Part shown: piece by piece, positions 1-64,000 of the stretch
How the letters are laid out: each line of letters starts with the position of its first letter
Numbering within the stretch: the stretch's first letter is position 1
Source: a virus
Virus record (IMG/VR): IMGVR_UViG_3300044618_000713
Location: 1 to 64,000 of that record
Length of the DNA stretch: 64,000 nt
Reading direction: 5' to 3' (one strand)
Made by a program: the position numbers and the translations under genes
The notes under the pieces: generated by a model
Databases searched by the model: none
The model's input: only the letters and a program-made list of their open reading frames with translations
Told to the model about the DNA's origin: nothing

Positions 1-210
1 ACACGGCGATTATTATCAAGTGTCTATGATGGCACAGGAACTGAAGGACGCCATGCGGCGCGGCAAGAAATGGAGAATACTAGACGATATGCAGCGCGAG
101 ACGCTGGAGATGATCGCCAGCAAGATTGGCCGCATCTTGTCAGGCAATCCGCACGAGTCCGATCACTGGCGTGACATCGCGGGCTACGCCACGCTGATCG
201 AGCGGTGGCT
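1..210 (+). repeat. Direct repeat, copy 1 (127 nt exact, similar to about nt 210)
   Basis: acacggcgat...caagatt is identical to 38075-38201; first mismatch is g128 vs a38202; homology ends at 210/38284. Confidence 0.97.
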
Positions 211-352
211 TACCTCTTGCACCGCTTCCGATGATGATCCCACTCGCCGCCACGGCGGATGCAATCCCGCCACGCCTGCTCCTGTTCGGGAGGCATCCGT
301 TTGGCCAATAACGCCAGAAGAAGAGGAAGAACGGGCCGTACAGCAGCCGTGA
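1..352 (+). CDS. DUF6378-like protein, 5'-truncated copy with read-through C-terminus
   Basis: SKIGRILSGNPHESDHWRDIAGYATL motif; N-terminus lies at 38043-38074 if phage A is circular. Confidence 0.7.
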   Translation, partial: HGDYYQVSMMAQELKDAMRRGKKWRILDDMQRETLEMIASKIGRILSGNPHESDHWRDIAGYATLIERWLTSCTASDDDPTRRHGGCNPATPAPVREASVWPITPEEEEERAVQQP

Positions 353-452
353 CTAGGCCGATCCAGAAGGACGGCCGTTGGGCAACGAGAAAGCCACCAG
401 CGCCAATGCCGATCAACAGCACAGCGACGGCGGCAATCTCAAGCCAGTTCAC
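210..452 (-). CDS. Lysis-cassette membrane protein (80 aa)
   Basis: Hydrophobic N-terminal segments, C-terminal CIRRGGEWDHHRKRC; homolog at 39496-39726. Confidence 0.75.
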   Translation of the reverse strand: MNWLEIAAVAVLLIGIGAGGFLVAQRPSFWIGLVTAAVRPVLPLLLALLAKRMPPEQEQAWRDCIRRGGEWDHHRKRCKR

Positions 453-610
453 TTCTTGGCCCAGATAGACCAGCCAGCGGCGAAGATGATGCCGAGCGCG
501 CCGATAATCTCGTTCATGGCGGTGGCGTCAATAACGCCGGTGCCGACAACGTAGCCGCCGCCAGCGGCCAGAACGGCGCGCACTACGCCCCAAACCATTT
601 CCTTCGTCAT
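449..610 (-). CDS. Putative holin (53 aa, two TM segments)
   Basis: MTKEMVWGVVRAVLAAGGGYVVG...WSIWAKK; ATG overlaps the endolysin stop; near-identical copy at 39723-39884. Confidence 0.7.
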   Translation of the reverse strand: MTKEMVWGVVRAVLAAGGGYVVGTGVIDATAMNEIIGALGIIFAAGWSIWAKK

Positions 611-1032
611 GTCTTCGCTCCTGTCTTGGTGCCGGGATACTGGACCCACGGCAGTTGAAAATGTGGCCCGTCCTTGAAACTTGTCCACGCCCCGCCCCAC
701 TCTAGCAGCACGCCTTCCTTCTTGGCTGCCACCTTCATGCGCTTGGCCAGCTTGTCGTACAGCGGCCAATCCCAGCGCACCGCGCCCTTGATCGTGCAGG
801 CCAGATCGACGGCGTGGGAGTAGCCGTTGGCGGCAGGGATGTGACGCGAGCGCAGCGTCTTGCTGGCGCCCTTGGCCTTGAGGATCTTCTGCTCCTCCAG
901 CGTGCGCACGCCGCAGGTGACGACGAAGCCCGTGTCGGCCTCGGCCCAGTCTTTAGCGCAGCGCAGCACGACGCGCACCAGGTCGGGATGGACGCCCTTG
1001 AGCTTGGCGAAGGACGCGCTGTTGAGCTTCAT
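607..1032 (-). CDS. Endolysin, M15-family L-Ala-D-Glu peptidase
   Basis: HPDL...RTLEEQ...SRH...HAVD...WGG.W...DGPHFQL motifs. Confidence 0.9.
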   Translation of the reverse strand: MKLNSASFAKLKGVHPDLVRVVLRCAKDWAEADTGFVVTCGVRTLEEQKILKAKGASKTLRSRHIPAANGYSHAVDLACTIKGAVRWDWPLYDKLAKRMKVAAKKEGVLLEWGGAWTSFKDGPHFQLPWVQYPGTKTGAKT

Positions 1033-1271
1033 TTGCGTAACGCCTCCTCGATGCTGTCAAGTTTCAACATGATGGCCCGCGTTGTCTCGCGGATCTCCTT
1101 GATCTCGCGGTCGTGCGCTGTGCGAGATGTTTCGGTCTGGGCTTGCAGAACCGCGATGGCCGTCTCATGCGCCTGTTGCTGGCGGTAGATAACCCAGACA
1201 AACGCGGCCACTGGCGCGATGATCCATTGCATGATGGCACCGAGCACTTTGAATGTTTGATCGTCAAGCAC
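1029..1271 (-). CDS. Small membrane-anchored coiled-coil protein of the lysis cassette
   Basis: One N-terminal TM plus heptad C-terminus; near-identical copy at 40303-40545. Confidence 0.7.
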   Translation of the reverse strand: MLDDQTFKVLGAIMQWIIAPVAAFVWVIYRQQQAHETAIAVLQAQTETSRTAHDREIKEIRETTRAIMLKLDSIEEALRK

Positions 1272-1277
1272 GGCACG

Positions 1278-2960
1278 TCACCTCAACCTGTTGCCTTGCG
1301 CGTCATAGGAACGCCCGTAGGCGTCAGTGAGAAAAGCGTTCTGAGCCCCCAGCACGACCGGCGGAACATAAGCCGCGGCGCGTCCAGCCGCGCGCCCTGC
1401 CTGTTGCACTCCGCTTGGCGGCGGGCGGCCTGCTAGCACGTTCTCGGCCACGTCGCTGGCGCGGCGCATGGCCATGCGATTGGCCATGGCACGGGACGCC
1501 AGCGCGGCGCCGCCAACGCCAGCAATACCCGCCAGATAAGCAGGATTGGTGGACGCAGCCGCTGTTGTGGGAATGGCGTAACCCAGTATTTTCTCTATGT
1601 TTTTGCCCGGTGCTAGTTCACCAATAGTCCGCAACGTATTTTCGGTCAGTGAACCTTTTTGCAGGCTTTGCAGTACCTCACGTTCTTTTGTTGAGAACTT
1701 GCTCATCAATCGCTTGTCGGAAACGATAGGGGCAAGACGCTCCTGCAATTCGGTAATTGCGGGCTTTTTTCCGGGCCCGACATCTATCTTGGTTAGCACC
1801 TGCTCCAGAATTTCGCCTTTGCGCGCGTTCTTGTACTGCTGGCGCGCCTGCTTGACCAACTGAACCGCGCGCTGCGGATCGCCCGACGACACTTGCGATA
1901 CGTCTAGAGTATCAAAAAAGTCGTCGAGCTTGTCTTGCACAATGCCTGCCATGCGGTTGGCCTGTGCACCAACCGCAGTAACCTTGCCCGTTTCCGCGCT
2001 GCGGCCAATCAGACCAAGGTCACTGCGCAGTTTTTCCAACTCTTCAAACGACAGATCGCTGTTTGGCCGGTTGCGCAGATCACGAATGACCCGCAGGATC
2101 GGCGCGCGGTCGCGCTGCGTGATGGCGGCGCCTTGGCGCTGCAAAGTCGTTTCAAGCTGGTTGGCAAGGTTGTCCGCAACATTAGGCAGGATGTATACGC
2201 CTTGCCGCTCCGCGCGCTTGTAGAACCGACTTGCCTGTTTACGGATGTCTTCGCCGGTCAGCAACGGACGCGGCGTGCGGCCGCCCGCCAACGTACCGCC
2301 GACGCCGCCAGCAAGAGACACCAGAAACAGCTTCAACGGGTCGGTTTCACCACCTTCGACAGCGGCTTGTGTCAGACCACCGGAACCCGCGCCGCCAACC
2401 GCTTGAGCACGCGTGCCGCGGCCTAACTCGGTCATTACATTGCGCGTCGTCGTACCTGAGCGCAGCGTCGGCGCAAGCACATTCAGTGCCTTGGCCGTTC
2501 CGCCAGCGCCTGTTGCAGCTTCCAGCCCGGCACTAAACACGCGCTGTTGCGGCGTGACGGGCTCGCGCGTACCCGGCCCACCGGCCATCTCGTATGTCTG
2601 TCGAATTGCTTCTGACGGCAGGGTCATGCGAGGCGCGCCAAACGGCGTAGCCGCCAGATTGTACGCCCCTGTACCAATATCACCAAGACCGAGCGCCAGC
2701 ACGCCCGCAGCGGCGCCAGGAGCAGCGCCTACGCCGCCCAACGGCGCGCCCACTGCGCCACCAGCCGCAGCGGCGAGGCCATAGGGCAACAACGCGCGCG
2801 TCGCTACGCCGAACCACTGCTGAAGGCTATTGTCAGCTTCGGCAGCTTGCGGGTTTTCGGCCAGCACTGCGGCGAGTGCGTCATCTTCGGTTGCGTCTTC
2901 CGGCAATCCGTCAACCGTGTAGGAAGACCCGTCTGGCAGCGTGACTGTAAACGAAGCCAT
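1278..2960 (-). CDS. Putative DNA ejection/injection protein
   Basis: Ala/Gly-rich helical 560 aa; last of three ejection-like genes after the tail genes. Confidence 0.6.
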   Translation of the reverse strand: MASFTVTLPDGSSYTVDGLPEDATEDDALAAVLAENPQAAEADNSLQQWFGVATRALLPYGLAAAAGGAVGAPLGGVGAAPGAAAGVLALGLGDIGTGAYNLAATPFGAPRMTLPSEAIRQTYEMAGGPGTREPVTPQQRVFSAGLEAATGAGGTAKALNVLAPTLRSGTTTRNVMTELGRGTRAQAVGGAGSGGLTQAAVEGGETDPLKLFLVSLAGGVGGTLAGGRTPRPLLTGEDIRKQASRFYKRAERQGVYILPNVADNLANQLETTLQRQGAAITQRDRAPILRVIRDLRNRPNSDLSFEELEKLRSDLGLIGRSAETGKVTAVGAQANRMAGIVQDKLDDFFDTLDVSQVSSGDPQRAVQLVKQARQQYKNARKGEILEQVLTKIDVGPGKKPAITELQERLAPIVSDKRLMSKFSTKEREVLQSLQKGSLTENTLRTIGELAPGKNIEKILGYAIPTTAAASTNPAYLAGIAGVGGAALASRAMANRMAMRRASDVAENVLAGRPPPSGVQQAGRAAGRAAAYVPPVVLGAQNAFLTDAYGRSYDAQGNRLR

Positions 2961-2961
2961 G

Positions 2962-4077
2962 TCAGTTCCTCTTGACAGTTACACCCGGCGGCAGCGATGA
3001 ACGGCCACCTGTAGCGGTTTCTTCTTCGATGCGCCGACGTCGCGCTTTCGTCTGTTCTACGATACCTGCGGACGGTGCGTCGCCGCGGTAACTGTACGTT
3101 TCGTCAAAAGCAGACTGCACGTTACCCTGCGCTGTTTTAAGATCAATCAGATACTGACGCAAAGCCTCGCGAAAGTCGTCGTAATCTTGCGCCTGCGAGA
3201 ACGCAGCAACGCTTTTCTCCAGTTTTGCGCCTTCTTGGTTGGACACGTTGCCGAGAGCGCCGCCGGTAGGCGAAGCATCGCGCATTGCCTGCAAAGCGGA
3301 AAAACCTGCGCCGGACATGATCTTGTCGAGAAGCGCCTGCGCCCGCGTCGCGTCCTTGAACACGTTGGGAGTGTACGCCCCAAGATACCCCGTAATGGCT
3401 TTAAGCCCAACATCGTCAGTCAGCAGTTTTTCAACGTCCTGAATGTCTTGGTCAAGGCTTGTAACTGAGCTTTGAAGGGCGCGCGTAGCCTGCGGGTAAG
3501 CCTGGTCCAACTTAAGTTTGACCTTTGGGTCCATTGCAGGTTCAGCCATCTCGTCGGGCGGCTGTTCCGTGCTGATAGGTGCTGTTTTAGCCGCTGCGGC
3601 CTGTTTGCGCTGTTCAATCTCAAGCTTGCGCAATTCAAGGTTTTGGTTCTGAATGTCGGCGTTGATACGCTGAATTTCCGTCGGGATGCGGTCGAGCAGC
3701 GTGCGGCCTGCGTCGCTGCCCGCGAGCGATGCCTCCAGCGCCGACAGGCGCAGGTCGTCGGACGGCATGGCCATCAGCTTGTCGATCTGCCCCTTAACAC
3801 CCGGCTGGATTTCGGGCGGCAAGAGGTTGTACGCCGCCGTGATGGACTCCTTGGTGCCGCCGCCCTTGAACGCGGTGGCGTAGGCAGGCGCCAGCGCGTC
3901 CACCAGCGCCGCTGCCTGCTCCTTCTGAGCCGCCTGCGCCTGCGCGGCGCGCTGCTGCTCAATGGCGTAGATGTTCTCCATGCCCGCCGTGCGCGTCTGC
4001 ATCATGGCGTTCACGTCCGGCAGGCGCGGCTGCGCCATCTGGTTGCCAGAGAGGATGATGTTCGGGTTGATAGGCAT
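2962..4077 (-). CDS. Putative DNA ejection protein
   Basis: Gln/Ala-rich with GGALGNVSNQEG motif; position between gp7-like and large ejection gene. Confidence 0.6.
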   Translation of the reverse strand: MPINPNIILSGNQMAQPRLPDVNAMMQTRTAGMENIYAIEQQRAAQAQAAQKEQAAALVDALAPAYATAFKGGGTKESITAAYNLLPPEIQPGVKGQIDKLMAMPSDDLRLSALEASLAGSDAGRTLLDRIPTEIQRINADIQNQNLELRKLEIEQRKQAAAAKTAPISTEQPPDEMAEPAMDPKVKLKLDQAYPQATRALQSSVTSLDQDIQDVEKLLTDDVGLKAITGYLGAYTPNVFKDATRAQALLDKIMSGAGFSALQAMRDASPTGGALGNVSNQEGAKLEKSVAAFSQAQDYDDFREALRQYLIDLKTAQGNVQSAFDETYSYRGDAPSAGIVEQTKARRRRIEEETATGGRSSLPPGVTVKRN

Positions 4078-4089
4078 GGCAGACGCTCC

Positions 4090-4800
4090 TTACGCGCGCT
4101 GGCCGGGCGAGGCAAAGCCCATGGCGCTATTTGTAGGCGTGATGGACCTGAGATAGTTCTGATACGGCTGCGCCGCCTGATACTGGCCATAGGCGCCCGC
4201 AGCGTCTGATGCCAATCCAGAAATGCTGCCCAGCGTGTTCGTAAACGCGTTAGCTTGTCCCATGATGCCCGCCGACTGAATATTGCCAAGCGCGGTCATG
4301 CCCTCACCGACGTTGGCTGCCTGCCCAGCAGCCGCAGCCTGCCCAACGCCCGTCAGATAACGGTACGGGTCCATGCGCGCCTCGCGCTCAGTCAGATACC
4401 GCTGGAAAGCGTTCTGGTATTCCTGGCTGGCTGCATCCTGCCCGAACCGGGTGATGTCCTTGAGCGTTCCGCCTGACTGTAGCAGTCCTCGTGCCGACGC
4501 AGACCGCTCCAGAGCCTTGAGGCCCTCGGACATGCGGAACTGGTAGCCGGGATCGGCTTGGAACTGGTCCATGCTGAACGACTGATACGGCGCAAGGTTT
4601 TGGTACTGCGTCATGGCGTTTTTACCCGCCTCAACGTAAGGCCGCGCAAGTTCCATCTGCGCTTCAAGGGCTTGTTTCTGGGCTTTGGTCTGTGCCTTGG
4701 AGGCATCTTTGACCGCCTTGGCTTGCGACCTGCCGCCGATTATGGACGCGCCTGCGCCGACAACCGCCGCCCCTGCAATTGCTGCTACTGGTCCCGGCAT
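4090..4800 (-). CDS. P22 gp7-like DNA transfer (ejection) protein
   Basis: Hydrophobic Gly/Ala N-terminus; PGYQFR...ALERSASARGLL.SG.TL motif. Confidence 0.7.
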   Translation of the reverse strand: MPGPVAAIAGAAVVGAGASIIGGRSQAKAVKDASKAQTKAQKQALEAQMELARPYVEAGKNAMTQYQNLAPYQSFSMDQFQADPGYQFRMSEGLKALERSASARGLLQSGGTLKDITRFGQDAASQEYQNAFQRYLTEREARMDPYRYLTGVGQAAAAGQAANVGEGMTALGNIQSAGIMGQANAFTNTLGSISGLASDAAGAYGQYQAAQPYQNYLRSITPTNSAMGFASPGQRA

Positions 4801-5243
4801 CAGGAAAACTCCTTCAGATATTCGTGAAGCGTCTCGCCATAGAGGTGCATCACCGTCATGGCCTTACCCATAGCAGTTGCGTGACCCTTCGTCAAAAGGA
4901 CAACCAGCAGGATCAGATCGTAATAGCCAGCCCGCCAGACGAACGACCGGGCGTCAGCCCACCCCTGCCGTTCGGCGTCGTCCGACGCCTGCCACTTGAG
5001 CACCAACGTTGCCAGCCCGGACTGAAGCGCGGCAGCGTTGGCGAGGTAGAACGGGTTGGCGGGCATGGTGACCAGCGAGGCCCAGATGGCGCCGTTCAAG
5101 TCATCACGGCTGACAGGGTCGCCGTCAGCCACGTCGTCCAGCATCTGGATCATGCGCCACACGTCCAGAAGCCACTCGACCGCTGCGGGAGGCAGATCAA
5201 GCGTTTGAAAGTGAACCGCCAGCGATTGCCCCGCAGCGTCCAT
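4800..5243 (-). CDS. Helical protein with DDxxD motif, function unknown
   Basis: QMLDDVADGD and WQASDDAER; translationally coupled within the virion operon. Confidence 0.7.
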   Translation of the reverse strand: MDAAGQSLAVHFQTLDLPPAAVEWLLDVWRMIQMLDDVADGDPVSRDDLNGAIWASLVTMPANPFYLANAAALQSGLATLVLKWQASDDAERQGWADARSFVWRAGYYDLILLVVLLTKGHATAMGKAMTVMHLYGETLHEYLKEFS

Positions 5244-5578
5244 TACGTCACCTCGCGGCCGGACACGCGGATGTTGATGGCTGACGCCGTTCCAGCGATG
5301 GTCGAGATGAACCCGCTGATGGCCAGCACATGCCCGACCAGTTCGGGAAAAGTGTACGTTTCGGACGGCTGCAATGTCTTGGTCTTGACGATCAAGTTGC
5401 TATTGCCTGCCGTATCAGCCGCTGTCACCAAGTTGACGCTGATTGTCGCCGCCGCCGCCGAATAGTTGGTCGCCGTGAACTTGTCGATGATAGCTGTAAC
5501 CCCTACCGCCGTGTACTGCGTGGTCTGGGTGTTTTCGGCTGTTTTGGCCGGGACAAGAACTTTAACCGTTACGGTCAT
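5243..5578 (-). CDS. Small beta-rich virion protein
   Basis: 111 aa, Thr/Val-rich, coupled stops and starts in the tail operon. Confidence 0.65.
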   Translation of the reverse strand: MTVTVKVLVPAKTAENTQTTQYTAVGVTAIIDKFTATNYSAAAATISVNLVTAADTAGNSNLIVKTKTLQPSETYTFPELVGHVLAISGFISTIAGTASAINIRVSGREVT

Positions 5579-6453
5579 GTTGCACCTCTGGAACTGATGT
5601 TGTCGGTAACCGTCAGTATGATTGACGGAATGGCAGGATGGACAGCGGTCGCTGGGTCACTAAACAACGACGCCGCCGTATCGGACACTTCCCACATAAG
5701 CTCAAAATAATCGCCTGCGTTCATGTCAAGCAAGAAGTTCCACGCTGCGACCGCTTCGGCGTTGTTGCCTTGGAGACGCAACGTCGTGGCTGAATTTGCC
5801 ACATCCGTACCGTTCTTGCGCAGCCAAACCCAGACGTTATGCGTGCCGCCCGCTGTGTTAACAAACTGTGCTGAGAACTGGATGTTGTAGACGTTGTGCG
5901 TGTCCACGTACACCCGCGACGTTGGCGTCCCGATATACACGCCTTGGGTAATGTCGGTCGAGTTGAACGTCATGGCGTAAGCAGTGTTGATTGCCGCTGC
6001 TGTCTGGTCGGTCGTGTCGTAGAACGATCCATACCGCAGTCGAGGCAACTGCGGCGTGTAGGCGGGGGCTACTTCCAGCGCCTGAATGCTGGATTGCAGA
6101 TTGGTTGGATCAAACGCCGCCTGCTGCGACGCTTCCAGCGCCTGAATGCTGGATTGCAGATTGGTTGGATCAAACGCCGCCTGCTGCGACGCTTCCAGCG
6201 CCTGCAACGCCGTGAGGATCGGCCCGAGATCGGACGGCAGGATACCTGACGAGATCTGCGCTGCCGACAGAATAGCGTTAAGATCTATTGCTTCGGCGGG
6301 CGGTCCTTTTTGGACGTCATCTAAAGAAACAAGGCTGTTGCCCGTCTGGTTAAACAGGCTGAGTAAGAACAAGTACCATTCGCGCGCAATCAGCCCAGTT
6401 TCCGGGTTTGTCAGCGGCACGCGCGGCGGGGTAATATTGGTGTTGTTAGGCAT
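5575..6453 (-). CDS. Tail needle-like protein (gp26 position) with C-terminal beta knob
   Basis: Follows the gp10-like gene; N-terminal PPRVPL..PETG...REWY.FL, coiled-coil repeats, beta-rich C-terminus. Confidence 0.6.
   Translation of the reverse strand: MPNNTNITPPRVPLTNPETGLIAREWYLFLLSLFNQTGNSLVSLDDVQKGPPAEAIDLNAILSAAQISSGILPSDLGPILTALQALEASQQAAFDPTNLQSSIQALEASQQAAFDPTNLQSSIQALEVAPAYTPQLPRLRYGSFYDTTDQTAAAINTAYAMTFNSTDITQGVYIGTPTSRVYVDTHNVYNIQFSAQFVNTAGGTHNVWVWLRKNGTDVANSATTLRLQGNNAEAVAAWNFLLDMNAGDYFELMWEVSDTAASLFSDPATAVHPAIPSIILTVTDNISSRGAT
6072..6204. repeat. 60-bp perfect tandem repeat (about 2.2 copies)
   Basis: cttccagcgcctgaatgctggattgcagattggttggatcaaacgccgcctgctgcgacg repeated; encodes ASQQAAFDPTNLQSSIQALE. 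Confidence 0.95.
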
Positions 6454-8077
6454 TGGTGCCGCTTATCTGCAACTCGGCACCCATAATAGCAATCTTGACT
6501 GGGTCGGTGCCGCTAACCTCGTACACGCGGTCGCGGATTTTTTCAGTCATGCCAAGGCGGCGCCAGATCGTGCGGTAGCCGTACTGGCCGATCTTGCCCA
6601 TTGAACGCCAGTGCTCGTTCGACCAAGTATGGCCGCCGTCGTCAGACCAACGCAGCATGACTTCTGGATCGTATCCTGGCGCGGCAGTATACGCAGTTGT
6701 CGTCAAGTACATCGGCGGAACAAACGGAATAGGATAGTCTGGCGTATCGACTAAGGTTTCAAATTCGTCGCCAGCTTCCGTAGTGAGCGTATCTCCGCTT
6801 TCCGTCACAATGTCGTTTTGTACATATTCAGCAATAAGAAGGTCGCCGTTCTCCGCGGCCAGATCTTCGGCATCATACGCCGGGTATTGTTCCAACCCGA
6901 CGCCCGTTTCGCAATCAAGCTGCAATGCGTGCTGCGCCGTGCGTCGCAACGTGTTTTCGCCAGTTGGCAGCGCCCGCCACGACCGCAGCCAACGCTGCGT
7001 TCCGCCGTTATAGGCGTATGTGTTTTGGTCAACAGTGTAGATATTGCCGTTTTCATAGTCGCCCAGCAGGTTTTTGCCGTTGAAAAAAACCTGCGTTTGT
7101 CCGAGATACCGCGTCCAGCTATCATCCCAACCCGCACGTTCATGCCATGCGCCGGTCGCGGCGTCATAAACCCATGTCTTTCCAACAGACGGAAACACAA
7201 GCACATAGAATGAATGGCCATCCTGCTGGTATGTGTACCCGATGGCGTTCGACAGATCGCCATACTGTTGAATTTGCCATTCGACAGCGTGCGTAGAAAC
7301 GCGCTGACCTTGGTAACCATTGGCCACATAGACAATGCCTTGGCCGCGCGGATCTTTACCCAACCAGTAAATTTGGTTGTTCATCTTGGCAACGCTGTAG
7401 CGCGCAGCGCAGCCCAGTTCGTTAAACGCACCTTGAATGCGGGCCAACGGAAAGTCTGGCAACCCGGCGTTATACCAGACTTCGGTCGAGCTGTTGCCAA
7501 ACAACCAGACTTCGCGATGGTCTACAATCATGCTGACGATGTTGTCAGGATCGCCTTCAGCACTAGCAAAATCCAACGGGTCAATGCTGGTGCCGTCCAA
7601 TAAGGCGGTCACCCACATACGCTGGCTGTTTGGCTGAATGAAAACAAAGTAGCCGTCAAGATAGTCAACGACCGAAGCACCAGGGAAGTCCTGATCGGCG
7701 ATCTGCCCAAAGACGCCGGTAAGGGTGTTGTAGATGTAACCCTTTGGGCTGGCCGCAATCATGATCTGCGTGCCGTTATCGGCCATGCTGACCAGCCCCG
7801 TGCCATCAACAGTGCCTTTGGCTGTTGCAACCCAAGCACTGTTCACTTGGTAGAAGGTATTTGCCGACACGACATAAAGATAGCCGTTGTGCTCCCAAAG
7901 CCCGCGAATTGGGCCGCTGCCGACAACAGTTTGCAGCACCAAGCCGGGGCACCGTTGAAGAAACGCAGGTTGTTTACCGCCTTCCGGCACAACTTCAGGA
8001 AACAAGTTCACCATGCGGCTGTCCGCAGCGTTTACGCTGCGGGCCGTGTACGCTGAACCAAGGATCGGCGTCTGCAT
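6446..8077 (-). CDS. P22 gp10-like tail hub / packaged-DNA stabilisation protein
   Basis: MVNLFPE, DFASAEGDPD, STEVWYN and MLRWSDDGGHTWS motifs. Confidence 0.85.
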   Translation of the reverse strand: MQTPILGSAYTARSVNAADSRMVNLFPEVVPEGGKQPAFLQRCPGLVLQTVVGSGPIRGLWEHNGYLYVVSANTFYQVNSAWVATAKGTVDGTGLVSMADNGTQIMIAASPKGYIYNTLTGVFGQIADQDFPGASVVDYLDGYFVFIQPNSQRMWVTALLDGTSIDPLDFASAEGDPDNIVSMIVDHREVWLFGNSSTEVWYNAGLPDFPLARIQGAFNELGCAARYSVAKMNNQIYWLGKDPRGQGIVYVANGYQGQRVSTHAVEWQIQQYGDLSNAIGYTYQQDGHSFYVLVFPSVGKTWVYDAATGAWHERAGWDDSWTRYLGQTQVFFNGKNLLGDYENGNIYTVDQNTYAYNGGTQRWLRSWRALPTGENTLRRTAQHALQLDCETGVGLEQYPAYDAEDLAAENGDLLIAEYVQNDIVTESGDTLTTEAGDEFETLVDTPDYPIPFVPPMYLTTTAYTAAPGYDPEVMLRWSDDGGHTWSNEHWRSMGKIGQYGYRTIWRRLGMTEKIRDRVYEVSGTDPVKIAIMGAELQISGTNA

Positions 8078-8080
8078 CGT

Positions 8081-8917
8081 TTAGGCCAATACCGCGCCGC
8101 GAAGCAAGATCACCCACCACTCACTACCCAAGAATTGAAGGACGCAAGTGTCTCCCACAGCGCCGAACGTGATACTCGTGCCGTTAGCCAAGTTAGATGG
8201 CGTTAATACGCCTGTGTCGCCGCCTGCGGCTTCAGCCACATACACGATGGTCTTACGCTGGCCTTCAACGCCATCGACCAAAGTCAAGGCGTTACCCGCC
8301 GCCGTTGAAGTGAACTTAGTGACGGATTGGGTGATATTGACGGCGCCGGGGCCAGACAGCCCCTGTACACTTTCAATTATAGCCCCATTAAAAGTTTGAT
8401 TGCCCGTAAATGTCTGCGCCGCGTCCGTCCGCGCAATGCTGGCGCTGGTAGACGGGAACGTCATCGTTGTGCTGTCCGTGCCCTCAAGTGTCAGCGAGTT
8501 ATTGATTGTCAGCGTCTTGCCGTCCGTGCCCGCAAGTGTCAGCGAGTTATTGGCCGTCAGTGTCTTGCCGTTGGCAATGGTCAGCGTGGCGCTCGTTGCG
8601 GGCGCGGTAATAGCAACCTTGTTGATGGATGTAGCTGTTGCAACGCCAAGCGTTGGCGTCACTAGCGTCGGGCTGGTGGATAATACTACCGTGCCTGTGC
8701 CTGTTGATGTAGTAGAGCCCGTTCCGCCGCGCGCAACAGTCAGTGTGCCTGTCGTACCTGCGACAATCGGCAATCCTGTAGCACTGGCAAGCGACGAGGT
8801 GCTGAACAAAAGCGCGTTGGTCAGCTTTTTGGTAACGCCGCCTTGAACAATCGGTATTTCATCCGCAGCAGTAGCTGTGGTAGCAACAGGAAGTTGAGAG
8901 ATGGCAACGTTAGACAT
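8081..8917 (-). CDS. Fibre-like virion protein with N-terminal ISQLP motif
   Basis: MSNVAISQLPVAT...; Thr/Gly-rich internal repeats (GKTLT.NNSLTL.GTD twice). Confidence 0.65.
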   Translation of the reverse strand: MSNVAISQLPVATTATAADEIPIVQGGVTKKLTNALLFSTSSLASATGLPIVAGTTGTLTVARGGTGSTTSTGTGTVVLSTSPTLVTPTLGVATATSINKVAITAPATSATLTIANGKTLTANNSLTLAGTDGKTLTINNSLTLEGTDSTTMTFPSTSASIARTDAAQTFTGNQTFNGAIIESVQGLSGPGAVNITQSVTKFTSTAAGNALTLVDGVEGQRKTIVYVAEAAGGDTGVLTPSNLANGTSITFGAVGDTCVLQFLGSEWWVILLRGAVLA

Positions 8918-8925
8918 AATTTACC

Positions 8926-9636
8926 TCAGTAATTTCCTGCAAAAATGTTGAACCGCTGGCGGGTTGCGACGATGCTGTAGGGCATCGACATGATGTCGTC
9001 GGGGTTGTTGATGCGCTTCAAGTTGCGCTTTGAAGTCATGGCGATGCGCTGCACCTGCCGCGATGGCTCAACGCCAAACTCAGGCGCCAGTTCACAAGCC
9101 AGATTGTAACGGAAGCAGCGCAGGTAACCTGGCGGAAACGCAAGGTCGGTCGCCAGATTGGCAGGCTGGGTCAGTTCCTCAACCGAAACAATGTGGAACT
9201 CCAGCACCTTGGTCGGCACCGGGTAGACGTACATCTCAACGTCGGGGTAGGTCATGTTGACCCACATCACCTGCGGGTAAGTGCTGGTGACGGTCTTGAC
9301 GGCGATGCCGTTGTACTGCTGCTGATTGATCAGCTTGAGCCCATAGGAAATGCCACTAGCCGGATCGCGGAAATATGTGCTGTCGTCGATGGCGATAGGC
9401 CGGTTAGCGACAATATCGCCGGTCGGCCCGAACGTGCGCGACCGTTGACCCGGTGGCCAAGTGACGACCTGATCCTGAGTAGAGAACACGGCGAGGCGCT
9501 CGGTGTTCCACGACTGGATCATCTGGTTCATGGCGGCAAGCGCGTCCTGCGCCGTCTCGGAAGACGACGTTTCGCCTTCGGCCAACTGACCGATAAGCCG
9601 CAAGGATCCGTTTATGATGTCGCCAGCCGTCGTCAT
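8926..9636 (-). CDS. P22 gp4-like head-to-tail adaptor
   Basis: MTTAGDIINGSLRLIG...DALAAMNQMIQSW...YNLACELAPEFG. Confidence 0.8.
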   Translation of the reverse strand: MTTAGDIINGSLRLIGQLAEGETSSSETAQDALAAMNQMIQSWNTERLAVFSTQDQVVTWPPGQRSRTFGPTGDIVANRPIAIDDSTYFRDPASGISYGLKLINQQQYNGIAVKTVTSTYPQVMWVNMTYPDVEMYVYPVPTKVLEFHIVSVEELTQPANLATDLAFPPGYLRCFRYNLACELAPEFGVEPSRQVQRIAMTSKRNLKRINNPDDIMSMPYSIVATRQRFNIFAGNY

Positions 9637-9637
9637 G

Positions 9638-9826
9638 TCATTCGTCCTGCGTTAGGCGGGGTCGCCCGCGGCGCCGGGGTTCAAGCATGACATTACTCGG
9701 TTCCGGCGTATCATTCAACTGTTCGTCCGGGTCAAACCGCACCCAACCGTGACTTTCGTCATACTGCGCTTCCATCTCCATGGTGGCAATCTTGACGCCG
9801 TGCTTGAAGTGACGAAGATAAATCAT
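9638..9826 (-). CDS. Hypothetical protein (62 aa)
   Basis: GGAGG RBS; RRRGRP C-terminal motif common in head-accessory genes. Confidence 0.6.
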   Translation of the reverse strand: MIYLRHFKHGVKIATMEMEAQYDESHGWVRFDPDEQLNDTPEPSNVMLEPRRRGRPRLTQDE

Positions 9827-9868
9827 GTTCCCTCCAGAAGAAGCGGGCGGCCGGAGCCGCCCGCAAGG

Positions 9869-10333
9869 TTACGAAGCCACCAGCGGAATGGAGAACCAGT
9901 CCGTAGTGTCATAAGCGACAAAAAAGCACGCCGTTTTGGCGGCCATGCTAAACGCAGTAGACCCGGCGACGCCGTTAATTTGGGCGGAACCCGGAGCGTA
10001 CACTTTGAGCGCGGCGTTAGCTGTGTCGTCGTTCTTGATGGCGATAACGCGACCAGCCGTAGGGGCCGGAAGGACGACACCCTTGGTGGCGTCAGCGGCA
10101 GTGACCCAACTGAATGACGCCGTCAGAGCCGTTGCATCAGCGCGGGTAGAACCGGCTGCGGCGGGCTTGGCGACATCAAGGTTGAGCGAGGACACAACCG
10201 CGCCAGAGAGAGTGCCGCCGGAAATGGCGGCGCCAGAGAGAGTGCCGCCGGAAATGGCGGCGCCAGTGATCGTGGTGCCCGAAACCAGTTCGGGATCGGC
10301 GTAAGCAACGCCCACAGGCTTTGTATTCGGCAT
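9869..10333 (-). CDS. Putative capsid decoration protein
   Basis: AAGGAG RBS; downstream of coat; Ala/Thr/Gly-rich. Confidence 0.6.
   Translation of the reverse strand: MPNTKPVGVAYADPELVSGTTITGAAISGGTLSGAAISGGTLSGAVVSSLNLDVAKPAAAGSTRADATALTASFSWVTAADATKGVVLPAPTAGRVIAIKNDDTANAALKVYAPGSAQINGVAGSTAFSMAAKTACFFVAYDTTDWFSIPLVAS
10200..10266. repeat. 30-bp tandem repeat (about 2.2 copies)
   Basis: cgccagagagagtgccgccggaaatggcgg twice; encodes GAAISGGTLS. Confidence 0.9.
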
Positions 10334-10353
10334 AGTAGTCTCCTTGATGAGTT

Positions 10354-10379
10354 AAGGCCCCCGCCGAAGCGGGGGCCTT
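10354..10379 (-). terminator. Strong hairpin with UUCG tetraloop after the head genes
   Basis: Minus strand AAGGCCCCCGC-TTCG-GCGGGGGCCTT; no U-tract, so possibly a stabiliser or weak terminator. Confidence 0.6.
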
Positions 10380-10384
10380 GTTGC

Positions 10385-10813
10385 TTAGGCAATACGATAA
10401 ATCGTAAATGCCGCGTCGCCCGTCTTGCGGAAACGGAAGATGCCGGACGTATTGCTGGTCGCGGTCAGAGAGTCCTGAATGACCGCATTACCGACAAGGG
10501 TGTTGCCCGTGCCAGCACCAAACGTCACGTCGTTGGCTGCGTCGTCGCCGATATTGATGAACGCGCAATCAAAGGTCGAACCAACCTTCATGCTGGGGAA
10601 CGCCGCATCAATAAGAGCGCCAGTCGGGAACGTGTAGGTGCCCGCAGACGTGCTGCCGCTGTCCATCGTGCAGACGCCCGTAGCCAGATTGGCTGCGGTG
10701 ATGGTTACGGTTGCGCCGGAAAGAACCGCCGGAGTGTCAGAGTTGTAGAAGCTGATTTCGCCCAGATTGCCGTCACCGACCTGGTAGCCACCAGCGCCAT
10801 TGGAAAGTGCCAT
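10385..10813 (-). CDS. Capsid-associated (decoration/cement) protein
   Basis: Directly follows coat; MALSNGAGGYQVGDGN N-terminus. Confidence 0.6.
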   Translation of the reverse strand: MALSNGAGGYQVGDGNLGEISFYNSDTPAVLSGATVTITAANLATGVCTMDSGSTSAGTYTFPTGALIDAAFPSMKVGSTFDCAFINIGDDAANDVTFGAGTGNTLVGNAVIQDSLTATSNTSGIFRFRKTGDAAFTIYRIA

Positions 10814-10837
10814 GTGAGTATCTCCTATCTTTACCTG

Positions 10838-12046
10838 TTAGCCCCAGATGCGCGCGGCCATCTGCGGACGGATGGTCGAGAAGCCGTACAGCACGTCGAT
10901 ACGGCAGGGGAGCCGGTCGTTGTTGATGTCGTACTGGCGCACGATACGCATCGAGATGCCGTTGTGAACCTGGCGGGAAGCCATATCCACACCGCTCGGC
11001 ATGAGAAGGTCAGCCGTGGCGAAGGAGATGGCGTCCTTGTGGTACACAAGGTTCTGCGGGTACTGGGTCGAAGCCGCGCCGATGAAGGTGACGGCCTTGC
11101 CGGTGATCGTCAGGGTGTTGACGGTCGCCAGAGCGTTGGACGGCGAGTAGAGCGCCGGGGACACAGCAAGCGTTACCGCGCCGCCAGACGTCGATGTGTT
11201 GGCGGCAGTCACGACGAACTGCTGAAGCGAACCCGTGCTTTCGCGGGTCTGCGGGTTGACGGAGAAGCAGTCAGCCACCGTGAACACGTCACCAACGGTG
11301 AAGGTCAGGGCGTTGCCAGCAGACGCGAGCGTGATGGTCGAAGCGCCTTCCGTAGCGTTGCCGTTGACGGTCGCGCCCGTGGCAGTACGCGAACCAGTCG
11401 TGTGCTGCTTGATGGACTGCGACATGTTGATCTCCTCGTAGCCGAGGATACCCTCACCCATCATGCCGTTCTTGAACTGGCGGGAGATCGTGTCAACGGG
11501 GTTGAAGAGACCCTTCATGCCTTCAACCAGACCCGCGTTGGCCGCCGGGTTCACCGTGGCGTAGCGGCTCGGCATCATGGCAGCGTACTCGTTCAGCTTC
11601 TGCTGGGCCTGAAGCAGGACAAGCGAAGTGGCCGGGGTCGTGCCGGGGGTGCCGACGGACGAGAAGATCGACTTGTAAGCATTGGCGACGTCAGCGTCGA
11701 TGGAGGACGCAAGCTGCGAGATACGCGGCTTGAGCACACGGTCGGCGAAGTCGTCGAGCTGCATGGTCAGTTCGGCCGACGTGAAGTTGACGCCAATGTG
11801 CTTCTGGCTGGAGACGGTGAGCGAGGTGTGCTGCTCGTTGTCGTCCTGCACCTGAAGGGCAGCACCGTCGGTCACCAGCGCACGGTCGGGCAGACGGATG
11901 CGGAGGGTAGAACCGATCTTGGCACCTTCGACAGCGAAGCTGTCGTCGTAGGCGCGGTTGACGTTGCGGGTGATCACCAGGTTGTTCTCAAGGATTTCGA
12001 GAGCCTTCCGGGTGATCATGTCGATAGTAAGAATGCTGTTAGCCAT
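10838..12046 (-). CDS. Major capsid protein, P22 gp5-like coat
   Basis: MANSILTIDMITRKALEILENNL...CRIDVLYGF. Confidence 0.92.
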   Translation of the reverse strand: MANSILTIDMITRKALEILENNLVITRNVNRAYDDSFAVEGAKIGSTLRIRLPDRALVTDGAALQVQDDNEQHTSLTVSSQKHIGVNFTSAELTMQLDDFADRVLKPRISQLASSIDADVANAYKSIFSSVGTPGTTPATSLVLLQAQQKLNEYAAMMPSRYATVNPAANAGLVEGMKGLFNPVDTISRQFKNGMMGEGILGYEEINMSQSIKQHTTGSRTATGATVNGNATEGASTITLASAGNALTFTVGDVFTVADCFSVNPQTRESTGSLQQFVVTAANTSTSGGAVTLAVSPALYSPSNALATVNTLTITGKAVTFIGAASTQYPQNLVYHKDAISFATADLLMPSGVDMASRQVHNGISMRIVRQYDINNDRLPCRIDVLYGFSTIRPQMAARIWG

Positions 12047-12061
12047 TGTCTTTTCCTTGGC

Positions 12062-12838
12062 TTAGCGTTTGCGTTGTGCCTCGTACTTCTTCGTCTGACG
12101 CAGCCGTTCTGCTTCAATCCATTCCGACGTTGACATGCTCTTGATAGAGCGCGGGTCGGTGGTGTCGAACGCAGGCGCACCAGAGGTGCGGGCCGTGACC
12201 GGACTGATAGGAGCCGGGGCGGTTGAAGTCTTCTTGGCCGGTGGAGACGACGCCAGTCTGGCCTCGATCTTCCCGATTTCCCGTGCCTGCAAGAGCGGGC
12301 TGAGGCGCGCAATCCGTTCGGCTTCCTTTGGGTTCGACCCCAAGTGATAGATCACATCGGGACCGATCTCGGAAGACTGAATGGTTTGCGCCATCGTTTC
12401 CGTGATTGGCAGCTTCGGGTTGTAGGCGACCTGTTCAAAGTCGTCGTACTTGCCGCGGGCTTCCTCTTCACGGTCCTGATAGGCTTCGAGCGTTGCCGTG
12501 CGTTCCGCCTCCGCTTCCCGCTGGGCCAGCATCTCTGCCGCCTTGCGTTCCGCCATGGCTTCTGCGTAGGCTTGCGCGTTGGTGAAGTCGTCGGGCTTCA
12601 GCGGTTCCGGCGGTGGTGCCGGGGACTGGGCCGTCTGCTTCCGCGCTTGCTCGCGCTCCCATTTCCGTTGTTCTCTTGCGAGACGTTTGCCGACGATGGC
12701 GTCCAGTTCTTCCTGAGAGAAGGTCTTGGGCGCATCCGTAGGCGTCGGTTCCGGCGATGAATTGTCTGGTTCAGAAACGGGGGCCGCCGTGGGAGCCTGT
12801 TCCGGCGCGGTCGCAACCGCTAGTTCGTTCTCGGTCAT
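12062..12838 (-). CDS. Scaffolding protein
   Basis: Acidic/Pro-rich N-terminus, KTFSQEELDAIVGKRLARE, coiled coil; precedes coat. Confidence 0.85.
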   Translation of the reverse strand: MTENELAVATAPEQAPTAAPVSEPDNSSPEPTPTDAPKTFSQEELDAIVGKRLAREQRKWEREQARKQTAQSPAPPPEPLKPDDFTNAQAYAEAMAERKAAEMLAQREAEAERTATLEAYQDREEEARGKYDDFEQVAYNPKLPITETMAQTIQSSEIGPDVIYHLGSNPKEAERIARLSPLLQAREIGKIEARLASSPPAKKTSTAPAPISPVTARTSGAPAFDTTDPRSIKSMSTSEWIEAERLRQTKKYEAQRKR

Positions 12839-12942
12839 TCACTTACCTTTCGGTTCCTGGCGTACCCTGCCAGTAGGGTTAGGCTTTGTGTAACCCAATT
12901 TGTTACGGGTTAGCAACCCTGACGTTTTATGCGTTGGAAACA

Positions 12943-15075
12943 TCAAGGTCTGAACGACCCGTCATATTGGATGCAATTAATAAATTTGTTTGTTGCAGAG
13001 CCAGTGCCAGTGGAGAATAAACTGTTTGCGTTGTTAGTGCCAGAGTTTCTGGCGACAGCATTGTTTACGACTACATACGAACAGTTATTGAGGTATATAC
13101 CATAAGTAGACGGATGGTTGTTGTCGTTGTAACAAACAGACCGAACTTCACCATACAAAAGTCCGCTTACCTCAACAGCCCTAGATGCGTTTGTGCCGCA
13201 ATTTCGGATAAAATCCCGCCCAAGCGAAACACCGTAAGACCCGGCTGCAACAAGACCTTGCAACGGAAACCCGACAACAGTGTTACCATCGGTCCTTACA
13301 AAGTTTGATGTTGAAAGATTTATGCCGCGCTGCGTTGTTGTTACCCCGTCAGCGGTAACACTGTTGTCTTTCACAACCAAATCGTAGTTGTAATTGGCAG
13401 AGATGCCTGTTGTAGACCCCCTGACAATATTACCTTCGACCAGAACACGTGCGCTCGTCCCCATACTGATTGCGCCTTGTCCACCAGTGTTGTCGTGGAC
13501 AAAATTGTTTCTGACGATGATGTTATCGTTATTACCTTCGCGGCCATACACACCCCAACCACGCGCGGCGAGGACCGGGTTAATACTTAGTGTTCCAGAA
13601 CCTGCATCTGGAAACGAAGATACCTCTTGCCACCCAAAAGCAACGCCAATCTTAATTTTTGACTGCGTAGCGTCAATGTCAACAATCTGATAGCGGGTGT
13701 CGGTAACGTTTGCAGGCCATACAGCACCAGAGGCTGTCTGTTTCACCAGCCACATGCCGACGTTAATACCTAAGTCGTCAGTCAACCTATCGACGCCAGC
13801 GGTGCCGCTTGTTACAGTCATGAAGCCTGTCGCAAGATCGAAGTTAGAAACCCCTAACCTATCCCCTGTGCGATATACGGGGTCGTCAAATTGGGTGCCA
13901 CCAGCAGCAGACGCGATACCTCCACCCGCATTATTAAACACTTCATTTTCTTCAATAATTACTTCGCTACCAAAAACGACAATAATGCCCGTGTTGTCAT
14001 TATTGTATACGCGATTGCGCCTAATGACACACTGCATAATTGCCGATTGGCCGTTTGCCATGTAAAGATTTGCTTCAACGTCGATCCCAGCTTGAGGCGA
14101 ATTAGTAACGGCCCCAGAAAGATCGCAACCCTCAATCAAACACCCATGCACGGCAACCACCGAGATCACGTTACGCCCCGGATTGGTGCCCTTGCAATCT
14201 ATGATGCTGATGTTTTTTGAAACATTGTTGGCGGCGGGGTTGCCACCAATGTAGAAACAGTCATCACCGCCGCCGCCGGACCCATCGGCCCACAGGCCGC
14301 GCACAGAACACCGATCAGCACCTTGCAAGATGTAAATGTTATGGCTGCTTTGTGAGCCGTCCATCGTGGTCTTTGCGCCGTACCCCCAAATATGAACATC
14401 AGGCTGTTGAATCTGAAAACAGCGAGAACCGCCGCTAATCGCGACAATGTTTACCCCCGGCTCAAGAAAAATAAACGTGTCGGCGACTGGAATAATCCGG
14501 TCTGTTAGATAAGTCCCCTTGGGAAAATACAGAGTTTTTCCTGCGGCAGCAGCAACAGCCGCATAGATAGCCGTCGTGTCAATCGTAATGCCGTCTCCAG
14601 CAGCACCAAAGTCTTTCACGGATATAATATCGCGCATTTTATCTTGAGCGGATCGTGCAACTGCACCCGCGCCAGAAGATAAGAAACCGATCCAGTCAGA
14701 CCCATCTGCATCCGCCAAATCTTCAACATTACCGATTTGGTTATTAAACCCAGTAAAAGTAATCTGAGATGCGGGCGGGGGTGCAGGAACAGAGACGTTG
14801 TCGTATGTACCCAACAAAACCGACGCAGATGTGTTGATAACAAATTTGTAATCTGAACCCTCAGTCAACCAAATCTGGCCACCTGGCACACGCCCCGCGC
14901 TGTCTAACACGATAGGGTTAGTGTGCGGCGTGCCGCCCGTTACAGAAGTGTATGTAGTTTGCGGCGTAGTCGTACCGGCTGCGTAGGTATATATTTTACC
15001 CCCGGACAACGGTTGACCGTTGTTGTCAAAAAACTGACCTGCATAACCGCCAATAGGCGAGGGATTAACTGGCAT
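12943..15075 (-). CDS. Tailspike / depolymerase with parallel beta-helix
   Basis: N-terminal QFFDNNGQPLSGGKIYTYAAGTTTP attachment domain; SVKDFGAAGDG..DTTAI pectate-lyase-3 start; Asn/Gly beta-helix repeats; lower GC. Confidence 0.85.
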   Translation of the reverse strand: MPVNPSPIGGYAGQFFDNNGQPLSGGKIYTYAAGTTTPQTTYTSVTGGTPHTNPIVLDSAGRVPGGQIWLTEGSDYKFVINTSASVLLGTYDNVSVPAPPPASQITFTGFNNQIGNVEDLADADGSDWIGFLSSGAGAVARSAQDKMRDIISVKDFGAAGDGITIDTTAIYAAVAAAAGKTLYFPKGTYLTDRIIPVADTFIFLEPGVNIVAISGGSRCFQIQQPDVHIWGYGAKTTMDGSQSSHNIYILQGADRCSVRGLWADGSGGGGDDCFYIGGNPAANNVSKNISIIDCKGTNPGRNVISVVAVHGCLIEGCDLSGAVTNSPQAGIDVEANLYMANGQSAIMQCVIRRNRVYNNDNTGIIVVFGSEVIIEENEVFNNAGGGIASAAGGTQFDDPVYRTGDRLGVSNFDLATGFMTVTSGTAGVDRLTDDLGINVGMWLVKQTASGAVWPANVTDTRYQIVDIDATQSKIKIGVAFGWQEVSSFPDAGSGTLSINPVLAARGWGVYGREGNNDNIIVRNNFVHDNTGGQGAISMGTSARVLVEGNIVRGSTTGISANYNYDLVVKDNSVTADGVTTTQRGINLSTSNFVRTDGNTVVGFPLQGLVAAGSYGVSLGRDFIRNCGTNASRAVEVSGLLYGEVRSVCYNDNNHPSTYGIYLNNCSYVVVNNAVARNSGTNNANSLFSTGTGSATNKFINCIQYDGSFRP

Positions 15076-15144
15076 ACTTATACCCTCAATATATCCGTTA
15101 ACAAAAACGTGTGCGCGACAGCCATGACAAACAAACTAAGCATG

Positions 15145-16293
15145 TCAGTACGCTTTCGTCACACTGTTAGTCCATGCCTCAGCAGAGGCAATCGTTGAGG
15201 CCGACAGATTTGTTGCGGAGAAACGCGCAATTAAGCTATAGAGCCTGCCGTTAAAATATCCAGCCGCAGTAGCTTGTCTGCCTATGTATAGTACCTGCGA
15301 ACCAAAACTTGTCACCCCACTATCCGTAGCAGAGCCCGTTGCCTTGACCGTTCCGTTTTCTCTCAAGGAAATTTCACCTGCTCCTGCTGCGGCGGCGTCA
15401 TACAGAGTTGAAAACACAACTGTATACGGCGCGACTTTGGTAACGCGCGGTGACAAGTTAAGAGCCGACCCATATAGAACGGCGCGGTAGGCATCCGTCG
15501 AACCATCGCCAGTAATAAGACGCATCATGGCATCTGTCGCAGTAGTAGTGGTATCGCCAAACTGCCACACGGGGCTATTGTTTGACCTTGGCAATCCTAC
15601 TCTGGTGCCTGCAAACATCTGCGCTTTTGTTACGCTGCCAGGGTTAATGCTCGCCGTGGCAAGAAAATCCGCCGTACCATCAAAGAAAAGGTAATACGGG
15701 AAATTTGTGGTGTCGTAATCAGTAGCTGTGGTGACACGCTGATAGGCTGGGAGACCTACGCCATCGCTGGTGACGCGGAGATCTGCGTTTGTAACCGTTC
15801 CCGATACGGTAATGGTAAGCGATCCGGCAGTGCAAGTAATAGAGTTGCTTCCTGCGGTATACGTTCCGGTGGCTGTACCCGATAACGTGACGGAACCATC
15901 GCCGCTAAAGGCGAGCGTGTAAGCCGTTGCAACAGTTGTTACCGATTGCGTAGACAGCGTAGCCGTAGCCAAAAGCTGGTTCACCCTAGCACTCAGCACG
16001 GGGCAAGAGGCTGGTGTGGCTTGCGTGGCGGTGTTGCCGCGACCGGACTTGTCAAGAATGCGGCCTACAGATTGCTCCACCGCTGTAACAGGCGTGGTCC
16101 CCGCGCTGTCTTGGAACATCGTGGTGAAATCGGACGGGTCGTACCAAACACCTTGCTCGCCCGCTGCAAAAAGCGAAGCAGGGTTAAATGCTTGACCTGC
16201 CGACAGCATCATCACGCCGTAACTGGGCTGGTAATAGTCCAGATACCGCTTAATGCGGTCGCCGCCATCAAAACCAGCCGGGGAGCGGATCAT
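15145..16293 (-). CDS. Head/tail fibre with lectin (LamG-like) domain
   Basis: WYDPSDFTTMFQDS...ILDKSGRGN; YIGRQ...YFNGRLY; close homolog at 51274-52452. Confidence 0.7.
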   Translation of the reverse strand: MIRSPAGFDGGDRIKRYLDYYQPSYGVMMLSAGQAFNPASLFAAGEQGVWYDPSDFTTMFQDSAGTTPVTAVEQSVGRILDKSGRGNTATQATPASCPVLSARVNQLLATATLSTQSVTTVATAYTLAFSGDGSVTLSGTATGTYTAGSNSITCTAGSLTITVSGTVTNADLRVTSDGVGLPAYQRVTTATDYDTTNFPYYLFFDGTADFLATASINPGSVTKAQMFAGTRVGLPRSNNSPVWQFGDTTTTATDAMMRLITGDGSTDAYRAVLYGSALNLSPRVTKVAPYTVVFSTLYDAAAAGAGEISLRENGTVKATGSATDSGVTSFGSQVLYIGRQATAAGYFNGRLYSLIARFSATNLSASTIASAEAWTNSVTKAY

Positions 16294-16565
16294 GCGTAGT
16301 AAGACACGTTGATGGTTGCGGAAGCCGTCTGCTGGATGAACTGGATGGCCTTGAGGTCGCCGTCGTAGGACAGCGACACGCCCGTGGCCAGCGGCATCCC
16401 GACCGAGGCGGTCGGCGCCGTGCCGTCATCGCGCCAGCGAACGGCCTGCGTCTCCGCAACGACCAAGGCCAGAGTGGCCCCGACCGGGACGGTCAGCGCA
16501 GTCGATGCAGACAGGCTGGTGATCTGCTGGTAGCCCAAACACTGCGTGGTGGTCTTAAGGCCCAT
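16290..16565 (-). CDS. Small beta-sandwich virion protein (possible fibre base)
   Basis: AAGGAGG RBS; VRWRDDGTAPTASVGM motif; coupled to the fibre gene. Confidence 0.6.
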   Translation of the reverse strand: MGLKTTTQCLGYQQITSLSASTALTVPVGATLALVVAETQAVRWRDDGTAPTASVGMPLATGVSLSYDGDLKAIQFIQQTASATINVSYYA

Positions 16566-16575
16566 GATAGCCTCC

Positions 16576-16941
16576 TTATGCGAGGAACTTGAGTTTGTAA
16601 ATCGTAGTATAGTACAACCCTACGATCTCGTCGATGACGTTCTGAAGTGGCGTGCAGTCCTTGTCTACCACCTTATACCGAATGTCTTCAATTTCTGTCG
16701 CCTGCCGCTCAAGAAATTCCAGCACGTTGCTGGACTTGTCCGCCGACATCAGCATGACCGGCCCGATCAGGCCGTACTTGCCCTGGTACATTTCGGCAAA
16801 CTTGTCGGCAAGGTCGATGATTGCCGGGTAGAACTTACCCAACGCCTTGTGCTTGGCAAACGACCGTGTGTTGAGGTGTGCCGAGTGCGTTACGTCGCGC
16901 GCAAGGAACAGCATACCTAGAAACTTGTCGCAACCGCTCAT
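16576..16941 (-). CDS. Ferritin/Dps-like four-helix protein (DUF5856-like)
   Basis: H..HL.T.SFA.HKAL..FY......AD.FAE.YQG...LQNVIDEI...YKLKFL. Confidence 0.7.
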   Translation of the reverse strand: MSGCDKFLGMLFLARDVTHSAHLNTRSFAKHKALGKFYPAIIDLADKFAEMYQGKYGLIGPVMLMSADKSSNVLEFLERQATEIEDIRYKVVDKDCTPLQNVIDEIVGLYYTTIYKLKFLA

Positions 16942-19088
16942 ACAGGGGCTCCTTCAACAGGCATTTCGGGCGGCAGCGGCATCTGGCGTTCGGACGGCTG
17001 CGGCATCGTCGGGCGTCCGTTTGAGATGTCGCCCGTTTCGATGGCCGCTGCGATGGTGCCCATGACGATGTCCTGTATCTGGTCAGGCGTCATGGCGTTC
17101 TGGACCGCCGAGATGCGCTTGGTCTCGGCGTCATACGCTTTAATCTGCAACTCCTGCGCTTCCATCGAGTTCTGGATGTTCTCGACCATACCCATGGTTT
17201 GGTTGAGCTGCTGGGTCAGCGCCTCGATCATCTGCTCGGCAGACTGGAGTTCCGGCGACTTGTCGTCCTCGGCCAGCACTTTCGGGTCGATGATCTTCTT
17301 GAAGCGGGCCGCCATCTCCTGCGCACCCGGCCAGTCCATGTTCTTGATGAACAGGTCGCCCGCCACCTGCCACAACTGCGGGCTGGTCTGGAGGATGTTG
17401 GCCATGGCCTCGACGGCCTCCTGGCGCTTGGTCAGATAGCTCGGGCCCGTGGTGATGACGACGTCGTAGGTGCCGACCGTCGGGTTGTAGATCTTCTCAA
17501 TGACGTTGCCCGCAGCGTCCATGATCGGCTTGACCGGCTCGGGCTGCTGCGGGTTGATCTTGGCCATGCCAACCTCACCGTCAACGCCGATGATGCGCGC
17601 GATGCGCTCGGTGTCGTAGATCTTGGGGATCATGTCCACAAGCTGGCGGGTGATGTGGCGGATGGCGCGGCCGAGGTTGTCAACGTAGTGGTAGGTGCCC
17701 GTGTCGCCCTCCTGCACGCGCGCGAGGATGGCCTTGCCAGAGCGTTCGTTGCCCTGCTGGCCGAGGCTGGCGTTGTACTGGCCGGTCGTAGACTTGATGT
17801 CCTCCGCGGCGCCCATCTTGGCCTGAATAAGGCCCGTCTGCGCCATTGGCGGCTGAGAACGCTGCGGGAGAGGCAGGACATTTCCCGCGCCGTCGGTCAC
17901 ATCCGGGTTCACTTCGAGGTACGGCCAGTTGGTCGTGTTGGCCGTCTTCCACTGCATCTCGTATCCTTCAAACTGGCCGCCATAAGCAACGAAGGGTGCC
18001 TTGGGCGCCAAGGCCAGCATCTCGGCCTCCTGGCTGGTCCAGTAGTTGTACATGCGCTGCGCGTCCTTGGCGTTGCGCACCAACCCGGAGATGTACAGGC
18101 GTCCGTCTACCTCAAACTCGTTGCCGACGACCCGCACGACCGGGATGTACTTGCCGATCCACTCGCGTTCGTCCAGCACCTCGTAGCCGTTGGTCTTGAC
18201 CCACATGACCTTGCGGCGGTCAACGGTGCGGGTGCGCACCGGCTGGCCAAACATGGCCTTGAGCTGTCCGTCCTGCGGCGTACCGTTGAAGGCCGTCACG
18301 TTGCCGGGGTACAGGTTCAGCTTGGCCTTCTCATGGTCGATGTAGAAGTATTCCGCGATACGGACGGTGTTCTGACTAATCCATTGGCTTAGTGACTGGT
18401 CGCCAATACCCTGCGCCATGATGGACGTGATGGGTGCTGCGTCGGGGAACATCCGCTCAAACTCTTCCTTGAGCAGGTCTTCCGTAATGAAGCACCACTT
18501 GGCGTCGGACCCGCACGGGTCTTGGATCGTCGGGTCCATATAGACGCTGAACGAGTTGCGGATGCGGCCGATGCGCAGATCCTGATCAAAACTGTCTTCT
18601 CGTGCATATTCTGTCAGGATGCGGATGTAGCCCTCGCCGTAGGTCACCTGGTTGTCGCAGGCGGTGTCGTAGGCCACGTCGGCGTCCGACATATACTCGA
18701 TGTGCCGGATGATGCCGTCGAAAACCTCGGCCACTGCCACGTCGGCGTTGTCGTCAGCCGGGATCACCTTGCCGCTGGGCCGGTTCTGCCGCTGCTGGTT
18801 GGTGACCTGCCGGACGTGCTGCGGCAGCTTGTTGATGGTCAGACAGGGGCGCGCGTTGATCGTCTGGCCCTGCACAGAGCCACGCGTCGCCAGCACGTCG
18901 GCGGGCCACTGCCACTGGTTGTCGGGCGAGCCTGCCATGAAGCGCAGGTCGTCCAGTTCGTCCTCGCGGCTTTCGCCCAAGGCAGAAATGGCCATGGTAA
19001 AGCGCGACCGCATGGTCGAGAGCATGTCGCTCTTGTCCGTACCGCCGTTGGCGACCTTGGCCGCGCCTTTCAGACCATCATCAGCCAT
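16938..19088 (-). CDS. Portal protein, P22-like
   Basis: 716 aa; QWP...RPCLTINKL, AKDAQRMYNYW, SGKAILAR motifs. Confidence 0.92.
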   Translation of the reverse strand: MADDGLKGAAKVANGGTDKSDMLSTMRSRFTMAISALGESREDELDDLRFMAGSPDNQWQWPADVLATRGSVQGQTINARPCLTINKLPQHVRQVTNQQRQNRPSGKVIPADDNADVAVAEVFDGIIRHIEYMSDADVAYDTACDNQVTYGEGYIRILTEYAREDSFDQDLRIGRIRNSFSVYMDPTIQDPCGSDAKWCFITEDLLKEEFERMFPDAAPITSIMAQGIGDQSLSQWISQNTVRIAEYFYIDHEKAKLNLYPGNVTAFNGTPQDGQLKAMFGQPVRTRTVDRRKVMWVKTNGYEVLDEREWIGKYIPVVRVVGNEFEVDGRLYISGLVRNAKDAQRMYNYWTSQEAEMLALAPKAPFVAYGGQFEGYEMQWKTANTTNWPYLEVNPDVTDGAGNVLPLPQRSQPPMAQTGLIQAKMGAAEDIKSTTGQYNASLGQQGNERSGKAILARVQEGDTGTYHYVDNLGRAIRHITRQLVDMIPKIYDTERIARIIGVDGEVGMAKINPQQPEPVKPIMDAAGNVIEKIYNPTVGTYDVVITTGPSYLTKRQEAVEAMANILQTSPQLWQVAGDLFIKNMDWPGAQEMAARFKKIIDPKVLAEDDKSPELQSAEQMIEALTQQLNQTMGMVENIQNSMEAQELQIKAYDAETKRISAVQNAMTPDQIQDIVMGTIAAAIETGDISNGRPTMPQPSERQMPLPPEMPVEGAPV

Positions 19089-19724
19089 TTACCTCTTGCT
19101 TCCTGTTCCGGGGCCAAACTTCTCCATGCCGCCGCGCGACGAGCGGCTTGCGCCGCCGGTCGAACGGCTTGCGCTAGATGTAGCTGTCCGGTTACCCGTC
19201 ATGCTTGACACGTTGCGGCCGCTGCTGTCTTTGCGCGGGCCAGCCTCGCCTCTTTTTGCCATGGCATTGCGCTGCATCTGCTGGAAGGCTGTACCACCAG
19301 TTTTTGTCGCAACGCCAGCCTTGGTCACGGTCGAGCCAGTCGTCTTGCCGCTGGTAAAGCCCGTTGTGTCGCCCGTTGCGCGGTTGACCGCCATGCGGGC
19401 GGGTGCGGTTGCAGGGGCGTTGGCAGGCGTAACGCGCTCAGAAACGGTCGTGCGAATAACCTGCGGAGGCTTGGGCTTGGGCTTGGGCACGGGCGCGGCG
19501 GCTTTCTGCTTAAGTTTGGCCAACTGCTGCCTGCTGTACTCGTCCATGCGCTGGCCAACGGGCTTTACGGGCCCAATCGGCTTGCTGTACTTTATGCCAA
19601 AGGGGCCAAAACCGCCCGACAATTTGCTCTTTGGTTGCGTACTTCCTTGAAAGTCGCCTTTGTAGTCGGCGGTGTTGGGAATTTGACCGCGGTCTGATTT
19701 ATACGCAACAGAACGTTTAGCCAT
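19089..19724 (-). CDS. Highly basic low-complexity protein
   Basis: Lys/Arg/Thr/Ser/Gly-rich 211 aa, abutting its neighbours in the late operon. Confidence 0.6.
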   Translation of the reverse strand: MAKRSVAYKSDRGQIPNTADYKGDFQGSTQPKSKLSGGFGPFGIKYSKPIGPVKPVGQRMDEYSRQQLAKLKQKAAAPVPKPKPKPPQVIRTTVSERVTPANAPATAPARMAVNRATGDTTGFTSGKTTGSTVTKAGVATKTGGTAFQQMQRNAMAKRGEAGPRKDSSGRNVSSMTGNRTATSSASRSTGGASRSSRGGMEKFGPGTGSKR

Positions 19725-19725
19725 C

Positions 19726-19866
19726 TTACTTGCCCTTTTTGTTCTGTGCCTTGCGCTTCGTCGCGTAGGCGATGGCCACAGACTGCTTTGCGGGTTTGCC
19801 CGCAGCCATTTCAGTCTTGATATTCTTGCGGAAGGCGGATTTACTGGAGTTTTTGACTAACGGCAT
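19726..19866 (-). CDS. Small basic protein (46 aa, not in ORF track)
   Basis: Translated by hand: MPLVKNSSKSAFRKNIKTEMAAGKPAKQSVAIAYATKRKAQNKKGK. Confidence 0.75.
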   Translation of the reverse strand: MPLVKNSSKSAFRKNIKTEMAAGKPAKQSVAIAYATKRKAQNKKGK

Positions 19867-19867
19867 G

Positions 19868-20080
19868 TCACTTGTCCTTTCTGGAGCCCTTGACGCGCTT
19901 CATGCCGGGCAGCCCGCCGTAGCTGGACAGCGACCGCTGCGCGGTTTTGGCTGATTTCTTGAAGTCGGCGGCAGTTGGAGCACCTTTGGCGCCAACTTTC
20001 CGCATCTTTTCGCCTGATCCGGCGGCAATGCGGGCCTTTTTAGCGTGAATTGCAGCGTAAAGTCCGGGTTTCTTGGCCAT
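19868..20080 (-). CDS. Small basic protein
   Basis: KPGLYAAIHAK..RI.AGSGEKMRK.G.KGAPTA.DFKKSAKTA, a recurrent phage motif. Confidence 0.75.
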   Translation of the reverse strand: MAKKPGLYAAIHAKKARIAAGSGEKMRKVGAKGAPTAADFKKSAKTAQRSLSSYGGLPGMKRVKGSRKDK

Positions 20081-20081
20081 T

Positions 20082-20339
20082 TTAGCACTTCCACCGTCTC
20101 ATTGAGGCTTTGGCGCGGCTGCCTTCGCCTGCTTTGGCTGCAATTGGTCGCATACGCTTACAAAACGACGTTTTTCGCGCCTGTTCTGCATCATTACGCG
20201 GGTTTGGCGCGGGCGGCTTCAACTTGCTGCCCGTCGCCTTGTTGTACTTGGCACGTCCCTTGGCCGTCAGCCCGGCGCCCTTGCTGACGGGCAGCTTCTC
20301 ACCGCGTCCTACCGACAAAGATACGCCTTTGCGCGCCAT
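20082..20339 (-). CDS. Small basic protein (DUF6321-like)
   Basis: GLTAKGRAKYN...GS.LK...RK.SFC.RM...RRWKC; TGATG coupling to terL. Confidence 0.7.
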   Translation of the reverse strand: MARKGVSLSVGRGEKLPVSKGAGLTAKGRAKYNKATGSKLKPPAPNPRNDAEQARKTSFCKRMRPIAAKAGEGSRAKASMRRWKC

Positions 20340-21865
20340 CAGGAACCTAGCCAAGAGGTTGAAACACTTGACTGACCATAAGCCTTGCGCGGCGTCCTGT
20401 CAACGCGCTCGCCTCTGGAGGCCACGGGGAACGCGAATGTAACGGCTATCGCGTCTGCGGCGTCGGGGCTTGCGAGCCCACGGGCTTTCATCTCCTTCTT
20501 GCCTTCGAGGAAGATCGTGCCCTTGCTGTCCGGCTTCATCAGCGGCGAGATCAGGTCCGTCTTCAGCACCCGGTCGGGTGGGATCGACGCGGTCTTCAAC
20601 CATTCCCGCATGGCTCCCCACATCTCGGCCCGCTTGTTGCCGTACATGACCGGCTTGCTGCTCTTGGACCCAAAGTTCACCCCCTTGACCTTGTACCGCT
20701 GCTCCTTGAGCCGGTCCACGACCCCCGCGCCCAGCCCGCCCTCGTCGATCACCACCATCGTCGGCTGGAACTCTTCCATCGCCTCGATGACGCGACCGAC
20801 TACTTCCATGGTGTCGTCACCGCGGTAGCGCTTGATTGCCACGATGTCTCGGCCTTGCCGTACCGCGATAACTGTAGCGTCGGCACCGAAGCGTGCCGGG
20901 TCCACGCCGAGGACCACTGGAGCCGAGGCGTCCTTATAGCGGGGTCGTCCCATGGCGTCGTCGACGAGATGGATCGGGATGAACTGGTCATCTCCAGCCG
21001 AGGGAAACTCACCGTAGACCTCAACATGCGCCTGAACGCTGTCAGGCCCGTATTCGAGGATGATCTGCTCATAGACCGCCTTGTCCGTTCCTTCGACCGT
21101 GCGGGCGTCCACGGTCTTGTTGCGCCAGAAGTCCCGCTTGGCGTTGAACGCCTCGTAGAAGTAGCCCGTGTTGCGGCGGGGGTTGGAGAACGCCATCCAG
21201 AAGCGGTTGGGCGTGTTCTCGGTGAAGAAGCCCGCTGCCACCTGCCAGATGCTGTCGGAGATACCGCTGGCTTCGTCGAACACCAGCATTACACCATCGA
21301 AGTTGTGCACGCCCGCGTAGGCGTCCGGGTTCTCTTCCGACCACAGTCGCCCCTCGACGCCCCAGTAGCGCGTGCCCTTCTTCAGGTCGCGCTCGACCAG
21401 CTCGGCCAGCCACTTGGCGGGCATGACGCGGGTAGCCGAGACCTCGAACCAGTGACTGTTCAACGCGAGCGCCAGCCACTTGGTGATCTCGGCCCAGGTG
21501 ATCGACCGGAGCTGCGTCTCGGAGTTGGCCGACACGATGGTGCTGGACCCGATCCGGGTCGTCAGCATCCAGATGATGAGCCACGAGACGAGGGCCGACT
21601 TGCCGATGCCGCGGCCGGAAGACACGGCCATGCGGAGCACGTCGAAGTCCACCTTGCCGCTGTTCTGCCTGATGTGCTCGGCCAGATCGCGCAGCACCTC
21701 GCGCTGCCACTTGCGCGGGCCAGAGAAGTGCTCCAGCGGCGTGCCGGGCTGCCCCCACGGAAACAGCCACATCACGAACTTGAGCGGGTCGTCCTTGAGC
21801 GACGGCGCCCACAGGGACGCCATCAGGTTCTGCTCGTCCTCAGCGCTGTAGCGCGTGGTCTGCAT
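20339..21865 (-). CDS. terL: Terminase large subunit
   Basis: Walker A SGRGIGKS, Walker B VFDEASG, nuclease GVDPARFGAD and SPDAADA. Confidence 0.95.
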   Translation of the reverse strand: MQTTRYSAEDEQNLMASLWAPSLKDDPLKFVMWLFPWGQPGTPLEHFSGPRKWQREVLRDLAEHIRQNSGKVDFDVLRMAVSSGRGIGKSALVSWLIIWMLTTRIGSSTIVSANSETQLRSITWAEITKWLALALNSHWFEVSATRVMPAKWLAELVERDLKKGTRYWGVEGRLWSEENPDAYAGVHNFDGVMLVFDEASGISDSIWQVAAGFFTENTPNRFWMAFSNPRRNTGYFYEAFNAKRDFWRNKTVDARTVEGTDKAVYEQIILEYGPDSVQAHVEVYGEFPSAGDDQFIPIHLVDDAMGRPRYKDASAPVVLGVDPARFGADATVIAVRQGRDIVAIKRYRGDDTMEVVGRVIEAMEEFQPTMVVIDEGGLGAGVVDRLKEQRYKVKGVNFGSKSSKPVMYGNKRAEMWGAMREWLKTASIPPDRVLKTDLISPLMKPDSKGTIFLEGKKEMKARGLASPDAADAIAVTFAFPVASRGERVDRTPRKAYGQSSVSTSWLGS

Positions 21866-22269
21866 TATTTGCGGCGGCTCATAAAGCCTGTAAACGCCGA
21901 CATTGCATTGCGCGTGTTTGCGTTGCCGCCAGAAAAAACGCCGGACAACAGGTCAGCAAACGCATTTCCTTGCTGCGATGGCGCAGGTTCCTCGGGCGGC
22001 GACATGAACTGGTAGAACATCTTGCCCCGGCTGCCCAGCATGGACGGGCCCACTATGCGCAGCAGTTGTTCTATAGACTGCGCGCGGTCACCAAGGTCTT
22101 CGCGAAATTCTGGTCTCAAGGTCCAGCCGGAATAGTCAGAGAACATTGGCCGCGCGCGGCGTTGGTTTTGGCCAAAATCAAACCTTTGGCCTGCCGTGCC
22201 GGGGGTGCGCCCAAACAATCCTGTAACAAGTTGTTTTTGCGCCGAAATGTCAGGTGATTTCGGAAACAT
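21865..22269 (-). CDS. Hypothetical protein between terS and terL
   Basis: GGAGG RBS; stop coupled to terL start. Confidence 0.6.
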   Translation of the reverse strand: MFPKSPDISAQKQLVTGLFGRTPGTAGQRFDFGQNQRRARPMFSDYSGWTLRPEFREDLGDRAQSIEQLLRIVGPSMLGSRGKMFYQFMSPPEEPAPSQQGNAFADLLSGVFSGGNANTRNAMSAFTGFMSRRK

Positions 22270-22672
22270 GCGTTACCTCCGTTGCAACAAGGTCAATTAC
22301 GCGCCGCTGCGCCTCTTCCAACGCCGCCGTGATGCTGATCTTCTGCTCGATGCTGACCTCGACCGCCTGCTTGGCCACCCACCCATGGGCGTAGCGCAAC
22401 ATCTCGGTCGCCGCCTTGGCGTCGCCCGCCTCGGCAGCGGCGTACAGGGTGGTGGCCATGGCGCGCTCGCCCTCGGCGCGGCCCTTCTGTTCGGCGTACT
22501 CTGCGATGGGGTCCATCTGGCAGAGCTTGCGATACTCGACCGGCGTCATGCCAGCGGCGAGTGCCAGGCTGTCGCCCTTGAGCCCCAGCTTGGCAGCCGC
22601 GTAGATCGCCTCCAGACGCGCCTCGGTGGCGGTCAGTGGACGCGGGTCGTAGGGCAGTGAGTGGAAGGTCAT
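22250..22672 (-). CDS. terS: Terminase small subunit
   Basis: HTH-like N-terminus, KGRAEGE...AEAGDAKAA..ML...HGW; upstream of terL; start trimmed to MTFHS. Confidence 0.75.
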   Translation of the reverse strand: MTFHSLPYDPRPLTATEARLEAIYAAAKLGLKGDSLALAAGMTPVEYRKLCQMDPIAEYAEQKGRAEGERAMATTLYAAAEAGDAKAATEMLRYAHGWVAKQAVEVSIEQKISITAALEEAQRRVIDLVATEVTHVSEIT

Positions 22673-22678
22673 GACGTC

Positions 22679-22707
22679 AAGATAGCGCGGGTTGGCTGTT
22701 TGAGCAA
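22679..22707 (-). promoter_or_regulatory. Late promoter, leaderless
   Basis: TTGCTC-N17-TATCTT-N6-ATG of terS. Confidence 0.55.
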
Positions 22708-22939
22708 GCGTCAAGTATTTTGTTGTGAGCGTGGAGAAAAAATAAAAAAATTCGTGCAGCCCTTGGCCACGGCAACAGCAGCCGCGCTTGGCCCTGCCCC
22801 CCCCTCCCCTCTGAGCACTCGCAGCAAAATGCTGCACTGCACCAATCTGCTAGCATGGTAGCAGGCTAGCCTAGCTAGCATGCTAACATGTTAGTTGCTG
22901 GCGTGCGCGCCTGGCGGCTATGTGCTGTGGACCTTTCTG

Positions 22940-23224
22940 TCACCAGAAACGTTTCGTCCTCAGATTGGCGCGCCAGCTTCCCGGCATGAACTGTCCACGC
23001 TGCCCGACGCGGAAGCGTCGGCCGCCAGCTTCGCAGTAGACAATGCTAAGAGGCGTGCGCACGCCTATCTTTAACAGGCATGGAAGCAATGGCTCAATCG
23101 CCAGCGCCAGCGTTTGCTTGTGACTTGACGTAATGATTTCGTCGCTTGCTAGCGTGGATAGTGTGTCATCCAGCGTCGCAGTATTGTCGGCGTAAGTGTC
23201 GGCGTAGACATAAAGCTGTGCCAT
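22940..23224 (-). CDS. Hypothetical protein (94 aa)
   Basis: AAAGGA RBS and upstream TTGCAA-N17-TAGATT promoter (23261-23289). Confidence 0.55.
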   Translation of the reverse strand: MAQLYVYADTYADNTATLDDTLSTLASDEIITSSHKQTLALAIEPLLPCLLKIGVRTPLSIVYCEAGGRRFRVGQRGQFMPGSWRANLRTKRFW

Positions 23225-23319
23225 GCGGCTAGTCCTTTCTAGCGTTTTGTTTGCTCTAACAATCTAGCAGACTAACAGCGGGATTGCAAGCGCCGGGGCA
23301 GCGGAGAGGTGACGTAGCG

Positions 23320-23540
23320 TCACTGTGGGGTAGTGTGGGGTAATGTAGAACGTTAATTTTACTCGAAGTCGCCCTTCCAGTAACAGCACACTATTATATT
23401 AGCATTTACTAATATACACTTAACAGTCCTTTAACTAGAGAGATAACCCATATTACCCAAGAGCCGATGGCGTATAGCTTTTAGCCCCGCTCTGCATTGC
23501 CCCACGTCGTACCCCACGCGTACCCCAGCCATTGCCCAAA
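23320..23540. other. Candidate replication origin or genome-end region
   Basis: Non-coding; GTGGGGTA repeats on the left and TACCCCA/TTACCCA repeats on the right flank an AT-rich core. Confidence 0.4.
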
Positions 23541-23569
23541 AGAAAACGGCGGCCGTTTGGCCGCCGTTT
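23538..23569 (-). terminator. Rho-independent terminator
   Basis: AAACGGCGGCC-AAAC-GGCCGCCGTTT followed by TCTTTT on the minus strand. Confidence 0.75.
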
Positions 23570-23611
23570 GCTTACTACACGCCAGCGTGTAGCACGTCCT
23601 GCTACGCCGCG

Positions 23612-23752
23612 TCAATAGACACGCCTCAGCTTTTTGAACTCCACGGCGTAGCCATTGTTGACGTACAGTGGAACAATCTGAAAGCGATGCTGGTTGGCAC
23701 CAATCCAGTTAGCCATTGCGTGCGAGGTCTTGAAGCGCTTTGTGGTCCACAT
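23612..23752 (-). CDS. Hypothetical early protein (46 aa)
   Basis: AAGGA RBS, own promoter and terminator. Confidence 0.6.
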   Translation of the reverse strand: MWTTKRFKTSHAMANWIGANQHRFQIVPLYVNNGYAVEFKKLRRVY

Positions 23753-23787
23753 GGTCCGTTTCCTTGTGTTGTGTTGACAATACGTGG

Positions 23788-23859
23788 ACACTAGCACGAA
23801 AGAAAAAGTGGTGTCAACAAATATTTGTTGTTGACATTATGTGAGCAGTTCGCTATTCT
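23788..23859. promoter_or_regulatory. Back-to-back sigma70 promoters with a 16-bp palindrome between them
   Basis: Plus TTGACA(23831)-N17-TATTCT; minus TTGACA(23817)-N18-TAGTGT; CAACAAATATTTGTTG at 23815-23830. Confidence 0.75.
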
Positions 23860-23885
23860 GCGTCTATCAACCACGGAGAACGGAA

Positions 23886-24029
23886 ATGGAAACGACAATC
23901 ACAACGCGGGCCGGAAACAAAATCACAGGAATCTTCACTACCTACACAGACGACACGGACACGGTTAAGATCACAAAGGGAAAATGGAAAGGCAAGCACA
24001 TACTGATCAAGAAAACGGACCGCGCCTAG
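23886..24029 (+). CDS. Hypothetical early protein (47 aa)
   Basis: GGAG RBS; first gene after the promoter; TAG stop adjoins the repeated hairpin. Confidence 0.6.
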   Translation: METTITTRAGNKITGIFTTYTDDTDTVKITKGKWKGKHILIKKTDRA

Positions 24030-24032
24030 GGC

Positions 24033-24077
24033 GCGGTCTAGCAGGCGGCCGCCATGCGCGGCCGCTCACTAGACCGC
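24033..24077 (+). repeat. Structured intergenic element, copy 1
   Basis: GCGGTCTAG-CAG-GCGGCCGC-CATGC-GCGGCCGC-TCA-CTAGACCGC. Confidence 0.8.
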
Positions 24078-24105
24078 ACCACAAACACGGAAGGGAAACA
24101 CCACG

Positions 24106-24348
24106 ATGACACACGAAGAGTATCCTGGCGAAAACGCGCTTTTTGACGCGGAATATGCCGACTATCAGCGCCGTGCGCGCAACATTGACGACTGGGCGCG
24201 CGCCCAGTACGCGGCCGGAAAGATGTCCGAAGCTCAGATCGAGCGCGCCGTCGAGCGCATGTTTGACGCGCTTGACGACGCGTATATGCCGTCGCGTCAT
24301 GCCGGGTTTACCGGCGCGCAATCGCTTTCTGATTTTATGGGAGAATAA
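24106..24348 (+). CDS. Hypothetical early protein (80 aa)
   Basis: GGAAGGGA RBS; acidic, helical. Confidence 0.65.
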   Translation: MTHEEYPGENALFDAEYADYQRRARNIDDWARAQYAAGKMSEAQIERAVERMFDALDDAYMPSRHAGFTGAQSLSDFMGE

Positions 24349-24350
24349 CA

Positions 24351-24515
24351 ATGGAAAGCTACTGGTACGCATACGGGTACACGTCGCGCGTCAAAGCCGA
24401 AATTGCCCTAGAGATTGCCTACAATCGCGGCGACGTCCTGCCCGGCGAGAACCCCCGCGTTGAACCGTACCGCACACGCGACGGCGCCAAAGCCTATGGT
24501 ATCCGCGTTAACTAG
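24351..24515 (+). CDS. Hypothetical early protein (54 aa, not in ORF track)
   Basis: GGAG RBS; MESYWYAYGYTSRVKAEIALE...YGIRVN; stop lies inside hairpin copy 2. Confidence 0.65.
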   Translation: MESYWYAYGYTSRVKAEIALEIAYNRGDVLPGENPRVEPYRTRDGAKAYGIRVN

Positions 24516-24574
24516 GCTCTAGCAGACGGGCGGCAAGCCGCCCGTTCACTAGATCCTAGTCTAAACTCAACCAA
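24511..24574 (+). repeat. Structured intergenic element, copy 2
   Basis: ACTAGG-C-TCTAG-CAG-ACGGGCGGC-AA-GCCGCCCGT-TCA-CTAGA-T-CCTAGT-CTAAACTCAACCAA. Confidence 0.85.
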
Positions 24575-24591
24575 GGAAGGGAAACGACACT

Positions 24592-24834
24592 ATGAAAAAC
24601 AGCGAAATGAAGGCCAATCGCTTTCTGACATGGCACAAGGCGCGCCGCCGCGTCGCCTACATCCAGTCCAATCTTAATCTCGGCCGCACTGTGTACCTTT
24701 GCACCATGACCAAGGCCACCAAGCTCACCTCGAAGCACATTGGCATGGTGAAGGCGGCAAAGAACGGCGCGTTCGTCCAGAGCGGAAAGAGCTGGGTTTG
24801 CATTGATGGCTGCAGCATCAAGGTTGCCGCCTAG
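24592..24834 (+). CDS. Hypothetical early protein (80 aa, basic)
   Basis: AAGGAAGG RBS; stop lies inside hairpin copy 3. Confidence 0.65.
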   Translation: MKNSEMKANRFLTWHKARRRVAYIQSNLNLGRTVYLCTMTKATKLTSKHIGMVKAAKNGAFVQSGKSWVCIDGCSIKVAA

Positions 24835-24894
24835 GCACTGGCATGACGGCGCCGCGGGCGCCGTCTCACTAGTCCCTAGTCTAAACTCAACCAA
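24831..24894 (+). repeat. Structured intergenic element, copy 3
   Basis: CTAGG-C-ACTGG-CAT-GACGGCGCC-GCG-GGCGCCGTC-TCA-CTAGT-C-CCTAGT-CTAAACTCAACCAA. Confidence 0.85.
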
Positions 24895-24908
24895 AAGAGG
24901 ATACTACA

Positions 24909-25520
24909 ATGCTAATCGCAACTGACATTCTCAAGGCCGCGCTGTTTTGCGCGTCATCTGAGGAGAGCCGCTACTATCTCCGCGGCGTGCACCTGTCCAC
25001 GTCCGGTCACCTGGTGACAACGGACGGTCACAGGATGTTTGTCGCCCGGCTAAATGATCGCCCGGCTGCCGACGTCATCGTGCCCTATGCCGACGTCGCC
25101 GCGGCGCTCAAGCTCGCAGGCGCGCGCTGCAAAGATATAGAGGTGACGGTTGACGTGACCGGAAGCGCGCTCCCGCAAGTGACCGGCAAAATCCACTCGA
25201 TTGCCTATACGCCCGTTGACGGTACTTTTCCCGATTGGCGCCGCGTCGTGCCGACGGGCGAGGAACTGCCGTCCGGCAAGCCGGACGACGCGCCCGGTAA
25301 CGTCCACTTCAATCACGCCTATGTCGGCGATTTGGCAAAGATGGGGAAACTGCTAGGCGGCTCGTCTATGTTGCACCCTGTTAGCGCCAGCCATCCCTGC
25401 CTCGTGACGTTCGGCGAGCGCGAAGATTGCCTTGCCGTGCTCATGCCAGTGCGCCGCGGCTCCGGCATACAAGGCGAAGCCGGGTTCGGCTCGCACGTCA
25501 AGCGCCGCGTGATCGGCTGA
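24909..25520 (+). CDS. DNA polymerase III beta-clamp-like protein (short)
   Basis: AS.EESRYYLRGVH...VTTDGHRM...VDGTFPDWRRVVP...AVLMPVR, matching DnaN motifs. Confidence 0.8.
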   Translation: MLIATDILKAALFCASSEESRYYLRGVHLSTSGHLVTTDGHRMFVARLNDRPAADVIVPYADVAAALKLAGARCKDIEVTVDVTGSALPQVTGKIHSIAYTPVDGTFPDWRRVVPTGEELPSGKPDDAPGNVHFNHAYVGDLAKMGKLLGGSSMLHPVSASHPCLVTFGEREDCLAVLMPVRRGSGIQGEAGFGSHVKRRVIG

Positions 25521-25530
25521 CAACTAAAGC

Positions 25531-25560
25531 TTGACGGGCGGCACATGCCGCCCGTATACT
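25531..25560 (+). promoter_or_regulatory. Sigma70-like promoter with a hairpin spacer
   Basis: TTGACG-N18-TATACT; ACGGGCGGCA-CA-TGCCGCCCGT inverted repeat. Confidence 0.6.
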
Positions 25561-25593
25561 TTCCACGCAATGTCAACTAATGGAGACTACACT

Positions 25594-25836
25594 ATGTGCA
25601 ATGGATGGAAGAACCGCGAAACTTGGCTCGTCAACTTGTGGTTCGGCGACAACTTCGCAATGGACGCCGACGACGGCGTTGAAATCACGGCCGACTATAT
25701 CCGCGACATTGTCGAGAACTACGTCGACGAAATCGTCCCCGCGTCGTCGTTCATCGCGGACATGATGGACATGAACACTATTGATTACGACGAACTCGCC
25801 CGCCACTACGCTCCGGAGATGGCCGATGCTGAGTGA
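25594..25836 (+). CDS. Hypothetical early protein (NGWKNRETWLVNLW family)
   Basis: GGAG RBS; recurrent phage N-terminal motif. Confidence 0.7.
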   Translation: MCNGWKNRETWLVNLWFGDNFAMDADDGVEITADYIRDIVENYVDEIVPASSFIADMMDMNTIDYDELARHYAPEMADAE

Positions 25837-25924
25837 TAGCCTGTACCTTGCCGCGCAACTCGCCAAGGTCGCCCTGCTATGCGGGGCGGCCTACACCTTC
25901 ACCTACTTCATGCTTGCGATATAG
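25826..25924 (+). CDS. Small hydrophobic protein (32 aa)
   Basis: MLSDSLYLAAQLAKVALLCGAAYTFTYFMLAI; GGAG RBS; fills the gap between genes. Confidence 0.45.
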   Translation: MLSDSLYLAAQLAKVALLCGAAYTFTYFMLAI

Positions 25925-25934
25925 GAGGGAAACA

Positions 25935-26246
25935 ATGTCTTATCTCTATGTGCCCGTGACCATTGGGGTCTATCGCGGCGACGTCCACTTGACCGATTTC
26001 GATTGCGAAGCCCGCGTTGACTATGAGCTGCCGGATGGCCCGTCTGGCGTGCTCGACTGGGACGTCACCGCGTTCCATTTCGCAGGCAAGCACAACGGCA
26101 AGCCGGTCTATACCGAAATCGGACGCACAGATCCGCTCTGGAAGGATCTGTACGCCCACATGGACCGCGAGTGGATCCACGATCAAGCCCGCGAGGCCCT
26201 TGCGGCCGACGGTATATGCAACATCTATCTGGACCCGGACCTATGA
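25935..26246 (+). CDS. Hypothetical protein (103 aa)
   Basis: AGGAGG RBS before MSYLY. Confidence 0.65.
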   Translation: MSYLYVPVTIGVYRGDVHLTDFDCEARVDYELPDGPSGVLDWDVTAFHFAGKHNGKPVYTEIGRTDPLWKDLYAHMDREWIHDQAREALAADGICNIYLDPDL

Positions 26247-26422
26247 CGCGGCCACTATACGACGCCCGCGGCCTAGCGCCGGACCCGGAGCGGCTCGCGG
26301 AGGCGCACCATGTGCGCCGCGACCCGGACACTGACGAAGTATCGTGGCCACCGTCGCGCATGGCGGCGGTACTGCGTGAACTCAAACTTATAGATGAAAA
26401 GGAACTCGACCGTGACACATGA
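26243..26422 (+). CDS. Hypothetical protein (59 aa)
   Basis: ATGA coupling to the upstream gene. Confidence 0.5.
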   Translation: MTRPLYDARGLAPDPERLAEAHHVRRDPDTDEVSWPPSRMAAVLRELKLIDEKELDRDT

Positions 26423-26684
26423 CTTCACCTACTTGAACCAACTCAGCGGTGTCGATCTGCTCGACCGCGCGCACCGCGGCGCTTGGATCGGCCCGGAGGC
26501 GCACATGATCCGCGCGCTTGCCGAACGGCTGGAGGAACACCTCGACGCTGTCGCTGATTACGACGCCATCAATGCCGCCCTCATGGACGCAAACCAGCGC
26601 GCAGAGGCTCTGGAAGATGAGCTTAACAATTGGAAATCCATCGCTGAAGCGCTGAACGGCCGCGTGAAGGAATTGACCTATTGA
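26394..26684 (+). CDS. Hypothetical coiled-coil protein
   Basis: Helical, coupled to neighbours; start may be GTG at 26412. Confidence 0.55.
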   Translation: MKRNSTVTHDFTYLNQLSGVDLLDRAHRGAWIGPEAHMIRALAERLEEHLDAVADYDAINAALMDANQRAEALEDELNNWKSIAEALNGRVKELTY

Positions 26685-26890
26685 CCCCGGACTTCGCCTA
26701 TTGGGCAGGCCATTGCAGCGCGTTTGACGACGCGACCCTGCTACGCTTCCTTGCCGCCGTGGAGGCCCGCCGCAACCGCTACGACGCGGCCCTTGCGGCC
26801 GCGCAAGCGGAGGCCATGCGCCGCAACCTCATAAAAGAAAAGGCCCCCGTCACCGGGGGCCAGTCAACAACGGGGAGGAAACAGCCTTGA
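26681..26890 (+). CDS. Hypothetical protein (69 aa)
   Basis: TTGA coupling; AAGGA RBS. Confidence 0.5.
   Translation: MTPDFAYWAGHCSAFDDATLLRFLAAVEARRNRYDAALAAAQAEAMRRNLIKEKAPVTGGQSTTGRKQP
26833..26861 (-). terminator. Minus-strand rho-independent terminator
   Basis: GGCCCCCG-GTGA-CGGGGGCC-TTTTCTTTT. Confidence 0.65.
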
Positions 26891-27351
26891 CGTACCACGA
26901 CGTGCCACTGGACGCAATAGAGATAGAGCGGCGCCTACGGGCGTACCTTGACGACCTGGTGCAGCTCGCGGGCGGCCCCGTGACGGTCTGGCGCGCAGCC
27001 CGCATGGCTATGGAGCACCTGCGGCGAGCGGCCGACGCGCCCAATAGCGAGCCCGTGACGCTGCCGACGACGCACCCCGAGCGGATCGTGTGGGCGGTGG
27101 CGACCGCGCATGGGCTCACAGCCGACATCCTGCGCGGCCCGTCGCGGACGCGCGACGTCAGCGCGGCGCGGCATCATGCGGTCTGGGAACTGCGCCTGCG
27201 GCGACCCGACCTGCCGCTGGACAAGATCGCGGCTTGGCTGAACCGCCGTGATCATGCGACGATGATCCACAGCTTGAAGACGTTCCGCAAACTGCGCGCG
27301 AACGGCCAATACGACGAAGAGCGCGCCCTTGTGGAGCGCGCCTTGTCATGA
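26887..27351 (+). CDS. DnaA C-terminal-like HTH DNA-binding protein
   Basis: VA..HGLT...L.G.SR.RDV..ARH.A...L.....L.L..IA..L.RRDHAT.IH. Confidence 0.75.
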   Translation: MTYHDVPLDAIEIERRLRAYLDDLVQLAGGPVTVWRAARMAMEHLRRAADAPNSEPVTLPTTHPERIVWAVATAHGLTADILRGPSRTRDVSAARHHAVWELRLRRPDLPLDKIAAWLNRRDHATMIHSLKTFRKLRANGQYDEERALVERALS

Positions 27352-27407
27352 TCATGCTGCTGGCCTTGGTGCTGGCGGCCCTTGTGGCCGCCTGGCTCGA
27401 CCTCTAG
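27348..27407 (+). CDS. 19-aa hydrophobic peptide
   Basis: MIMLLALVLAALVAAWLDL; ATGA-coupled; stop shares a CTAG with the primase stop. Confidence 0.35.
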   Translation: MIMLLALVLAALVAAWLDL

Positions 27408-29710
27408 GACTTCACCACTGTAAGCCCCGGACCTGCGGCGTGCTCGACCATGCGCCGCAGGTCGCTCTTTGAGTAGGTGCGCACCATGTCCTCGCGCGCC
27501 CATATGTTCTTCTTGGTCTGGAACTCGGCCGATTTGACGGCGCCGAGGTCGATCCAGCCCGCTTCCTTGAGGCCATGCAGCAGCGCCGCCTGGGGCACCT
27601 TGACGCCGCCGGGCGCGCCCTGCTGCAATGTGCTGCAAAGCTTGTGGAACGGCGAGGCGATGACGCCCGCGGCAAACTCGGCCGACGGCTTGTGCACCTG
27701 CTCGATGACGTAGCTTTCCGCCATGCTGCGGCCCGTCTCGATAAGACGCGTCCGGTAGTCCGTCCACGGCGGCATGGCTGCCGGGTTAAACGCCGACACA
27801 TCGCGGTCGAGCAGCCACCGGCCCACGGCCTGGAGCCCGCCTTGCTTCTTGTACCACGCCCACAGCGCGACCGCGTCGGCCTTCTCCATGCGCGGCGCGT
27901 GCGACCACAGGCAGAACCAGCGCCTGTCTTGCGTTGGCAGCGACAGCGGCACGGGATCGTTGGTGAACGCCAGCACAAACAGGCGGTTGACCATGTCGTA
28001 GGGGTGCAGGCCCTTGCGCTCGATGGTCAGCGTGTCGGGCGGCGCCGCGATGATCGGCTTGAGCTTGTTGGACAGCGAGCGGCGCTGCGCGGCTTCCGGT
28101 TCCTTGAGCTCGTTAAGGATCAGGATCTCGCTCTCCAGCGCGTAGCCCCAGCGCGAATTGATCCCGTCAGCGTCCACCAGCCCGCGGTTGCGCAGGTCCG
28201 GCCCGCACACGGACCAGATGAAGGGGAACCAGAACGTGTCCTTGCCGCAGCCCTCGTCGCCGCCATGCAGCACGGCGTGATTGATCTTGATCTCCGGGTG
28301 CTGGAGCTTGTAGGCCATGACATCAAGGACGTGCTCGCGCTCGACCAGATCGGGGATCAGCAGCTCGGCATGGGCCAGCCATGGCGCGACGTCGCCCGGC
28401 GTGACGCCGGACAGGTCCGGCCGCGCGTTGACCCAGCGGTTGCCGTAGATCTCCCCGTCGCGCGCCACGAGGACGCTATCGCCCGCAGCGTAGGTCAGCC
28501 CGCGCAACACCCGCGCGCCCGCGCCCTGGCGGTTCTCGTCGTAACAGACGGACGCCTCGACCTTGCGTTGCGTGTGGATGGACTTGCAATCGACGTGTCT
28601 AAACACGGCGTTGAACGCGCCGCGCGTCATCTCCCGCCGGTCGATCATGTCGAAATAGGCGTCATCCTCGACGATGTACGCGAAGCGGCTGAACCACTCG
28701 CGCTTGGTCAAGCGGCCCAGCTCCTTGCGGTCAACCTCGGCGATGACCTCGGCAGCCGCGTCAGGGAACGCCTCGGTCGGCTGGATCGTCGCGGCCACCA
28801 TGGCCATGCGCTCGGCCACCAGCTCCTCGCGGAAGCCCGCCTGCACCGTCGGCCCGCCCTGCTCGGCCACCCATGCAAGGAAGGCGTTGCTGTCGAGGTG
28901 CTCGCAGTGGGAGTGGTAGCAGCAGAACGCCCGGTTGACGGGCGAGTAACGCCCCTCGATCTGGCCGTCCGTGTGCGCGGCATGGTTCGGGCAGACGACG
29001 CCGCACCAGCCCTCGCGGTTAACCTGGGAGAGCACCAGCCCCTGCTCGGAGAGCCACTTGAGCACGCTGTCGGAGCCCGTGTCGCGCAGGCGGATGACCT
29101 GCGGCCCGGCGCTGTCGGCGGGCGCTGGCGTGACGTCCAGACCCTCGCAGATGGCGGCAAGCGTGTATTCGCGCTCAGGGTGGAACTCGACCAACCGCGC
29201 CGGGAACAGGTCACGCCCCGGCTTGAGGTTGGGCGAGCCCGGCAAGCGGCAGTTGCGCACTGCGTTGGTGGCGCCGGGGTCCGTGTAGCCTGCGGCTGCG
29301 ATGGCCGTGATGGCCGCGACGAACTCGCCCTTGGTCGGCTGCTCCTTGAAAGCGTAGCCCCACTGGCAGTTGCCGGGCGACGTCTCGACGATCCACGTCG
29401 GCGGCACGGGCGGCACCTTGGACTTGGTGCCGATGTCGTCCAGCATCATGAACAGGACGAACTCGCAGTTGGCCGCCGAGGCCGACGGCTTGCCGTCGAA
29501 GCGGTCGATAATGAACGAGCCCGTGTTGATGAACCAGCTCTCGCCGTCCCTGCGCGCACGCGACGGCAGGAAGGCGGGCCACGTGAACTTGAGGGTGCCG
29601 TCGCGGTGCGTGACCTGCTGCCCGTCGTACATGACGGGCTTCTGGCGCACGATCAGGGCTGTTTCGCCGTCCGGCGCAAGGCCGGTTAGATATTCTAGAA
29701 GGTCTGACAT
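27404..29710 (-). CDS. Primase-helicase (RepB-type primase plus SF3/DUF5906 helicase)
   Basis: LDDIG...WIVETSPGNCQWGY; CPNH..H zinc site; GGDEGCGKD Walker A; start at MSDLL. Confidence 0.88.
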   Translation of the reverse strand: MSDLLEYLTGLAPDGETALIVRQKPVMYDGQQVTHRDGTLKFTWPAFLPSRARRDGESWFINTGSFIIDRFDGKPSASAANCEFVLFMMLDDIGTKSKVPPVPPTWIVETSPGNCQWGYAFKEQPTKGEFVAAITAIAAAGYTDPGATNAVRNCRLPGSPNLKPGRDLFPARLVEFHPEREYTLAAICEGLDVTPAPADSAGPQVIRLRDTGSDSVLKWLSEQGLVLSQVNREGWCGVVCPNHAAHTDGQIEGRYSPVNRAFCCYHSHCEHLDSNAFLAWVAEQGGPTVQAGFREELVAERMAMVAATIQPTEAFPDAAAEVIAEVDRKELGRLTKREWFSRFAYIVEDDAYFDMIDRREMTRGAFNAVFRHVDCKSIHTQRKVEASVCYDENRQGAGARVLRGLTYAAGDSVLVARDGEIYGNRWVNARPDLSGVTPGDVAPWLAHAELLIPDLVEREHVLDVMAYKLQHPEIKINHAVLHGGDEGCGKDTFWFPFIWSVCGPDLRNRGLVDADGINSRWGYALESEILILNELKEPEAAQRRSLSNKLKPIIAAPPDTLTIERKGLHPYDMVNRLFVLAFTNDPVPLSLPTQDRRWFCLWSHAPRMEKADAVALWAWYKKQGGLQAVGRWLLDRDVSAFNPAAMPPWTDYRTRLIETGRSMAESYVIEQVHKPSAEFAAGVIASPFHKLCSTLQQGAPGGVKVPQAALLHGLKEAGWIDLGAVKSAEFQTKKNIWAREDMVRTYSKSDLRRMVEHAAGPGLTVVKS

Positions 29711-29730
29711 TGTTTCCTCGTTCTTATGGG

Positions 29731-29922
29731 TCAGTCGTCGTTTTTGAGCGGCAGTACAGAGTACCTTGTTGGCTCGTGGGTAACAAAATCCCACGATATT
29801 GTGCGGCTGCTGGCGGGCCAGGCATTCAAGGCCGCCGCAATCGCCCCGCCTACGTCGCCAATCGCGGCGTACCCACTCGCGGCTTCGATTGCTTCGTCGG
29901 GTATCTGGTCACGTTTGATCAC
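29731..29922 (-). CDS. Hypothetical protein (QIPDE...NAWP family)
   Basis: GAGG RBS; paralogous to 37363-37590 and 37577-37786. Confidence 0.6.
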   Translation of the reverse strand: MIKRDQIPDEAIEAASGYAAIGDVGGAIAAALNAWPASSRTISWDFVTHEPTRYSVLPLKNDD

Positions 29923-29925
29923 GGG

Positions 29926-30279
29926 TCACCTCAAGGTTCTGAAAGCAATGGCGTTGTGGACCGTTCGCACGCGGGTCCGCACCCTGTTTCCGTCGTTTCC
30001 GCTTTTCACGAGCCAGCCCTTGGCCGTCCTGCCGACGATCACGCCGACGTGATTGCGCCAGACGACGATGGCGCCGATCCGCGCCCGCGTCGGGCGTCCG
30101 ACCTTGGCCCAGTTCCGCGCGCGCCACAGATCCTTGCGATGCGGCATTCCGAAATAATGCGCCAGATAGCAGCCGCACCAACGTGACGGGCAGCCCCTCG
30201 GCTGACCGGGCTCGCGGGCCTCGACGCTGGCGGTAGAGATCAGCAGCGCGGCTAGCGCAGCGAACAAGACATTCTTCAT
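29926..30279 (-). CDS. Secreted CHAP/NlpC-like cysteine hydrolase
   Basis: Signal peptide; WCGC...ARNW...G.IVVW..HVGVI...SGN. Confidence 0.7.
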   Translation of the reverse strand: MKNVLFAALAALLISTASVEAREPGQPRGCPSRWCGCYLAHYFGMPHRKDLWRARNWAKVGRPTRARIGAIVVWRNHVGVIVGRTAKGWLVKSGNDGNRVRTRVRTVHNAIAFRTLR

Positions 30280-30287
30280 GGTTCACC

Positions 30288-32270
30288 TCACTTGCCGTAC
30301 CGTTGCATCACCTTGCCGCTGGCACCCAATGGTAGCCCCTCGGCCCACGCGGGAGGGGTGATCATAACAGCCTGCATCGCGGCTGCCAATTCTTCTGATT
30401 TTTCTGTATCAACCTCAGCTACAATTTCGTCGTGGACGTGCAGCACGACCTCGACGCCCGCGGCGTCCAGACCGCGCAGCGCCTCGCGCAGGATGTCGTT
30501 GGCGGTGGCCTGCACGATGTTCTCGCAGGCGAGCCCGCGCCAGAGCCGCGCCCGTGGCCACTCCTTGGCGTCTGCCGCAGGCTTCCACGACGCCTTGGCG
30601 TAGGACACGCCGTCCTCCTCGAACCGCGCGTAGGGGTAGCACAGCACGCGGCCCGACGGCAGCGCGTACCAAAGGTGGTCGCCTTGCTTCATGTACTGCA
30701 CGCGGCCCGCCTTGAACACCTCGCCGGGGTTGCGGATGGCGCGGGTATACGCCTGCTCCAGATCGGCCCAGAACGGCACGGCCCACGGGTTGGCGCGGCG
30801 CCACAGATCGACCGTGCGCCTCGCCTCGCTCTCGGGCATGTGGACGCCGTAGACGCGGCCCATGGCACTGAACGCACCCACGCCGCCGCCGAACCCGCAG
30901 GCCAGCACGGCCACCTTGCCAAGCTGCCGCTGCTCGTCAGTGACGGCCGTCTCCTCGACGTTGAACATGCGCGCGGCGACGGCAACGTAGATGTCGCGGC
31001 CCTCGCGGAACACGTCCAGCGTCTCCTCGCCGTCCATCGACAGCCACGGCGTGACGCGGGCCTCGATCTGGGCATAGTCGAACACGGCGAAGACCTTGCC
31101 CTCGGCCGGGATCAACGCCGGACGCAGCATCGACTTCAGCACGTCGGTGACGCGCTTGCCGAACTCGGGCACGATCTGGTGCCCGCGCACGAGCGCCTGG
31201 CGGGCTAGTTCAGGCTCTTTGGCACATTTTCGGGGGAAGTTGTGGACTTGGAGACCATAACTTGATGCGCGGCCCGTAGCGCTTCCCCCAGCAAACACAA
31301 ACGCACCCCGGACGCGACTGTCGAGATCATCTGAGAGCGATGCAGCTCGCTCAAACTTCGCCACCGACGATGCCCAGAGATCGTCCGCGCACTGCACCAC
31401 TTCAGCGACTTCCGCAGGGACTTCATCAGGGTTTTCCTCCGCAAGGGTTAATACGCTCGCGCGCACGGTCTTGTCCAAGCATCTGTGCGCCCGGTCATTT
31501 TTCATAAGCGTCATAAGTTTTCGGGCTTCAGGACCGACACGATCCCAAACCCAATCTTTCATTCGTACGCTGCGCACGCTCACAATTTCGCGCTGCGTTA
31601 TCTCGCAAACCAGATTTTGTATCTCAATCGTCTCGGCGGCGGCATACTTGACGGCTGCCTGCGCCAGCGGGCGGTCGAGGCGCACGCCGCGGTCGTTGAT
31701 GCGCTCGTTGACGTGGTAGTCGAGCAGCTCCTCGTCGGTCAGCCCGCGCATGGCCTTGGAGAAGGCCCGCATGGCGCGCACGTCCTGCTCGCAGTACTCG
31801 ATCATCTCCTGCATCAGCCCGGCGTCCTCGCGGAACGTGCCGTTGGCCTGCGGGATGGACAGCGCACGCACCAGTGCTGCGCCGCGGTGATCCTTGCGCA
31901 TCCCTGCGCCCGCGAAGCGGCCCACGTCCTCCAGAGAGCCTGGCGCGCAGTTGGCGCGGGCCTGCGTCGCGGTGCAGTAGAACTGCGTCAGCGCGGGCTC
32001 CGGCACCTTGAAATCAGGGCAGATCACATACCAGAACAACAGCCGCTCGAAGGCGGCGTTGTGCGCGCGGATCTGTACGCCGGAAAGAATTGCGGCCGAA
32101 ACTTTCTGTGGAAAGGGTTGCTCAGGCGTCCACGTCTGCACGTCCTCGTCATCGAAGGCGTAGGACATGCACAGCACCTCGGTGCTGGGGTCCTGCATAT
32201 AGTTGTAGACGCCACGCACCTTCAGATCGCAGCGGCTGCGGGTCTCGAAGTCAAGCCAGAGTATTGTCAT
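30288..32270 (-). CDS. polA: DNA polymerase family A (3'-5' exonuclease plus polymerase)
   Basis: LDFET, HNAAFE, YCEQDV exonuclease motifs; DYAQIEAR, RQLGKVAVLACGFG and VHDE polymerase motifs. Confidence 0.93.
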   Translation of the reverse strand: MTILWLDFETRSRCDLKVRGVYNYMQDPSTEVLCMSYAFDDEDVQTWTPEQPFPQKVSAAILSGVQIRAHNAAFERLLFWYVICPDFKVPEPALTQFYCTATQARANCAPGSLEDVGRFAGAGMRKDHRGAALVRALSIPQANGTFREDAGLMQEMIEYCEQDVRAMRAFSKAMRGLTDEELLDYHVNERINDRGVRLDRPLAQAAVKYAAAETIEIQNLVCEITQREIVSVRSVRMKDWVWDRVGPEARKLMTLMKNDRAHRCLDKTVRASVLTLAEENPDEVPAEVAEVVQCADDLWASSVAKFERAASLSDDLDSRVRGAFVFAGGSATGRASSYGLQVHNFPRKCAKEPELARQALVRGHQIVPEFGKRVTDVLKSMLRPALIPAEGKVFAVFDYAQIEARVTPWLSMDGEETLDVFREGRDIYVAVAARMFNVEETAVTDEQRQLGKVAVLACGFGGGVGAFSAMGRVYGVHMPESEARRTVDLWRRANPWAVPFWADLEQAYTRAIRNPGEVFKAGRVQYMKQGDHLWYALPSGRVLCYPYARFEEDGVSYAKASWKPAADAKEWPRARLWRGLACENIVQATANDILREALRGLDAAGVEVVLHVHDEIVAEVDTEKSEELAAAMQAVMITPPAWAEGLPLGASGKVMQRYGK

Positions 32271-32317
32271 GAGTGTGGTCGGGGCGCGGCCCCAGCAGAA
32301 ACCGCGCCCCTCGCCCG

Positions 32318-32956
32318 TTACGCGCTGCGACGGCGGCGGGTGGGGGCATCCACCGGCGCTTCGCTTGCGGGCGTCTCTTCCGTCTGGCCATCAAGGCTCA
32401 GCCAATTCACGACCTCGAACACGGGCGTGAAGATGCGCCCGTAGGACTTGTGAGTGTAGTGGTCCTTCTTCAGCCTCACCGCGGGCACCGGCTTGGCCTG
32501 ATCGGCCTCGACCTGCGCCGCAATGTCAAGGGCCAGCTTCTGCACGGCACGCTTGCCGCCGACGCTGGTGACGCTGTAGCGCACCTCAAGTCCCTCGTCC
32601 TCACCGGACATGCACTTGAGGCTCATGCCGACCTGAAGCTCCCAGCCGCGCTTGGCCTGCGGCGGCGCGGGGTCCAGTTCGGGCAGCGGCTCGTTGACCG
32701 GCACCATCTTCTCGGCCAGCACCTCGCCATCGCCCCAGGCGATGTAGCCGTGCACGAACGAGAACGGGTTGACGGCCCAGGTGCTGCCGTCCTCCACCTC
32801 GGTCTGGTCAGCGCCGAACACCCAGTGTCCGGTCTTGTCCATCTTGAGGATCGCCACACCATCGGCACCACCGACGCTCGCATCAAGCGAGCGCAGTGCC
32901 TGCGACAGGTTCTGGACGGAGGGAAGGTTGGCCTTCGCAAAGGTAATCGCGTTCAT
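32318..32956 (-). CDS. Putative single-stranded DNA-binding protein
   Basis: Between DUF2800 and polA; beta-rich core, Y.HKSYGRIFTP, acidic tail; AAAGGA RBS. Confidence 0.6.
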   Translation of the reverse strand: MNAITFAKANLPSVQNLSQALRSLDASVGGADGVAILKMDKTGHWVFGADQTEVEDGSTWAVNPFSFVHGYIAWGDGEVLAEKMVPVNEPLPELDPAPPQAKRGWELQVGMSLKCMSGEDEGLEVRYSVTSVGGKRAVQKLALDIAAQVEADQAKPVPAVRLKKDHYTHKSYGRIFTPVFEVVNWLSLDGQTEETPASEAPVDAPTRRRRSA

Positions 32957-32969
32957 CTTATTGTCCTTT

Positions 32970-34094
32970 CTAGACAAGTTTACCAAGGGCAGCAGCAAGA
33001 TGCTTGCCGACCTGCAACGACGCCGGGCGCGGATCATCCGCGGGTGCCAGCGTGTCACCCGATGAGACGGCGGTGATGAGCCCTTCCGGCATGGCGAGCT
33101 TGTGCTTCTTCAGCACCTTCTCGACCTGCGCCGGGCTCTTCAGCTCCGTCAATTCCTCAGCACTACAGCCTGCTTCGGCAAGGGCTGTCAATGCCGTCTG
33201 TTCGTTCACCCACTGGCGCATCGCCCGCTTGGGCACCAACTTCCAGCCGGGCAGCTCGACGCCCGCCTCCAGCAGTTCGACGGCCATCTCGCGGGCGTCC
33301 CTGATCCAGCCCTCCAGCAGGTCGATGCTGGCCAAGGCTTCCGAAAGCCGGAAGATGTTGACCGCCTTGATGTTCTCGCGCTTGGCGCGCTCGACGGCGC
33401 CGTTCACCAGCGGGCAGATCGACTTGGCAGCGCACCAGCGGCAGTGGTCGCCGGTCGCCAGCGGTGCGTCCGGCCGCTGCGCGGTCTTGACGGCCATGAT
33501 CAGCTCGGCCTCGAAGCGGCGCACCCGGTCGAGGTCCGTCACCCAGCGCCGCACATGCGGCGGCTGCACGATGATCACCTCGACCGTCTCGACGCCCTCG
33601 AAGGCCCAGCGTGTCGCCTCGGTGCGAAGTGCGGCAGCCGTGTAGAAGAGCGCCTGCGGGTTCTCTTCAGCCTCGACAGGCACGCCATCGCCAAACTTCC
33701 AGTCCAGCAGGATACCGCGATTGCCAATCCGGCCAACAAGATCGGCGGAACCAAAAACACCAGGGAGAGCGTCACCAAAGCCCACCACCTGCTCGACCGC
33801 GTATTCCATCTGTCCATCGGGGTCGATATCATTCAGCGCCTCCCATGCGGGCAGCAGCTTGCGCTCCAGCCGGTCCTCCGTCAACTCGATGCCGTTGTGC
33901 ATCGTGCCGAGGAAGTCGCGCGGGTCCTTATGCGTATCCAGAATGGTGGCGATGACGTTGTGCAGCAGCGTGCCCTCGTCGGCGTAGCTGCTGGACGGCT
34001 TGGGCGGCACCTGCTGCACAAGCGCGACGCTGCCGGGGCACGCGATGACGCGCTTGGCGGTCGAGCCGCCGACAATGTTAGAGTGTTGGGCCAT
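32970..34094 (-). CDS. Cas4-like PD-(D/E)XK exonuclease (DUF2800)
   Basis: HS...GSTAKR...CPGS; FGSAD...LDWKFG...NPQ..FY; GDHCRWC..K..CP. Confidence 0.88.
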   Translation of the reverse strand: MAQHSNIVGGSTAKRVIACPGSVALVQQVPPKPSSSYADEGTLLHNVIATILDTHKDPRDFLGTMHNGIELTEDRLERKLLPAWEALNDIDPDGQMEYAVEQVVGFGDALPGVFGSADLVGRIGNRGILLDWKFGDGVPVEAEENPQALFYTAAALRTEATRWAFEGVETVEVIIVQPPHVRRWVTDLDRVRRFEAELIMAVKTAQRPDAPLATGDHCRWCAAKSICPLVNGAVERAKRENIKAVNIFRLSEALASIDLLEGWIRDAREMAVELLEAGVELPGWKLVPKRAMRQWVNEQTALTALAEAGCSAEELTELKSPAQVEKVLKKHKLAMPEGLITAVSSGDTLAPADDPRPASLQVGKHLAAALGKLV

Positions 34095-34119
34095 ACTGTA
34101 TTCTCCTGTTGTTTCGTCA

Positions 34120-34170
34120 GTCGTTACAGATTTCTTGTTGACCTGTCAAGCATTGTTTGTTAGAGGCTGG
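34120..34170. promoter_or_regulatory. Overlapping divergent promoters
   Basis: TTGACCTGTCAA gives a -35 on each strand, between divergent DUF2800 and VRR-NUC genes. Confidence 0.5.
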
Positions 34171-34172
34171 TC

Positions 34173-34487
34173 ATGGTACGCGAAAGTGAAATCGAGAAGT
34201 ACTTCGTTTGGACGGTGCAGCGCATGGGCGGGACGGCCTACAAGTTCAAGTCGCCCAACCACCGCGGCGTGGCCGACCGCATCGCCTGTCTGCCGGACGG
34301 CTCGACGTGGTTTGTCGAGTTGAAGGCACCCGGCGGACGGCCATCCCCGCTCCAGAAACTCTTCGCGGCCCGCATGAAGGAACTCAGGCAGAACTACACG
34401 ATACTATGGTCAAAGACGGAGATAGACGAATGGCGGCATACTATAACGAGTTCGACCCCTACGCAGCCCAATGGCTGCGCAACCTGA
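34173..34487 (+). CDS. VRR-NUC nuclease
   Basis: RESEIEK...GG.AYKF.SP..RGV.DR......G..WFVELK..GG..S.LQ. Confidence 0.9.
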   Translation: MVRESEIEKYFVWTVQRMGGTAYKFKSPNHRGVADRIACLPDGSTWFVELKAPGGRPSPLQKLFAARMKELRQNYTILWSKTEIDEWRHTITSSTPTQPNGCAT

Positions 34488-35608
34488 TCGACAGTAAACT
34501 GATAGCGGAAGGTGATGTAGATGACAGATCAATTCGGGGCGTGGCTCCGGGCGACCTCAAGGGTTACACGCAGTGCCACTTCTTCGCCGGTGTCGGCGTC
34601 TGGTCCTACGCCCTCCGTCTCGCAAGATGGCCCGACGACCGGCCCGTCTGGACCGGCTCCTGCCCTTGCCAGCCATTCAGCGCCGCCGGAAAGGGAGCAG
34701 GATTTGCCGACGAGCGTCACCTCTGGCCGGAGTTTCATCGGCTCATCAGCGAGTGCCGCCCTCCAGTTGTCTTTGGAGAGCAGGTTGCGAGCAAGGACGG
34801 CCTCGGCTGGCTCGACACTGTACAGTCTGACATGGAAGCATCGGGCTACGCCATTGGGGCGGCAGATCTGTGCGCTGCGGGCATCGGCGCCCCGCACATC
34901 CGCCAGCGCCTCTGGTTTGTCGGAGAAAGGTTGGACGACACCGCAGGCGCACGACACCTCGGGGCGCTCGCTCGGGCAGAAGGAGAAGCACGGGACGAAG
35001 CACGGCTGCGCCTGTCTGGTGAGGGACGCAGATCTGGCGGGCTGGCCAACGCCGCGCTCGACGGACGGCGACAAGGGATCGAGGACGGCGGAAGGCTGCG
35101 AAGCGGAGATCGCGCGGAAGGGTCGGCTGGACGACCTGCCATCGACGGCGGTTTATCTGGCGGGCTGGCCGACACCATTGGCGGCGGACAGCCGGGGCCG
35201 GGCGGGGGCGGCGGCGCACAAGGACAGCGAACTTCCGAACGCGGTTTGCAAAGTGGATTGGTCGGGCTGGAACACGCCAGCAGCCTCGGACGGGAACGGG
35301 GGCAAGCGCCCGCACCCGGACACGACGATGACGGGCCAGCACCCGGAGGGCAGGAAGGTGAACATGGGGCTGGCCTCACAAGTTCACATCGGCTTCCTCA
35401 AGACGGAGCCCGCCCGACTAACGGCCACTGGCGAGATGCTGACTGGCTCCACTGCCGGGATGGCCGCTGGCGGCCAGTTGAACCCGGCACATTCCCGTTG
35501 GCTCATGGGGCTCCCGCCCGAGTGGGACGCCTGCGCGCCTACGGCAATGCCATCGTCCCGCAAGCAGCGGCAGAAGTGATAGGAGCCTACCTTGACGCTC
35601 GCCCTTAG
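34430..35608 (+). CDS. DNA C5-cytosine methyltransferase, catalytic (alpha) chain
   Basis: FFAGVG (I), GSCPCQPFS (IV), EQV (VI), PHIRQRLW (VIII), AYGNAIVP (X); no motif IX in this frame. Confidence 0.88.
   Translation: MAAYYNEFDPYAAQWLRNLIDSKLIAEGDVDDRSIRGVAPGDLKGYTQCHFFAGVGVWSYALRLARWPDDRPVWTGSCPCQPFSAAGKGAGFADERHLWPEFHRLISECRPPVVFGEQVASKDGLGWLDTVQSDMEASGYAIGAADLCAAGIGAPHIRQRLWFVGERLDDTAGARHLGALARAEGEARDEARLRLSGEGRRSGGLANAALDGRRQGIEDGGRLRSGDRAEGSAGRPAIDGGLSGGLADTIGGGQPGPGGGGGAQGQRTSERGLQSGLVGLEHASSLGRERGQAPAPGHDDDGPAPGGQEGEHGAGLTSSHRLPQDGARPTNGHWRDADWLHCRDGRWRPVEPGTFPLAHGAPARVGRLRAYGNAIVPQAAAEVIGAYLDARP
34521..35579 (+). CDS. Overlapping-frame beta chain of the C5-MTase (GWxTP repeats plus motif IX)
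   Basis: 352-codon open frame inside the MTase; four GWxTPxxxD repeats; QLNPAHSRWLMGLPPEW resembles motif IX. Confidence 0.7.
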   Translation: MTDQFGAWLRATSRVTRSATSSPVSASGPTPSVSQDGPTTGPSGPAPALASHSAPPEREQDLPTSVTSGRSFIGSSASAALQLSLESRLRARTASAGSTLYSLTWKHRATPLGRQICALRASAPRTSASASGLSEKGWTTPQAHDTSGRSLGQKEKHGTKHGCACLVRDADLAGWPTPRSTDGDKGSRTAEGCEAEIARKGRLDDLPSTAVYLAGWPTPLAADSRGRAGAAAHKDSELPNAVCKVDWSGWNTPAASDGNGGKRPHPDTTMTGQHPEGRKVNMGLASQVHIGFLKTEPARLTATGEMLTGSTAGMAAGGQLNPAHSRWLMGLPPEWDACAPTAMPSSRKQRQK

Positions 35609-36920
35609 ACCCTACCAGAACGACGCGGTGACGTTCCTCTACGAGCGTGACCGCGCCATGATCCTGGCCCCGGTGGGCGCGGGCAAGACCGCCATCACGC
35701 TCACCGCCATGCAAGAGTTCATGGTCAACGGCGTGGTCAAGCGGTGGCTGGTCGTCGCCCCCAAGCGGGTCTGCACCGACGTGTGGCCGGTCGAGGCCCC
35801 CAAGTGGGCGCCGGACCTGACCATCGCCGTGGCGGTCGGTAACGCCGCCAAGCGCCGCGCCGCCTTCGCCTCAGACGCCGCGGTGGTCGTGGTCAACTAC
35901 GACGTTCTCGACGTCGTGGGCGAGGACTTCGCGCGGTTTGACGGCATCGTGTTCGACGAACTGACCCGGCTCAAGAACCCGTCCGGCAAGCGGTTCAAGG
36001 CACTGCACAAGCACCTAGGGCGCTTCAACGTGCGGATCGGCCTCACCGGATCGTTCACGTCAAACGGGCTGGAGGATGTGTTCGGACAGTGCTTCGTGAT
36101 CGACCCGACGCTGCTGGGCCGCACCAAGGGGGCGTTCCTGCAGCAGTACTTCGTCTGCATCAACCGCGACTTTGGCGAGTGGATGCCACGGCGCGGTGCG
36201 CTGGAGCAGGTGATGACCCGCATCCGCCCGGCGACGTTCGTGCTGGAGCCCGGCGTCTACAAGGACAAGCTGCCGCCGTGCCATGTGGTCGAGATGCGCT
36301 GCGACATGCCCGACCGCGAGCCATACGAGAAGATGAAACGCGACTTCATGGTTAAGATGCAGGGCAAGGACATCACCGCCATGTCGGCGGCTGCGGTCAC
36401 GACCAAGCTTCAGCAGATGGCCAGCGGTTGGGTCTACCATACGGTGGACTGGAACGGGCCGTACCGTCTGCCGGTCTGGTTCTCGACGCACCGCTTCGAC
36501 CTGCTGGACGAGGTGCTGGAGGGCAACCAGCGGGCCAACACGCTGATCGTCTACAACTTCATCGAGGAGTTGGCGGAACTGAAGCGCCGCTATCCTGGGC
36601 GGCTGTGGACGCTGGACGACGGTGCCGACGTGATCGAGCGCTGGAACGCGGGCAAGATTCCGCTGCTGGCGGTCCACCCCAAGTCGGCAGGCCACGGCCT
36701 CAACCTGCAACACGGCGGCCATCACCTGGTGTTCCTGTCGCTGCCGTGGTCGCTGGAACTCTACGAGCAGGTCGTCGGCCGTCTGCACCGCAGCGGGCAG
36801 GAGCGCGACGTGTGGGTCTACGTCCTGCTGACGAACAAGACTATCGACGAGCGCATCTGGGCGGCCCTTGCCGACAAGCGCGCCATATCGGACATCGCAC
36901 TGGAGGAGTTGAAGGGATGA
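35592..36920 (+). CDS. SNF2-like SF2 helicase
   Basis: LRPYQ, GAGKT, FDE, LTGS, GHGLNLQ and GRLHRSGQ. Confidence 0.92.
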   Translation: MTLALRPYQNDAVTFLYERDRAMILAPVGAGKTAITLTAMQEFMVNGVVKRWLVVAPKRVCTDVWPVEAPKWAPDLTIAVAVGNAAKRRAAFASDAAVVVVNYDVLDVVGEDFARFDGIVFDELTRLKNPSGKRFKALHKHLGRFNVRIGLTGSFTSNGLEDVFGQCFVIDPTLLGRTKGAFLQQYFVCINRDFGEWMPRRGALEQVMTRIRPATFVLEPGVYKDKLPPCHVVEMRCDMPDREPYEKMKRDFMVKMQGKDITAMSAAAVTTKLQQMASGWVYHTVDWNGPYRLPVWFSTHRFDLLDEVLEGNQRANTLIVYNFIEELAELKRRYPGRLWTLDDGADVIERWNAGKIPLLAVHPKSAGHGLNLQHGGHHLVFLSLPWSLELYEQVVGRLHRSGQERDVWVYVLLTNKTIDERIWAALADKRAISDIALEELKG

Positions 36921-37117
36921 GTTGGAATTGGCACGATTTGAACGTGGTTCTGGCGATGCGTGACGAGCACCAGGTCAAGGCCATGCTGGACGAGGAGGTC
37001 GAGGTCCACAAGCGCCCGACCTACGCGGTGCGCATCCATCAGCGCTACACGACGCTGCGCGCGGTGCGCGAACGCAAGGAAATTCTCGCCGCACTCTCAG
37101 GAGACAAGCATGAGTGA
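36917..37117 (+). CDS. Hypothetical protein (66 aa)
   Basis: ATGA coupling; RIHQRYTTLRA.RER motif. Confidence 0.65.
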   Translation: MSWNWHDLNVVLAMRDEHQVKAMLDEEVEVHKRPTYAVRIHQRYTTLRAVRERKEILAALSGDKHE

Positions 37118-37370
37118 TATTGTAGAACGTCTGCTCCTACTTGCAGCCGTAGATAATTGCCAAGCATCTATTGAAGCCGCCGACACCATCACCCACCTCA
37201 CCGCAGAGAACGAGAGGCTGCGGGCGGCGCTGCGTGAGTGTGAGGCGGAGCTAAACGCCTACTACCGGATGGAATATCCGAGCGACCACCCATACAGCCA
37301 GAAGGAACTGGCGCAAGCTATGGCGTCTAATCCTGCCACCGTTGCACTGAAGGAGACAAACAATGATTGA
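37110..37370 (+). CDS. Hypothetical protein (MSDIVERL family)
   Basis: AGGAG RBS; EAADTI..L.AENERLRAAL coiled coil. Confidence 0.65.
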   Translation: MSDIVERLLLLAAVDNCQASIEAADTITHLTAENERLRAALRECEAELNAYYRMEYPSDHPYSQKELAQAMASNPATVALKETNND

Positions 37371-37590
37371 GCTTGAACAGATACCGGAGGAAGTCCTCCG
37401 CGCGTTGTGTGCCAGCATGGGCTGCGAGTGGGCCATGCAAGACAAAGAGGACCAGATAATCATTCGCCGTCACATCACCGCCGCTATCAATGCGTGGCCT
37501 AATATAGATAAGATTTATAGGTCTGAGGACGAGAAACTATTCACCATCATCCTCCCCCTGACACAGGAGAACAACAATGATCAAGGCTGA
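37363..37590 (+). CDS. Hypothetical protein (QIPEE...AAINAWP)
   Basis: AAGGAG RBS; paralog family. Confidence 0.65.
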   Translation: MIELEQIPEEVLRALCASMGCEWAMQDKEDQIIIRRHITAAINAWPNIDKIYRSEDEKLFTIILPLTQENNNDQG

Positions 37591-37786
37591 ACAGATACCG
37601 GATGAGGTGGTGGAGGCGGCTTTATGGGCTTACAACTACGCATTCAGAAATTGTTACACGACAGAAGAACAGGACATTGCTATCGCCATCGCCGCCGCTA
37701 TCAATGCGTGGCCGGGGATAGAAATCCACACTGACGGCACTGATGACTGGGTTGAACTTACCCTGCCGCAGGAGCCACGCACATGA
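37577..37786 (+). CDS. Hypothetical protein (QIPDE...AAINAWP)
   Basis: AGGAG RBS; tandem paralog. Confidence 0.65.
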   Translation: MIKAEQIPDEVVEAALWAYNYAFRNCYTTEEQDIAIAIAAAINAWPGIEIHTDGTDDWVELTLPQEPRT

Positions 37787-38046
37787 CCACCACACCAGAG
37801 CAGATAGAGGCTGCGCTTGCTGCGTTCGCGCTCGCATCTGGCCTTGGCATTTTCCCCAACGACGAAAAGGACGAGGAGTGGCGTGAGGACTTAGTTAACG
37901 GTATGCGCGCCGCCATCGACACCATGCGCCCCGTCATCCGTGCCGAGGCGCTGGAGGAAGCGGAGGATGTCGTTGGAGAAGTTGGTGATTGCGCGGAAGT
38001 TGGCGCTTATATAGCCGTTATCAGAGCGTTGAAGGAAAAGCCATGA
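37783..38046 (+). CDS. Hypothetical protein (87 aa)
   Basis: AGGAG RBS; ATGA couplings. Confidence 0.6.
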   Translation: MTTTPEQIEAALAAFALASGLGIFPNDEKDEEWREDLVNGMRAAIDTMRPVIRAEALEEAEDVVGEVGDCAEVGAYIAVIRALKEKP

Positions 38047-38324
38047 CTGACATTCTAGACGAACGCGAGAAGACACACGGCGATTATTATCAAGTGTCTA
38101 TGATGGCACAGGAACTGAAGGACGCCATGCGGCGCGGCAAGAAATGGAGAATACTAGACGATATGCAGCGCGAGACGCTGGAGATGATCGCCAGCAAGAT
38201 TAGCCGCATCTTGTCAGGTAATCCGCACGAGTCCGACCATTGGCGTGACATAGCTGGCTACGCCACGTTGATCGAGCGGTGGCTCACACCACCGGCTGAC
38301 CTCGAAACCAAGCCTGACCGTTGA
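38043..38324 (+). CDS. DUF6378-like protein (full length)
   Basis: MTDILDEREKTHGDY...DHWRDIAGYATL. Confidence 0.75.
   Translation: MTDILDEREKTHGDYYQVSMMAQELKDAMRRGKKWRILDDMQRETLEMIASKISRILSGNPHESDHWRDIAGYATLIERWLTPPADLETKPDR
38075..38284 (+). repeat. Direct repeat, copy 2
   Basis: Matches 1-210 as above. Confidence 0.97.
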
Positions 38325-39240
38325 TCACGCGGCAGAACTCCGGTTCCAGCAACATGCCGCTAGGTGCGAAATGCAACACCACAAAACCCTGTGACCAGTT
38401 CACGGGGTTGTCCTCCGCATAAGCGAACTTATCGTTATCAGGTCCGTAATCCGAAAGCGTTCCGCACTCCACGCCCCATCGAAGGCCATTGTAATCCGCA
38501 AACATAGTAGCCTGGAGCCGATGCGTGTGGCCGGTCACAATCGATTTGCCGCTCTTCAATGTGTTGTTATAGGCCCCATGAACGCCTTGGTGAATGCGAT
38601 GCTTTACAACCGTATGCTCATTGAGCCATAGGCTTGTGCAGAACTGCCACGCAGGAAAATGGTCTGCGATGTCAAATCCTTGGACCTGTACATATTCCGG
38701 CGCTGCTTGAGCCAGCCTCGACATGAAGCGGTTGTCGTGATTGCCATCGGTCCACATGAGATAGCAGCCCGGAGGTGCATAAGCCTCGATCTCTGCGTGA
38801 CGTTCCTTGACGGCTTCTAGTTCCTCGGCCACGCTCGGCGTCTGCACACGAGCGCCTGGAGGATGACGACTGATCTTTGCACCGTCGAAGCTGTCGCCGT
38901 TCATGATGACCATCGACGGCTGCAAGTCCTTGATGATCTCGATCATGGCTGCGAAAGCCTTGCTTCGCTCACCCGGCCAGAAATGCCCATCGCTGCCGAT
39001 GATGACGGGGCCGACAACATTTTCTTTTAGCGCGCGGAAACCTTTTGTCGGCACCTCAATCTTGATCCGCTGGGCGGGCTGCGAGATCGTGTTCAGAATG
39101 ATTCCATGCTTGCGCTCGAGGCTATCCCGTCGAGCGTTAACGCCTCGCAGGTTGAGGCCCAATTCTTTGGATACGGCGGACGGTGAGCCTAGACGCTTCC
39201 ATGCGTCAATGAACTCTTGATCGGAGTACCTCTTAGTCAT
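38284..39240 (-). CDS. Calcineurin-like metallophosphoesterase with N-terminal HTH
   Basis: SDGH, NGDSFD, DGNHD and TGHTHR motifs. Confidence 0.85.
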   Translation of the reverse strand: MTKRYSDQEFIDAWKRLGSPSAVSKELGLNLRGVNARRDSLERKHGIILNTISQPAQRIKIEVPTKGFRALKENVVGPVIIGSDGHFWPGERSKAFAAMIEIIKDLQPSMVIMNGDSFDGAKISRHPPGARVQTPSVAEELEAVKERHAEIEAYAPPGCYLMWTDGNHDNRFMSRLAQAAPEYVQVQGFDIADHFPAWQFCTSLWLNEHTVVKHRIHQGVHGAYNNTLKSGKSIVTGHTHRLQATMFADYNGLRWGVECGTLSDYGPDNDKFAYAEDNPVNWSQGFVVLHFAPSGMLLEPEFCRVINGQAWFRGQPVV

Positions 39241-39243
39241 TCG

Positions 39244-39492
39244 CTACTCCTGCACGCGGCGAAAGTTGAGCCGCCAGATCACATCTGCAACTTGCTTGCC
39301 GAACATATCGATCTGCTTTTCTTCTGCTTCTGGGAAGACAAGATGCGCCACCTCATGGGCGGCTATTTCCAAGAGCAGCTTTGGTTTCTGGAGAAGCCGC
39401 GGGTCTAGCTGGATGTGGTCTTCGCCAATATAGGCCCAGCCCCAAGCACGCTCGCAGGTCTTCCATTCTATGGTGATCTTGCGGCGTGCCAT
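39244..39492 (-). CDS. Minimal zincin-like HExxH protein
   Basis: WG.A.....I.LDPRL...EIAAHEVAH..FP...E. Confidence 0.7.
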   Translation of the reverse strand: MARRKITIEWKTCERAWGWAYIGEDHIQLDPRLLQKPKLLLEIAAHEVAHLVFPEAEEKQIDMFGKQVADVIWRLNFRRVQE

Positions 39493-39495
39493 AAA

Positions 39496-39726
39496 TCAAT
39501 CCTTGCATCGCTTCCGGCGGTGATCCCATTCGCCGCCGCGGCGGATGCAGTCGCGCCATTCCTTTTCTTTCTCAGGCGTCATTCGTTTCATTAGAAAAGG
39601 CAAAGATGCCTTGAACATAACAATGCCAAGGCCGAACCAAAAGGATGGCCTTTGAGCGACGAGAAAGCCGCCAGCGCCAATGCCGATGAACAGCACGACG
39701 ATGGCGGCAATCTCGATCCAGTTCAC
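39496..39726 (-). CDS. Lysis-cassette membrane protein
   Basis: Homolog of 210-452; GTG start. Confidence 0.75.
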   Translation of the reverse strand: MNWIEIAAIVVLFIGIGAGGFLVAQRPSFWFGLGIVMFKASLPFLMKRMTPEKEKEWRDCIRRGGEWDHRRKRCKD

Positions 39727-39884
39727 TTCTTGGCCCAGATAGACCAACCAGCGGCGAATATAACTCCCAGTGCGCCGATGATCTCGTTCATGGCGGTGGC
39801 GTCAATAACTCCGGTTCCGACAACATAGCCGCCACCAGCCGCGAGAACGGCGCGAACAACGCCCCAGACCATTTCTTTTGTCAT
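39723..39884 (-). CDS. Putative holin (53 aa, not in ORF track)
   Basis: Near-identical to 449-610. Confidence 0.7.
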   Translation of the reverse strand: MTKEMVWGVVRAVLAAGGGYVVGTGVIDATAMNEIIGALGVIFAAGWSIWAKK

Positions 39885-40306
39885 CACTTACTTCCTTTTG
39901 TTGTGCCGGGATATTGCTTCCACGGCAGTTGGTAGTGAGGGCCGTCCTGGAAAGTCTTCCAGTCACCGCCCCATTCGATAGGCACGTTTTCTGCTTTCGC
40001 AGCGGCCTTCATGGCTGCGGCGATCTTGTGATAGAGGGGCCAGTCGCCACGGTATTTCCCGCCAATGATGGCTCCGAGGTCGACGGCGTGGGAGTAGCCG
40101 TTCTTGGCGATGAGGTGGCGAGACTTCAGGGTCGTGGATGCTCCACTCGCCTTTAGAATCTTCTGCTCTTCGAGGGTGCGCGGGCCGCAGGTGATGATGA
40201 AAGTGAGGGTCTTGTCTTTCCAATCGCCAGCGCATCGATTGACCACACGCACCAGATCGGGATGAACGCCTTTAAGCTTGGCGAAGGACGCGCTGTTAAG
40301 CTTCAT
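39884..40306 (-). CDS. Endolysin, M15-family peptidase
   Basis: SRHL...HAVDL...WGGDW...DGPHYQL. Confidence 0.9.
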   Translation of the reverse strand: MKLNSASFAKLKGVHPDLVRVVNRCAGDWKDKTLTFIITCGPRTLEEQKILKASGASTTLKSRHLIAKNGYSHAVDLGAIIGGKYRGDWPLYHKIAAAMKAAAKAENVPIEWGGDWKTFQDGPHYQLPWKQYPGTTKGSK

Positions 40307-40545
40307 TTGCGTAATGCCTCTTCGATGCTGTCGAGCTTCGCCATGATGGCGCGGCTTGTCTCACGAATCTCCTTGATCTCTCGATCATGCGCTGTACGCG
40401 ATGTTTCGGTCTGCGCTTGCAAGACGGCGATGGCAGTCTCGTGCGCCTGTTGCTGGCGGTAGATCACCCAGACAAACGCGGCCACTGGCGCGATGATCCA
40501 TTGCATGATGGCCCCGAGCACTTTGAAGGTCTGATCGTCAATCAT
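40303..40545 (-). CDS. Membrane-anchored coiled-coil lysis-cassette protein
   Basis: Homolog of 1029-1271. Confidence 0.7.
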   Translation of the reverse strand: MIDDQTFKVLGAIMQWIIAPVAAFVWVIYRQQQAHETAIAVLQAQTETSRTAHDREIKEIRETSRAIMAKLDSIEEALRK

Positions 40546-40554
40546 GGCACTGTC

Positions 40555-41184
40555 TCACGGAGAAGAGGCATATTCGCGGCGGCGGAACATCCAGACTTTT
40601 CCAGCGTCTATACCAGCACCAAAAGAACCGCCACTAGTTCTAAATCTAATTGACGCATAGAGAACTTTTTGGACAGTGGCGTCATACGTTCCTATAGTGT
40701 TTGTTCCAGAAACGTCGCTGCCAGCATAAGAACTGATTCTTGCTATGTGATTTGTCTTTGGTATCCTTGGCAACAGCACTTCCATGTCAAAACCAAAGAG
40801 TGCAGAACTCGTATTGTCGCCTATTTGCTCAACCTGATCTAACCTTGCGTCTGTCTCAAGGTAAAAAGAAATGTTTATCCCGTTGTTACTTACCGAATTA
40901 TGCGACAATCCGTGAGCAACGATTCGATATTCATATCCGTCTACAAAATTAGGCGTCACAATGCTTGTTTGGACCCCGTTCACAGCGAAATCATAAATAA
41001 GCCCAGTCTTACCGTCGCCTATCGTCACTTTGTCGTGCGGATGCCAACCAGACACCATAACAGGAGCGCCAGATGCGCTCTCGGCAAGAGCAGAAGGATT
41101 GTCGCGCAATGCAGTCACCGTCGTGCTTGCAGGAATGCCGCCAACAGCAACCGCTGCGTTTGATATGCTCGTCCATGTTGTCAT
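40555..41184 (-). CDS. Tail tip / receptor-binding protein
   Basis: MTTWTSISN...TALRDNP.A.AE...GAP N-terminus; last tail gene; TGATG coupling. Confidence 0.6.
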   Translation of the reverse strand: MTTWTSISNAAVAVGGIPASTTVTALRDNPSALAESASGAPVMVSGWHPHDKVTIGDGKTGLIYDFAVNGVQTSIVTPNFVDGYEYRIVAHGLSHNSVSNNGINISFYLETDARLDQVEQIGDNTSSALFGFDMEVLLPRIPKTNHIARISSYAGSDVSGTNTIGTYDATVQKVLYASIRFRTSGGSFGAGIDAGKVWMFRRREYASSP

Positions 41185-42983
41185 CAAAGCCACCTATACG
41201 GTTGAGGAGTCCCGCTCAAATCATTACCACTATCATCGAGCCAGCGCCACGGCTGGGCAACGCCGTTGACATCAAGCCCCGCATCGGTCAGCCAGGTCCA
41301 GAGCACGCCGCCCTTCTCGTTGTCTTCCGCTGTAAAGCGATATGTCAGGCCGTTGCGGGCTACCTCTGCCGAGGTGATAAGCCACTCGCCATCACGCGGC
41401 GCACCTGTGAAATCGACATCCAGATAGTGCCGTATCTGCACAACCGATCCGGTCCAGACGTTTGTGGCATCTTTGGCTGATAGGTCGAAGGTGATTTCCT
41501 TGCGAACATCCGAGAAGCGATCAAGGTATGTCTGTGCGAGAGCGTTGGCGATTGCCTGTGTGCTAATGAACCGGCAGAACAATTCCCTGATTTGCGGTTC
41601 GCCGCCATACTGCACTTGCTTTAGAACATCGATGTAGACCGAAACGCGGGAATAGTTGCTCTTCTCTGTCACGCTCGGGATCGGCGTGCGTTGCAAGTAG
41701 TAGACATGTGTCTGAGATGCGCGCTCTTCCGGCTTTTCCTCTATTGAGAAACTGCCAGCAACAATCGCATCGTCATCAGTCAAAATTGTAGGTGACGGCT
41801 GTGGCCTTACTGGCTCCATGAGAATCTTTTGGACGCGCTCATCCCACCACAAATTTGAGACGGCCTGGAGGCACACCTCTGCCAGAAGTTCTTCGATCTT
41901 GTCGGGATCGGTGATCCACGCAGTGAAATTGTAGTCTGGCCGATAGGTGGTCTTTGCTGCCGCCCAATCTGCGAAGTTGATATACTTCGCAGGGATGCCT
42001 CCCCAATTGACAAGAAGGTCATAGAGGATTTCGTGGAATGGCGTAGCGTTGTAATAAAGCACGCGCTGCACGCGGTCGTTCTGACTTTGAGCCGCTGCTG
42101 TTGTTCCGGCCAGTCCTCGTGTCAGCCCATCGAAGTAGATGTTGCCGCCGGTCGTTTCATAACGCTGGGCATATTGGATCACCTCGCTGTTGATCCTGAC
42201 ATATCCCGCCTCAGGATAGTCGCTCAATGTTGCGCCAGCTACGGTCATGGCCGTTGCTACGTTCGTGATGTTCGAGGCTAGTTCGCCACGGCTCAGATAC
42301 GGTGCCGTCAGGTTGGTGTCGGTGATCTTTCGCAGGATGTCCTTGGCCGTGATCGAAACGCCATTGCGACCTGCGTCGATCTTCTCGATCACATATTCAC
42401 GCTGCGTCATGACCGAAAGCGGTTCGCCTATCAGCCCTTCATAGATGTTCAGCGTGTATCCGATGTGATACGGATTGCGGGCAAGCCACTTGCTCCAGAA
42501 GCTGCCGATCTGGTCTGGATCATAAGCCCTCGTGGAGACGTATGGATCGGTGCCTACGTCATTCCAAGGGAAGTCTTTAATACGGACATTGCTAACAGCG
42601 CGATAGCCTAGCGGGCTTTTATTGCGCGATCCAGAGGCCACGTTGAGGACGGTTGGAGCCGTCTGATAGTTCTGCATTGCCGGGATGGCGAGTGATGGCT
42701 GGTATATGTAATCAATCAGGAACGGATCGCCAGCTTCCGTGGTGAGCGTGTTGCCATTCTCGGTCAGCAGATTGGTGTTGTTATCCTGCCATTCGTATAC
42801 GTCATCGTTGACGAATCGCAGCGTCAACGACTTGCTCAGATCGAGAGCGGATAAGAACTTGCAGGTCTTGTCTGTGTTCCAACAGGCATCGCCAGTCGCA
42901 TTGCAGGGCGAGACACCGAACGTGCGGGAGCAGAGCGGCTGGATGATCTCGACAATCTCGACGGGGCGCGCTGCAAAAGTCAT
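41184..42983 (-). CDS. Tail hub / central tip protein
   Basis: N-terminal C...FG..PC......C.NT..TC cluster, SFWSKWLARNPY; downstream of tape measure. Confidence 0.7.
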   Translation of the reverse strand: MTFAARPVEIVEIIQPLCSRTFGVSPCNATGDACWNTDKTCKFLSALDLSKSLTLRFVNDDVYEWQDNNTNLLTENGNTLTTEAGDPFLIDYIYQPSLAIPAMQNYQTAPTVLNVASGSRNKSPLGYRAVSNVRIKDFPWNDVGTDPYVSTRAYDPDQIGSFWSKWLARNPYHIGYTLNIYEGLIGEPLSVMTQREYVIEKIDAGRNGVSITAKDILRKITDTNLTAPYLSRGELASNITNVATAMTVAGATLSDYPEAGYVRINSEVIQYAQRYETTGGNIYFDGLTRGLAGTTAAAQSQNDRVQRVLYYNATPFHEILYDLLVNWGGIPAKYINFADWAAAKTTYRPDYNFTAWITDPDKIEELLAEVCLQAVSNLWWDERVQKILMEPVRPQPSPTILTDDDAIVAGSFSIEEKPEERASQTHVYYLQRTPIPSVTEKSNYSRVSVYIDVLKQVQYGGEPQIRELFCRFISTQAIANALAQTYLDRFSDVRKEITFDLSAKDATNVWTGSVVQIRHYLDVDFTGAPRDGEWLITSAEVARNGLTYRFTAEDNEKGGVLWTWLTDAGLDVNGVAQPWRWLDDSGNDLSGTPQPYRWL

Positions 42984-43765
42984 CAGTAATATCCTGTGAC
43001 GCCGAGGCTGACAGAGCGATAAGCCTTGATCCCCATGTTTACTGGTTCAACGTCTCGGTCGGTCCAGACGAAGCCGACATCGGTCGTGATCTTCGATGGA
43101 TTGCCAGCGATGAAGAATGGCTGCAATGGCAGCGTCTTTGCGAACGGCTCGAAGTAGGTATCGTACCAAGCCGTTGTCAGATATTCCCAATCGTAAGATG
43201 TGGTAACGGCGCGCCTCTTGATGATGCGACCAAGCCATTGGCCTGTCTCGGAGAACTGTTGCTGTGCTTCCGTGACGCGGTTGAGATTGAGCGGCCTATG
43301 CCCTCCGTAGATCGGTATTGGCATTTGCAGAGCAGTGCCAGCGCGAATGATGCCGATGGCGATGTCCGTACCATCATTGATGACAAGTCGCACTTCGCGG
43401 ATTGTATAGGCAATGCCATCGTTGTTGAAGAGGGCGCAGATGGTTGTGTTGTCTGTTGGGCTGACGGTTGCGCGCGTTGTATGTGCGCCGCCAGCCGTCG
43501 ATGCGGTCGAGATTGTGATCGTCTTTCCTGATAGATTGTGCGCTGCAATGAAGACGCAATCAATTGTGGCATTAGATGCGGTTTGCAATGTCCAGGTATT
43601 AGACCCAGGTGCAAGTTCCCAACGCTGTGATGTGTAGTCATTCGTCGCATAAGACGGATTGGTTCCGCCGCCAGAGACAGTGCCGGTTATCATATCCCAC
43701 AAGATGCGGGCATGGTTAAGCGGCTGATTCGTTTCGACTATATAACTGGCGGTGTTGATGGTCAT
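42983..43765 (-). CDS. Distal tail-like protein
   Basis: Position after tape measure; IAAHNL and PFFIA.NP motifs. Confidence 0.6.
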   Translation of the reverse strand: MTINTASYIVETNQPLNHARILWDMITGTVSGGGTNPSYATNDYTSQRWELAPGSNTWTLQTASNATIDCVFIAAHNLSGKTITISTASTAGGAHTTRATVSPTDNTTICALFNNDGIAYTIREVRLVINDGTDIAIGIIRAGTALQMPIPIYGGHRPLNLNRVTEAQQQFSETGQWLGRIIKRRAVTTSYDWEYLTTAWYDTYFEPFAKTLPLQPFFIAGNPSKITTDVGFVWTDRDVEPVNMGIKAYRSVSLGVTGYY

Positions 43766-44382
43766 GATGTTCCCAATGCCCCGGCAGCAATAATCCAATT
43801 TGTACCATCACAGACAAGCATTACCCATGCGCCATCACCACCAGTTGCCGGAATGATTGCTGTTCCAGCCGATCCACCAGCGCGCGGCACAACATTGGTC
43901 GATGCGGAGTTAACCGCAAAAGCGCCGCCGATGTTGGTAACAATGATAATGCGACCCGCATGAGAAGCAGCAGTCGGAAGTGTCAGAGTGTTAGTGGCTC
44001 CACGATTAGAGATGATGAATGTTACACCAGCCGCGACCGTGTAGTCTGTCGTGACAGTCACCGGAGCGGCAAGGGCAAACGATCCGTTGACTTGCAGCTT
44101 CGCCGTTGGCGTTGCCGTGCCGATGCCTACGCGATCCGTGGATGCGTCCACGAAGACAAGGTTGGCGTCTGTGTCGCCCTCGATGCGTTGGTCTACATCA
44201 GCGCCAGCATCGTTGAAGACGTTGGCCCCTGCGAATGACGCAGCCGGGATATTCTGAAACAGTTCCGCGCGCGTCTGTTTCTTGGTCTCTGGGACACTTG
44301 TGTCCACCACCACATAGAGATCATCGGTGGCCGTGTTGGCCCCGGTCAGTGCTGATAGTGCGCTGATCTTGATGTCGGCCAT
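43762..44382 (-). CDS. Fibre-like protein with N-terminal KISAL motif
   Basis: MADIKISALSAL...; RVGIGTATPTAKLQVNG fibre repeat. Confidence 0.65.
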   Translation of the reverse strand: MADIKISALSALTGANTATDDLYVVVDTSVPETKKQTRAELFQNIPAASFAGANVFNDAGADVDQRIEGDTDANLVFVDASTDRVGIGTATPTAKLQVNGSFALAAPVTVTTDYTVAAGVTFIISNRGATNTLTLPTAASHAGRIIIVTNIGGAFAVNSASTNVVPRAGGSAGTAIIPATGGDGAWVMLVCDGTNWIIAAGALGTS

Positions 44383-46301
44383 CAGGCTATCACTCCGCGA
44401 ATTGTGCCGCCGTTGCGCTGCGTGCTGTTAAGCTGGTCGATGAACTGTCTGGCGAACTTCTCGCCAAAGCCCATCGGATCATTCATCATTGTAAACTGGA
44501 AAGTGGTCGTTGGCGATGCCGCTGCCGGGGCTGCGGATGCACCACCGCCACCGCCTCTACGGCCACCACCGCCACCTCCACCACCACCACCGCCGCCGCC
44601 GCCTTCCGAGACGCCCTTGATAGCCGCCACGGCACTCATGCCCTTGGCAAAGACGGCGGCGTAATTGGCGAACTTCTGAATGGGCGTGATGGCGGTCGGA
44701 TCATTCATCGCACTAACGGCTGCGCGGATGGTGTCAACGATTGCTTGTGCGGCTGCTGCGGCCTTTGCCACTTTTAGCAGACGCTTTCCGCCCGCTTGTG
44801 CGACTTGGGCCATAGAGCCAAAGAATGAAGACGCGGCAGTCAGATCACCATCAAGGCGTTGAGACTGAATGGATGCGAGAGATGTAGCGTGATCTTCCGC
44901 CAGCTTGCGTGATAGGTCATAGTATTCTTGCTCGGAAAGCAGCTTGTTAGCCAGTGCGCCGTCAAGAGTTTCTTGGTTGAGCGTGTATTCTTCCGCAAGG
45001 ATTTCACGCTCGGTTGCGAACTGATCGCGAATAGTTTGGAGTCTATCGACGAAGAACGGGTCTTCCTCTCGATAGATACCAGGCTCTCGCATTTTGTCTG
45101 CGTTGCCATCTTTTCCGGGGATCGCCGGAATAAAAGCACCAGCATTTGATTTCTCGACCATCGCACGAGCGGCAGAAAGATCGGCTTGAAGACCTGATAA
45201 GTCTATTCCAATTGCATCAGAAATCTGCTTCCCGAATTCTGCCATTCCTGGCACCATGTCTTGAGCAGTCTGGTAAACAAAATCTAAACCTTTCTTCAGT
45301 TCATCCACGCTATCGGTAGCGATTGCAATGCCAGCCGCTAGTGTAATGAACCCGACAAGGCCAATCTTCTTGGCAAGGTTGAAAGCTGTCATTGTAATAG
45401 TTGCGGCTTTTACTGCTTGTGCAAATGCCACAAAGCCAGCCGCAGCGCCAAACAGATAGCGCGTAAAGATTGCAAGTCCAATCCCTTTTATGATTTCACC
45501 AAGAAGGTCAAGATTGTCCTTCACAACAATGACTGCGCGTGCCACACCTTGCAGAATCTGACCAGCAGCCTCTCCCGCAGACTTGAAGATATCAGTCGAT
45601 TGTGCGCTATTAACTAATGCCTCAGATACACCGACCAAGGCTGGCGTCATGCCTGTGGTAAAACTCTGCACGGCCCCAGCAACATATTGCTGAAGTCTGG
45701 TAATGTTATCGTTGAATTGTTCTGCACCTGCAGCTGCTTCTTGCGAAACAACTACGCCAAACATTCGTGCCTGATTAGTCATTTCGGCAATGCTTGCGGC
45801 ACCACCGTTGAGAAGCGGAATTAAATCAAGACCAGAACGGCCAAACAATTCCAATGCCCACTGCGATTTTTGCACGCCATCGGGCATCATGGCGAACTTG
45901 TCGGCGACATCCATCAGCACTTCGTTAGTGCCGCGCATTGTTCCGTCATTATTGCGAAGAGAGACGCCGAACGCTTGGAAACTCTTAGCACTATCACCCA
46001 TTTTGCGGGCCATGATGCCAAGAGAACTTTGCAATTGCTCAATAGATAAGTCAGACAATTTGGCTGCGTAATTTAAGCCAGACAACTCTTCAGTTGTCAT
46101 GCCAACTTTCTGGGCTACCTTCCCAATGTTGTCAGCATAATTTAGTGCAGCCTTCCCAACAGCAACAAACACACCAGCGGAAAGTGCCCCGGCAATGCCT
46201 TTCGCAAATCTGCTTAATGCACTTTCTGCCTTGCCTAGTGCTCGATCAAGGCCAGTCGTGTTGCCATTTATGGCAATTTCAATTCCGCTAGATTGAGCCA
46301 T
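44382..46301 (-). CDS. Tail tape measure protein
   Basis: 639 aa, Ala-rich; LFGRSG..LIPLLN.G; TM-like middle; follows the chaperone genes. Confidence 0.88.
   Translation of the reverse strand: MAQSSGIEIAINGNTTGLDRALGKAESALSRFAKGIAGALSAGVFVAVGKAALNYADNIGKVAQKVGMTTEELSGLNYAAKLSDLSIEQLQSSLGIMARKMGDSAKSFQAFGVSLRNNDGTMRGTNEVLMDVADKFAMMPDGVQKSQWALELFGRSGLDLIPLLNGGAASIAEMTNQARMFGVVVSQEAAAGAEQFNDNITRLQQYVAGAVQSFTTGMTPALVGVSEALVNSAQSTDIFKSAGEAAGQILQGVARAVIVVKDNLDLLGEIIKGIGLAIFTRYLFGAAAGFVAFAQAVKAATITMTAFNLAKKIGLVGFITLAAGIAIATDSVDELKKGLDFVYQTAQDMVPGMAEFGKQISDAIGIDLSGLQADLSAARAMVEKSNAGAFIPAIPGKDGNADKMREPGIYREEDPFFVDRLQTIRDQFATEREILAEEYTLNQETLDGALANKLLSEQEYYDLSRKLAEDHATSLASIQSQRLDGDLTAASSFFGSMAQVAQAGGKRLLKVAKAAAAAQAIVDTIRAAVSAMNDPTAITPIQKFANYAAVFAKGMSAVAAIKGVSEGGGGGGGGGGGGGGRRGGGGGASAAPAAASPTTTFQFTMMNDPMGFGEKFARQFIDQLNSTQRNGGTIRGVIA
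44540..44604. repeat. CCG/CCA low-complexity tract (poly-Gly)
   Basis: Encodes a long Gly run, RR, then a shorter Gly run in the tape measure C-terminus. Confidence 0.8.
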
Positions 46302-46551
46302 GTAACAGTTCCTTTAATTCCTCTACATCGGCCCTAGTCAGTTTCCCGGCGTATGTTTCGCCTGGCTCTTTCGGCTTTTTCAACTCGTATTCCAACCACC
46401 ACTCGGGAATGGTCATCTCCCAGAAATCGCTAGGCTGAATTCCCCATTCCCTCGCCCATAGATACATTCCGTTCCAGTCTAGTTCTCCATACTCTCCATG
46501 ATCTTCGCCCTCGCCTTCGACTGGCTTTCGGTCTGGGCGTCTGGATTTTTT
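46288..46551 (-). CDS. Tail assembly chaperone -1 frameshift extension (gpGT-like)
   Basis: A AAA AAT slippery site at 46551-46545; open -1 frame encodes WGIQPSDFWEMT... Confidence 0.8.
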   Translation of the reverse strand, partial: KKSRRPDRKPVEGEGEDHGEYGELDWNGMYLWAREWGIQPSDFWEMTIPEWWLEYELKKPKEPGETYAGKLTRADVEELKELLHGSI

Positions 46552-46856
46552 GACTTGTCTTCAGTCGGAGAGAACGATGTGAGCACAAGGCTGATCAAGG
46601 AAGTGATGCTCTCCTGATCGCCCGTTACAAGTTCCTCATAGACCTGTTCGTCCGTGACCCTGCACCCTGCCGCCGTCAGCATCTTTGCAAGCACGAAAGA
46701 GATGTGGCTGACAGGCGGATGACCTTGGCTTGTGCGCACGGCGATGTCCGTGAAGGATATGTCGCCCATCTCGATGGATCGCATTAGCTTCATGGAAGGG
46801 ACGAAGCGATACTCTTCACCCTTCCACTTGATTGTTAGCTCCCGAAAGATTGCCAT
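46479..46856 (-). CDS. Tail assembly chaperone (gpG-like)
   Basis: Between tail tube and tape measure; ends ...SKNPDAQ. Confidence 0.8.
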   Translation of the reverse strand: MAIFRELTIKWKGEEYRFVPSMKLMRSIEMGDISFTDIAVRTSQGHPPVSHISFVLAKMLTAAGCRVTDEQVYEELVTGDQESITSLISLVLTSFSPTEDKSKNPDAQTESQSKARAKIMESMEN

Positions 46857-46858
46857 GA

Positions 46859-47248
46859 TTACGATGCCGTGAACGTAATCGTTCCAGAGGACTGGATCGA
46901 GGCCGTGAAGGTCGTGGCGTCTGCCTGTTCGCCGGTCACAGCGAAGCTGGCAAGAAAGAAGTTGCCGGTGAACGATCCAAGGCCGAGCAGTTCAATGGTG
47001 TAGGCTTCAAGCAGAGCCGAGGAAGTTCCAACGGCAAGCGCCAAGAAGGTGGTGTCCTCAAGGATGCCTTCGACTTCGGCATCGATGGAGCGGACACCGA
47101 CATCAGCCAGCATCTTGCGCCAACCGTTGTCATCCTTTTCGGTGAGATCGATCGGTTCGTTATTGATAGTGAAGCTATCAGCGCGAGCACCAGCCACGGC
47201 AGTCGAGCCGCGCTTGATACGAACTTTGCGTCCAGCAATTGCGGGCAT
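46859..47248 (-). CDS. Major tail tube protein (TP901-1/GTA type)
   Basis: AIAGR...INNEPID.T.KD..GWR..L...G.RSI...EG. Confidence 0.85.
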   Translation of the reverse strand: MPAIAGRKVRIKRGSTAVAGARADSFTINNEPIDLTEKDDNGWRKMLADVGVRSIDAEVEGILEDTTFLALAVGTSSALLEAYTIELLGLGSFTGNFFLASFAVTGEQADATTFTASIQSSGTITFTAS

Positions 47249-47263
47249 GTTCTAGTTCCTTTC

Positions 47264-47944
47264 TTAGGTCACGGGTCCACGAATGTTAGAGAATGCCACC
47301 GTGGAGCCGACGCTGTTGGTGGCGGTTACGCGGCACCGGATGTATTTTCCGGTGTCCGATCCAGTGAGAGTATAAGTCAATCCAGTAGCCGATGCGATGT
47401 TGGCCCATGACGGATCGTTTGGATCAGCCACGTTGCCACGCTGCCACTGGCGAGCGAACGTGATCGTAGCATCACCAGCCCATGTTCCGTTCGTCGTCGT
47501 CTGGACGTTCGTTCCAGACAGCGTGCCAGTGATGGCAGGAAGGACAGTGTTGTACGGGCCGATGGTGGCCGTCATGCTTTCGCCGCTCTCAAGTGTGGCG
47601 GTAAAGGTCACGACATCAGCCTGTTCCGCGCCGATCTGAAGGCCCTGGAGCATGAAGTCGCCGGTTAAGGTGCCGATACCAGAGATCGTGACCACGCACT
47701 CCTTAAGAAGCGCCGTGGTAGCGGTGCCCACGGAATCCGCCAAGAGGACGGTATCCTTCAGCACGCCTTCGATCTCGCAAGAGACAGAGCGCAATCCGAC
47801 ATCTGTCAGCATGGTGCGCCAGCCAAGATTGTCTTTGTCCGTGATGTCAAGTGGCTCATTATTGATCGTCACGCTGTCAGCACGAGCGCCCACGATGTTG
47901 GAGCCGTTGCGGCTTATGCGAACTGATCGGCCAGAAATAGCCAT
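47264..47944 (-). CDS. Second tail tube paralog with C-terminal Ig-like domain
   Basis: Same tube motifs plus PAITG...NGTW...QWQRG...TYTL...D.GK.IRC.VTATN. Confidence 0.85.
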   Translation of the reverse strand: MAISGRSVRISRNGSNIVGARADSVTINNEPLDITDKDNLGWRTMLTDVGLRSVSCEIEGVLKDTVLLADSVGTATTALLKECVVTISGIGTLTGDFMLQGLQIGAEQADVVTFTATLESGESMTATIGPYNTVLPAITGTLSGTNVQTTTNGTWAGDATITFARQWQRGNVADPNDPSWANIASATGLTYTLTGSDTGKYIRCRVTATNSVGSTVAFSNIRGPVT

Positions 47945-47963
47945 GCAAGAACCTCTTCTTTGG

Positions 47964-47998
47964 CCGTGATTATATCACGGAAACTATGCAATCCACAA
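47964..47998 (-). promoter_or_regulatory. Promoter for tail tube genes with palindrome over -10
   Basis: TTGTGG-N18-TATAAT (TGn extended); CCGTGAT-ATA-ATCACGG. Confidence 0.6.
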
Positions 47999-48412
47999 TA
48001 CACGGTACAAGATGAGGCCGCGCTTGGTCTTGCCATCAGGATCGCGCGAAAAATTGCAACTATCGAGTTCTGTGGTGATGTGCGTGACGCCAGCGATAGA
48101 AAGCGGCTGGCGGCGCATCCTGCCATCGACAGCATCGACTACGGTCTTGAGATCGAGCATAGATGCGGCACGGTCCCATACGTCGATCTGCACGATGGCC
48201 GATCCACCAAGGTCATCTTTGCTGTCGAACGGATTGATTGTGTCAGCCCCGATGGTGATGAACGGGAATGCCGATTCCAACTCACTATCAGCCGCTTGTG
48301 GGACATCGGTAAAGATCGCTACGAGCGGGCTATAGTAGGTGCTGAGAAGACTGGTGACGGCGCTATCGTTAAGCCGGTTGTAGACTGCCGTCTGGAGGTC
48401 ATCAGATTTCAT
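47984..48412 (-). CDS. Tail terminator (DUF3168-like)
   Basis: LQTAVYNRL...IFTDVPQ...FPFITIG...QIDVW. Confidence 0.8.
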   Translation of the reverse strand: MKSDDLQTAVYNRLNDSAVTSLLSTYYSPLVAIFTDVPQAADSELESAFPFITIGADTINPFDSKDDLGGSAIVQIDVWDRAASMLDLKTVVDAVDGRMRRQPLSIAGVTHITTELDSCNFSRDPDGKTKRGLILYRVLWIA

Positions 48413-48873
48413 TTCGTTGTCTTCTCCGCGCGTGCCTTGGCCTTGGCGATTGCAATGTTAACCAATTCTAGCATCCGTGGGATTGCTCGCTCAACAGCAG
48501 GTATCCATGCAGGACGTTTGCCCATCTTGAATGTGCCGAACTCAAGGTGATAGGCATATGGCAACCGGCTTCCGATTGCGCGTCCATATTTGCCTCGGTT
48601 TTCAATGTAGGTTGATGTCAGCAAAGCGCCTCCATCGGTGGCCGGGGCTTCGCCTTCTTTTGACGCCTGATGCTTGATGTCTCTGTTTTTTCCCTTGTAA
48701 TAAATCCGACCTGTTTTCGGCGGGTTCTCAATAGCATTTCTAACGTCTCTGAGAGCGTTTTGTGCGGTTGCTTTAACAATCAGCTCTAGATTGTTGCCAA
48801 GGTCTTTCCCATAGGCTTGCAAGGCCGCGTTGACCTCTTTCAAGCCCTTGATCTCGACCTTGACGTCCGTCAC
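48409..48873 (-). CDS. HK97 gp10-like neck protein
   Basis: HQAS..GEAPATD.G.L...YA.HLEFGT..M..RP...PA. Confidence 0.85.
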   Translation of the reverse strand: MTDVKVEIKGLKEVNAALQAYGKDLGNNLELIVKATAQNALRDVRNAIENPPKTGRIYYKGKNRDIKHQASKEGEAPATDGGALLTSTYIENRGKYGRAIGSRLPYAYHLEFGTFKMGKRPAWIPAVERAIPRMLELVNIAIAKAKARAEKTTK

Positions 48874-49217
48874 GCTGCGACCCCGCCATCAACGTCGATC
48901 TGAAGCCACTTGTTGGCGAACTCCATGTTATCGAGGAACCGGATATTGTGGATCTTGTTCCTGATCTGCACGCGGTCGGAATCTAGCAACGCGGAGGTGT
49001 AGCGCACAACAAGACGCAACCGAACGGTTGCCTCAGTGCGGTCATGGGCAAATCGCTCCGAGCCGCCAACCGGCACCACATAGGCGCGGGTCGGTGCGCC
49101 GGAAACGGTAGCCCAGGATTCCGTCTGTCCTCCTGCTCCGTCGCTGGTCAAGGTGCGGCGTTGGAACGTCACCGGCTCCTTGAGCTTGCCGGAATTCATG
49201 TCGCAACATTTCATCAT
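48870..49217 (-). CDS. Head closure / head-tail adaptor (SPP1 gp16-like)
   Basis: GKL...VTFQ......DGAGG....W. Confidence 0.85.
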   Translation of the reverse strand: MMKCCDMNSGKLKEPVTFQRRTLTSDGAGGQTESWATVSGAPTRAYVVPVGGSERFAHDRTEATVRLRLVVRYTSALLDSDRVQIRNKIHNIRFLDNMEFANKWLQIDVDGGVAA

Positions 49218-49984
49218 CTGGCGTTGAACTCTATAATGTCCATGTTGACAGCGACATCGACGGTGCTGGCCGATACGTTGGCAAGGAAGCCGAAATCACA
49301 TAACGGCGGGAAGTAGAGAGGCGGATCGAATACAACATCGAAGAGACCGGAACTCTGCGGATACTCAGTCACCATTAGCATAGAACTGTATGGTGCCGCA
49401 GTCTCAAGGATATTTTCGCGCTTGTAGAGAACGATGTTGGCCTTCTTGTCAGCATCGCTTGAGATGGTCACGTTGCGGAGTGCCGCGCTGCGGTCTCTGG
49501 GCGTGGTGTAGACAGCCATTTCTGTCTTGCCGCGTGCCAGTGTGCCATCTGCAATAACTGCCCAGTCCTCGCCTCCTGCGGCATTCTCAATGGTTATTGT
49601 ACCAGCGTGCGATCTGGCGCTCTGCGTTGAATACGTTCCAGACTTGGACACATAGACATCGAATAGGCGGATAAATGACTTCGACGTTTGCGCGCTTGCG
49701 GATGCACCTGCTGTTGCCAGCGCCTGGGTGCTGTAGTCACCGAACTCATCAATGCCGATTAAAATAATTTCTCTCGCACCGGAGCCGTTGGCGGTGTCGT
49801 TCGCATTGCCACCGGCCTTGATGCGGAGATGAACATGGGCATTTGCTTGGGGCGTGCGGTAGAAGCCAGAACGAGATACAGGCACGAAGCTGGAACCGAT
49901 GGAAATATTGCGTCCGAACTTGTTGAACGACCGACAACCCGAAGCCAGTCCGCGCGCAATGTCGAGACTGCTGGGATAGGTCAT
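49214..49984 (-). CDS. Neck-region accessory virion protein
   Basis: DIARG......NKFGRN N-terminus; beta-rich; inserted between connector genes. Confidence 0.6.
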   Translation of the reverse strand: MTYPSSLDIARGLASGCRSFNKFGRNISIGSSFVPVSRSGFYRTPQANAHVHLRIKAGGNANDTANGSGAREIILIGIDEFGDYSTQALATAGASASAQTSKSFIRLFDVYVSKSGTYSTQSARSHAGTITIENAAGGEDWAVIADGTLARGKTEMAVYTTPRDRSAALRNVTISSDADKKANIVLYKRENILETAAPYSSMLMVTEYPQSSGLFDVVFDPPLYFPPLCDFGFLANVSASTVDVAVNMDIIEFNAR

Positions 49985-50661
49985 ATCTTCATGGCCTTAT
50001 ATTGAGCCATAATGACCGAAGCGCCGGATGCGTCATAGGCATCACTTGCATCGCAGTCATCGCCACGGTTGCTATAGAGGAAAGCCGCAAGCTGCTTGAC
50101 GGCACGCTTCATTGGAGACGGCACTGCTGCTGCATTGGCGAATCCAGACACATAGATGATCTGGATGGCGTTATTGGCTCGCAGAGCAACCGGCCAAGTC
50201 TGGCCTCGCTTGAGTGTCAACCTTCCAGGCGTCTGGTAGATGTCAATGTCGAAGACATTGGCAACCGTGACTGCCGTTGCATTGCTGCCTTCATCGTAGA
50301 CAGTGACTGATGTGATAGACTGAAGAGGCCAACGCGGAATGGCAAGGCTTTGAATTGTGCTGGTGCGGTAGAGTTCTGTGATCGACATCTCGCGCACGCC
50401 ATCCCACCAAGCCTCGCCACCAGCGGGCCAGCGATCAAGCGAGAGCCGCCACGACTGCGTTATGAATGCAAGGCCGGTCATGTTCTCGATCTCGGTCCTA
50501 GCGTCCGTGATGAGCGTATTCGCCTCCGCGTCAGGGAGTTCCGTCGAATCAGTGCGAAGATGCGTGCGGAGTTCCGCAGCCGTTACCGGCTCGGATGCAG
50601 GGGCGGAAGTAAGAACCGAACCCCGGAACTGATAAAGCGGAACGGCGGCGCGAAGGCTCAT
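49981..50661 (-). CDS. Head-tail connector (gp6-like)
   Basis: PASEPVT..E...HLR.D...AR..IE..TG.A.ITQ.W. Confidence 0.85.
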   Translation of the reverse strand: MSLRAAVPLYQFRGSVLTSAPASEPVTAAELRTHLRTDSTELPDAEANTLITDARTEIENMTGLAFITQSWRLSLDRWPAGGEAWWDGVREMSITELYRTSTIQSLAIPRWPLQSITSVTVYDEGSNATAVTVANVFDIDIYQTPGRLTLKRGQTWPVALRANNAIQIIYVSGFANAAAVPSPMKRAVKQLAAFLYSNRGDDCDASDAYDASGASVIMAQYKAMKI

Positions 50662-50664
50662 AGA

Positions 50665-50859
50665 TTAACCTTTCCTAACTTTCTTCTTTGGCGTTTCGAT
50701 CTTGGTTTCCAGATCAGGGATTGACTGGATTTCGATTGCCACACCATCCGCTATTGCCATTTCTGCAATAGGGCTTTCGATGGTTGTTCCGGCTTTTAAC
50801 TTTAAGATCGTATGCCCTTCTGGGGCGCACGCATAATCATGCAGAAGAGTTGCCTTCAT
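50665..50859 (-). CDS. Small head-associated protein
   Basis: 64 aa with basic tail. Confidence 0.55.
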   Translation of the reverse strand: MKATLLHDYACAPEGHTILKLKAGTTIESPIAEMAIADGVAIEIQSIPDLETKIETPKKKVRKG

Positions 50860-50860
50860 C

Positions 50861-51274
50861 TTATGTATCCATTGGCGCGTTGATAATGGTCAGGCCGAGA
50901 CGCCCCATTGCCACGAACGGTTCCTGTTCCGTGACATCCGCAGCAGCAAAAAGGGCATCCACATCCTCTTGCGTGCAAACGACGCCCTGCGCTGTAGCTG
51001 CCGTGTAGACCGCCACTGGATCGCCGGGTTCGCTGCCAATCAGCACCCAGTCACCGCCGTATTCGTACTGCGCCCAGACCTGTAGCGGCACAAGATACCC
51101 ATACTCAGGCGGCACATAGCCTGATGAGATGTAGTGCGTTGCGGGGTCTAAACCGGATGCGGAGAGCGGTGTGATCCACATGCCTTCGCCGCCGGGGCCA
51201 AAGGATTTGGCAATCTGGCGAGCCAACTGAACTCTGTCAGCCGGGACAATGAGAGTGCGGAAGATATAATCCAT
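50861..51274 (-). CDS. Hypothetical protein coupled to the head fibre
   Basis: TGATG coupling; PATHYISSG motif. Confidence 0.6.
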   Translation of the reverse strand: MDYIFRTLIVPADRVQLARQIAKSFGPGGEGMWITPLSASGLDPATHYISSGYVPPEYGYLVPLQVWAQYEYGGDWVLIGSEPGDPVAVYTAATAQGVVCTQEDVDALFAAADVTEQEPFVAMGRLGLTIINAPMDT

Positions 51275-52452
51275 CAGTATGCCATCGTCCTTCCGTCGAC
51301 CCATGTTTCGGTATTGCTGATCGTGGTTGCGTCAAGGTTTGCGCCGAAGCGGACAATTAAACTATAAATTTTTCCGTTGAGGTATCCGGCAGCAGTAGCT
51401 TGTCTTCCTATGTATAGTACCTGCGAACCAAAACTTGTAATGCCGCTATCCGTAGCAGAACCGATTGCTGTAACCGTTCCATTTTCTCTTAATGAAATCT
51501 CACCCGTCCCTGTTGCAGCGGCATCGTACAGAGTTGAAAAAACAACTGTATACGGCACAACTTTAGTAACTCGCGGTGATTGATTAACTCCCGACCCATT
51601 TAGAGCGGCGCGGTAACTATCCGTCGAACCATCGCCAGTAAGAATACGCATCATGGCATCTGTCGCAGTAGTCGTAGTATCGCCAAACTGCCATACTGGA
51701 CTATTGTTTGACCTTGGTGTCTCTACCCTGACCCCGGCAAACATCTGTGCTTTAACTCCAGCACCGGGATTAATAGATGCTGTAGTAAGGAAGTCATCTG
51801 TGCCATCAAACTTAAGGTAATACGGGAAACCCGTGGTGTCGTAATTAGTACTGGTTACTACAGCTTGGTATGCGGGGAGACCTACGCCAGTGTTGGTTAC
51901 TCGAAGGTCAGCAGATGTTACTGACCCAGATACCGTTAGAGTTAAAGTACCAGCCGTGCATACCAGCGAGTTTGATCCTGCGCTGTATACTCCGACATTG
52001 GTTCCAGATGTTGTAACTGTGCCAGTACCACTAAAAGCAAGAGTGTATGTAGCCGCCCGTGTCGTAACATTTTGTGTTGCCAGCGTAGCAGTATTTAGAA
52101 GTTCATTTACCCTAGCACTCAGCACGGGGCAAGAGGCGGGTGTGGACTGTGTAGCGGTGTTGCCGCGACCGGACTTGTCAAGAATGCGGCCTACAGGTTG
52201 CTCCACCGCCGTAACAGGCGTGGTCCCCACGCTGTCTTGGAACATCGTGGTGAAATCAGACGGATCGTACCAAGCACCCTGCTCACCTGCTGAGAACAAT
52301 GCACCAGGAGAAAAACTGCGTCCATAAAGAACAGTAGATGAGAGAAGGCCAAGACTTAGGTTTATCATGGTGTCACTTCCGACAAGAGGGCTTGCAATAT
52401 TGTCGCCTTTCGCCAATCGAAGTCTAATTATTTCCGCGCCAAAGTCTGTCAT
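51274..52452 (-). CDS. Head fibre with LamG-like domain
   Basis: Homolog of 15145-16293; alternative start 52368 (MINLSLGL) resembles the RcGTA head-spike fibre N-terminus. Confidence 0.7.
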   Translation of the reverse strand: MTDFGAEIIRLRLAKGDNIASPLVGSDTMINLSLGLLSSTVLYGRSFSPGALFSAGEQGAWYDPSDFTTMFQDSVGTTPVTAVEQPVGRILDKSGRGNTATQSTPASCPVLSARVNELLNTATLATQNVTTRAATYTLAFSGTGTVTTSGTNVGVYSAGSNSLVCTAGTLTLTVSGSVTSADLRVTNTGVGLPAYQAVVTSTNYDTTGFPYYLKFDGTDDFLTTASINPGAGVKAQMFAGVRVETPRSNNSPVWQFGDTTTTATDAMMRILTGDGSTDSYRAALNGSGVNQSPRVTKVVPYTVVFSTLYDAAATGTGEISLRENGTVTAIGSATDSGITSFGSQVLYIGRQATAAGYLNGKIYSLIVRFGANLDATTISNTETWVDGRTMAY

Positions 52453-52782
52453 TTAATCCGTAACCTGACGGACAACGATGATTCCGAATGTGTCTGTTCT
52501 AACCGTGTCACCGCTGACAATTTTAAGATCACAAATGAGTGGTCGTTCTTCATCAGTAAGAGGCCACGCGGAAGTGTCACTAGCGGAAATTAAAATTTCC
52601 CCAGTCGCCGCACCAGATGTATCAATCGTCAACGTAGCAACCGCCGAAAAATCCCATGTTTTGACCTGAGAAGTAACGGTGTCTCCGGTCAAATCAACGA
52701 CTCCATCCGCATCCGAGACAATGATTTTCCTGGTGAACGTATCACTTCGCTTATGATTCGTTGTCTGGATGCGGCTTGCCAT
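52453..52782 (-). CDS. BppU-like adaptor protein
   Basis: KR.DTF......D..G.VDLTG.TV.SQV...G.I.....DT..W. Confidence 0.55.
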   Translation of the reverse strand: MASRIQTTNHKRSDTFTRKIIVSDADGVVDLTGDTVTSQVKTWDFSAVATLTIDTSGAATGEILISASDTSAWPLTDEERPLICDLKIVSGDTVRTDTFGIIVVRQVTD

Positions 52783-53033
52783 CAATACCATCCAATGACG
52801 GTTGCTGTGGTTGCTGCGCGAACTTGAACGGCGCGGATTGGAAGAATTTGTCCCTTTACAACCGCGTATGTCACATCAACGCCGCCAATATCACGAACAA
52901 CAAGATTGCCGTCTGCGTTGACATAAAGAGCGCGAGGACGAACCGCAAGATCAGAGTCTCCTGGCGTAATGGAGAAGTGCCGATATGCGGGACTTTCAAG
53001 CCCCATTGTATGATTGGAATACGGATCAGACAT
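52782..53033 (-). CDS. Head spike base protein (RcGTA Rcc01079-like)
   Basis: D......GLESPA...F.ITP.D..L...PRALYV...G.L.V......V......G.ILPIRA..V. Confidence 0.8.
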   Translation of the reverse strand: MSDPYSNHTMGLESPAYRHFSITPGDSDLAVRPRALYVNADGNLVVRDIGGVDVTYAVVKGQILPIRAVQVRAATTATVIGWY

Positions 53034-53062
53034 TTTTTATCTCCGGCTGGAGTGAGAAAGGT

Positions 53063-53086
53063 AGGGGCGGCTTTGAAACCGCCCCT
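53063..53086 (-). terminator. Hairpin terminator after the head genes
   Basis: AGGGGCGG...CCGCCCCT followed by ACCTTTCT on the minus strand. Confidence 0.5.
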
Positions 53087-53092
53087 TCGAGA

Positions 53093-53536
53093 TTACGTAG
53101 CAGCCACGTTGGTGCCGACGAAGGTGGTGGCAGCGCGGTGCGGCACATTGAGGATGCCGTAGACCTTGACGGTCGCATCGGTGCCGGTGGTGCCAACGCC
53201 GTTCATGCGAACATAACGCTTGCTGCCCTTATAGCCGATGCCGCCGATGATCTTGTTGTCATCGCCATCGGCAGTGACAGACAGGGCAATCGTGCCATTA
53301 ACTGAATCAGCAGCGACAATGGCCGCAGCGTCACCAGCAACGGTCGTGTCGGAGTGCTGGGCCGTGAAGGTGAAGCCAGCAGCAGCGCCAGCATCGGTCA
53401 CGGTGTCGGTGGCAAGCATCAGGGTGACGGCATCAAAGCCACGGGTATCAACCCAAGAAGTAGCACCGGCAGTGGTGCCAGAGAGAGTCACGGTGCCAAG
53501 CAAGACAACCTGCTTGTTGGAAAGCATATCACGCAT
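53093..53536 (-). CDS. Capsid decoration protein
   Basis: MRD...VDT.GFD......GY.GSKRYVR; directly after the MCP. Confidence 0.65.
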   Translation of the reverse strand: MRDMLSNKQVVLLGTVTLSGTTAGATSWVDTRGFDAVTLMLATDTVTDAGAAAGFTFTAQHSDTTVAGDAAAIVAADSVNGTIALSVTADGDDNKIIGGIGYKGSKRYVRMNGVGTTGTDATVKVYGILNVPHRAATTFVGTNVAAT

Positions 53537-53598
53537 CTCAAGAATCCTTCTTATCGGCGTGGTTGCGGAGCGGCGTTATTGCCGCCCCGCGTTAGTTG

Positions 53599-54894
53599 TT
53601 ACGAGCCAAGCTTGACCAGCTTGATGGCCTCGAAGTTGACCACATCGCCACCGACGCGCTTCGTGGTGTAGAATTCCACGTAGGGCTTGGCAGAGTAGGG
53701 ATCACGCAGCGTGCGGATGCCGAGGCGGTCCACAATCTGATAGGCTTCGCGCATATCGCCGACGGCGATGGAGAGCGAGTTGGAGGCCGGGTCCGGCATG
53801 TCCTCGAAAGATGCCACCGGATAGCCGAGCAGCGTTGCTGGCTGACCGGCAGCAATGCCGGGCGACCAGAGGTAAGCGCCATCCGAATCCTTGGCCTTGC
53901 GAACCAGAGTGAGAGTCGCGCGGTTCATGAACCAAGTGGCGTTGTTCCGGTACTGCTGCTTGAGGCCGTAGAGCGCGTTGATCAGCGCATCGCCGCCCGA
54001 GGGAGCCGCAGCCAGAGCGCCAGAAGCGCCCGTGGGGAACTGCTCGATGGTGCCGGGGAGCGTGGTGCCCGAGCCATAGGTCAGGAAGCCACGGGGCTTG
54101 TTGGAGCCGTTGCCGACAACGAAAGCGTTGGCTTCGTCACGGGCGAACTTCTCGGCAACCTTGGAAGCAAGCCATGCTTCCATGTTGATCGAGGCGTCAT
54201 CGAGCAGCTTCTGCGTAGCCTTGGGCTTCGCATAGAGTTCGTGGGCAGGAATGCGCCACTTGCCAAGCTGCGGCGTGTTGGTCTCGGGACGGCTATCCGT
54301 TTCGCCAACCCAGCCCGAAGAGGCTTCGTTGAGATCGAACAGGCCTTCGAGGGCATCCGACGAGATGACCTGGACCGAAGCGTATGCACGCATCGGGCTG
54401 GTCTCGAAGACCTTCATCACGATACGGCCAGAGAGGTCGGGATTGACCACATAGCCGCCATCGGGATCGGTGCCGACCGAGAGAGCCTTGCGCTCGTCCG
54501 GCCCCATGACTTCTTCACCCTTGCGGAGGAATGTGTCGAACGCGGCCTTGTAGCCGTCCATATCGGCAGCGCCGAATGAACCAGCAACAGCGCCACGGCG
54601 ACGGGCGTTCATGGAGGCCCACTCCTGGGCCTTGCGGTCGAGATCGACCACTTCGCCACGCTCGTCGGTGACGATGCGAGACTGACGCTTAGAAGCCAGA
54701 ACGGCTTCGTCAGCAATCTTCTGGGCCTTCTCAAGATCGGCTTCGATCTTCTGAAGCTTGGCCTCGGTCACGACATCGGCGCTGCCCTTCTTCTCAATCT
54801 GGGCAAGGCGTTCGTCGTTGGCCTTCTTGAACTCTTCGAATCCGGCGTGCAGCGCGTCAACCGCGCCGATGGCCTTCTTGATTTCCTCTGACAT
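53599..54894 (-). CDS. Major capsid protein, HK97 family
   Basis: KALSVGTDPDGGYVV, QKLLDD, GNGSNKPRG, KRVGG. Confidence 0.95.
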   Translation of the reverse strand: MSEEIKKAIGAVDALHAGFEEFKKANDERLAQIEKKGSADVVTEAKLQKIEADLEKAQKIADEAVLASKRQSRIVTDERGEVVDLDRKAQEWASMNARRRGAVAGSFGAADMDGYKAAFDTFLRKGEEVMGPDERKALSVGTDPDGGYVVNPDLSGRIVMKVFETSPMRAYASVQVISSDALEGLFDLNEASSGWVGETDSRPETNTPQLGKWRIPAHELYAKPKATQKLLDDASINMEAWLASKVAEKFARDEANAFVVGNGSNKPRGFLTYGSGTTLPGTIEQFPTGASGALAAAPSGGDALINALYGLKQQYRNNATWFMNRATLTLVRKAKDSDGAYLWSPGIAAGQPATLLGYPVASFEDMPDPASNSLSIAVGDMREAYQIVDRLGIRTLRDPYSAKPYVEFYTTKRVGGDVVNFEAIKLVKLGS

Positions 54895-55999
54895 GCAGGG
54901 ATTCCTTTAGCTTTGACAGTGACTGTAAAAGGGCATCGACGCCCTCGATTACGGCCTCTTCATCGCCAGCGTCCCGCTGTCTCTGTAGGGCTTTGAATCC
55001 GTGGAGAGTGAGAGCCACGGCCTCTTTACGGGAGTATCCTGCATCACGCAGGAAACGCTCGAAATCTCTTTCGGTTGTGATCGATTTGACGTTTGTCACC
55101 TTTGCATCCGGCAGCATCGGGAACGTCACAAGGCTGATCTCGAATAGGTCCACTTCCATCAGCTTGCGCACACGGCCATCACCTTCGGGTATGGCTTCCA
55201 TTGTGCGATAGCCGATAGACATGGAATCGATGGCCCCGGCGCGAAGGAGCGCCATTGCCTCGCGGCCTTTTTCTACTTCTTTGAGCAGACGGCCACGGAC
55301 AAACAGGCCACGCTCGTCCTCGTAAATGTCATCCCAGACGCCGATGGGCTGGCTCATATCGTGCTGCCATAGCATCTTGACTTTACGAGAGCCGAGCGAT
55401 TTGCGGAATGCGCCGCGTTCGACCACATCCATTCCCTGATCGACAACGCCGAACACGGAGGCATAGCCCTCGAAGACGCCATCTTGATCCGGTTCGCGCT
55501 TGATCGTGAGGGATACGTTCTTATGCTGGATCGGTTCGGACATGAACTTGTCGCCCTCTTCTCTGCGAACTATTGCGTTGGCCCATGAGCGGCCAGGATC
55601 ACCGCCCCAGAGCGCCCAGGCTATGCGACCAGCGGAAGGATATCCGTCTTCGCCGGGAGACCAACCTTGACCTTGCTTGTCCACCTCATGACGGGCGAAG
55701 TAGGACACCATCCGCTTGACGGTATCGAGCGAAAGGTTGCGGCGGTTCTTGATGTCACGGGCGCGGGCAACGCCGATCTCGGTGCCGCCACGGTTGAACT
55801 CATCACGCCATTCGAGGCCGCGTGTGGCTTCTCGTGCCATTGCCTCGTTGGGAGAGAACCCATCGGCCTTGCCTTCCCAGTTGGAAATGCAGACGGCATA
55901 ACGCTGATCTTCATCAGGAAAATCAGACATCGCCTCCTCGTCGCTCATGCAACGGGAGATGAACTCGTCTTCGTTTTCGGTCGGGCCGGGGCTAGGCAT
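54857..55999 (-). CDS. HK97 prohead protease with N-terminal extra domains
   Basis: FEGYASVF..VD...D, MLWQHD, SIGY, EISLVTFP from about residue 165. Confidence 0.9.
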   Translation of the reverse strand: MPSPGPTENEDEFISRCMSDEEAMSDFPDEDQRYAVCISNWEGKADGFSPNEAMAREATRGLEWRDEFNRGGTEIGVARARDIKNRRNLSLDTVKRMVSYFARHEVDKQGQGWSPGEDGYPSAGRIAWALWGGDPGRSWANAIVRREEGDKFMSEPIQHKNVSLTIKREPDQDGVFEGYASVFGVVDQGMDVVERGAFRKSLGSRKVKMLWQHDMSQPIGVWDDIYEDERGLFVRGRLLKEVEKGREAMALLRAGAIDSMSIGYRTMEAIPEGDGRVRKLMEVDLFEISLVTFPMLPDAKVTNVKSITTERDFERFLRDAGYSRKEAVALTLHGFKALQRQRDAGDEEAVIEGVDALLQSLSKLKESLHVRGNQEGHRRG

Positions 56000-56005
56000 G
56001 AGGGG

Positions 56006-56034
56006 AATATATCATTGCTTGATTGAAATCACAA
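56006..56034 (-). promoter_or_regulatory. Leaderless promoter for protease/capsid genes
   Basis: TTGTGA-N17-TATATT-N6-ATG. Confidence 0.6.
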
Positions 56035-56817
56035 CATGGCCTCAAGGGCGGCTTCGTCCACGATGTAACCAACAGCACAACGGCAGTTGATGACCTCATC
56101 GCCGGGGCCTTCTGGATCACCGGGAAACATGAGTTCGGCATCGCCAACCTTGAATTTTTCGTCCATGCCCACAGGCGGTTGAGTAGCAGCGATTCGATGC
56201 GTCTCTCTGGTGCGGTCATCGGCAGCGGCCAGCCACTCACGGGCCAAGGGCAAGCCAGTCTGTTTCGCGGCCTCCTGGGAGCCATAGTTGGCAGCGCCGT
56301 GCGTCTCGGTGCGGGCTATCATCTCGGCCCTGTAGGACGAAATCTGTGGCACCAGATCGAGGATGTATGAAGCGGTGCCGCGTTGGCCCAAACCATCCTC
56401 ATAGCCTTTCCGAACTGCCCTAATGATTTGATCGCGCGTGGTTTCAGTAACCTCTGTGATGCGGCGGCGGATCGCCTCTTGCTCAATAAAGCGCAACGCC
56501 CTGCGCGTCATGATCTGGGCGAAACTCTCTTTCGTCTCCAGCTTCAAGCCTCGCGCCTTGGCTTGCTCCATGATGCGAGAGCCGAACGTGGTGATTGATG
56601 CAATTGCCATCTGGCGATAAGTCGCCTCGATGCGATCACGGAAGTCGCGCGGCAAGGTTACATTGCCGGTCTGCTCCCAATGCTCGACCATCTCACGCAT
56701 GGCGGTTGCGATCTCACGCTGAAGACGGCCACGGAATTGAGTTGTCAGCCTATCGAGTAATGCGCCTTGACGGCGCACCTCGCGGCGCGTGTTCGAATCA
56801 ACCAGCCTTCGAGCCAT
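56029..56817 (-). CDS. MuF / SPP1 gp7 head morphogenesis protein
   Basis: RAEMIARTET, W....D.RTR.TH, FPGDP...E.INCRC. Confidence 0.88.
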   Translation of the reverse strand: MARRLVDSNTRREVRRQGALLDRLTTQFRGRLQREIATAMREMVEHWEQTGNVTLPRDFRDRIEATYRQMAIASITTFGSRIMEQAKARGLKLETKESFAQIMTRRALRFIEQEAIRRRITEVTETTRDQIIRAVRKGYEDGLGQRGTASYILDLVPQISSYRAEMIARTETHGAANYGSQEAAKQTGLPLAREWLAAADDRTRETHRIAATQPPVGMDEKFKVGDAELMFPGDPEGPGDEVINCRCAVGYIVDEAALEAML

Positions 56818-58270
56818 AGGCCAGTGCCTTGATGTCTGTCTCGGTGAGGCGCGGCTCGAATGATGCCGCTGGCGTTATGATCGAACGGGCTTCTGCTTCG
56901 TCCATTCCGGGGAAGGCAACCAGCATCATCTGGATTGCACTCTCGGCTGGCAACATGCCATCGGCAACTGACTGAACGATTTGCACCATTGATGCGATCT
57001 GTGCGCCGTTAAGAGCGGTTTCCTGCACGCTCGTGGTGCCGGTCACTGCCATGTTATTCTCTCCGGTGATGTCGCCCTCGGCAAGTGAAAGCGGAATCTG
57101 GCTAGACGCCACGAACAAGGTATCACCGCCATCGGTCGGCCCATAGCCCTTCAAGGCGCGGCGCTCATTGATGGTGAGGTCTTGTGACTGGTCAGCCATC
57201 TGCCACATCGAAAGACGCTTCTCGGCAATGGCCGGGATGCTGTCGATGTCAGGCTTGATCTCGACACCGTAGATGGAGCCGAGCCATGCGTTCCAATCGT
57301 TTACTATCATCTGAAGCAGTGGGAGCGCCGTGTCTTCCCAGAACGCCAGACGGGCCTCGGCATAGTTCGAATAGGTGTTATCGCCAGGAATGCCGAGAAG
57401 CTGCGGCGGCACGCCGAAGGCCAAGGCAACGTCACGGGCCGAGGAGAACTTCACCTCGATGATGCCCATGTCGGTCGGCGACAGGCCCATCTGCTGCCAA
57501 TCAAGTCCACCTTCGAGGAGCATGGGGCGACCGGCGTTCGAGGAGCCGGAATATTGCTCTTCGATCTGGGCCTTGAGGCGGTTAAAGTTCTCGTCTGATA
57601 GCGTGCCGGAATCCTTGACGGTCAATGCACCTGATGGACGCGCCGAGTTCTGGAGCAAGGCTTGCATCCAGTTCATGGCTTCGTTGTTCTGATCGATGGC
57701 GTAGGAACCCGCTTCGATTGGGCTCATGCCGTACCAATCGTTCAACGGGTTGAACAGCTTCAAGTGCCGCACATCGCATTCGAGCGTGCGAGGGTCCATC
57801 TCCCATCGCACTTTGTTCTGCCCGAGCGTGTACTCGTATGCAGACGGGATGCCATTGGATGACGGAACAATTTTCATGCGGTCAGGTCGAAGCTGGTAAA
57901 GCTCCTTGACCTCGCGGCCCACCATGAACCGCTCTTCGTAGCCGTTTCCCGCGATCATCAGGAACGACACCTTGGCGCGAACGTAATCGGAATAGGACTG
58001 AAGCGGATTCGGACGCTCGAGCAGCGTGATCAGCGGATGATCGACCAGTTCCGTCTCGCCACGGTAGACGCCAAGATTGACGGATGCAATGGCGTCAGCG
58101 ATCCGGTTGATGGCCTGATATGCCACCACGTTCTTGCCATAGGCTTCCTTGGCGAAGCTCTCGTAGTTGCGTGGAGACCACACGGCTTGGCCTGGATTGA
58201 TCACCATCAGCTTGGCGGCAGCGGATTCCTTGCGCTCTTGCGGGCGGCGGAAACGGTCAAAAAGTCCCAT
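56798..58270 (-). CDS. Portal protein, HK97 family
   Basis: LL.RPNP, GNGY, LRPDR, NAGRPMLLEGGL, FGVPP. Confidence 0.93.
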   Translation of the reverse strand: MGLFDRFRRPQERKESAAAKLMVINPGQAVWSPRNYESFAKEAYGKNVVAYQAINRIADAIASVNLGVYRGETELVDHPLITLLERPNPLQSYSDYVRAKVSFLMIAGNGYEERFMVGREVKELYQLRPDRMKIVPSSNGIPSAYEYTLGQNKVRWEMDPRTLECDVRHLKLFNPLNDWYGMSPIEAGSYAIDQNNEAMNWMQALLQNSARPSGALTVKDSGTLSDENFNRLKAQIEEQYSGSSNAGRPMLLEGGLDWQQMGLSPTDMGIIEVKFSSARDVALAFGVPPQLLGIPGDNTYSNYAEARLAFWEDTALPLLQMIVNDWNAWLGSIYGVEIKPDIDSIPAIAEKRLSMWQMADQSQDLTINERRALKGYGPTDGGDTLFVASSQIPLSLAEGDITGENNMAVTGTTSVQETALNGAQIASMVQIVQSVADGMLPAESAIQMMLVAFPGMDEAEARSIITPAASFEPRLTETDIKALAYGSKAG

Positions 58271-58278
58271 CTAGAACC

Positions 58279-59664
58279 TCACAAGGCGCGAACCGCAGGA
58301 GCAGACTGCGGCGCGGTCATATCGGAAATTGCACTCATTGCGGCGTCTATCATATCATCATGTGTGCCGTTGGGAAAGACCGAGGCCTCGGACATGAAAT
58401 CGGCCAGGTGATCAATGTTCGACATGATGTAGACGTTGCCAGATTGGACGTAGGGCGCGGCATCGAAGGCGCGGGTGATCTTGTCCACGTTGCGCTGGAT
58501 CGGGATGATCGGAATGCCCTCGCGTTTTAGCTTCTGGATCAGGCCGGTGCCGCTCACCTTGTCTTCGACCTTGAAGGCTCGAAGCGGCCCCTTGTCCGAT
58601 GCTGCCAAATGCTTTTTCCAGAATGCCCGAGCCATCGTTTCCAGTTCCGGAGCCTCCCACTTACCGCGTGCCATATCGAGCAGCACGATCTGTCCGGTGT
58701 GCGTTTGGCCCCAGCATTGGAAAACGGAATAGTCATTCTGCTCCTTTGTCTTTTGCGCGGTGTCGGCATAGATCGCCCGCCACTTGAGCGGCGGCATTGC
58801 CTCATAGAAGCGCCACCATTCGTCCTTGAAGATGCCGCCGCCAAGCGGTGCGGGTCTTTGCATGTATTGACCAGCGAAAACGTATGGGCTGGATTGCTCA
58901 AGGCGGTCGAGCATCTCGGGAGGGAATTGTTCCGGCCAGAACGATGAGCCATCTAGATCACGGGCAGGGATGACAAGGCTATCCCAATGTTCACCGGAGC
59001 CGCCGCCTAGAAGCCAGCCGGAAAGATCATCCTCGTGGAGCCGCTGCATGATGACGATGATTGGCGTGTCGGTCTTGTTGAGGCGCGACTGTATCGTGGT
59101 CTGATACCAGTCGATCACGTTCTGGCGCATGATGGGCGAGGTTGCCTCACCGGCCTTGTGCGGGTCATCGATGATAATGGCACCGCCGAAGCCGTCTCGC
59201 ATCTTGCCAGCGCCATAGCCGGTGATGGTGCCGTCTGCGCCGGTTGCGTAGACGATACCGCCGTGTGATGTGCGGAACTCATCCTTGGCCTTGCTATCGT
59301 CTTGGAGCGAAACCCACGGGAATATCGATCGATAGGTCTCGTGCTGCATCATGGCGCGGATGTCGTATGCGTTGGATGTGGCGAGGCGCTTTGAATAGCT
59401 GGCGTGGATGAATTCGGCATCAGGCACGAGGCCGATGGTCCAGGCGATGAATGCCTTGACGGCAATCTCGGTCTTGCCGGATCGAGGCGGCACGTTGATG
59501 ATGAGCCGCTTGATGCGGTGGGCGAAGACCTGTTCGAGGCTGCGGCAGATTGCCCGTTGATGCTCGTTCGGCAGCATCTCTTGGTTGGTGCGGGCGCGGT
59601 AGATCGTGCGTGCGAACTTATAGAGCCGTTGATGGTTGGCGGCTCGATGCTCACTCGGCGTCAT
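58279..59664 (-). CDS. terL: Terminase large subunit
   Basis: PPRSGKT, IIIDDP, QRLHEDDL, HDDMIDA. Confidence 0.95.
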   Translation of the reverse strand: MTPSEHRAANHQRLYKFARTIYRARTNQEMLPNEHQRAICRSLEQVFAHRIKRLIINVPPRSGKTEIAVKAFIAWTIGLVPDAEFIHASYSKRLATSNAYDIRAMMQHETYRSIFPWVSLQDDSKAKDEFRTSHGGIVYATGADGTITGYGAGKMRDGFGGAIIIDDPHKAGEATSPIMRQNVIDWYQTTIQSRLNKTDTPIIVIMQRLHEDDLSGWLLGGGSGEHWDSLVIPARDLDGSSFWPEQFPPEMLDRLEQSSPYVFAGQYMQRPAPLGGGIFKDEWWRFYEAMPPLKWRAIYADTAQKTKEQNDYSVFQCWGQTHTGQIVLLDMARGKWEAPELETMARAFWKKHLAASDKGPLRAFKVEDKVSGTGLIQKLKREGIPIIPIQRNVDKITRAFDAAPYVQSGNVYIMSNIDHLADFMSEASVFPNGTHDDMIDAAMSAISDMTAPQSAPAVRAL

Positions 59665-60034
59665 CGTAAATCTTGTTGAGCGCAGCAAGGACGGCGGCAG
59701 CGACTGGCTCCGGTCTTAGTGATCCATCTTCGTTGGAGATGTCCACGGTTTCGCGCCAGCGTGCGCGCGTCTTGAGCCAGAAGATCATGGCGGTTGTATC
59801 GCCAGCCTTTGCCTTGTTGAAGAGCGCACCGCCGATGGTTGCGTTGGCCTTGTCCCTAGCTTGCTTCAGTTCAGCGGAATAATACTTGTAGAGCGTCTCT
59901 TTGTGGATGCCGAGGATTTCGGCAATGCTCTCATGCGTGGTGCCGACCGTTGCGTGAAGCGAAACCAGCTGGCGCTGCGCGTCTGTCGGTGCATGAGGCT
60001 TGCGGCCTAGCTTGCCTTTGGTTTCTTCGGTCAT
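59651..60034 (-). CDS. terS: Terminase small subunit
   Basis: HTH (IAEILGI...TL.KYY), GDTTAMIFWLKTRA.W. Confidence 0.85.
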   Translation of the reverse strand: MTEETKGKLGRKPHAPTDAQRQLVSLHATVGTTHESIAEILGIHKETLYKYYSAELKQARDKANATIGGALFNKAKAGDTTAMIFWLKTRARWRETVDISNEDGSLRPEPVAAAVLAALNKIYDDAE

Positions 60035-61098
60035 GATGCAATTCCTTTTGGCATTAGCCATTGATCAATCACAGCACGCGCAACTTGCTCAGTCATCTTG
60101 GGTGGAACGCTCATGCCAATCATGTATTTGCCAATCTTGTCGGTCTTGGCGTGATAGTCATCTGGGAAACTGCCGAGGCGTTTCCATTCGCGGAAAGTAA
60201 GTGTTCTAGGTGAATCCCAATGATTTATCATCTCATGCGTGGCTGTTAGTGAATTGGCTGGAATCAAAGCATGTAACCTTTTATGATTCCATAGCTTCTC
60301 CTTTAGACCTGCCCTCACTACAGCGTCAGCATATTGCTCGCCTTGTTTTGTTTTCGGCCACCAAGTCAAATCTGTATTTGAGACGTGACGAGTGTCTTCT
60401 AGTTCTTCTTTGATCAGATGTTGCACGTCGCAGCATGACTCTTCCGGACCTATCCATCGATGCGTTGGTGACAACTTCAACGGCAACACTTCAATGTCAT
60501 TCCGGATTGCAACAAAAAACACCCGCTCTCTCCGCTGCGGAACTCCACAGTCAGCAGCATTTAAAAGAAACAATTGAGGCCGATATCCAATCTCACGAAA
60601 ACGCGCCATGACCATCTTGGTATAGCCCTTGGCATTGCCAAGGATCATTCCCTTGACGTTTTCAGCAATTGCAACTTTCGGCTTGAGCCGTTCAACAAGG
60701 TCAAGGTAATCAAAGAAAAGGTCAGACAGCACTTGCTTTGCCTGGCCTTCACGGAAGTGTTTGTCCTTTCCCCACGCCTTTTCGCGGCTTCCTGCCATGC
60801 TGAATGTTGAGCAGGGCGGCGAGCCATCAAGGATGTCGAGTTTGAAGAGTTCCGGAGGAAGATCAGCAGTCAGCAAGTCACGGATTGGACAAAGAAAATA
60901 ATGAGGTGGATTGAGATTGCGCTTGTAGTGCCAAGCCATTTCAGGGTCGATGTCATTTGCTGCAATGATTTCGCATCCGGCTCTTTTGTAGCCCATTGAT
61001 GATCCGCCACCGCAAGCAAAGGTGCTCATGACCTTAATGCCATTCTTTGGCACTGATGCAAGGTCAGTCAAATTCCAAGCGCAATCAGGCTTATTCAT
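60031..61098 (-). CDS. DNA C5-cytosine methyltransferase (single chain)
   Basis: FACGGG, GSPPC, ENV, PQRRER, RTLT..E..RL.SFP (IX), IGMSVPP (X). Confidence 0.9.
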   Translation of the reverse strand: MNKPDCAWNLTDLASVPKNGIKVMSTFACGGGSSMGYKRAGCEIIAANDIDPEMAWHYKRNLNPPHYFLCPIRDLLTADLPPELFKLDILDGSPPCSTFSMAGSREKAWGKDKHFREGQAKQVLSDLFFDYLDLVERLKPKVAIAENVKGMILGNAKGYTKMVMARFREIGYRPQLFLLNAADCGVPQRRERVFFVAIRNDIEVLPLKLSPTHRWIGPEESCCDVQHLIKEELEDTRHVSNTDLTWWPKTKQGEQYADAVVRAGLKEKLWNHKRLHALIPANSLTATHEMINHWDSPRTLTFREWKRLGSFPDDYHAKTDKIGKYMIGMSVPPKMTEQVARAVIDQWLMPKGIAS

Positions 61099-61585
61099 CA
61101 AATTCAAATCCGCACTTTGGACATCTATGATCCATTGCATATTCGTCAGGATCAATTTCTTTTGTGCTGCTATCTGGAACAACAGGCTGATCAAACATTG
61201 ACGCCATCTCGCCTAGATCGAAGCCGGTGATAGTCAGATCAAACTTCATGTCTTCGAGGTCTTTCAATTCAACCTTGAGCATCTCGAAGTCCCATCCGGC
61301 ATCGAGCGCCATCCGGTTGTCGGCAATGACATAGGCGCGCTTCTGGGCCTCCGTGAGGTGGCTTGCTTCTACGCACGGCACTTCCTTCAGTCCCAGCTTG
61401 TTCGCCGCCAGGACGCGCCCGTGGCCCGCCACGATGCCATTCTTGCCGTCCGTCACCACCGGGTTGATAAACCCGAACTCCTTGATCGAGGATGCGATCT
61501 TGGTGACCTGGGCCTCGGAGTGTGTCCTGCTGTTGCGGGCGTACGGGATGAGGTCGGCGGTTGGAATCAGCTTATAGGTCAGCAT
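61091..61585 (-). CDS. ParB/Srx N-terminal domain protein
   Basis: LIPYARN.RTH, SIKEFGF.NP, AGHGR, IADN; C-terminal CPKCG. Confidence 0.88.
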   Translation of the reverse strand: MLTYKLIPTADLIPYARNSRTHSEAQVTKIASSIKEFGFINPVVTDGKNGIVAGHGRVLAANKLGLKEVPCVEASHLTEAQKRAYVIADNRMALDAGWDFEMLKVELKDLEDMKFDLTITGFDLGEMASMFDQPVVPDSSTKEIDPDEYAMDHRCPKCGFEFDE

Positions 61586-61769
61586 TGCTGTCCTTTTTAT
61601 TGTCGGTTTTCTGGACTGCCTTAACGGCAAGTTCGATGTATCGCGGGATCGGTTGCTTGCCGGTCTCATAGGCTCGGAAGGTGTTGCGTGCGAGGCCAAG
61701 GGCTTCTGCTGCCTTGCGCTTCGATAGGGCAACGGAGGTGCGCCATTGGATGAGTTCGTCTGCTGTCAT
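61572..61769 (-). CDS. XRE-family HTH protein
   Basis: WR....LS...AAEALG......YETG..PIP. Confidence 0.8.
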   Translation of the reverse strand: MTADELIQWRTSVALSKRKAAEALGLARNTFRAYETGKQPIPRYIELAVKAVQKTDNKKDSNADL

Positions 61770-61776
61770 GCGGCGC

Positions 61777-61813
61777 AATATAGAGCAAAAAAAACCCCGC
61801 CACAAGGGCGGGG
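61777..61813 (-). terminator. Terminator overlapping a leaderless promoter
   Basis: CCCCGCC-CTTGT-GGCGGGG-T8; TTGTGG-N17-TATATT-N7-ATG. Confidence 0.7.
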
Positions 61814-61851
61814 CTGAGTTGCTGCGGCGGGAGGAGTAAACCGCAGGGGAA

Positions 61852-62418
61852 TCAATACCGATATGGATGCTTTGGCACGGCGACACCCATGCGTCTCGCC
61901 TTCTCCCGCATCTCGCGGAAGGCCTTCAATTCGTTCTGCCGGATGCGTTCGCGGGTGACGCCATAGTCCTTGGCGATGTCCTCGAGCGTCTGTTCCGGTT
62001 CGCCGGTGAGGCCAAAGCGGGCTTCGATCATGGCGCGGCGCTTTGGGTGGGTGATGGCAGCGACCAGCTTGGCGAGAAGCGGCTTGTCCACTTCCAGGCT
62101 CGATGGTGCGGCGATTTGGGCAAGTTGCTCGGCGTCGATCTCTGCCTCGATGGAGTTGCGGGCGGTGAGCAGGTCTCGCATGTGGTGCGGCCAGAGTTCT
62201 TCCGGCTCGGTGCGGAGCGCGGAGGAGATGTCCATTGCGAGTTCTGACCAGTCGCCGTTGGCGATGGGCTTTTCGCGGAAATTTATAATCGCGTTGATGT
62301 GTTGCGGAGACTTGCCCATGAAGCGGGCGAGATCGGCTTGTGTGGCAAACCCTGCGGCCTTGATGGCGCGAAGGAGTCTGGCATTGCGAACGGTGACTTT
62401 GACGGCGAAGTCGGTCAT
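61852..62418 (-). CDS. XRE-HTH / sigma70 region-4 fusion regulator
   Basis: N-terminal TQADLAR HTH; C-terminal RFGL....QTLEDIA..YGVTRERIRQ.E.KA.R. Confidence 0.82.
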   Translation of the reverse strand: MTDFAVKVTVRNARLLRAIKAAGFATQADLARFMGKSPQHINAIINFREKPIANGDWSELAMDISSALRTEPEELWPHHMRDLLTARNSIEAEIDAEQLAQIAAPSSLEVDKPLLAKLVAAITHPKRRAMIEARFGLTGEPEQTLEDIAKDYGVTRERIRQNELKAFREMREKARRMGVAVPKHPYRY

Positions 62419-62669
62419 GGGGTGGCCTCATAGGGGGGTGGCAGTGGCATCCATGCGGTTACGTTATTGAGCTTCTCGCCTCGGGGTCCGTCGTCGTGCC
62501 ATCTCTGGCTCGTCTTGTTCCATCGGGCGATGCGGATGCGATGGAAAGTTTCGACGGGACCGCCGAACATGGCAAGCTCGAATTTGCTTGTCTCGTAGGT
62601 ACAGGTGACAAGGACACATCCTTCGGGCTTTCGCTCGCCTTTGGTGATAGGGGTCCAAGTGGCGGTCAT
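62415..62669 (-). CDS. DUF551-like protein
   Basis: W.PI...P....VLV...VTAWMPLP. Confidence 0.65.
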   Translation of the reverse strand: MTATWTPITKGERKPEGCVLVTCTYETSKFELAMFGGPVETFHRIRIARWNKTSQRWHDDGPRGEKLNNVTAWMPLPPPYEATP

Positions 62670-62869
62670 TCGGTCCTCGTGACTTTGGTGCCGATGATGC
62701 CTTTGAGGCTGATCTTGCGGCAGGTGTAGCGGCGTGGTCGGTAGTAGCGGGCGGCATCGTGCTGGAGCGATTTGGAACTGCGACCGGGAGCGAAGAAGGA
62801 TTCGCCGATCTCGATGGTGCGCCACGGATACTTTGGCGGGCGTCCATTGGGCTTAGGCTGGCTCGTCAC
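62666..62869 (-). CDS. Small DNA-binding-like protein
   Basis: GRPPKYPW....IGESFF. Confidence 0.6.
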   Translation of the reverse strand: MTSQPKPNGRPPKYPWRTIEIGESFFAPGRSSKSLQHDAARYYRPRRYTCRKISLKGIIGTKVTRTE

Positions 62870-63108
62870 TTGGAGGCCTCCTCTGCCCTATAAACGATCC
62901 AGATCGAACGTGCGCGGGGCGTCAGGTTGCCGATGCTGATCGCCATGTCTGCCATCTTGATGCGGGCGGCTTTGGACTTGGTGCGGCGGCGCATCTCCTC
63001 GATGACGAGGATGGCTTCCTCGCCTGTCTGGGGCAGCTTGCGGGGGCAAGTAGCAAGTTCGGCCATTGCGGTGTGGCCTTTGGCGATGATGTCGTTTGCG
63101 GTGGTCAT
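62866..63108 (-). CDS. Hypothetical protein (80 aa)
   Basis: AGGAG RBS; GTGA coupling. Confidence 0.6.
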   Translation of the reverse strand: MTTANDIIAKGHTAMAELATCPRKLPQTGEEAILVIEEMRRRTKSKAARIKMADMAISIGNLTPRARSIWIVYRAEEASK

Positions 63109-63155
63109 TGGTGGCTCCTATTGGGTGGGTGGGTGAGGGGCGCTAGGCCCCTCGG

Positions 63156-63332
63156 TTAGGCAACCGGCTCGGCGCGGAAGTTGGTGAGGCCAGCGAACCC
63201 GAAGGCCACCGCATCGCGCTTGGCGCGTTCGATGCCAGCCTCGGGCGACTTGCGCCATGTAAAGCATTCAAGAACCGAACCATCGGCGCGGTCGGCGAGG
63301 ATGCGGTAGGAAGCGGAAGAAGCGAGAAGCAT
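63156..63332 (-). CDS. Hypothetical protein (58 aa, not in ORF track)
   Basis: AAGGAGG RBS; MLLASSASYRILADRADGSVLECFTW... Confidence 0.6.
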   Translation of the reverse strand: MLLASSASYRILADRADGSVLECFTWRKSPEAGIERAKRDAVAFGFAGLTNFRAEPVA

Positions 63333-63399
63333 GTAACCCTCCTTGGGCTGTGCAGTGGCGGGATTGCCCTGCGCTGTTGATGTCCCTTTATCCCATACC

Positions 63400-63440
63400 T
63401 TGCAGAAACTTGCAAGCGTTATGTTGCAGAAAAGTGCAAG
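63400..63440. promoter_or_regulatory. Two operator-like imperfect palindromes
   Basis: TTGCAGAAACTTGCAAG and TTGCAGAAAAGTGCAAG upstream of the early operon. Confidence 0.55.
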
Positions 63441-63783
63441 AAAGCGCCATCCCGATAAACGCCAATACTAAGCCTTTGAAATTGCTAGGCTTTTAATTAA
63501 CGTCCTATATAGCCGTAAGCACCAAAAACGCCAAAGAATTGCAGATTGGCTTGTGCTTTCAATGGCTTAGGCCGATCACGGCATTAAAGGCAATTAAATG
63601 ATTTATGGGTGAAGGCGGAAGGGGAGACCCGGACGGGTGGCTGGTGGTGGGTGGTGGCGTGGTGGTACTGTAATATATATAAATAGTATAATTCTCTCTA
63701 TATACATACAACACTAGCAACATCAAGCACTTGCACGATCCATTTACGGGTGACGCCCCACCCTCGAATAAGACCCCTTAAAT

Positions 63784-63813
63784 AAGAAAAGGCCCCGGAT
63801 CGCTCCGAGGCCC
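63784..63813 (-). terminator. Rho-independent terminator
   Basis: GGCCTCGGA-GCGA-TCCGGGGCC-TTTTCTT. Confidence 0.6.
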
Positions 63814-63836
63814 TATCAAAATGATATGTCACTAGG

Positions 63837-64000
63837 TCAATCTTCCGTAGCCTCCTGTGCCGGGATAAACCACGCCATGCGAGGCCTTCCTCGCTGGCCC
63901 TTGTTCGTGTGGCGGCATTGGATGCCGTAGTCGGCAACCAGCTTGTCCATCACCTGGCCCCGGTCTCGGAGCGTCAAGGCGTCAAACGCAGAGATGCGAT
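63837..64000 (-). CDS. 3' end of a gene cut by the window edge (possibly primase/helicase winged-helix tail)
   Basis: Open frame RISAFDALTLRDRGQVMDKL...GQRGRPRMAWFIP... Confidence 0.45.
   Translation of the reverse strand, partial: RISAFDALTLRDRGQVMDKLVADYGIQCRHTNKGQRGRPRMAWFIPAQEATED

Follow-up and report, generated by a model that had tools for sequence, protein, structure and literature searches.

Exchange of modules among tailed phages, which leaves genomes mosaic, is established knowledge, with the lambdoid phages P22 and HK97 as the model. As regards assembled genomes, the authors of CheckV name chimeras of related viruses as an artefact that their tool does not yet detect, and the same paper states that end-repeat lengths of the kind described below equal the k of the assemblers (PMC8116208). 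Here we analysed a window of 64,000 nt, which comprises bases 1-64000 of the one-contig, 75,554-bp record IMGVR_UViG_3300044618_000713. In IMG/VR, it is classed as terminally repeated, with a completeness of 100%. In our view, the record is very probably an assembly artefact and not a dual-morphotype genome: two separate lake phages of ~38 kb each, denoted A and B, would have co-occurred and been merged into a figure-eight.

The initial annotation had placed the joint between the two phages at an exact 127-nt repeat, followed by scattered SNPs. Alignment of both junctions confirmed that bases 38075-38201 are an exact copy of bases 1-127; the copies then differ at position 128 (G; A at 38202) and at positions 145, 163, 166, 178, 181, 194 and 211, and from position 214 on, the two flanks are unrelated. 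A 127-nt exact match in 64 kb cannot have arisen by chance. The identity is thus exact, but the repeat is longer than 127 nt: when the two ends of the record are joined, the maximal exact match begins 19 nt before position 1, ends at position 127 and thus spans 146 nt; its copy at 38056-38201 corresponds to record bases 75453-75471 plus 1-127. What appeared as the left edge of a 127-nt repeat is therefore just the start of the contig, which cuts off 19 nt. The SNPs that bound the repeat are located at 38054/38055 (tail; TC, versus CA at record bases 75451/75452) and 38202 (head), with 148 nt between them. No other exact match of at least 127 nt exists between A and B: the second longest, at 37650 and 75081, has 94 nt.

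At its end (75472-75554), the record enters the repeat a third time, with a partial copy identical to bases 1-83. It thus consists of A (38,074 bp), B (37,397 bp) and 83 nt of this third copy, and A plus B form a closed figure-eight. This return into the repeat refines the initial description of a podovirus followed by a siphovirus in one contig, both of which are present. The first 127 nt of the contig are precisely the last 127-mer common to both phages before the first SNP at position 128, as would be expected at a branch of a k=127 de Bruijn graph; hence the “127”. Two relatives have terminal repeats of 127 nt (G002) and 123 nt (G008); such lengths are stated to equal k (PMC8116208). It should be noted that only 83 nt of the repeat are present at the contig end, compared to 108 or 127 nt expected for a clean k=127 edge or circle. 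A variant at repeat position 84 was considered as the cause of this end but found no support, as no relative varies there.

Unit A (1-38074) was delineated as a complete P22-like podovirus genome by gene content and by collinear A-only relatives. Its virion and packaging genes, identified by PHROG matches, occupy 1278-22837 on the minus strand and include TerL (20339-21865), a P22-type portal (16938-19088; phrog_156, E 1e-123), a tailspike (12943-15075; tailspike families), the major head protein (10838-12046; phrog_283), an Hc3/gp10-like protein (6446-8077; phrog_578, E 7e-131) and an ejection-type protein (2962-4077). Among 20 unit-A ORFs compared with PHROGs, none matched a tape measure. 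The replication genes (24909-37370), likewise assigned by PHROG matches, encode a RusA-like protein (24909-25520), a methyltransferase (34208-35608) and a helicase (35592-36920), as well as a primase (27404-29794), a DNA polymerase (30288-32270) and an exonuclease (32970-34094), the last three on the minus strand. The lysis cassette (607-1271, minus strand) consists of a Peptidase_M15_4 endolysin and an 80-aa ORF. By its portal, gp10/Hc3-like tail hub protein and tailspike, A is a P22-like podovirus. The A portal is 72% identical to GenBank records of 37.6-38.8 kb annotated “phage P22 like portal protein”; this level of identity is reached with uncultured records only, and the identity to portals of cultured phages is 37-40%.

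Unit B (38075-64000, continuing to record base 75471) was delineated by gene content and the collinear relative G002. PHROG matches place its virion and packaging genes at 41184-59688 on the minus strand: TerL (58279-59688; phrog_38), portal (56798-58270), protease (54857-55999), HK97-type major head protein (53599-54894; phrog_10), major tail protein (47264-47944), tape measure (44382-46301) and tail fibre (41184-42983). The set of HK97-type capsid, protease, major tail protein and tape measure matches phrog_10, phrog_80, phrog_1407 and phrog_9483, and by this gene content, B is an HK97-like siphovirus. Its lysis cassette (39884-40545, minus strand) is homologous to that of A, with ~78% DNA identity. 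B also carries replication genes of its own, and genes for a Sak4-like annealing protein and a Cas4-type exonuclease. B TerL is 60-64% identical to that of cultured phages of 34-46 kb. PHROG matches on each side thus bore out the proposal of two complete virion programmes, a podovirus and a siphovirus. Genes for terminase, portal, capsid, tail, lysis and replication are present separately in each half, and the GC content of the halves differs (60.1% in A versus 54.8% in B).

The repeat is located inside a DUF6378 gene (PF19905). A conserved patch of 245 nt (38043-38287, plus strand), spanning from the ATG to the end of the Pfam domain, is ~96% identical between the two junctions. The gene copy with the B-type 3' end (38043-38324, plus strand, 93 aa) scores 28.5 bits, above the PF19905 gathering cut-off of 27.1 bits. 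The copy with the A-type 3' end (2-352, plus strand) is an open frame from the first bases, has lost its 5' end at the contig start, and matches PF19905 at 107-205 with 23.3 bits. A hidden RNA or DNA element in the conserved patch was considered and rejected: the patch showed no RNA fold signal (fold z-score 0.06), and no Rfam family was found in the window. A second shared patch (37578-37774, plus strand) is 93% identical to record bases 75009-75205; it cannot merge a k=127 graph, because its exact core is only 94 nt.

Beyond the 245-nt patch, A and B share only lysis and virion-module cassettes that are ~78% identical, or nothing. Common to both are a virion-module ORF of 382/392 aa, small genes, the lysis genes and the 5' part of the DUF6378 gene. 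The shared patches show repeated module exchange between two phage types, and shared cassettes in a podovirus and a siphovirus from one lake point to a common host. The recent exchange between these phages that had been suggested is reasonable, given a patch with 96% identity amid such surroundings.

The initial annotation had proposed coverage on each side of the repeat as a check against a cointegrate, and we compared it in four lake-water runs (X1, X8, X10 and X11), taking as depth the mean word depth of Logan contigs (k=31) and not read counts; these contigs are interrupted at the repeat. In X1, the best-matching run, which may not be the source sample of the record, contigs identical to the window had depths of 41.4, 48 and 47.6x on the A side, and 12.7, 11.4, 12.9, 15.4 and 12.5x on the B side, a ratio of ~3.6. 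In X8, X10 and X11, the A side had 6-12x, and the B side was fragmentary, with 0-3x, contig gaps being no proof of absence; the A strains of these three runs do not have the 37.4-38.08 kb segment. By these contig word depths, the equal depth expected of a cointegrate was found in none of the four runs. We also considered a switch between A and B located upstream, at 37578-37774. In X1, however, the depth immediately to the left of the repeat (bin 37413-38079) is 43.9x and thus that of A, and the B-side contig with 12.7x starts at 38172, a k=31 branch point ahead of the SNP at 38202. Given this depth, and an exact core of only 94 nt in the upstream patch, a switch at the 146-nt repeat is the better reading.

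Relatives of each type are complete by themselves. G002 (37,263 bp; terminal repeat of 127 nt; CheckV completeness 100%) is collinear at ~90% with B only, and it closes from the replication end of B through DUF6378 to the lysis/tail end of B, as do G001 and G004. G008 (37,835 bp; terminal repeat of 123 nt) is an A-only relative, collinear with A, as are G005 and G003. The replication end of A is joined through DUF6378 to the lysis/tail end of A in G003, G005, L110, L111 and L112, of which L110 is 97.6% identical to 35532-37117. A scan of metagenome contigs with the repeat core yielded four matches: L110-L112 are clearly A-type, and L109 is short. Altogether, closure through DUF6378 was seen in five contigs of the A type and some fourteen of the B type. 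The B capsid gene, which the control, G002, has at 95%, was lacking from nine A-type genomes with lengths of 31-40.5 kb, two of which have terminal repeats. For both types, relatives that are cultured or deposited in GenBank have lengths of 34-46 kb, and none of the best 80 portal relatives is on a contig longer than 40.5 kb. The two-phage architecture was found in none of ~24 repeat-bearing contigs and at none of the 80 closest portal loci; likewise, no contig among the ~24 links A replication genes to B virion genes.

Near the joint itself, relatives cannot discriminate between the readings, because modules of small genes just left of DUF6378 shuffle among lineages, so that both local joints occur naturally: an A-end module followed by a B start in L001 and L005, and a B-end module followed by an A start in G003 and L112. 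The joint predicted for parental A was found in none of the ~24 contigs, which counts against the preferred reading. A nucleotide search of GenBank phages yielded no match to 37400-38900. A 61-letter pattern allowing both allele sets had no match in JGI metagenome contigs, and no near-identical sibling assembly was found there.

The preferred reading can be represented as follows. Both phages carry a DUF6378 gene with near-identical first 245 nt, of which 146 nt are exact, and in a k=127 de Bruijn graph, two circular or terminally redundant genomes would share one short edge at this repeat. The assembler may have started on the branching 127-mer, walked round A, passed through the shared edge into B, walked round B and come back into the repeat; downstream software would then have read the resulting 83-nt end repeat as a closed genome. 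The repeat geometry, the two complete gene sets, the unequal depth and the self-closing single-type relatives are direct observations; what we infer is the assembler with its k, why it left by the wrong exit, and that A and B closed into circles in the source sample. The walk round A with an exit into B through the shared patch, as initially proposed, is supported by the unequal depth, the single-type relatives, their closure through DUF6378 and the contig start on a 127-mer.

Paired reads normally resolve a repeat of 146 nt, and a wrong exit at such a repeat counts against a misassembly. This point favours a real 75.5-kb cointegrate, or B inserted in the DUF6378 gene of A by homologous recombination, as the main form of both genomes; so do the assembled contig itself, whose end repeat closes the record, and the natural occurrence of both local joints in relatives. 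Yet, such a molecule would have to be reconciled with the ~3.6-fold depth gap in the best run and with A almost without B in the three others, with an architecture seen in no repeat-bearing contig or portal relative, and with complete single-type genomes of 37-40 kb for both types. Furthermore, its duplicated functions show no decay, and the record contains no integrase or resolvase: neither PF00589 (tyrosine) nor PF00239 (serine) recombinases were found in the whole record, with positive controls. With T=7, heads of the P22 and HK97 types have room for ~40 kb, and a 75-kb genome would fit as a unit into neither of the two capsids. We regard a cointegrate as highly unlikely; the initial annotation had also ranked it below a chimera, and the unequal depth, the complete single-type relatives and the lack of a shared architecture agree with that ranking. 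Two prophages in tandem in one bacterial chromosome would account for two complete phage genomes side by side; nevertheless, no host DNA is present at either end, the record closes inside a phage gene, no integrase and no tRNA were found in it, and the depth is unequal, which makes this arrangement extremely improbable.

Depth is less decisive for molecules present in a minority. A mixture of free A (~31x) and an A-B cointegrate (~13x) would yield an identical depth step, and the data are compatible with cointegrates that account for as much as the whole depth of B. The phages could then be separate, with the assembler following minority A-B recombinants or heterodimers that were joined at the 146-nt patch in co-infected cells. 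Several shared cassettes suggest that the host is probably the same, and recombination functions are present on both sides (the Sak4-like annealing protein and the Cas4-type exonuclease in B; the exonuclease and the RusA-like protein in A). Conversely, an assembler artefact explains the contig without such molecules, and they would be neither packaged nor inherited. We consider this explanation very unlikely; that a podovirus-siphovirus heterodimer existed as a minority molecule in co-infected cells, as an intermediate of cross-morphotype module exchange, appears quite unlikely as well.

If the record is a figure-eight misassembly, its relevance is mainly one of data quality: the IMG/VR listing as a terminally repeated, 100% complete genome is probably wrong, and a public “complete” record is probably two genomes, with no dual-morphotype phage. 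Comparing record length to close complete relatives, or looking for two sets of terminase, portal and capsid genes, would catch such chimeras. There is a modest real residue, namely the near-identical 5' part of DUF6378, the 93% small-gene patch and the ~78% lysis/virion cassettes in A and B.

Compared to chimeric contigs that pass as closed genomes (PMC8116208, PMC8862349), the record is alike in that an end repeat was taken as closure. It differs from the known chimeras of related viruses in that A and B are not close relatives overall, are of different morphotypes and share a single 146-nt exact stretch, and from the viralFlye cases (PMC8862349), which come from chimeric long reads, in that it fits a short-read k=127 graph. 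With the same-genome concatemers flagged by CheckV, it has in common about twice the expected length and an internal repeat of the end sequence; its two units, however, are different genomes, and the k-mer frequency flag cannot fire, because almost all k-mers are unique in two differing units. Taken separately, each unit carries the hallmark virion genes of its group and is distant from the cultured members of it, A from those of the P22-like podoviruses and B, with a TerL identity of at most 64%, from those of the HK97-like siphoviruses. As in the lambdoid P22/HK97 mosaics, A and B share cassettes within otherwise unrelated genomes of equal gene order, with sharp transitions at gene or domain borders; the partners here are uncultured lake phages without integrases, and their mosaicism is nothing unusual in kind.

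The window opens a one-contig virus record of 75,554 bases in total, of which it holds the first 64,000, and two phages follow one another there: a P22-like podovirus (unit A, 1-38074) and an HK97-like siphovirus (unit B, from 38075 to record base 75471). We conclude that both phage genomes and the repeat joining them are real, and that their union in one molecule is very probably an assembly artefact. As the initial annotation had claimed, there are two self-contained virion programmes, and the replication and lysis genes are likewise separate. Unit A encodes a terminase large subunit, P22-type portal, Hc3/gp10-like protein, tailspike and major head protein, together with a primase, DNA polymerase, exonuclease, methyltransferase, helicase, RusA-like resolvase and M15 endolysin; unit B encodes a terminase, portal, protease, HK97-type major head protein, major tail protein, tape measure and tail fibre, a primase-helicase, Sak4-like annealing protein, Cas4-type exonuclease, methyltransferase, helicase and resolvase-like protein, and its own M15 endolysin. 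GC content is 60.1% in A vs 54.8% in B. No tyrosine or serine recombinase was found in the whole record, and no tRNA gene within the window. In the podovirus tail region, a 292-aa ORF (5575-6453, minus strand) contains a tandem 20-codon repeat, visible at 6072-6204 as a 73-nt exact direct repeat with a 60-nt offset.

Bases 1-127 equal 38075-38201 at every position; the copies then differ by SNPs at 128, 145, 163, 166, 178, 181, 194 and 211, with no relatedness from 214 onward. In a whole-record self-comparison, the 83 bases at the 3' end (75472-75554) were identical to bases 1-83, i.e., the contig ends 83 nt into the repeat; thus, the record consists of repeat, A (38,074 bp), repeat, B (37,397 bp) and partial repeat. 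After circular closure of the record, the exact match between the two junctions is 146 nt long: it starts 19 nt ahead of position 1 and ends at position 127. The 127-nt identity noted initially is exact but does not measure the repeat, because the match extends left of position 1; 127 is how far the first SNP lies from the contig start. Because this SNP lies directly past base 127, the contig starts on the last 127-mer common to both continuations, which is where an edge would be expected to start in a de Bruijn graph with k = 127; its end, 83 nt into the repeat, fits no clean edge of such a graph. There is no second exact match of at least 127 nt between the units, the next longest being 94 nt.

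The segment 33075-43074 was found in lake-water metagenomes, always as Logan contigs, and depth was compared over 28075-48074 in four runs (X1, X8, X10 and X11). It should be noted that these are depths of contig words, not of reads, and that the runs may differ from the source sample of the record. In X1, the run covering the segment best, word depth is 41.4, 48 and 47.6 for window-identical contigs on the A side and 43.9 for the bin directly left of the repeat; for B-side contigs, it is 12.7, 11.4, 12.9, 15.4 and 12.5, with the first contig (12.7) beginning at 38172, 30 nt ahead of the SNP at 38202. In X8, X10 and X11, the A side is at 6-12x and the fragmentary B side at 0-3x. Word depth is thus unequal across the repeat in all four runs, an imbalance that the initial annotation had regarded as refuting a cointegrate, i.e., true joining of A and B. 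The A strains of X8, X10 and X11 lack 37.4-38.08 kb: A is covered to ~37586 and the bin 37413-38079 is nearly empty, so that these strains have a different module before the DUF6378 gene, which carries the repeat. Contigs of X10 and X11 also skip 90 nt of the A primase gene (28873-28964) and 247 nt of the A helicase gene (35701-35949), length variants at the strain level that occur in other lake samples.

A 56-nt segment of the repeat is present without mismatch in 16 IMG/VR contigs and four JGI metagenome contigs. The B-type contig G002 (37,263 bp, 127-nt end repeat, CheckV 100% complete) is collinear with unit B only, at ~90%, and closes from the B replication end through DUF6378 to the B lysis/tail end; both flanks are likewise B-type in G001 (38,482 bp), in G004 and in some ten fragments. 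The corresponding A-to-A order occurs in five relatives (G003, G005, L110, L111 and L112), of which G005 is 31.6 kb long and L110 is 97.6% identical to 35532-37117. A complete A-type genome, G008 (37,835 bp, 123-nt end repeat), is without B content, and the B capsid gene is missing from nine A-type genomes (31-40.5 kb), with the control G002 carrying it at 95%. The end repeats of G002 and G008 coincide in length with assembler k values. The longest contig among the best 80 portal loci is 40.5 kb, GenBank relatives of either type have 34-46 kb, and in no relative are A replication genes joined to B virion genes.

The small genes immediately left of DUF6378 are reshuffled among lineages. The A-end module (37775-38042) precedes a B start in five B-type relatives (L001, L005, L006, L012 and L015), and the B-end module, also present in G002, precedes an A start in the A-type G003 and L112; therefore, both joints of the contig look natural over a few hundred bases. 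The joint predicted for the parental A was not found among the relatives, which settle the question at the whole-genome scale and not at the joint. At least three unrelated modules occupy this slot (37775-38042, record 75206-75439, and that of loci L002/L010), pairing freely with both backgrounds among the relatives.

Overall gene order is the same in A and B, with four patches in common: the first 245 nt of the DUF6378 gene (96%), a 197-nt stretch (93%), the lysis cassette (78%) and a 382/392-aa ORF within both virion modules (77.5%). The DUF6378 patch, with the highest similarity, is near-identical in contigs of many samples, though their flanks are 10-25% diverged, and has no RNA structure signal. 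This fits the recent exchange proposed initially, as repeated transfer of a small module among lineages with a probable common host, i.e., ordinary phage mosaicism. The 382/392-aa ORF (15145-16293 and 51274-52452, both minus strand) is also present in G002, has no match in PHROG or Pfam and has third-position GC below that of adjoining genes; it has the appearance of a portable accessory gene of the virion. In B, a specific 1.2-kb insertion (38288-39501) separates DUF6378 from the lysis cassette; it is found neither in A nor in the B-type relatives G001, L008 and L013. Its 318-aa ORF (38284-39240, minus strand) has a weak calcineurin-like phosphoesterase match (E 4e-4, just under the cut-off).

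A passage of the assembler from A into B via the shared patch is favoured by the depth step, the single-type relatives and the 127-mer start. A real 75.5-kb genome, i.e., the cointegrate or dual-morphotype alternative, is contradicted by the same step in depth, by an architecture present in no relative and by the missing recombinase; in addition, T=7 heads of both types hold roughly 40 kb. A mixture of free A and a cointegrate as deep as B would give an identical depth pattern; a minority of real A-B heterodimer molecules in co-infected cells is, in our judgment, a slim prospect. Tandem prophages were excluded, host flanks and integrase both being missing.

For the favoured artefact, two genomes with 146 exact bases in common would form, at k = 127, a figure-eight with a single short common edge. 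The path would start at the diverging vertex, run round A, cross the common edge into B, and return round B into the common stretch; the wrong exit may reflect an A start edge already used. Downstream software, finding an end repeat of at least 20 nt, would then call the record closed, and the IMG/VR entry does list direct terminal repeats and 100% completeness. According to the CheckV paper, lengths of end repeats cluster at the k of assemblers, and k-mer frequency catches same-genome concatemers, with chimeras of related viruses not yet detected (PMC8116208). In viralFlye, collinearity of one contig with two different complete genomes marks it as a potential chimera (PMC8862349).

Follow-up and report, generated by a model that had tools for sequence, protein, structure and literature searches.

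The first 64 kb of a 75,554-bp IMG/VR virus record, which constitute the window analyzed here, contain three copies of a structured intergenic element belonging to a real, well-supported and previously uncatalogued family that is specific to one clade of uncultured aquatic phages. The 72 distinct copies of the family are spread over about 80 contigs of viral or metagenome origin, and the carriers are uncultured freshwater phages of approximately 38 kb that are podovirus-like and possess P22-type structural genes. The function that we favor for these elements, with a probability of roughly 40%, is that of processing or stability sites in the sense RNA of the early message that would resemble the sites recognized by RNase III.

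Judging from the sequence, the three hairpins (H1, H2 and H3) appear to lie in a short rightward operon headed by a predicted sigma-70-like early promoter at 23831-23859 on the plus strand (TTGACA, a 17-nt spacer and TATTCT; 10 of 12 matches to the consensus). The -35 box of this promoter overlaps a 22-bp palindrome (23813-23836) that looks like an operator and, together with three TTGACA motifs, is part of a divergent control region at 23760-23860; a canonical minus-strand terminator is located at 23544-23569. The operon consists of four small ORFs of unknown function followed by a sliding-clamp-like gene, further small ORFs and the gene for a DnaA-C-domain protein. The first small ORF (23886-24029, plus strand; 47 aa from the ATG; family f14) terminates with a TAG codon just 5′ of the lower stem of H1, and two tightly coupled ORFs of 80 aa and 54 aa (24106-24515, plus strand), arranged as stop, 2 nt, ATG, occupy the interval between H1 and H2. 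Another 80-aa ORF (24592-24834, plus strand), which is missing from the relatives L017 and L004, separates H2 from H3, and the clamp-like gene (DNA_pol3_beta_2; 24909-25520, plus strand) comes after H3. The operon is flanked on the left by leftward genes for P22-type packaging and structural proteins (terminase at 20339-21865, portal and coat) and on the right by leftward replication genes, namely those for a primase-helicase (27404-29794) and PolA (30288-32270). The primase-helicase, a protein of 796 aa encoded on the minus strand, contains a DUF5906 domain. Neither a phage RNA polymerase nor an integrase or a transposase was found among the ORFs that were scanned for domains, several of the ORFs being still unannotated. 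The record is about twice as long as its relatives, all of which are 35-39 kb, and near 38 kb (window about 37,500-38,500) its GC content, elsewhere about 0.60-0.65, declines to about 0.53; the record may represent two genomes joined, in which case its ‘direct terminal repeat’ label might not hold.

All three hairpins fold (RNAfold) with a lower stem below a small internal loop and a GC upper stem of 9 bp above it; against shuffled sequences, their z-scores range from -4.1 to -5.4. H1 (24026-24084, plus strand; 74.8 bits) consists of a 9-bp outer stem ending with CTAG, a CA/CA loop, a 9-bp upper stem and a 5-nt terminal loop. H2 (24507-24564, plus strand; 70.9 bits) has the same CA/CA loop and an upper stem of 9 bp capped by a 4-nt loop, and the TAG stop codon at 24513-24515 is paired inside its lower stem. 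H3 (24826-24884, plus strand; 63.1 bits) is a variant copy with a CTGG/CTAG middle stem, a 3×3 internal loop (CAT/TCA), a 9-bp upper stem topped by a 3-nt loop, and the stop codon within the lower stem. When the entire 75.5-kb record was scanned for generic two-stem structures, only these three were recovered with the CA...CA and CTAG features. The initial annotation of this region had proposed three elements, each beginning at or beside a TAG stop codon, and all three are present where it placed them, the stop codon being at or in the 5′ arm; the folds also bear out its contention that the inner stems differ between copies and yet all pair. The compensatory change that it pointed out in copy 3 is likewise genuine, with ACTGG/CTAGT differing from the TCTAG/CTAGA of copy 2 by one exchange of T-A for A-T and one G·T, and the identical sequence seen after copies 2 and 3 is an exact 14-mer, CTAAACTCAACCAA. 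The CA(G/T)/TCA internal loop of the initial annotation exists but is better described in copies 1 and 2 as a 2×2 CA/CA loop closed by a G·U pair, the 3×3 form being that of copy 3; similarly, the outer and inner stems stand, but the helix runs further outward via a second stem that includes the stop codon. Both copies of the 14-mer belong to the leaders of the succeeding genes, the first to an A/C-rich leader that extends to the Shine-Dalgarno region of the next gene (24561-24591, plus strand) and the second to the leader containing the Shine-Dalgarno site of the clamp gene (24881-24908, plus strand). In the folds of H1-H3, the Shine-Dalgarno site is left unsequestered, and no T-run follows any of the three.

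The distribution of the family was assessed with 56 viral loci that were gathered through the clamp protein, without use of the motif, and in these relatives the same element occupies the same place with many different inner stems. Specifically, it is found 20-35 nt before the clamp start in loci with a clamp at least about 47% identical, with rare exceptions, whereas more distant clamp-bearing relatives (28-41% identity) have other content upstream and no element. A covariance model constructed from 18 copies recovered further variants outside its training set, and the homologous structures that the initial annotation had suggested looking for in related phages now number 72 distinct copies. 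A strict pattern produced 36 matches in viral contigs and 43 in metagenome contigs, compared to 0 in 185,579 prokaryote genomes; this pattern fixes CTAG and TCACTAG, and the invariance of those letters was accordingly judged on the clamp-anchored set only. Five complete or nearly complete relatives (35-39 kb) carry one or two copies each, always at this locus. Overall, there are 1-3 copies per genome of about 38 kb, all within the early operon, a distribution on which a dispersed repeat or MITE was rejected, and in 28 of the 37 locus maps a hairpin lies directly upstream of the clamp gene. The covariance model, run with filters off, detected no element in the nearest GenBank phages by terminase (MW202483 and DSL-LC05), and the nearest phages with similar replication genes are also without it. 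Among the close relatives, L030 has the leader and no hairpin before the clamp gene, so the element is dispensable there. A permissive Rfam scan yielded only chance matches to miRNAs and sRNAs, far below the gathering threshold, and a DNA search of the phage collection with the region as the query gave no match.

The 72 distinct copies share a highly regular anatomy. The lower stem comprises about six pairs, with the upstream stop codon and three bases forming its 5′ arm, and the 3′ arm varies with the stop codon such that TAG, TAA and TGA each have matching partners. This stem is separated by a 1×1 mismatch, mostly C opposite A, from a middle stem in which CUAG is paired with CUAG; in L014, the middle stem is UCAA/UUGA, with three of the four pairs changed compensatorily. 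The 5′ side of the internal loop is CA in 38 copies, CUA in 14, AC in 11, AUA in 5 and CC in 2, while the 3′ side is CA in 38 of the 40 copies of the clamp-anchored set, which is free of pattern bias; the 3′ side as a whole (T, CA, CTAG) is nearly invariant. The loop is open on the plus strand in 71 of the 72 copies. The upper stem, represented by 18 different sequences, is always 9 bp long. Its closing pair on the plus strand is G·U in 68 copies, A-U in 3 and G-C in 1, a standard pair being formed in 71/72, and of the 576 cells at pairs 2-9, 571 are Watson-Crick, 4 are G·U and 1 is a mismatch; the upper stem is free of bulges, and its pairing amounts to 99.7%. The top loop varies from 3 to 7 nt and shows no conserved sequence. 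Taken together, the stacked helix spans 7+4+2+9 positions (about 22, or roughly two turns), and this length is kept in the 72 copies.

Double changes were detected in 12 of the 20 pairs, and none of 500 shuffles reached the observed covariation, in agreement with the original view of a structured signal: intrastrand pairing is what selection maintains, and the element is not a chance palindrome. The element of L016 forms an uninterrupted helix of about 21 bp in which the internal loop is closed, and this copy, together with the compensatory middle stem of L014, indicates that helix length is better kept than sequence. Furthermore, the spacing between the two boxes tracks the length of the top loop and thus varies by 4 nt, which fits a hairpin but not a site for a protein that binds duplex DNA.

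The relationship of the element to the adjacent genes is equally regular. Every copy points in the same direction as the flanking ORFs; in most of them, the last base of the stop codon falls at model position 9, and the next start codon is located 12-35 nt past the model in all copies but one. The TAG codon terminates 26 of the 35 ORFs that are followed by a hairpin vs 39 of the 178 other ORFs of the same loci, so the stop codon behaves as a part of the module. The leader that comes after the hairpin is 79% A+C (C 37%, A 42%, G 6%, T 15%) and is succeeded by a strong Shine-Dalgarno site and the start codon. In L018 (3954-3990), as well as in L019, the leader 3′ of the hairpin holds about five tandem CCTAA pentamers, whereas other leaders contain one or two copies of this pentamer. 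The elements resemble intrinsic (Rho-independent) terminators in that a GC-rich hairpin is located directly 3′ of a stop codon, but differ in the lack of a U-tract, the much longer helix and the conserved internal loop. An ordinary intrinsic terminator was rejected, as it had been in the initial annotation, given the absence of a U-tract and the low T content of the leader; ordinary terminators composed of a hairpin and a T-run are present elsewhere in the same phage.

Comparison of the 37 locus gene maps vindicates the suggestion that the flanking genes vary in a cassette fashion: the small genes around the elements are highly variable, mosaic breakpoints lie inside the conserved boxes, and the elements are borders of exchangeable early-gene cassettes of the PeSL kind. 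Two gene families that are joined stop-to-start in one phage can have an element between them in another, and the genes homologous to the ORF pair at 24106-24515 have a hairpin between them in some relatives. In L017, collinearity with the window extends to the 3′ box of H1 and returns in the 3′ box of H3, so that 24076-24859 is lacking; the single element of this relative consists of H1 up to the box joined to the flank of H3, with most of the lower-stem pairing lost. Cores and flanks are reassorted likewise in L004 and L005. No clean target duplication was identified at the elements, and the comparison of the junctions points to mosaic recombination that reaches the coding ends. The exchange may take place by simple microhomology recombination or may be aided by the structure. 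Family f2 (window 24106-24348 and its homologues) is itself mosaic, with two unrelated N-terminal halves and two unrelated C-terminal ends that occur in varied combinations, which implies that recombination also cuts inside these genes.

In the PeSL cassettes of T4-type phages, the junctions of indels and replacements similarly fall within the motifs, resulting in chimeric motifs (PMC2839356, PMC4122927). The elements described here share with PeSLs a conserved composite intergenic motif with a GC stem-loop that flanks small orphan early genes in a plastic region, and the presence inside this motif of insertion, deletion and replacement junctions between related genomes. Unlike PeSLs, however, the hairpin element has no promoter, its helix is longer, consists of three parts and includes an internal loop that is conserved, each genome has 1-3 copies as opposed to about 50, and the carriers are small podovirus-like phages with P22-type structural genes rather than T4-like phages. 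A hidden promoter in the element was rejected because none was found by a scan in or after H1-H3 and the box spacing is variable. A promoter with a hairpin is nevertheless encountered in the same operon, immediately after the clamp gene, where a companion module (25531-25560, plus strand) consists of a predicted sigma-70-like promoter (TTGACG, 18 nt, TATACT) with a 9-bp hairpin in the spacer, the stem of which is that of H2. This post-clamp module is present in all 26 distinct sequences examined, with TTGACR and TATACT separated by a 16-18-nt spacer that forms a 7-9-bp hairpin with several, covarying stem sequences. TTCCAC comes after TATACT in this region (window 25525-25572), and the module is found in the same place in L003-L028, L068, L078, L080, L085 and L089. 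A stem-loop that separates the -35 from the -10 box of a sigma-70-like promoter is also the arrangement of one described PeSL subclass, and the companion module may be evolutionarily related to the promoter-less hairpin element.

The closest functional parallel appears to be provided by the early region of bacteriophage T7, a likeness to which the initial annotation had drawn attention. When folded with the same tool, the T7 intergenic regions 0.3 to 1.3 form a lower stem of 7-8 pairs, an internal loop and an upper stem of 9-13 pairs, without a U-tract, and in the 0.4/0.5 region, the stop codon of gene 0.4 is located within the lower stem of the next hairpin. We take these hairpins to be the RNase III sites of T7, the T7 record that was used carrying no such annotation; the names and approximate positions of the sites (R0.3, R0.5, R1, R1.1 and R1.3) reportedly go back to Dunn and Studier in 1983. 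RNase III cleavage is proven for the T7 early sites. In geometry, the elements of the aquatic phages are like the folded T7 hairpins: they are situated between genes of an early operon that, judging from its promoter, would be transcribed by the host polymerase, and consist of a lower stem, an internal loop and an upper stem that jointly make about two turns, with no U-tract, an upstream stop codon that may sit in the lower stem and the ribosome site of the next gene thereafter. The sequences are unrelated, though, and the internal loops of T7 are bigger and lack symmetry, at about 4 by 5-6 nt as against 2-3 by 2 nt in these phages. Moreover, T7 upper stems are conserved in sequence, with G·U pairs that favor the sense strand, whereas the aquatic phages have variable stems and greater stability on the complementary strand. 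The parallel with T7 holds for the layout but not for the sense strand being the better-folding one, and the elements are candidate sites of cleavage, as opposed to the proven sites of T7.

Under the scenario that we favor, host RNA polymerase would start near 23831 and produce a single polycistronic transcript in which the RNA after each small gene would form three stacked stems that make up a quasi-continuous helix, broken by the 1×1 mismatch and the small A/C internal loop. Because the stop codon sits in the lower stem, completion of the helix would require that no ribosome be terminating at this codon. An endonuclease of the RNase III type, specific for double strands, would recognize the two-turn helix, with the internal loop and the adjoining weak G·U pair probably restricting or tuning the cut. 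Such a cut would separate the small early messages from the message for the clamp and replication proteins, leaving the upstream RNA with the GC-rich upper hairpin as a 3′ cap and the downstream RNA with an unstructured A/C-rich leader and a strong ribosome site. The reactivity of RNase III substrates is known to depend on a length of two helical turns, on short helices that stack coaxially and on internal loops, which confine the cut to a single strand and leave a protective 3′ hairpin (PMC1540722). The enzyme is inhibited by GC pairs next to the scissile bond, in E. coli at certain positions of the proximal box (PMC1540722), and the weak pair beside the loop, which is G·U or A-U and almost never G-C, fits this rule. 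On this reading, the active species would be the RNA, and it would undergo cleavage. Several observations count against this reading, namely the greater stability of the complementary strand, the GC-rich remainder of the upper stem, which is at odds with the preferences of E. coli RNase III, and the absence of the hairpin from L030. The same applies to the near-invariant 3′ box TCACTAG, which suggests sequence-specific recognition, something that RNase III does not need.

The strand asymmetry is considerable: folded as RNA, the complementary strand is more stable in 68 of the 72 copies, by about 5 kcal/mol (mean of -32.5 vs -27.2 kcal/mol), and the same holds with DNA parameters in the four copies for which these were used. 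For five T7 early intergenic regions subjected to the same treatment, the sense strand is the more stable one in 5/5. This reversal may stem from the unpaired positions of the plus strand being A or C only, so that their complements, G and U, form wobble pairs. The architecture itself is consistent on the sense strand, with a standard closing pair, an open loop, the gene-following orientation and the fixed register relative to the stop codon and the ribosome site. On the complementary strand, an A·C mismatch takes the place of the closing pair in 68 of the 72 copies, and only about half of the copies show a paired loop. The asymmetry could nevertheless overturn the RNA reading. Minus-strand terminators do not account for the complementary hairpins because no T-run comes after them, save for an unrelated small hairpin at 24018-24038. 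This 9-bp minus-strand hairpin, which has the stop codon of the first early ORF in its loop and a T-run after it, is terminator-like; its 3′ arm and the lower stem of H1 overlap so that the two folds are mutually exclusive, and its sequence is also present in L004 and L017.

If RNA is indeed the active form, it need not be cut. The elements could be passive barriers or attenuators that shield the upstream message from 3′ exonucleases or cause a partial stop or pause of the polymerase between the immediate-early small genes and those for the clamp and replication, with no specific endonuclease involved, which would in effect reduce a PeSL-type cassette to its stem-loop half, the promoter being left out. 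Although on balance we consider this unlikely, it deserves the most serious attention among the alternatives. The upper stem is a very stable GC hairpin, the elements lie within the first transcription unit, mostly just before the clamp gene, and a very similar 9-bp hairpin is part of the promoter after the clamp gene in the same phages. Furthermore, when a PeSL stem-loop of T4-type phages was assayed in a reporter, expression fell to about the same degree as with a strong terminator (PMC2839356). A simple barrier, however, could do without a conserved internal loop and the G·U pair, as well as without the CUAG stem and a fixed total length, and the lack of a U-tract, the 15% T in the leader and the canonical terminators present elsewhere in the same phage also count against this option.

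The asymmetry between the two sides of the internal loop raises the somewhat more doubtful prospect of an operator for a sequence-specific RNA-binding protein, of phage or host origin, that would recognize the CUAG helix together with the loop's 3′ strand. The protein could be an antitermination factor, a repressor of translation of the gene downstream, or RNase III itself, bound but not cutting. In favor of this prospect, the 3′ side is nearly invariant, also in the set that was not selected by the pattern, next to a variable 5′ loop side, the element is confined to one phage clade, and RNase III is capable of binding some bulged helices without cleaving them (PMC1540722). Yet no candidate protein visibly co-varies with the element, the neighboring small genes differing between phages; L014 and L016 alter the box while keeping the helix; and the Shine-Dalgarno site is not sequestered.

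The possibility that DNA, in a single-stranded or cruciform form and probably as the complementary strand, is the active species, whether in attC-like recombination or in primase priming at a signal similar to the ssi of RSF1010, appears improbable, and the same low probability applies to its recombinase-independent version, in which the phage replication or recombination machinery would recognize the element, cassettes would be exchanged between phages and the RNA fold would be a by-product. Besides the stability of the complementary strand under both RNA and DNA parameters, the breakpoints between genomes inside the boxes are compatible with a DNA function. The resemblance to integron attC sites, which the initial annotation had offered as one option, is confined to general organization: the location right after the cassette ORF in a fixed orientation, conservation of structure over sequence, conserved outer boxes with a variable paired center and an unpaired spacer, and hybrid sites after exchange. 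Membership in the attC class was rejected on every feature tested. The RYYYAAC/GTTRRRY R-box cores are missing, the outer boxes being CTAG-based and the 3′ GTTCACT failing at the R positions; there are no extrahelical bases like those of an L box, the upper stem being perfect; neither an attI nor a cassette promoter was found, nor, among the ORFs scanned for domains, an integrase or a transposase; and no copies were detected in bacterial genomes. The RepB′ protein of RSF1010 is a primase that needs hairpin-shaped initiation signals. The six nucleotides that this protein recognizes lie 5′ of a hairpin of 21 nt (PMC8567376, a secondary source for ssi), and on the complementary strand of the elements an invariant box is likewise located 5′ of a 21-nt hairpin. 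This box, however, is base-paired, with a partner that covaries in L014, and is not a free tail. In favor of priming, the primase-helicase has a weak N-terminal RepB_primase match (E 5e-5; 23.7 bits, just below the Pfam cut-off of 24.3); no PDB sequence match to RepB′ was obtained. The A·C mismatch and inconsistently paired loop of the complementary hairpin and the absence of the element from the nearest phages with similar replication genes count against a DNA role, and such a role would leave unexplained the strict register relative to the stop codon and the ribosome site and the co-orientation with transcription. Finally, a functionless selfish or relic palindrome, spread by recombination and kept as harmless between genes, would be in line with the low and variable copy number, the absence from L030 and the lost lower-stem pairing of the fresh recombinant L017, but is hardly credible given that the compensatory changes in both stems, the fixed 9-bp length and the conserved open loop attest to purifying selection on structure, and that the position before the clamp gene is conserved across clamps down to about 47% identity.

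Whatever the mechanism, these elements make the exchange of small early genes visible at nucleotide resolution, with crossovers inside two 6-7-nt boxes of a structured intergenic module, and carry the PeSL concept beyond T4-like myoviruses to small podovirus-like phages that are unrelated to them. If the RNase III-type reading is true, a clade of uncultured aquatic phages would have reached T7-like cutting of early messages with a different, very regular RNA motif. This motif of about 50 nt, defined by 72 natural variants, would be a directly testable substrate for the RNase III of non-enteric hosts and might find use as an insulator part.

Follow-up and report, generated by a model that had tools for sequence, protein, structure and literature searches.

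We propose, at a probability of about 85%, that a phage gene in the window analyzed here encodes an orphan two-chain DNA (cytosine-5) methyltransferase, whose two chains are read from two frames of the same strand and are laid out like those of M.EcoHK31I. The window is a stretch of 64,000 nucleotides and is part of a 75.5-kb virus record bearing direct terminal repeats. The longer frame, alpha, encodes the catalytic chain, and the second frame, beta, is shifted by +1 and nested wholly within the alpha gene, as it is in about 160 relatives (Table 1). Computation established the open frames, the selection acting on each of them, an internal start signal, the fold of alpha and a mosaic of cassettes within beta.

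Two nested frames in a phage replication module

The alpha frame contains no stop codon from position 34208 onward. An initial annotation, made from the letters of the window alone, had described an alpha chain with motifs I, IV, VI, VIII and X, lacking motif IX and having a Gly/Arg-rich middle, and all of these features were present. It had also described a +1 frame open for 352 codons, the limits of which were confirmed to the base. The gene has a G+C content of 65%, and its neighbors encode a primase, a DNA polymerase, an exonuclease, a VRR-NUC-type endonuclease and an SNF2-type helicase; a restriction endonuclease partner was not found among these neighbors, which form a replication module. 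The window also encodes a canonical single-chain C5 methyltransferase.

Table 1. Coordinates of the alpha and beta chains, their parts, and the canonical methyltransferase of the window
Feature	Position	Strand	Remarks
Alpha ORF	34430..35608	+	392 aa; catalytic chain of C5 methyltransferase
Alpha residues 1-165, large-domain part (motifs I, IV, VI, VIII)	34430..34924	+	alpha-frame synonymous fraction 0.82-0.91
Alpha motif I	34577-34603	+	FxGxG; invariant alignment columns
Alpha motif IV (PCQ)	34655-34681	+	invariant alignment columns
Alpha motif VI (ENV-like, reads GEQV)	34772-34786	+	invariant alignment columns
Alpha motif VIII (QxRxR)	34886-34924	+	invariant alignment columns
Alpha residues 166-328, Gly/Ala/Arg-rich filler	34925..35413	+	unconserved, variable length
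Alpha residues 329-392, C-terminal strands and motif X helix	35414..35605	+	invariant columns
Alpha motif X (GNAI, alpha 372-375)	35540-35563	+	G and N invariant
Beta start	34509..34523	+	partial Shine-Dalgarno AAGGTG 34509-34514, in-frame TAG 34518-34520, ATG 34521-34523
Beta ORF	34521..35579	+	352 aa, +1 frame; probable recognition chain; phrog_1008 E 2e-35
Beta leader, residues 1-75	34521..34745	+	open yet unconstrained as protein; pLDDT < 50
Beta anchor, residues 76-127 (helix and hairpin, LTWK motif)	34746..34901	+	overlaps alpha motifs VI-VIII
Beta array, four GWxTP modules, types A-D-K-C	34929..35408	+	lengths 37, 41, 34, 48 aa
GWxTPxxxD unit starts	34929, 35040, 35163, 35265	+	beta frame
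Beta residues 297-335, TL-like core (RLTAT) and motif-IX-like LNP..RWLMG.PPEW	35409..35525	+	invariant columns
Motif-IX-like LNP..RWLMG.PPEW of beta	35475-35525	+	sequence
Beta tail and stop	35526..35579	+	overlaps alpha motif X; alpha constraint dominant
Canonical single-chain C5 methyltransferase	60070-61038	-	PF00145 full length, E 2e-50

The alpha chain matched PF00145 with 54.8 bits (cut-off 22), over profile positions 65-165 of 324 only, and phrog_363 with an E value of 2e-85, and its residues 70-167 were aligned with residues 71-172 of M.HhaI. A Foldseek search with the alpha model returned M.HhaI (E 5.6e-8) and M.HaeIII (E 6e-8), both by the fold of the large domain. In the model of alpha alone, residues 1-170 and 375-392 were confident, with a pLDDT of about 85-96 in most ten-residue blocks of residues 1-165 and a confidently predicted helix at 377-390, residues 340-373 were weak, and residues 173-340 had a pLDDT of about 33. 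Residues 168-328 consist of 25% Gly, 13% Ala and 12% Arg, and the sole recurring motif of this filler, GGLA, is the shadow of the head of the beta units. Between motifs VIII and X alpha thus lacks the variable region and motif IX, and a motif-IX-like element lies in the +1 frame.

The beta chain matched phrog_1008 and phrog_31772, both labeled DNA methyltransferase. No Pfam family matched it at E≤1, its profile gave only chance matches (E>1) against all solved structures, and a look-up in the ESM Atlas with beta 78-352 gave no usable match. The initial annotation had noted a resemblance to motif IX after the repeats. The LNP..RWLMG.PPEW element is indeed there, following a single TL-type core (RLTAT) that separates it from the array, and it is in register, by eye, with the canonical enzyme of the window, at the same spacing from the TL-like core; the resemblance did not reach significance in profile comparison, since hhalign of the beta alignment against the canonical enzyme gave one weak 10-column match at the TL-like core (E 0.27).

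The start of beta was examined in 102 non-redundant loci. In each, the ATG considered was the first one in the beta frame that follows the nearest preceding stop. This ATG is situated 79-121 nt into alpha in 92 of the loci, and a GGAG/GAGG/AGGA core is found 4-18 nt upstream of it in 54, as against 9.2% of background windows (P 3e-29). The Shine-Dalgarno (SD) sequence and the ATG co-vary in position, moving together between +91 and +109: with the ATG at +91 the SD is made from Gly-Asp/Glu codons, and with the ATG at +109 Arg-Ser is written AGG AGC, which places AGGAG at the right distance. The SD of the window itself is only partial. Most of the third-party beta calls in a large protein library begin at these same start positions.

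Open frames and selection in relatives

We gathered 80 viral loci and the same number from the genomes of bacteria, namely Alpha-, Beta- and Gammaproteobacteria and Desulfovibrio-type bacteria. Searched by tblastn, the alpha and beta translations matched the same places of phage genomes in different frames, and one record, of a Xanthomonas phage, has annotations for both genes of the overlap. Beta is +1 relative to the N part of alpha in every locus, viral or bacterial, and the C part of alpha is in the frame of its N part in 80 of 80 bacterial loci and in all viral loci except L071 (one incomplete locus had no C-part match in this comparison).

Stops were looked for in the homologs. Over about 1 kb, delimited per locus, neither the alpha nor the beta frame contains a stop in any of 37 non-redundant viral loci; the average over the same stretch is 14.1 stops for the third frame and 4.2-8.5 for the reverse frames; both frames are also free of stops in 75 of the 80 prophage loci from bacterial genomes, with an average of 12.6 in the third frame. 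Synonymous shuffles that keep the beta protein predicted 2.97 alpha-frame stops in the middle, and those that keep the alpha protein predicted 1.22 beta-frame stops over the alpha N part, against none observed in 37 of 37 loci in either case. The summed log10 P values were -55.9 (alpha frame, middle) and -28.4 (beta frame); these combined probabilities are indicative only, because the loci are related and not fully independent, although the effect is uniform. The beta leader is without a stop in 99 of 99 loci, versus 74.8 expected, and the 30 codons ahead of the beta start hold 1.44 beta-frame stops on average. The alpha filler stays open through 85-357 codons in every locus, and in two loci with endonuclease domains inserted in the beta frame (L010 and L046) alpha is open across both insertions. 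Chance falls far short of accounting for two frames kept open to this extent.

We then mapped selection by scoring single-base codon differences between relatives as synonymous or not in each frame. Ahead of the beta start (alpha 2-26) the synonymous fraction is 0.91 in the alpha frame and 0.16 in the beta frame, and along the beta leader (alpha 40-112) the two values are 0.82 and 0.18. They draw near to each other at the anchor (alpha 128-165, beta 98-135; 0.57 and 0.42) and are reversed in the shared modules of the middle (295 pairs; 0.09 in alpha and 0.87 in beta). Past the array they are 0.53 and 0.40 at alpha 330-345 (beta 300-315), 0.36 and 0.71 at the motif IX zone (alpha 346-366, beta 316-336), and 0.74 and 0.30 at motif X (alpha 367-385, beta 337-352). 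Site diversity by codon position agrees with this map: alpha wobble diversity drops to 0.24 at the beta anchor, and at alpha 346-365 all three codon positions are nearly frozen (diversity 0.05-0.17). Two zones of about 50 codons each are constrained in both frames, with beta dominant at the motif-IX zone. Taken together, the synonymous fractions and site diversity give an order of constraint along the gene of alpha, both, beta, both, alpha, which is collinear with the canonical order of motifs I-VIII, variable region, IX and X. Beta is under strong purifying selection. The initial annotation had supposed that the repeats expand in one frame while the other only has to stay open, and the per-frame codon comparison bears this out, with modules constrained in beta and ends constrained in alpha.

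Relatives of beta are numerous. A profile search found 17,613 cluster representatives at E≤0.001, of which 11,706 remained when the threshold was set to E≤1e-10 and 8,053 when it was set to E≤1e-30, and a word-indexed search found at least 5,526 clusters. Because most records annotate only one of the two genes, the beta subunit family (the 11,706 representatives at E≤1e-10) is largely unlabeled. A tblastn search of plasmids with beta gave 27 records, which were prophage-type copies only and, where annotated, were almost all named merely 'DNA cytosine methyltransferase'; no restriction gene was found at the beta matches in the annotated records among these 27.

Long same-strand overlapping genes are rare in bacteria and phages and are often doubted. 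Long shadow frames are common in DNA as rich in G+C as this gene, and the +1 frame might be a chance shadow ORF or the product of assembly frameshifts. We regard this as having a negligible probability. Over the same stretch, the four remaining frames (the third and the three reverse ones) are interrupted by 4-14 stops, the synonymous fraction of the beta modules is that of a protein under strong purifying selection, beta has thousands of relatives, and the layout is found again in independent assemblies from many hosts, among them genes with 53-57% G+C.

The collinearity with a canonical C5 methyltransferase would also be expected if one chain were made by two programmed ribosomal frameshifts, a +1 shift near alpha codons 120-165 and a -1 shift before motif X, yielding a canonical enzyme. 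When in-frame single-chain forms were sought, eight beta relatives of odd length all lacked PF00145; the sole beta relative with this domain, P0105, is an alpha-N/beta fusion formed by a +1 shift on one metagenome contig, and it speaks for such a mechanism. Double frameshifting, however, does not explain an alpha frame that is open over the filler in every locus, and it leaves unaccounted for a beta frame that is open back to a conserved SD and ATG about 225 nt upstream of the conserved part of beta. In addition, the doubly constrained zones are longer than a shift site needs, and M.EcoHK31I works as two separately expressed chains (PMC2836561). We therefore consider a single frameshifted chain highly improbable.

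Module array and modeled assembly of the two chains

The four GWxTPxxxD units that the initial annotation had placed approximately in the beta frame begin exactly at the positions listed in Table 1, and three of these starts are copies of a 38-nt DNA repeat. Among 148 parsed beta proteins the number of units is 1-7, with a mode of 3-4; in a wider sample the same parse gave up to 9 units, and a direct count gave 13 in one protein of 834 residues. Modules were assigned to types by greedy clustering at 60% identity (single linkage, which had merged 401 of 545 modules, was dropped), and this revealed 47 recurrent types in 126 architectures among the 148 proteins. Type A usually comes first and type C last, and the others occur anywhere. 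In seven loci the alpha N DNA shares 91-96% identity with that of the window, and these loci have seven other architectures with wholly different arrays; module D of the window shares 89% DNA identity with a module in L037, the alpha N part of which is only 71% identical. These differing arrays beside similar alpha N parts, and the module shared with a more distant locus, indicated that recombination has made the array a mosaic, on both sides of which the sequence is conserved.

The phage of the window is also present in lake-water metagenomes. Contigs from four runs covering 33500-36500 were fragmentary and contained two possible variants of the module array, at low depth and 85% likeness, with joints at 35251/35407 and 34701/35472.

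Structure prediction was carried out for each chain and for the pair. Beta alone, modeled with AlphaFold2, had a mean pLDDT of 51, with its first 75 residues below 50, and the filler of alpha was predicted to be disordered when alpha was modeled by itself. The complex of alpha with beta 78-352 scored 0.91, compared with 0.03 for the best of three controls. Of 80 solved complexes, 58 attained the mark used for this score, as did 2 of 110 mismatched pairs; these counts hold only roughly, because our own alignments were used. The runs shared at least 53% of their contacts, and the partner pLDDT was at least 61. In the model, beta 78-121 contacts alpha 125-166, and beta 295-342 contacts alpha 326-390 and the N-terminal helix of alpha; alpha residues 336-378 lie in the predicted interface, and the zone of beta 297-335 makes modeled contacts to alpha Y371, 376-377 and 154-156. 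The predicted place of the motif-IX-like element, against motifs X and VIII of alpha, is compatible with that of a motif IX. As structures of C5 methyltransferases have been solved, the passing score may owe something to resemblance with single-chain enzymes, as would be expected of two halves of a known fold. By these models, alpha and beta can complete a C5 methyltransferase fold. The frame and motif analyses place motifs I-VIII and X on alpha and the variable region and motif-IX-like end on beta, in support of the two chains proposed in the initial annotation. Three of the checks suggested there (stops in homologs, codon conservation per frame, and the prediction of alpha by itself and with beta) did not contradict it.

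Since alpha holds all the catalytic motifs and a conserved C-terminal region, alpha by itself might be the methyltransferase, and beta, for which neither a Pfam family nor a solved relative was found, might be an unrelated overprinted protein, for example another anti-defense factor. We consider this very unlikely, given that alpha has no folded small domain in its low-confidence stretch at 173-340, that the TL-like and motif-IX-like elements are on beta in canonical order and spacing, that the model sets these elements against alpha motifs X and VIII, and that the pair is kept together in every one of about 160 loci.

Proposed enzyme and comparison with known systems

We infer that beta is translated, that the two chains bind each other, that the target sequence is set by beta, and that the enzyme shields the DNA of the phage against restriction by the host; the orphan status of the gene and its place in a replication module suggest this anti-restriction role. 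In the two-chain enzyme that we favor, ribosomes initiating at 34430 would make alpha, comprising the large domain, which binds SAM and carries out catalysis (motifs I-VIII), about 160 residues of disordered filler, and the C-terminal strands with the motif X helix, which would fold back onto the large domain. Ribosomes initiating at the internal ATG at 34521 would read the +1 frame and make beta, whose anchor would dock on the motif VII-VIII edge of alpha and whose TL-like core and motif IX would pack on motif X and the N-terminal helix of alpha. The small DNA-recognition domain would thereby be supplied in trans by beta, and both chains would jointly restore the canonical order of I-VIII, variable region, IX and X. 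Alpha may also bear a small recognition element itself, in its conserved residues 329-365. Because the stretch of alpha overlapped by the array is a linker only, modules could be gained, lost and swapped in beta without harm to alpha, provided that the alpha frame is kept free of stops. The GWxTP units may each be a target-recognition module, as in the multispecific enzyme considered in the initial annotation, but just one TL-like core follows the array.

More tentatively, the overlap itself may be an evolvability device, which would hold the specificity subunit inside the catalytic gene, so that stop-free cassettes are swapped by recombination at their shared heads to give different and perhaps multiple targets, and chain parts encoded by the same nucleotides bind each other. 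We regard this as a possible reading that is rather less probable than not. Thousands of genes conserve this overlap of about 1 kb; a clear role can be proposed for both of its products, and the frame under selection can be read off along it. If beta sets the target, the cassettes of the array would form a natural collection of recognition modules for C5 methylation, and they would account for how these phages keep up with the restriction systems of their hosts.

A literature search, which had most subscription journals outside its scope, found no description of this alpha/beta phage family as dual-coded. Several known enzymes share parts of its design. The fold of alpha and its motifs IV-VIII align with M.HhaI and M.HaeIII, in which, however, the small domain (the target-recognition domain (TRD) and motif IX) is in the same chain as the catalytic part. 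M.AquI is a two-subunit C5 methyltransferase encoded by adjacent genes, and it too divides the canonical fold between two polypeptides, at a point inside the variable region; in M.AquI the genes lie side by side and motif X is on the second chain, whereas in the phage gene the frames are nested and motif X is on the first. The Bacillus phages SPR, phi3T, rho11s and H2 encode multispecific single-chain C5 methyltransferases, in which each module confers one target. Like the alpha/beta gene these are phage-borne orphans in which exchangeable modules follow one another between motifs VIII and IX, but they are single chains, while the modules described here are in a separate, overlapped chain, share a GWxTP head and are followed by one TL-like core after the array.

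The closest likeness in layout is to M.EcoHK31I, an alpha/beta C5 methyltransferase of E. coli HK31 recognizing YGGCCR, whose beta chain, by the account of Lee, Kam and Shaw 1995 relayed in PMC2836561, is encoded wholly inside the alpha gene, on the same strand and in another frame. Both chains are needed, and silent removal of the beta start codons abolishes activity; tools for targeted methylation have already been built on this layout (PMC2836561). The N-terminal part of its beta drives association with alpha, which is weakened by deletion of that part (PMC2836561), and in the phage pair beta 78-121 is the modeled anchor. Compared by description and layout only, the two systems thus share a nested same-strand beta in another frame. 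They differ in that M.EcoHK31I is a member of a restriction-modification pair and the phage enzyme is an orphan in a replication module, and in that the literature puts the target-recognition domain of M.EcoHK31I in alpha, while in the phage gene the variable region is in beta and the middle of alpha is unconstrained. Finally, the phage beta has a leader of 75 residues and an array in which 1-13 modules are shuffled.

Genomic surroundings of the two-frame gene

The replication module around alpha, the catalytic chain of the probable two-chain C5 methyltransferase, is tightly packed, with both neighboring genes overlapping its ends (see the table below). The same virus record also encodes a canonical single-chain C5 methyltransferase, and the phage therefore has two cytosine methylases. 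Between positions 26000 and 54000, the G+C content falls from ~0.65 (26 to 36 kb) to ~0.53 (38 to 54 kb), and this drop lies inside a single 75.5-kb record with direct terminal repeats. Either the genome is a mosaic or the assembly is chimeric. The two-frame gene has a G+C content of 53 to 57% in prophages of Xenorhabdus, Yersinia, and Brenneria (L165, L159, L126, and L140), which exceeds the genomic G+C content of these hosts. The need to avoid stops in two frames at once may have raised this value as a side effect.

Features of the window and of related two-frame loci
Feature	Record	Position	Strand	Details
Upstream VRR-NUC-type gene	window	34173-34487		58-nt overlap with alpha start (34430)
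Downstream helicase ORF	window	from 35592		first possible start TTG; 17-nt overlap with alpha end (35608)
Canonical single-chain C5 methyltransferase	window	60070-61038	-	PF00145 positions 1-321/324, E 2e-50
Beta frame without stop	L002 (Edwardsiella phage eiAU)	1622-3040	+	
Endonuclease VII/HNH-like domain	L010	1735-2172	+	phrog_3322, E 2e-24
HNH endonuclease domain	L046	2437-2994	+	phrog_1271, E 4e-14

Possible array variants and modeled contact between the two chains

Lake-water metagenome contigs, matched to the window at a threshold of 85% likeness, contained two possible variants of the beta module array, both at low depth. One lacked module 4, with a net change of -141 nt (35251-35407), while the other carried a different array between conserved flanks (34701-35472). 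These sequences suggest that array variants co-occur in lake water.

Downstream of the array, at 35477-35501, the same nucleotides encode alpha 350-357 and beta 321-327 in two frames. In the complex model, and only there, these two segments are in mutual crosswise contact, with alpha 351 pairing with beta 327 and alpha 357 with beta 321.

Possible fusions, altered copies, and inserted endonuclease domains

The beta frame of Edwardsiella phage eiAU continues into a Dam (PF05869) gene that is annotated as a separate protein, and since this stretch is free of stops, a beta-Dam fusion is possible, as judged from the reading frame. Three copies are broken or altered: in P0105, found on a single contig, alpha 1-118 is fused to beta via a +1 shift; L055 has a stop at alpha codon 120; and L071 changes frame near 1945. 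These are either assembly errors or real variants.

Endonuclease domains were found at two sites of the beta frame in related loci. The L010 insert, 143 codons long, is located at the leader/anchor boundary, corresponding in alpha to the region between motifs VI and VII/VIII, and no alpha-frame stop occurs across it. In L046 and in the beta protein P0069 (PF01844 match), an HNH domain resides in the C-terminal tail of beta, and alpha continues open there to a second copy of motif X. The site flanking this domain is seemingly duplicated on both sides, a pattern like that of a homing insertion.
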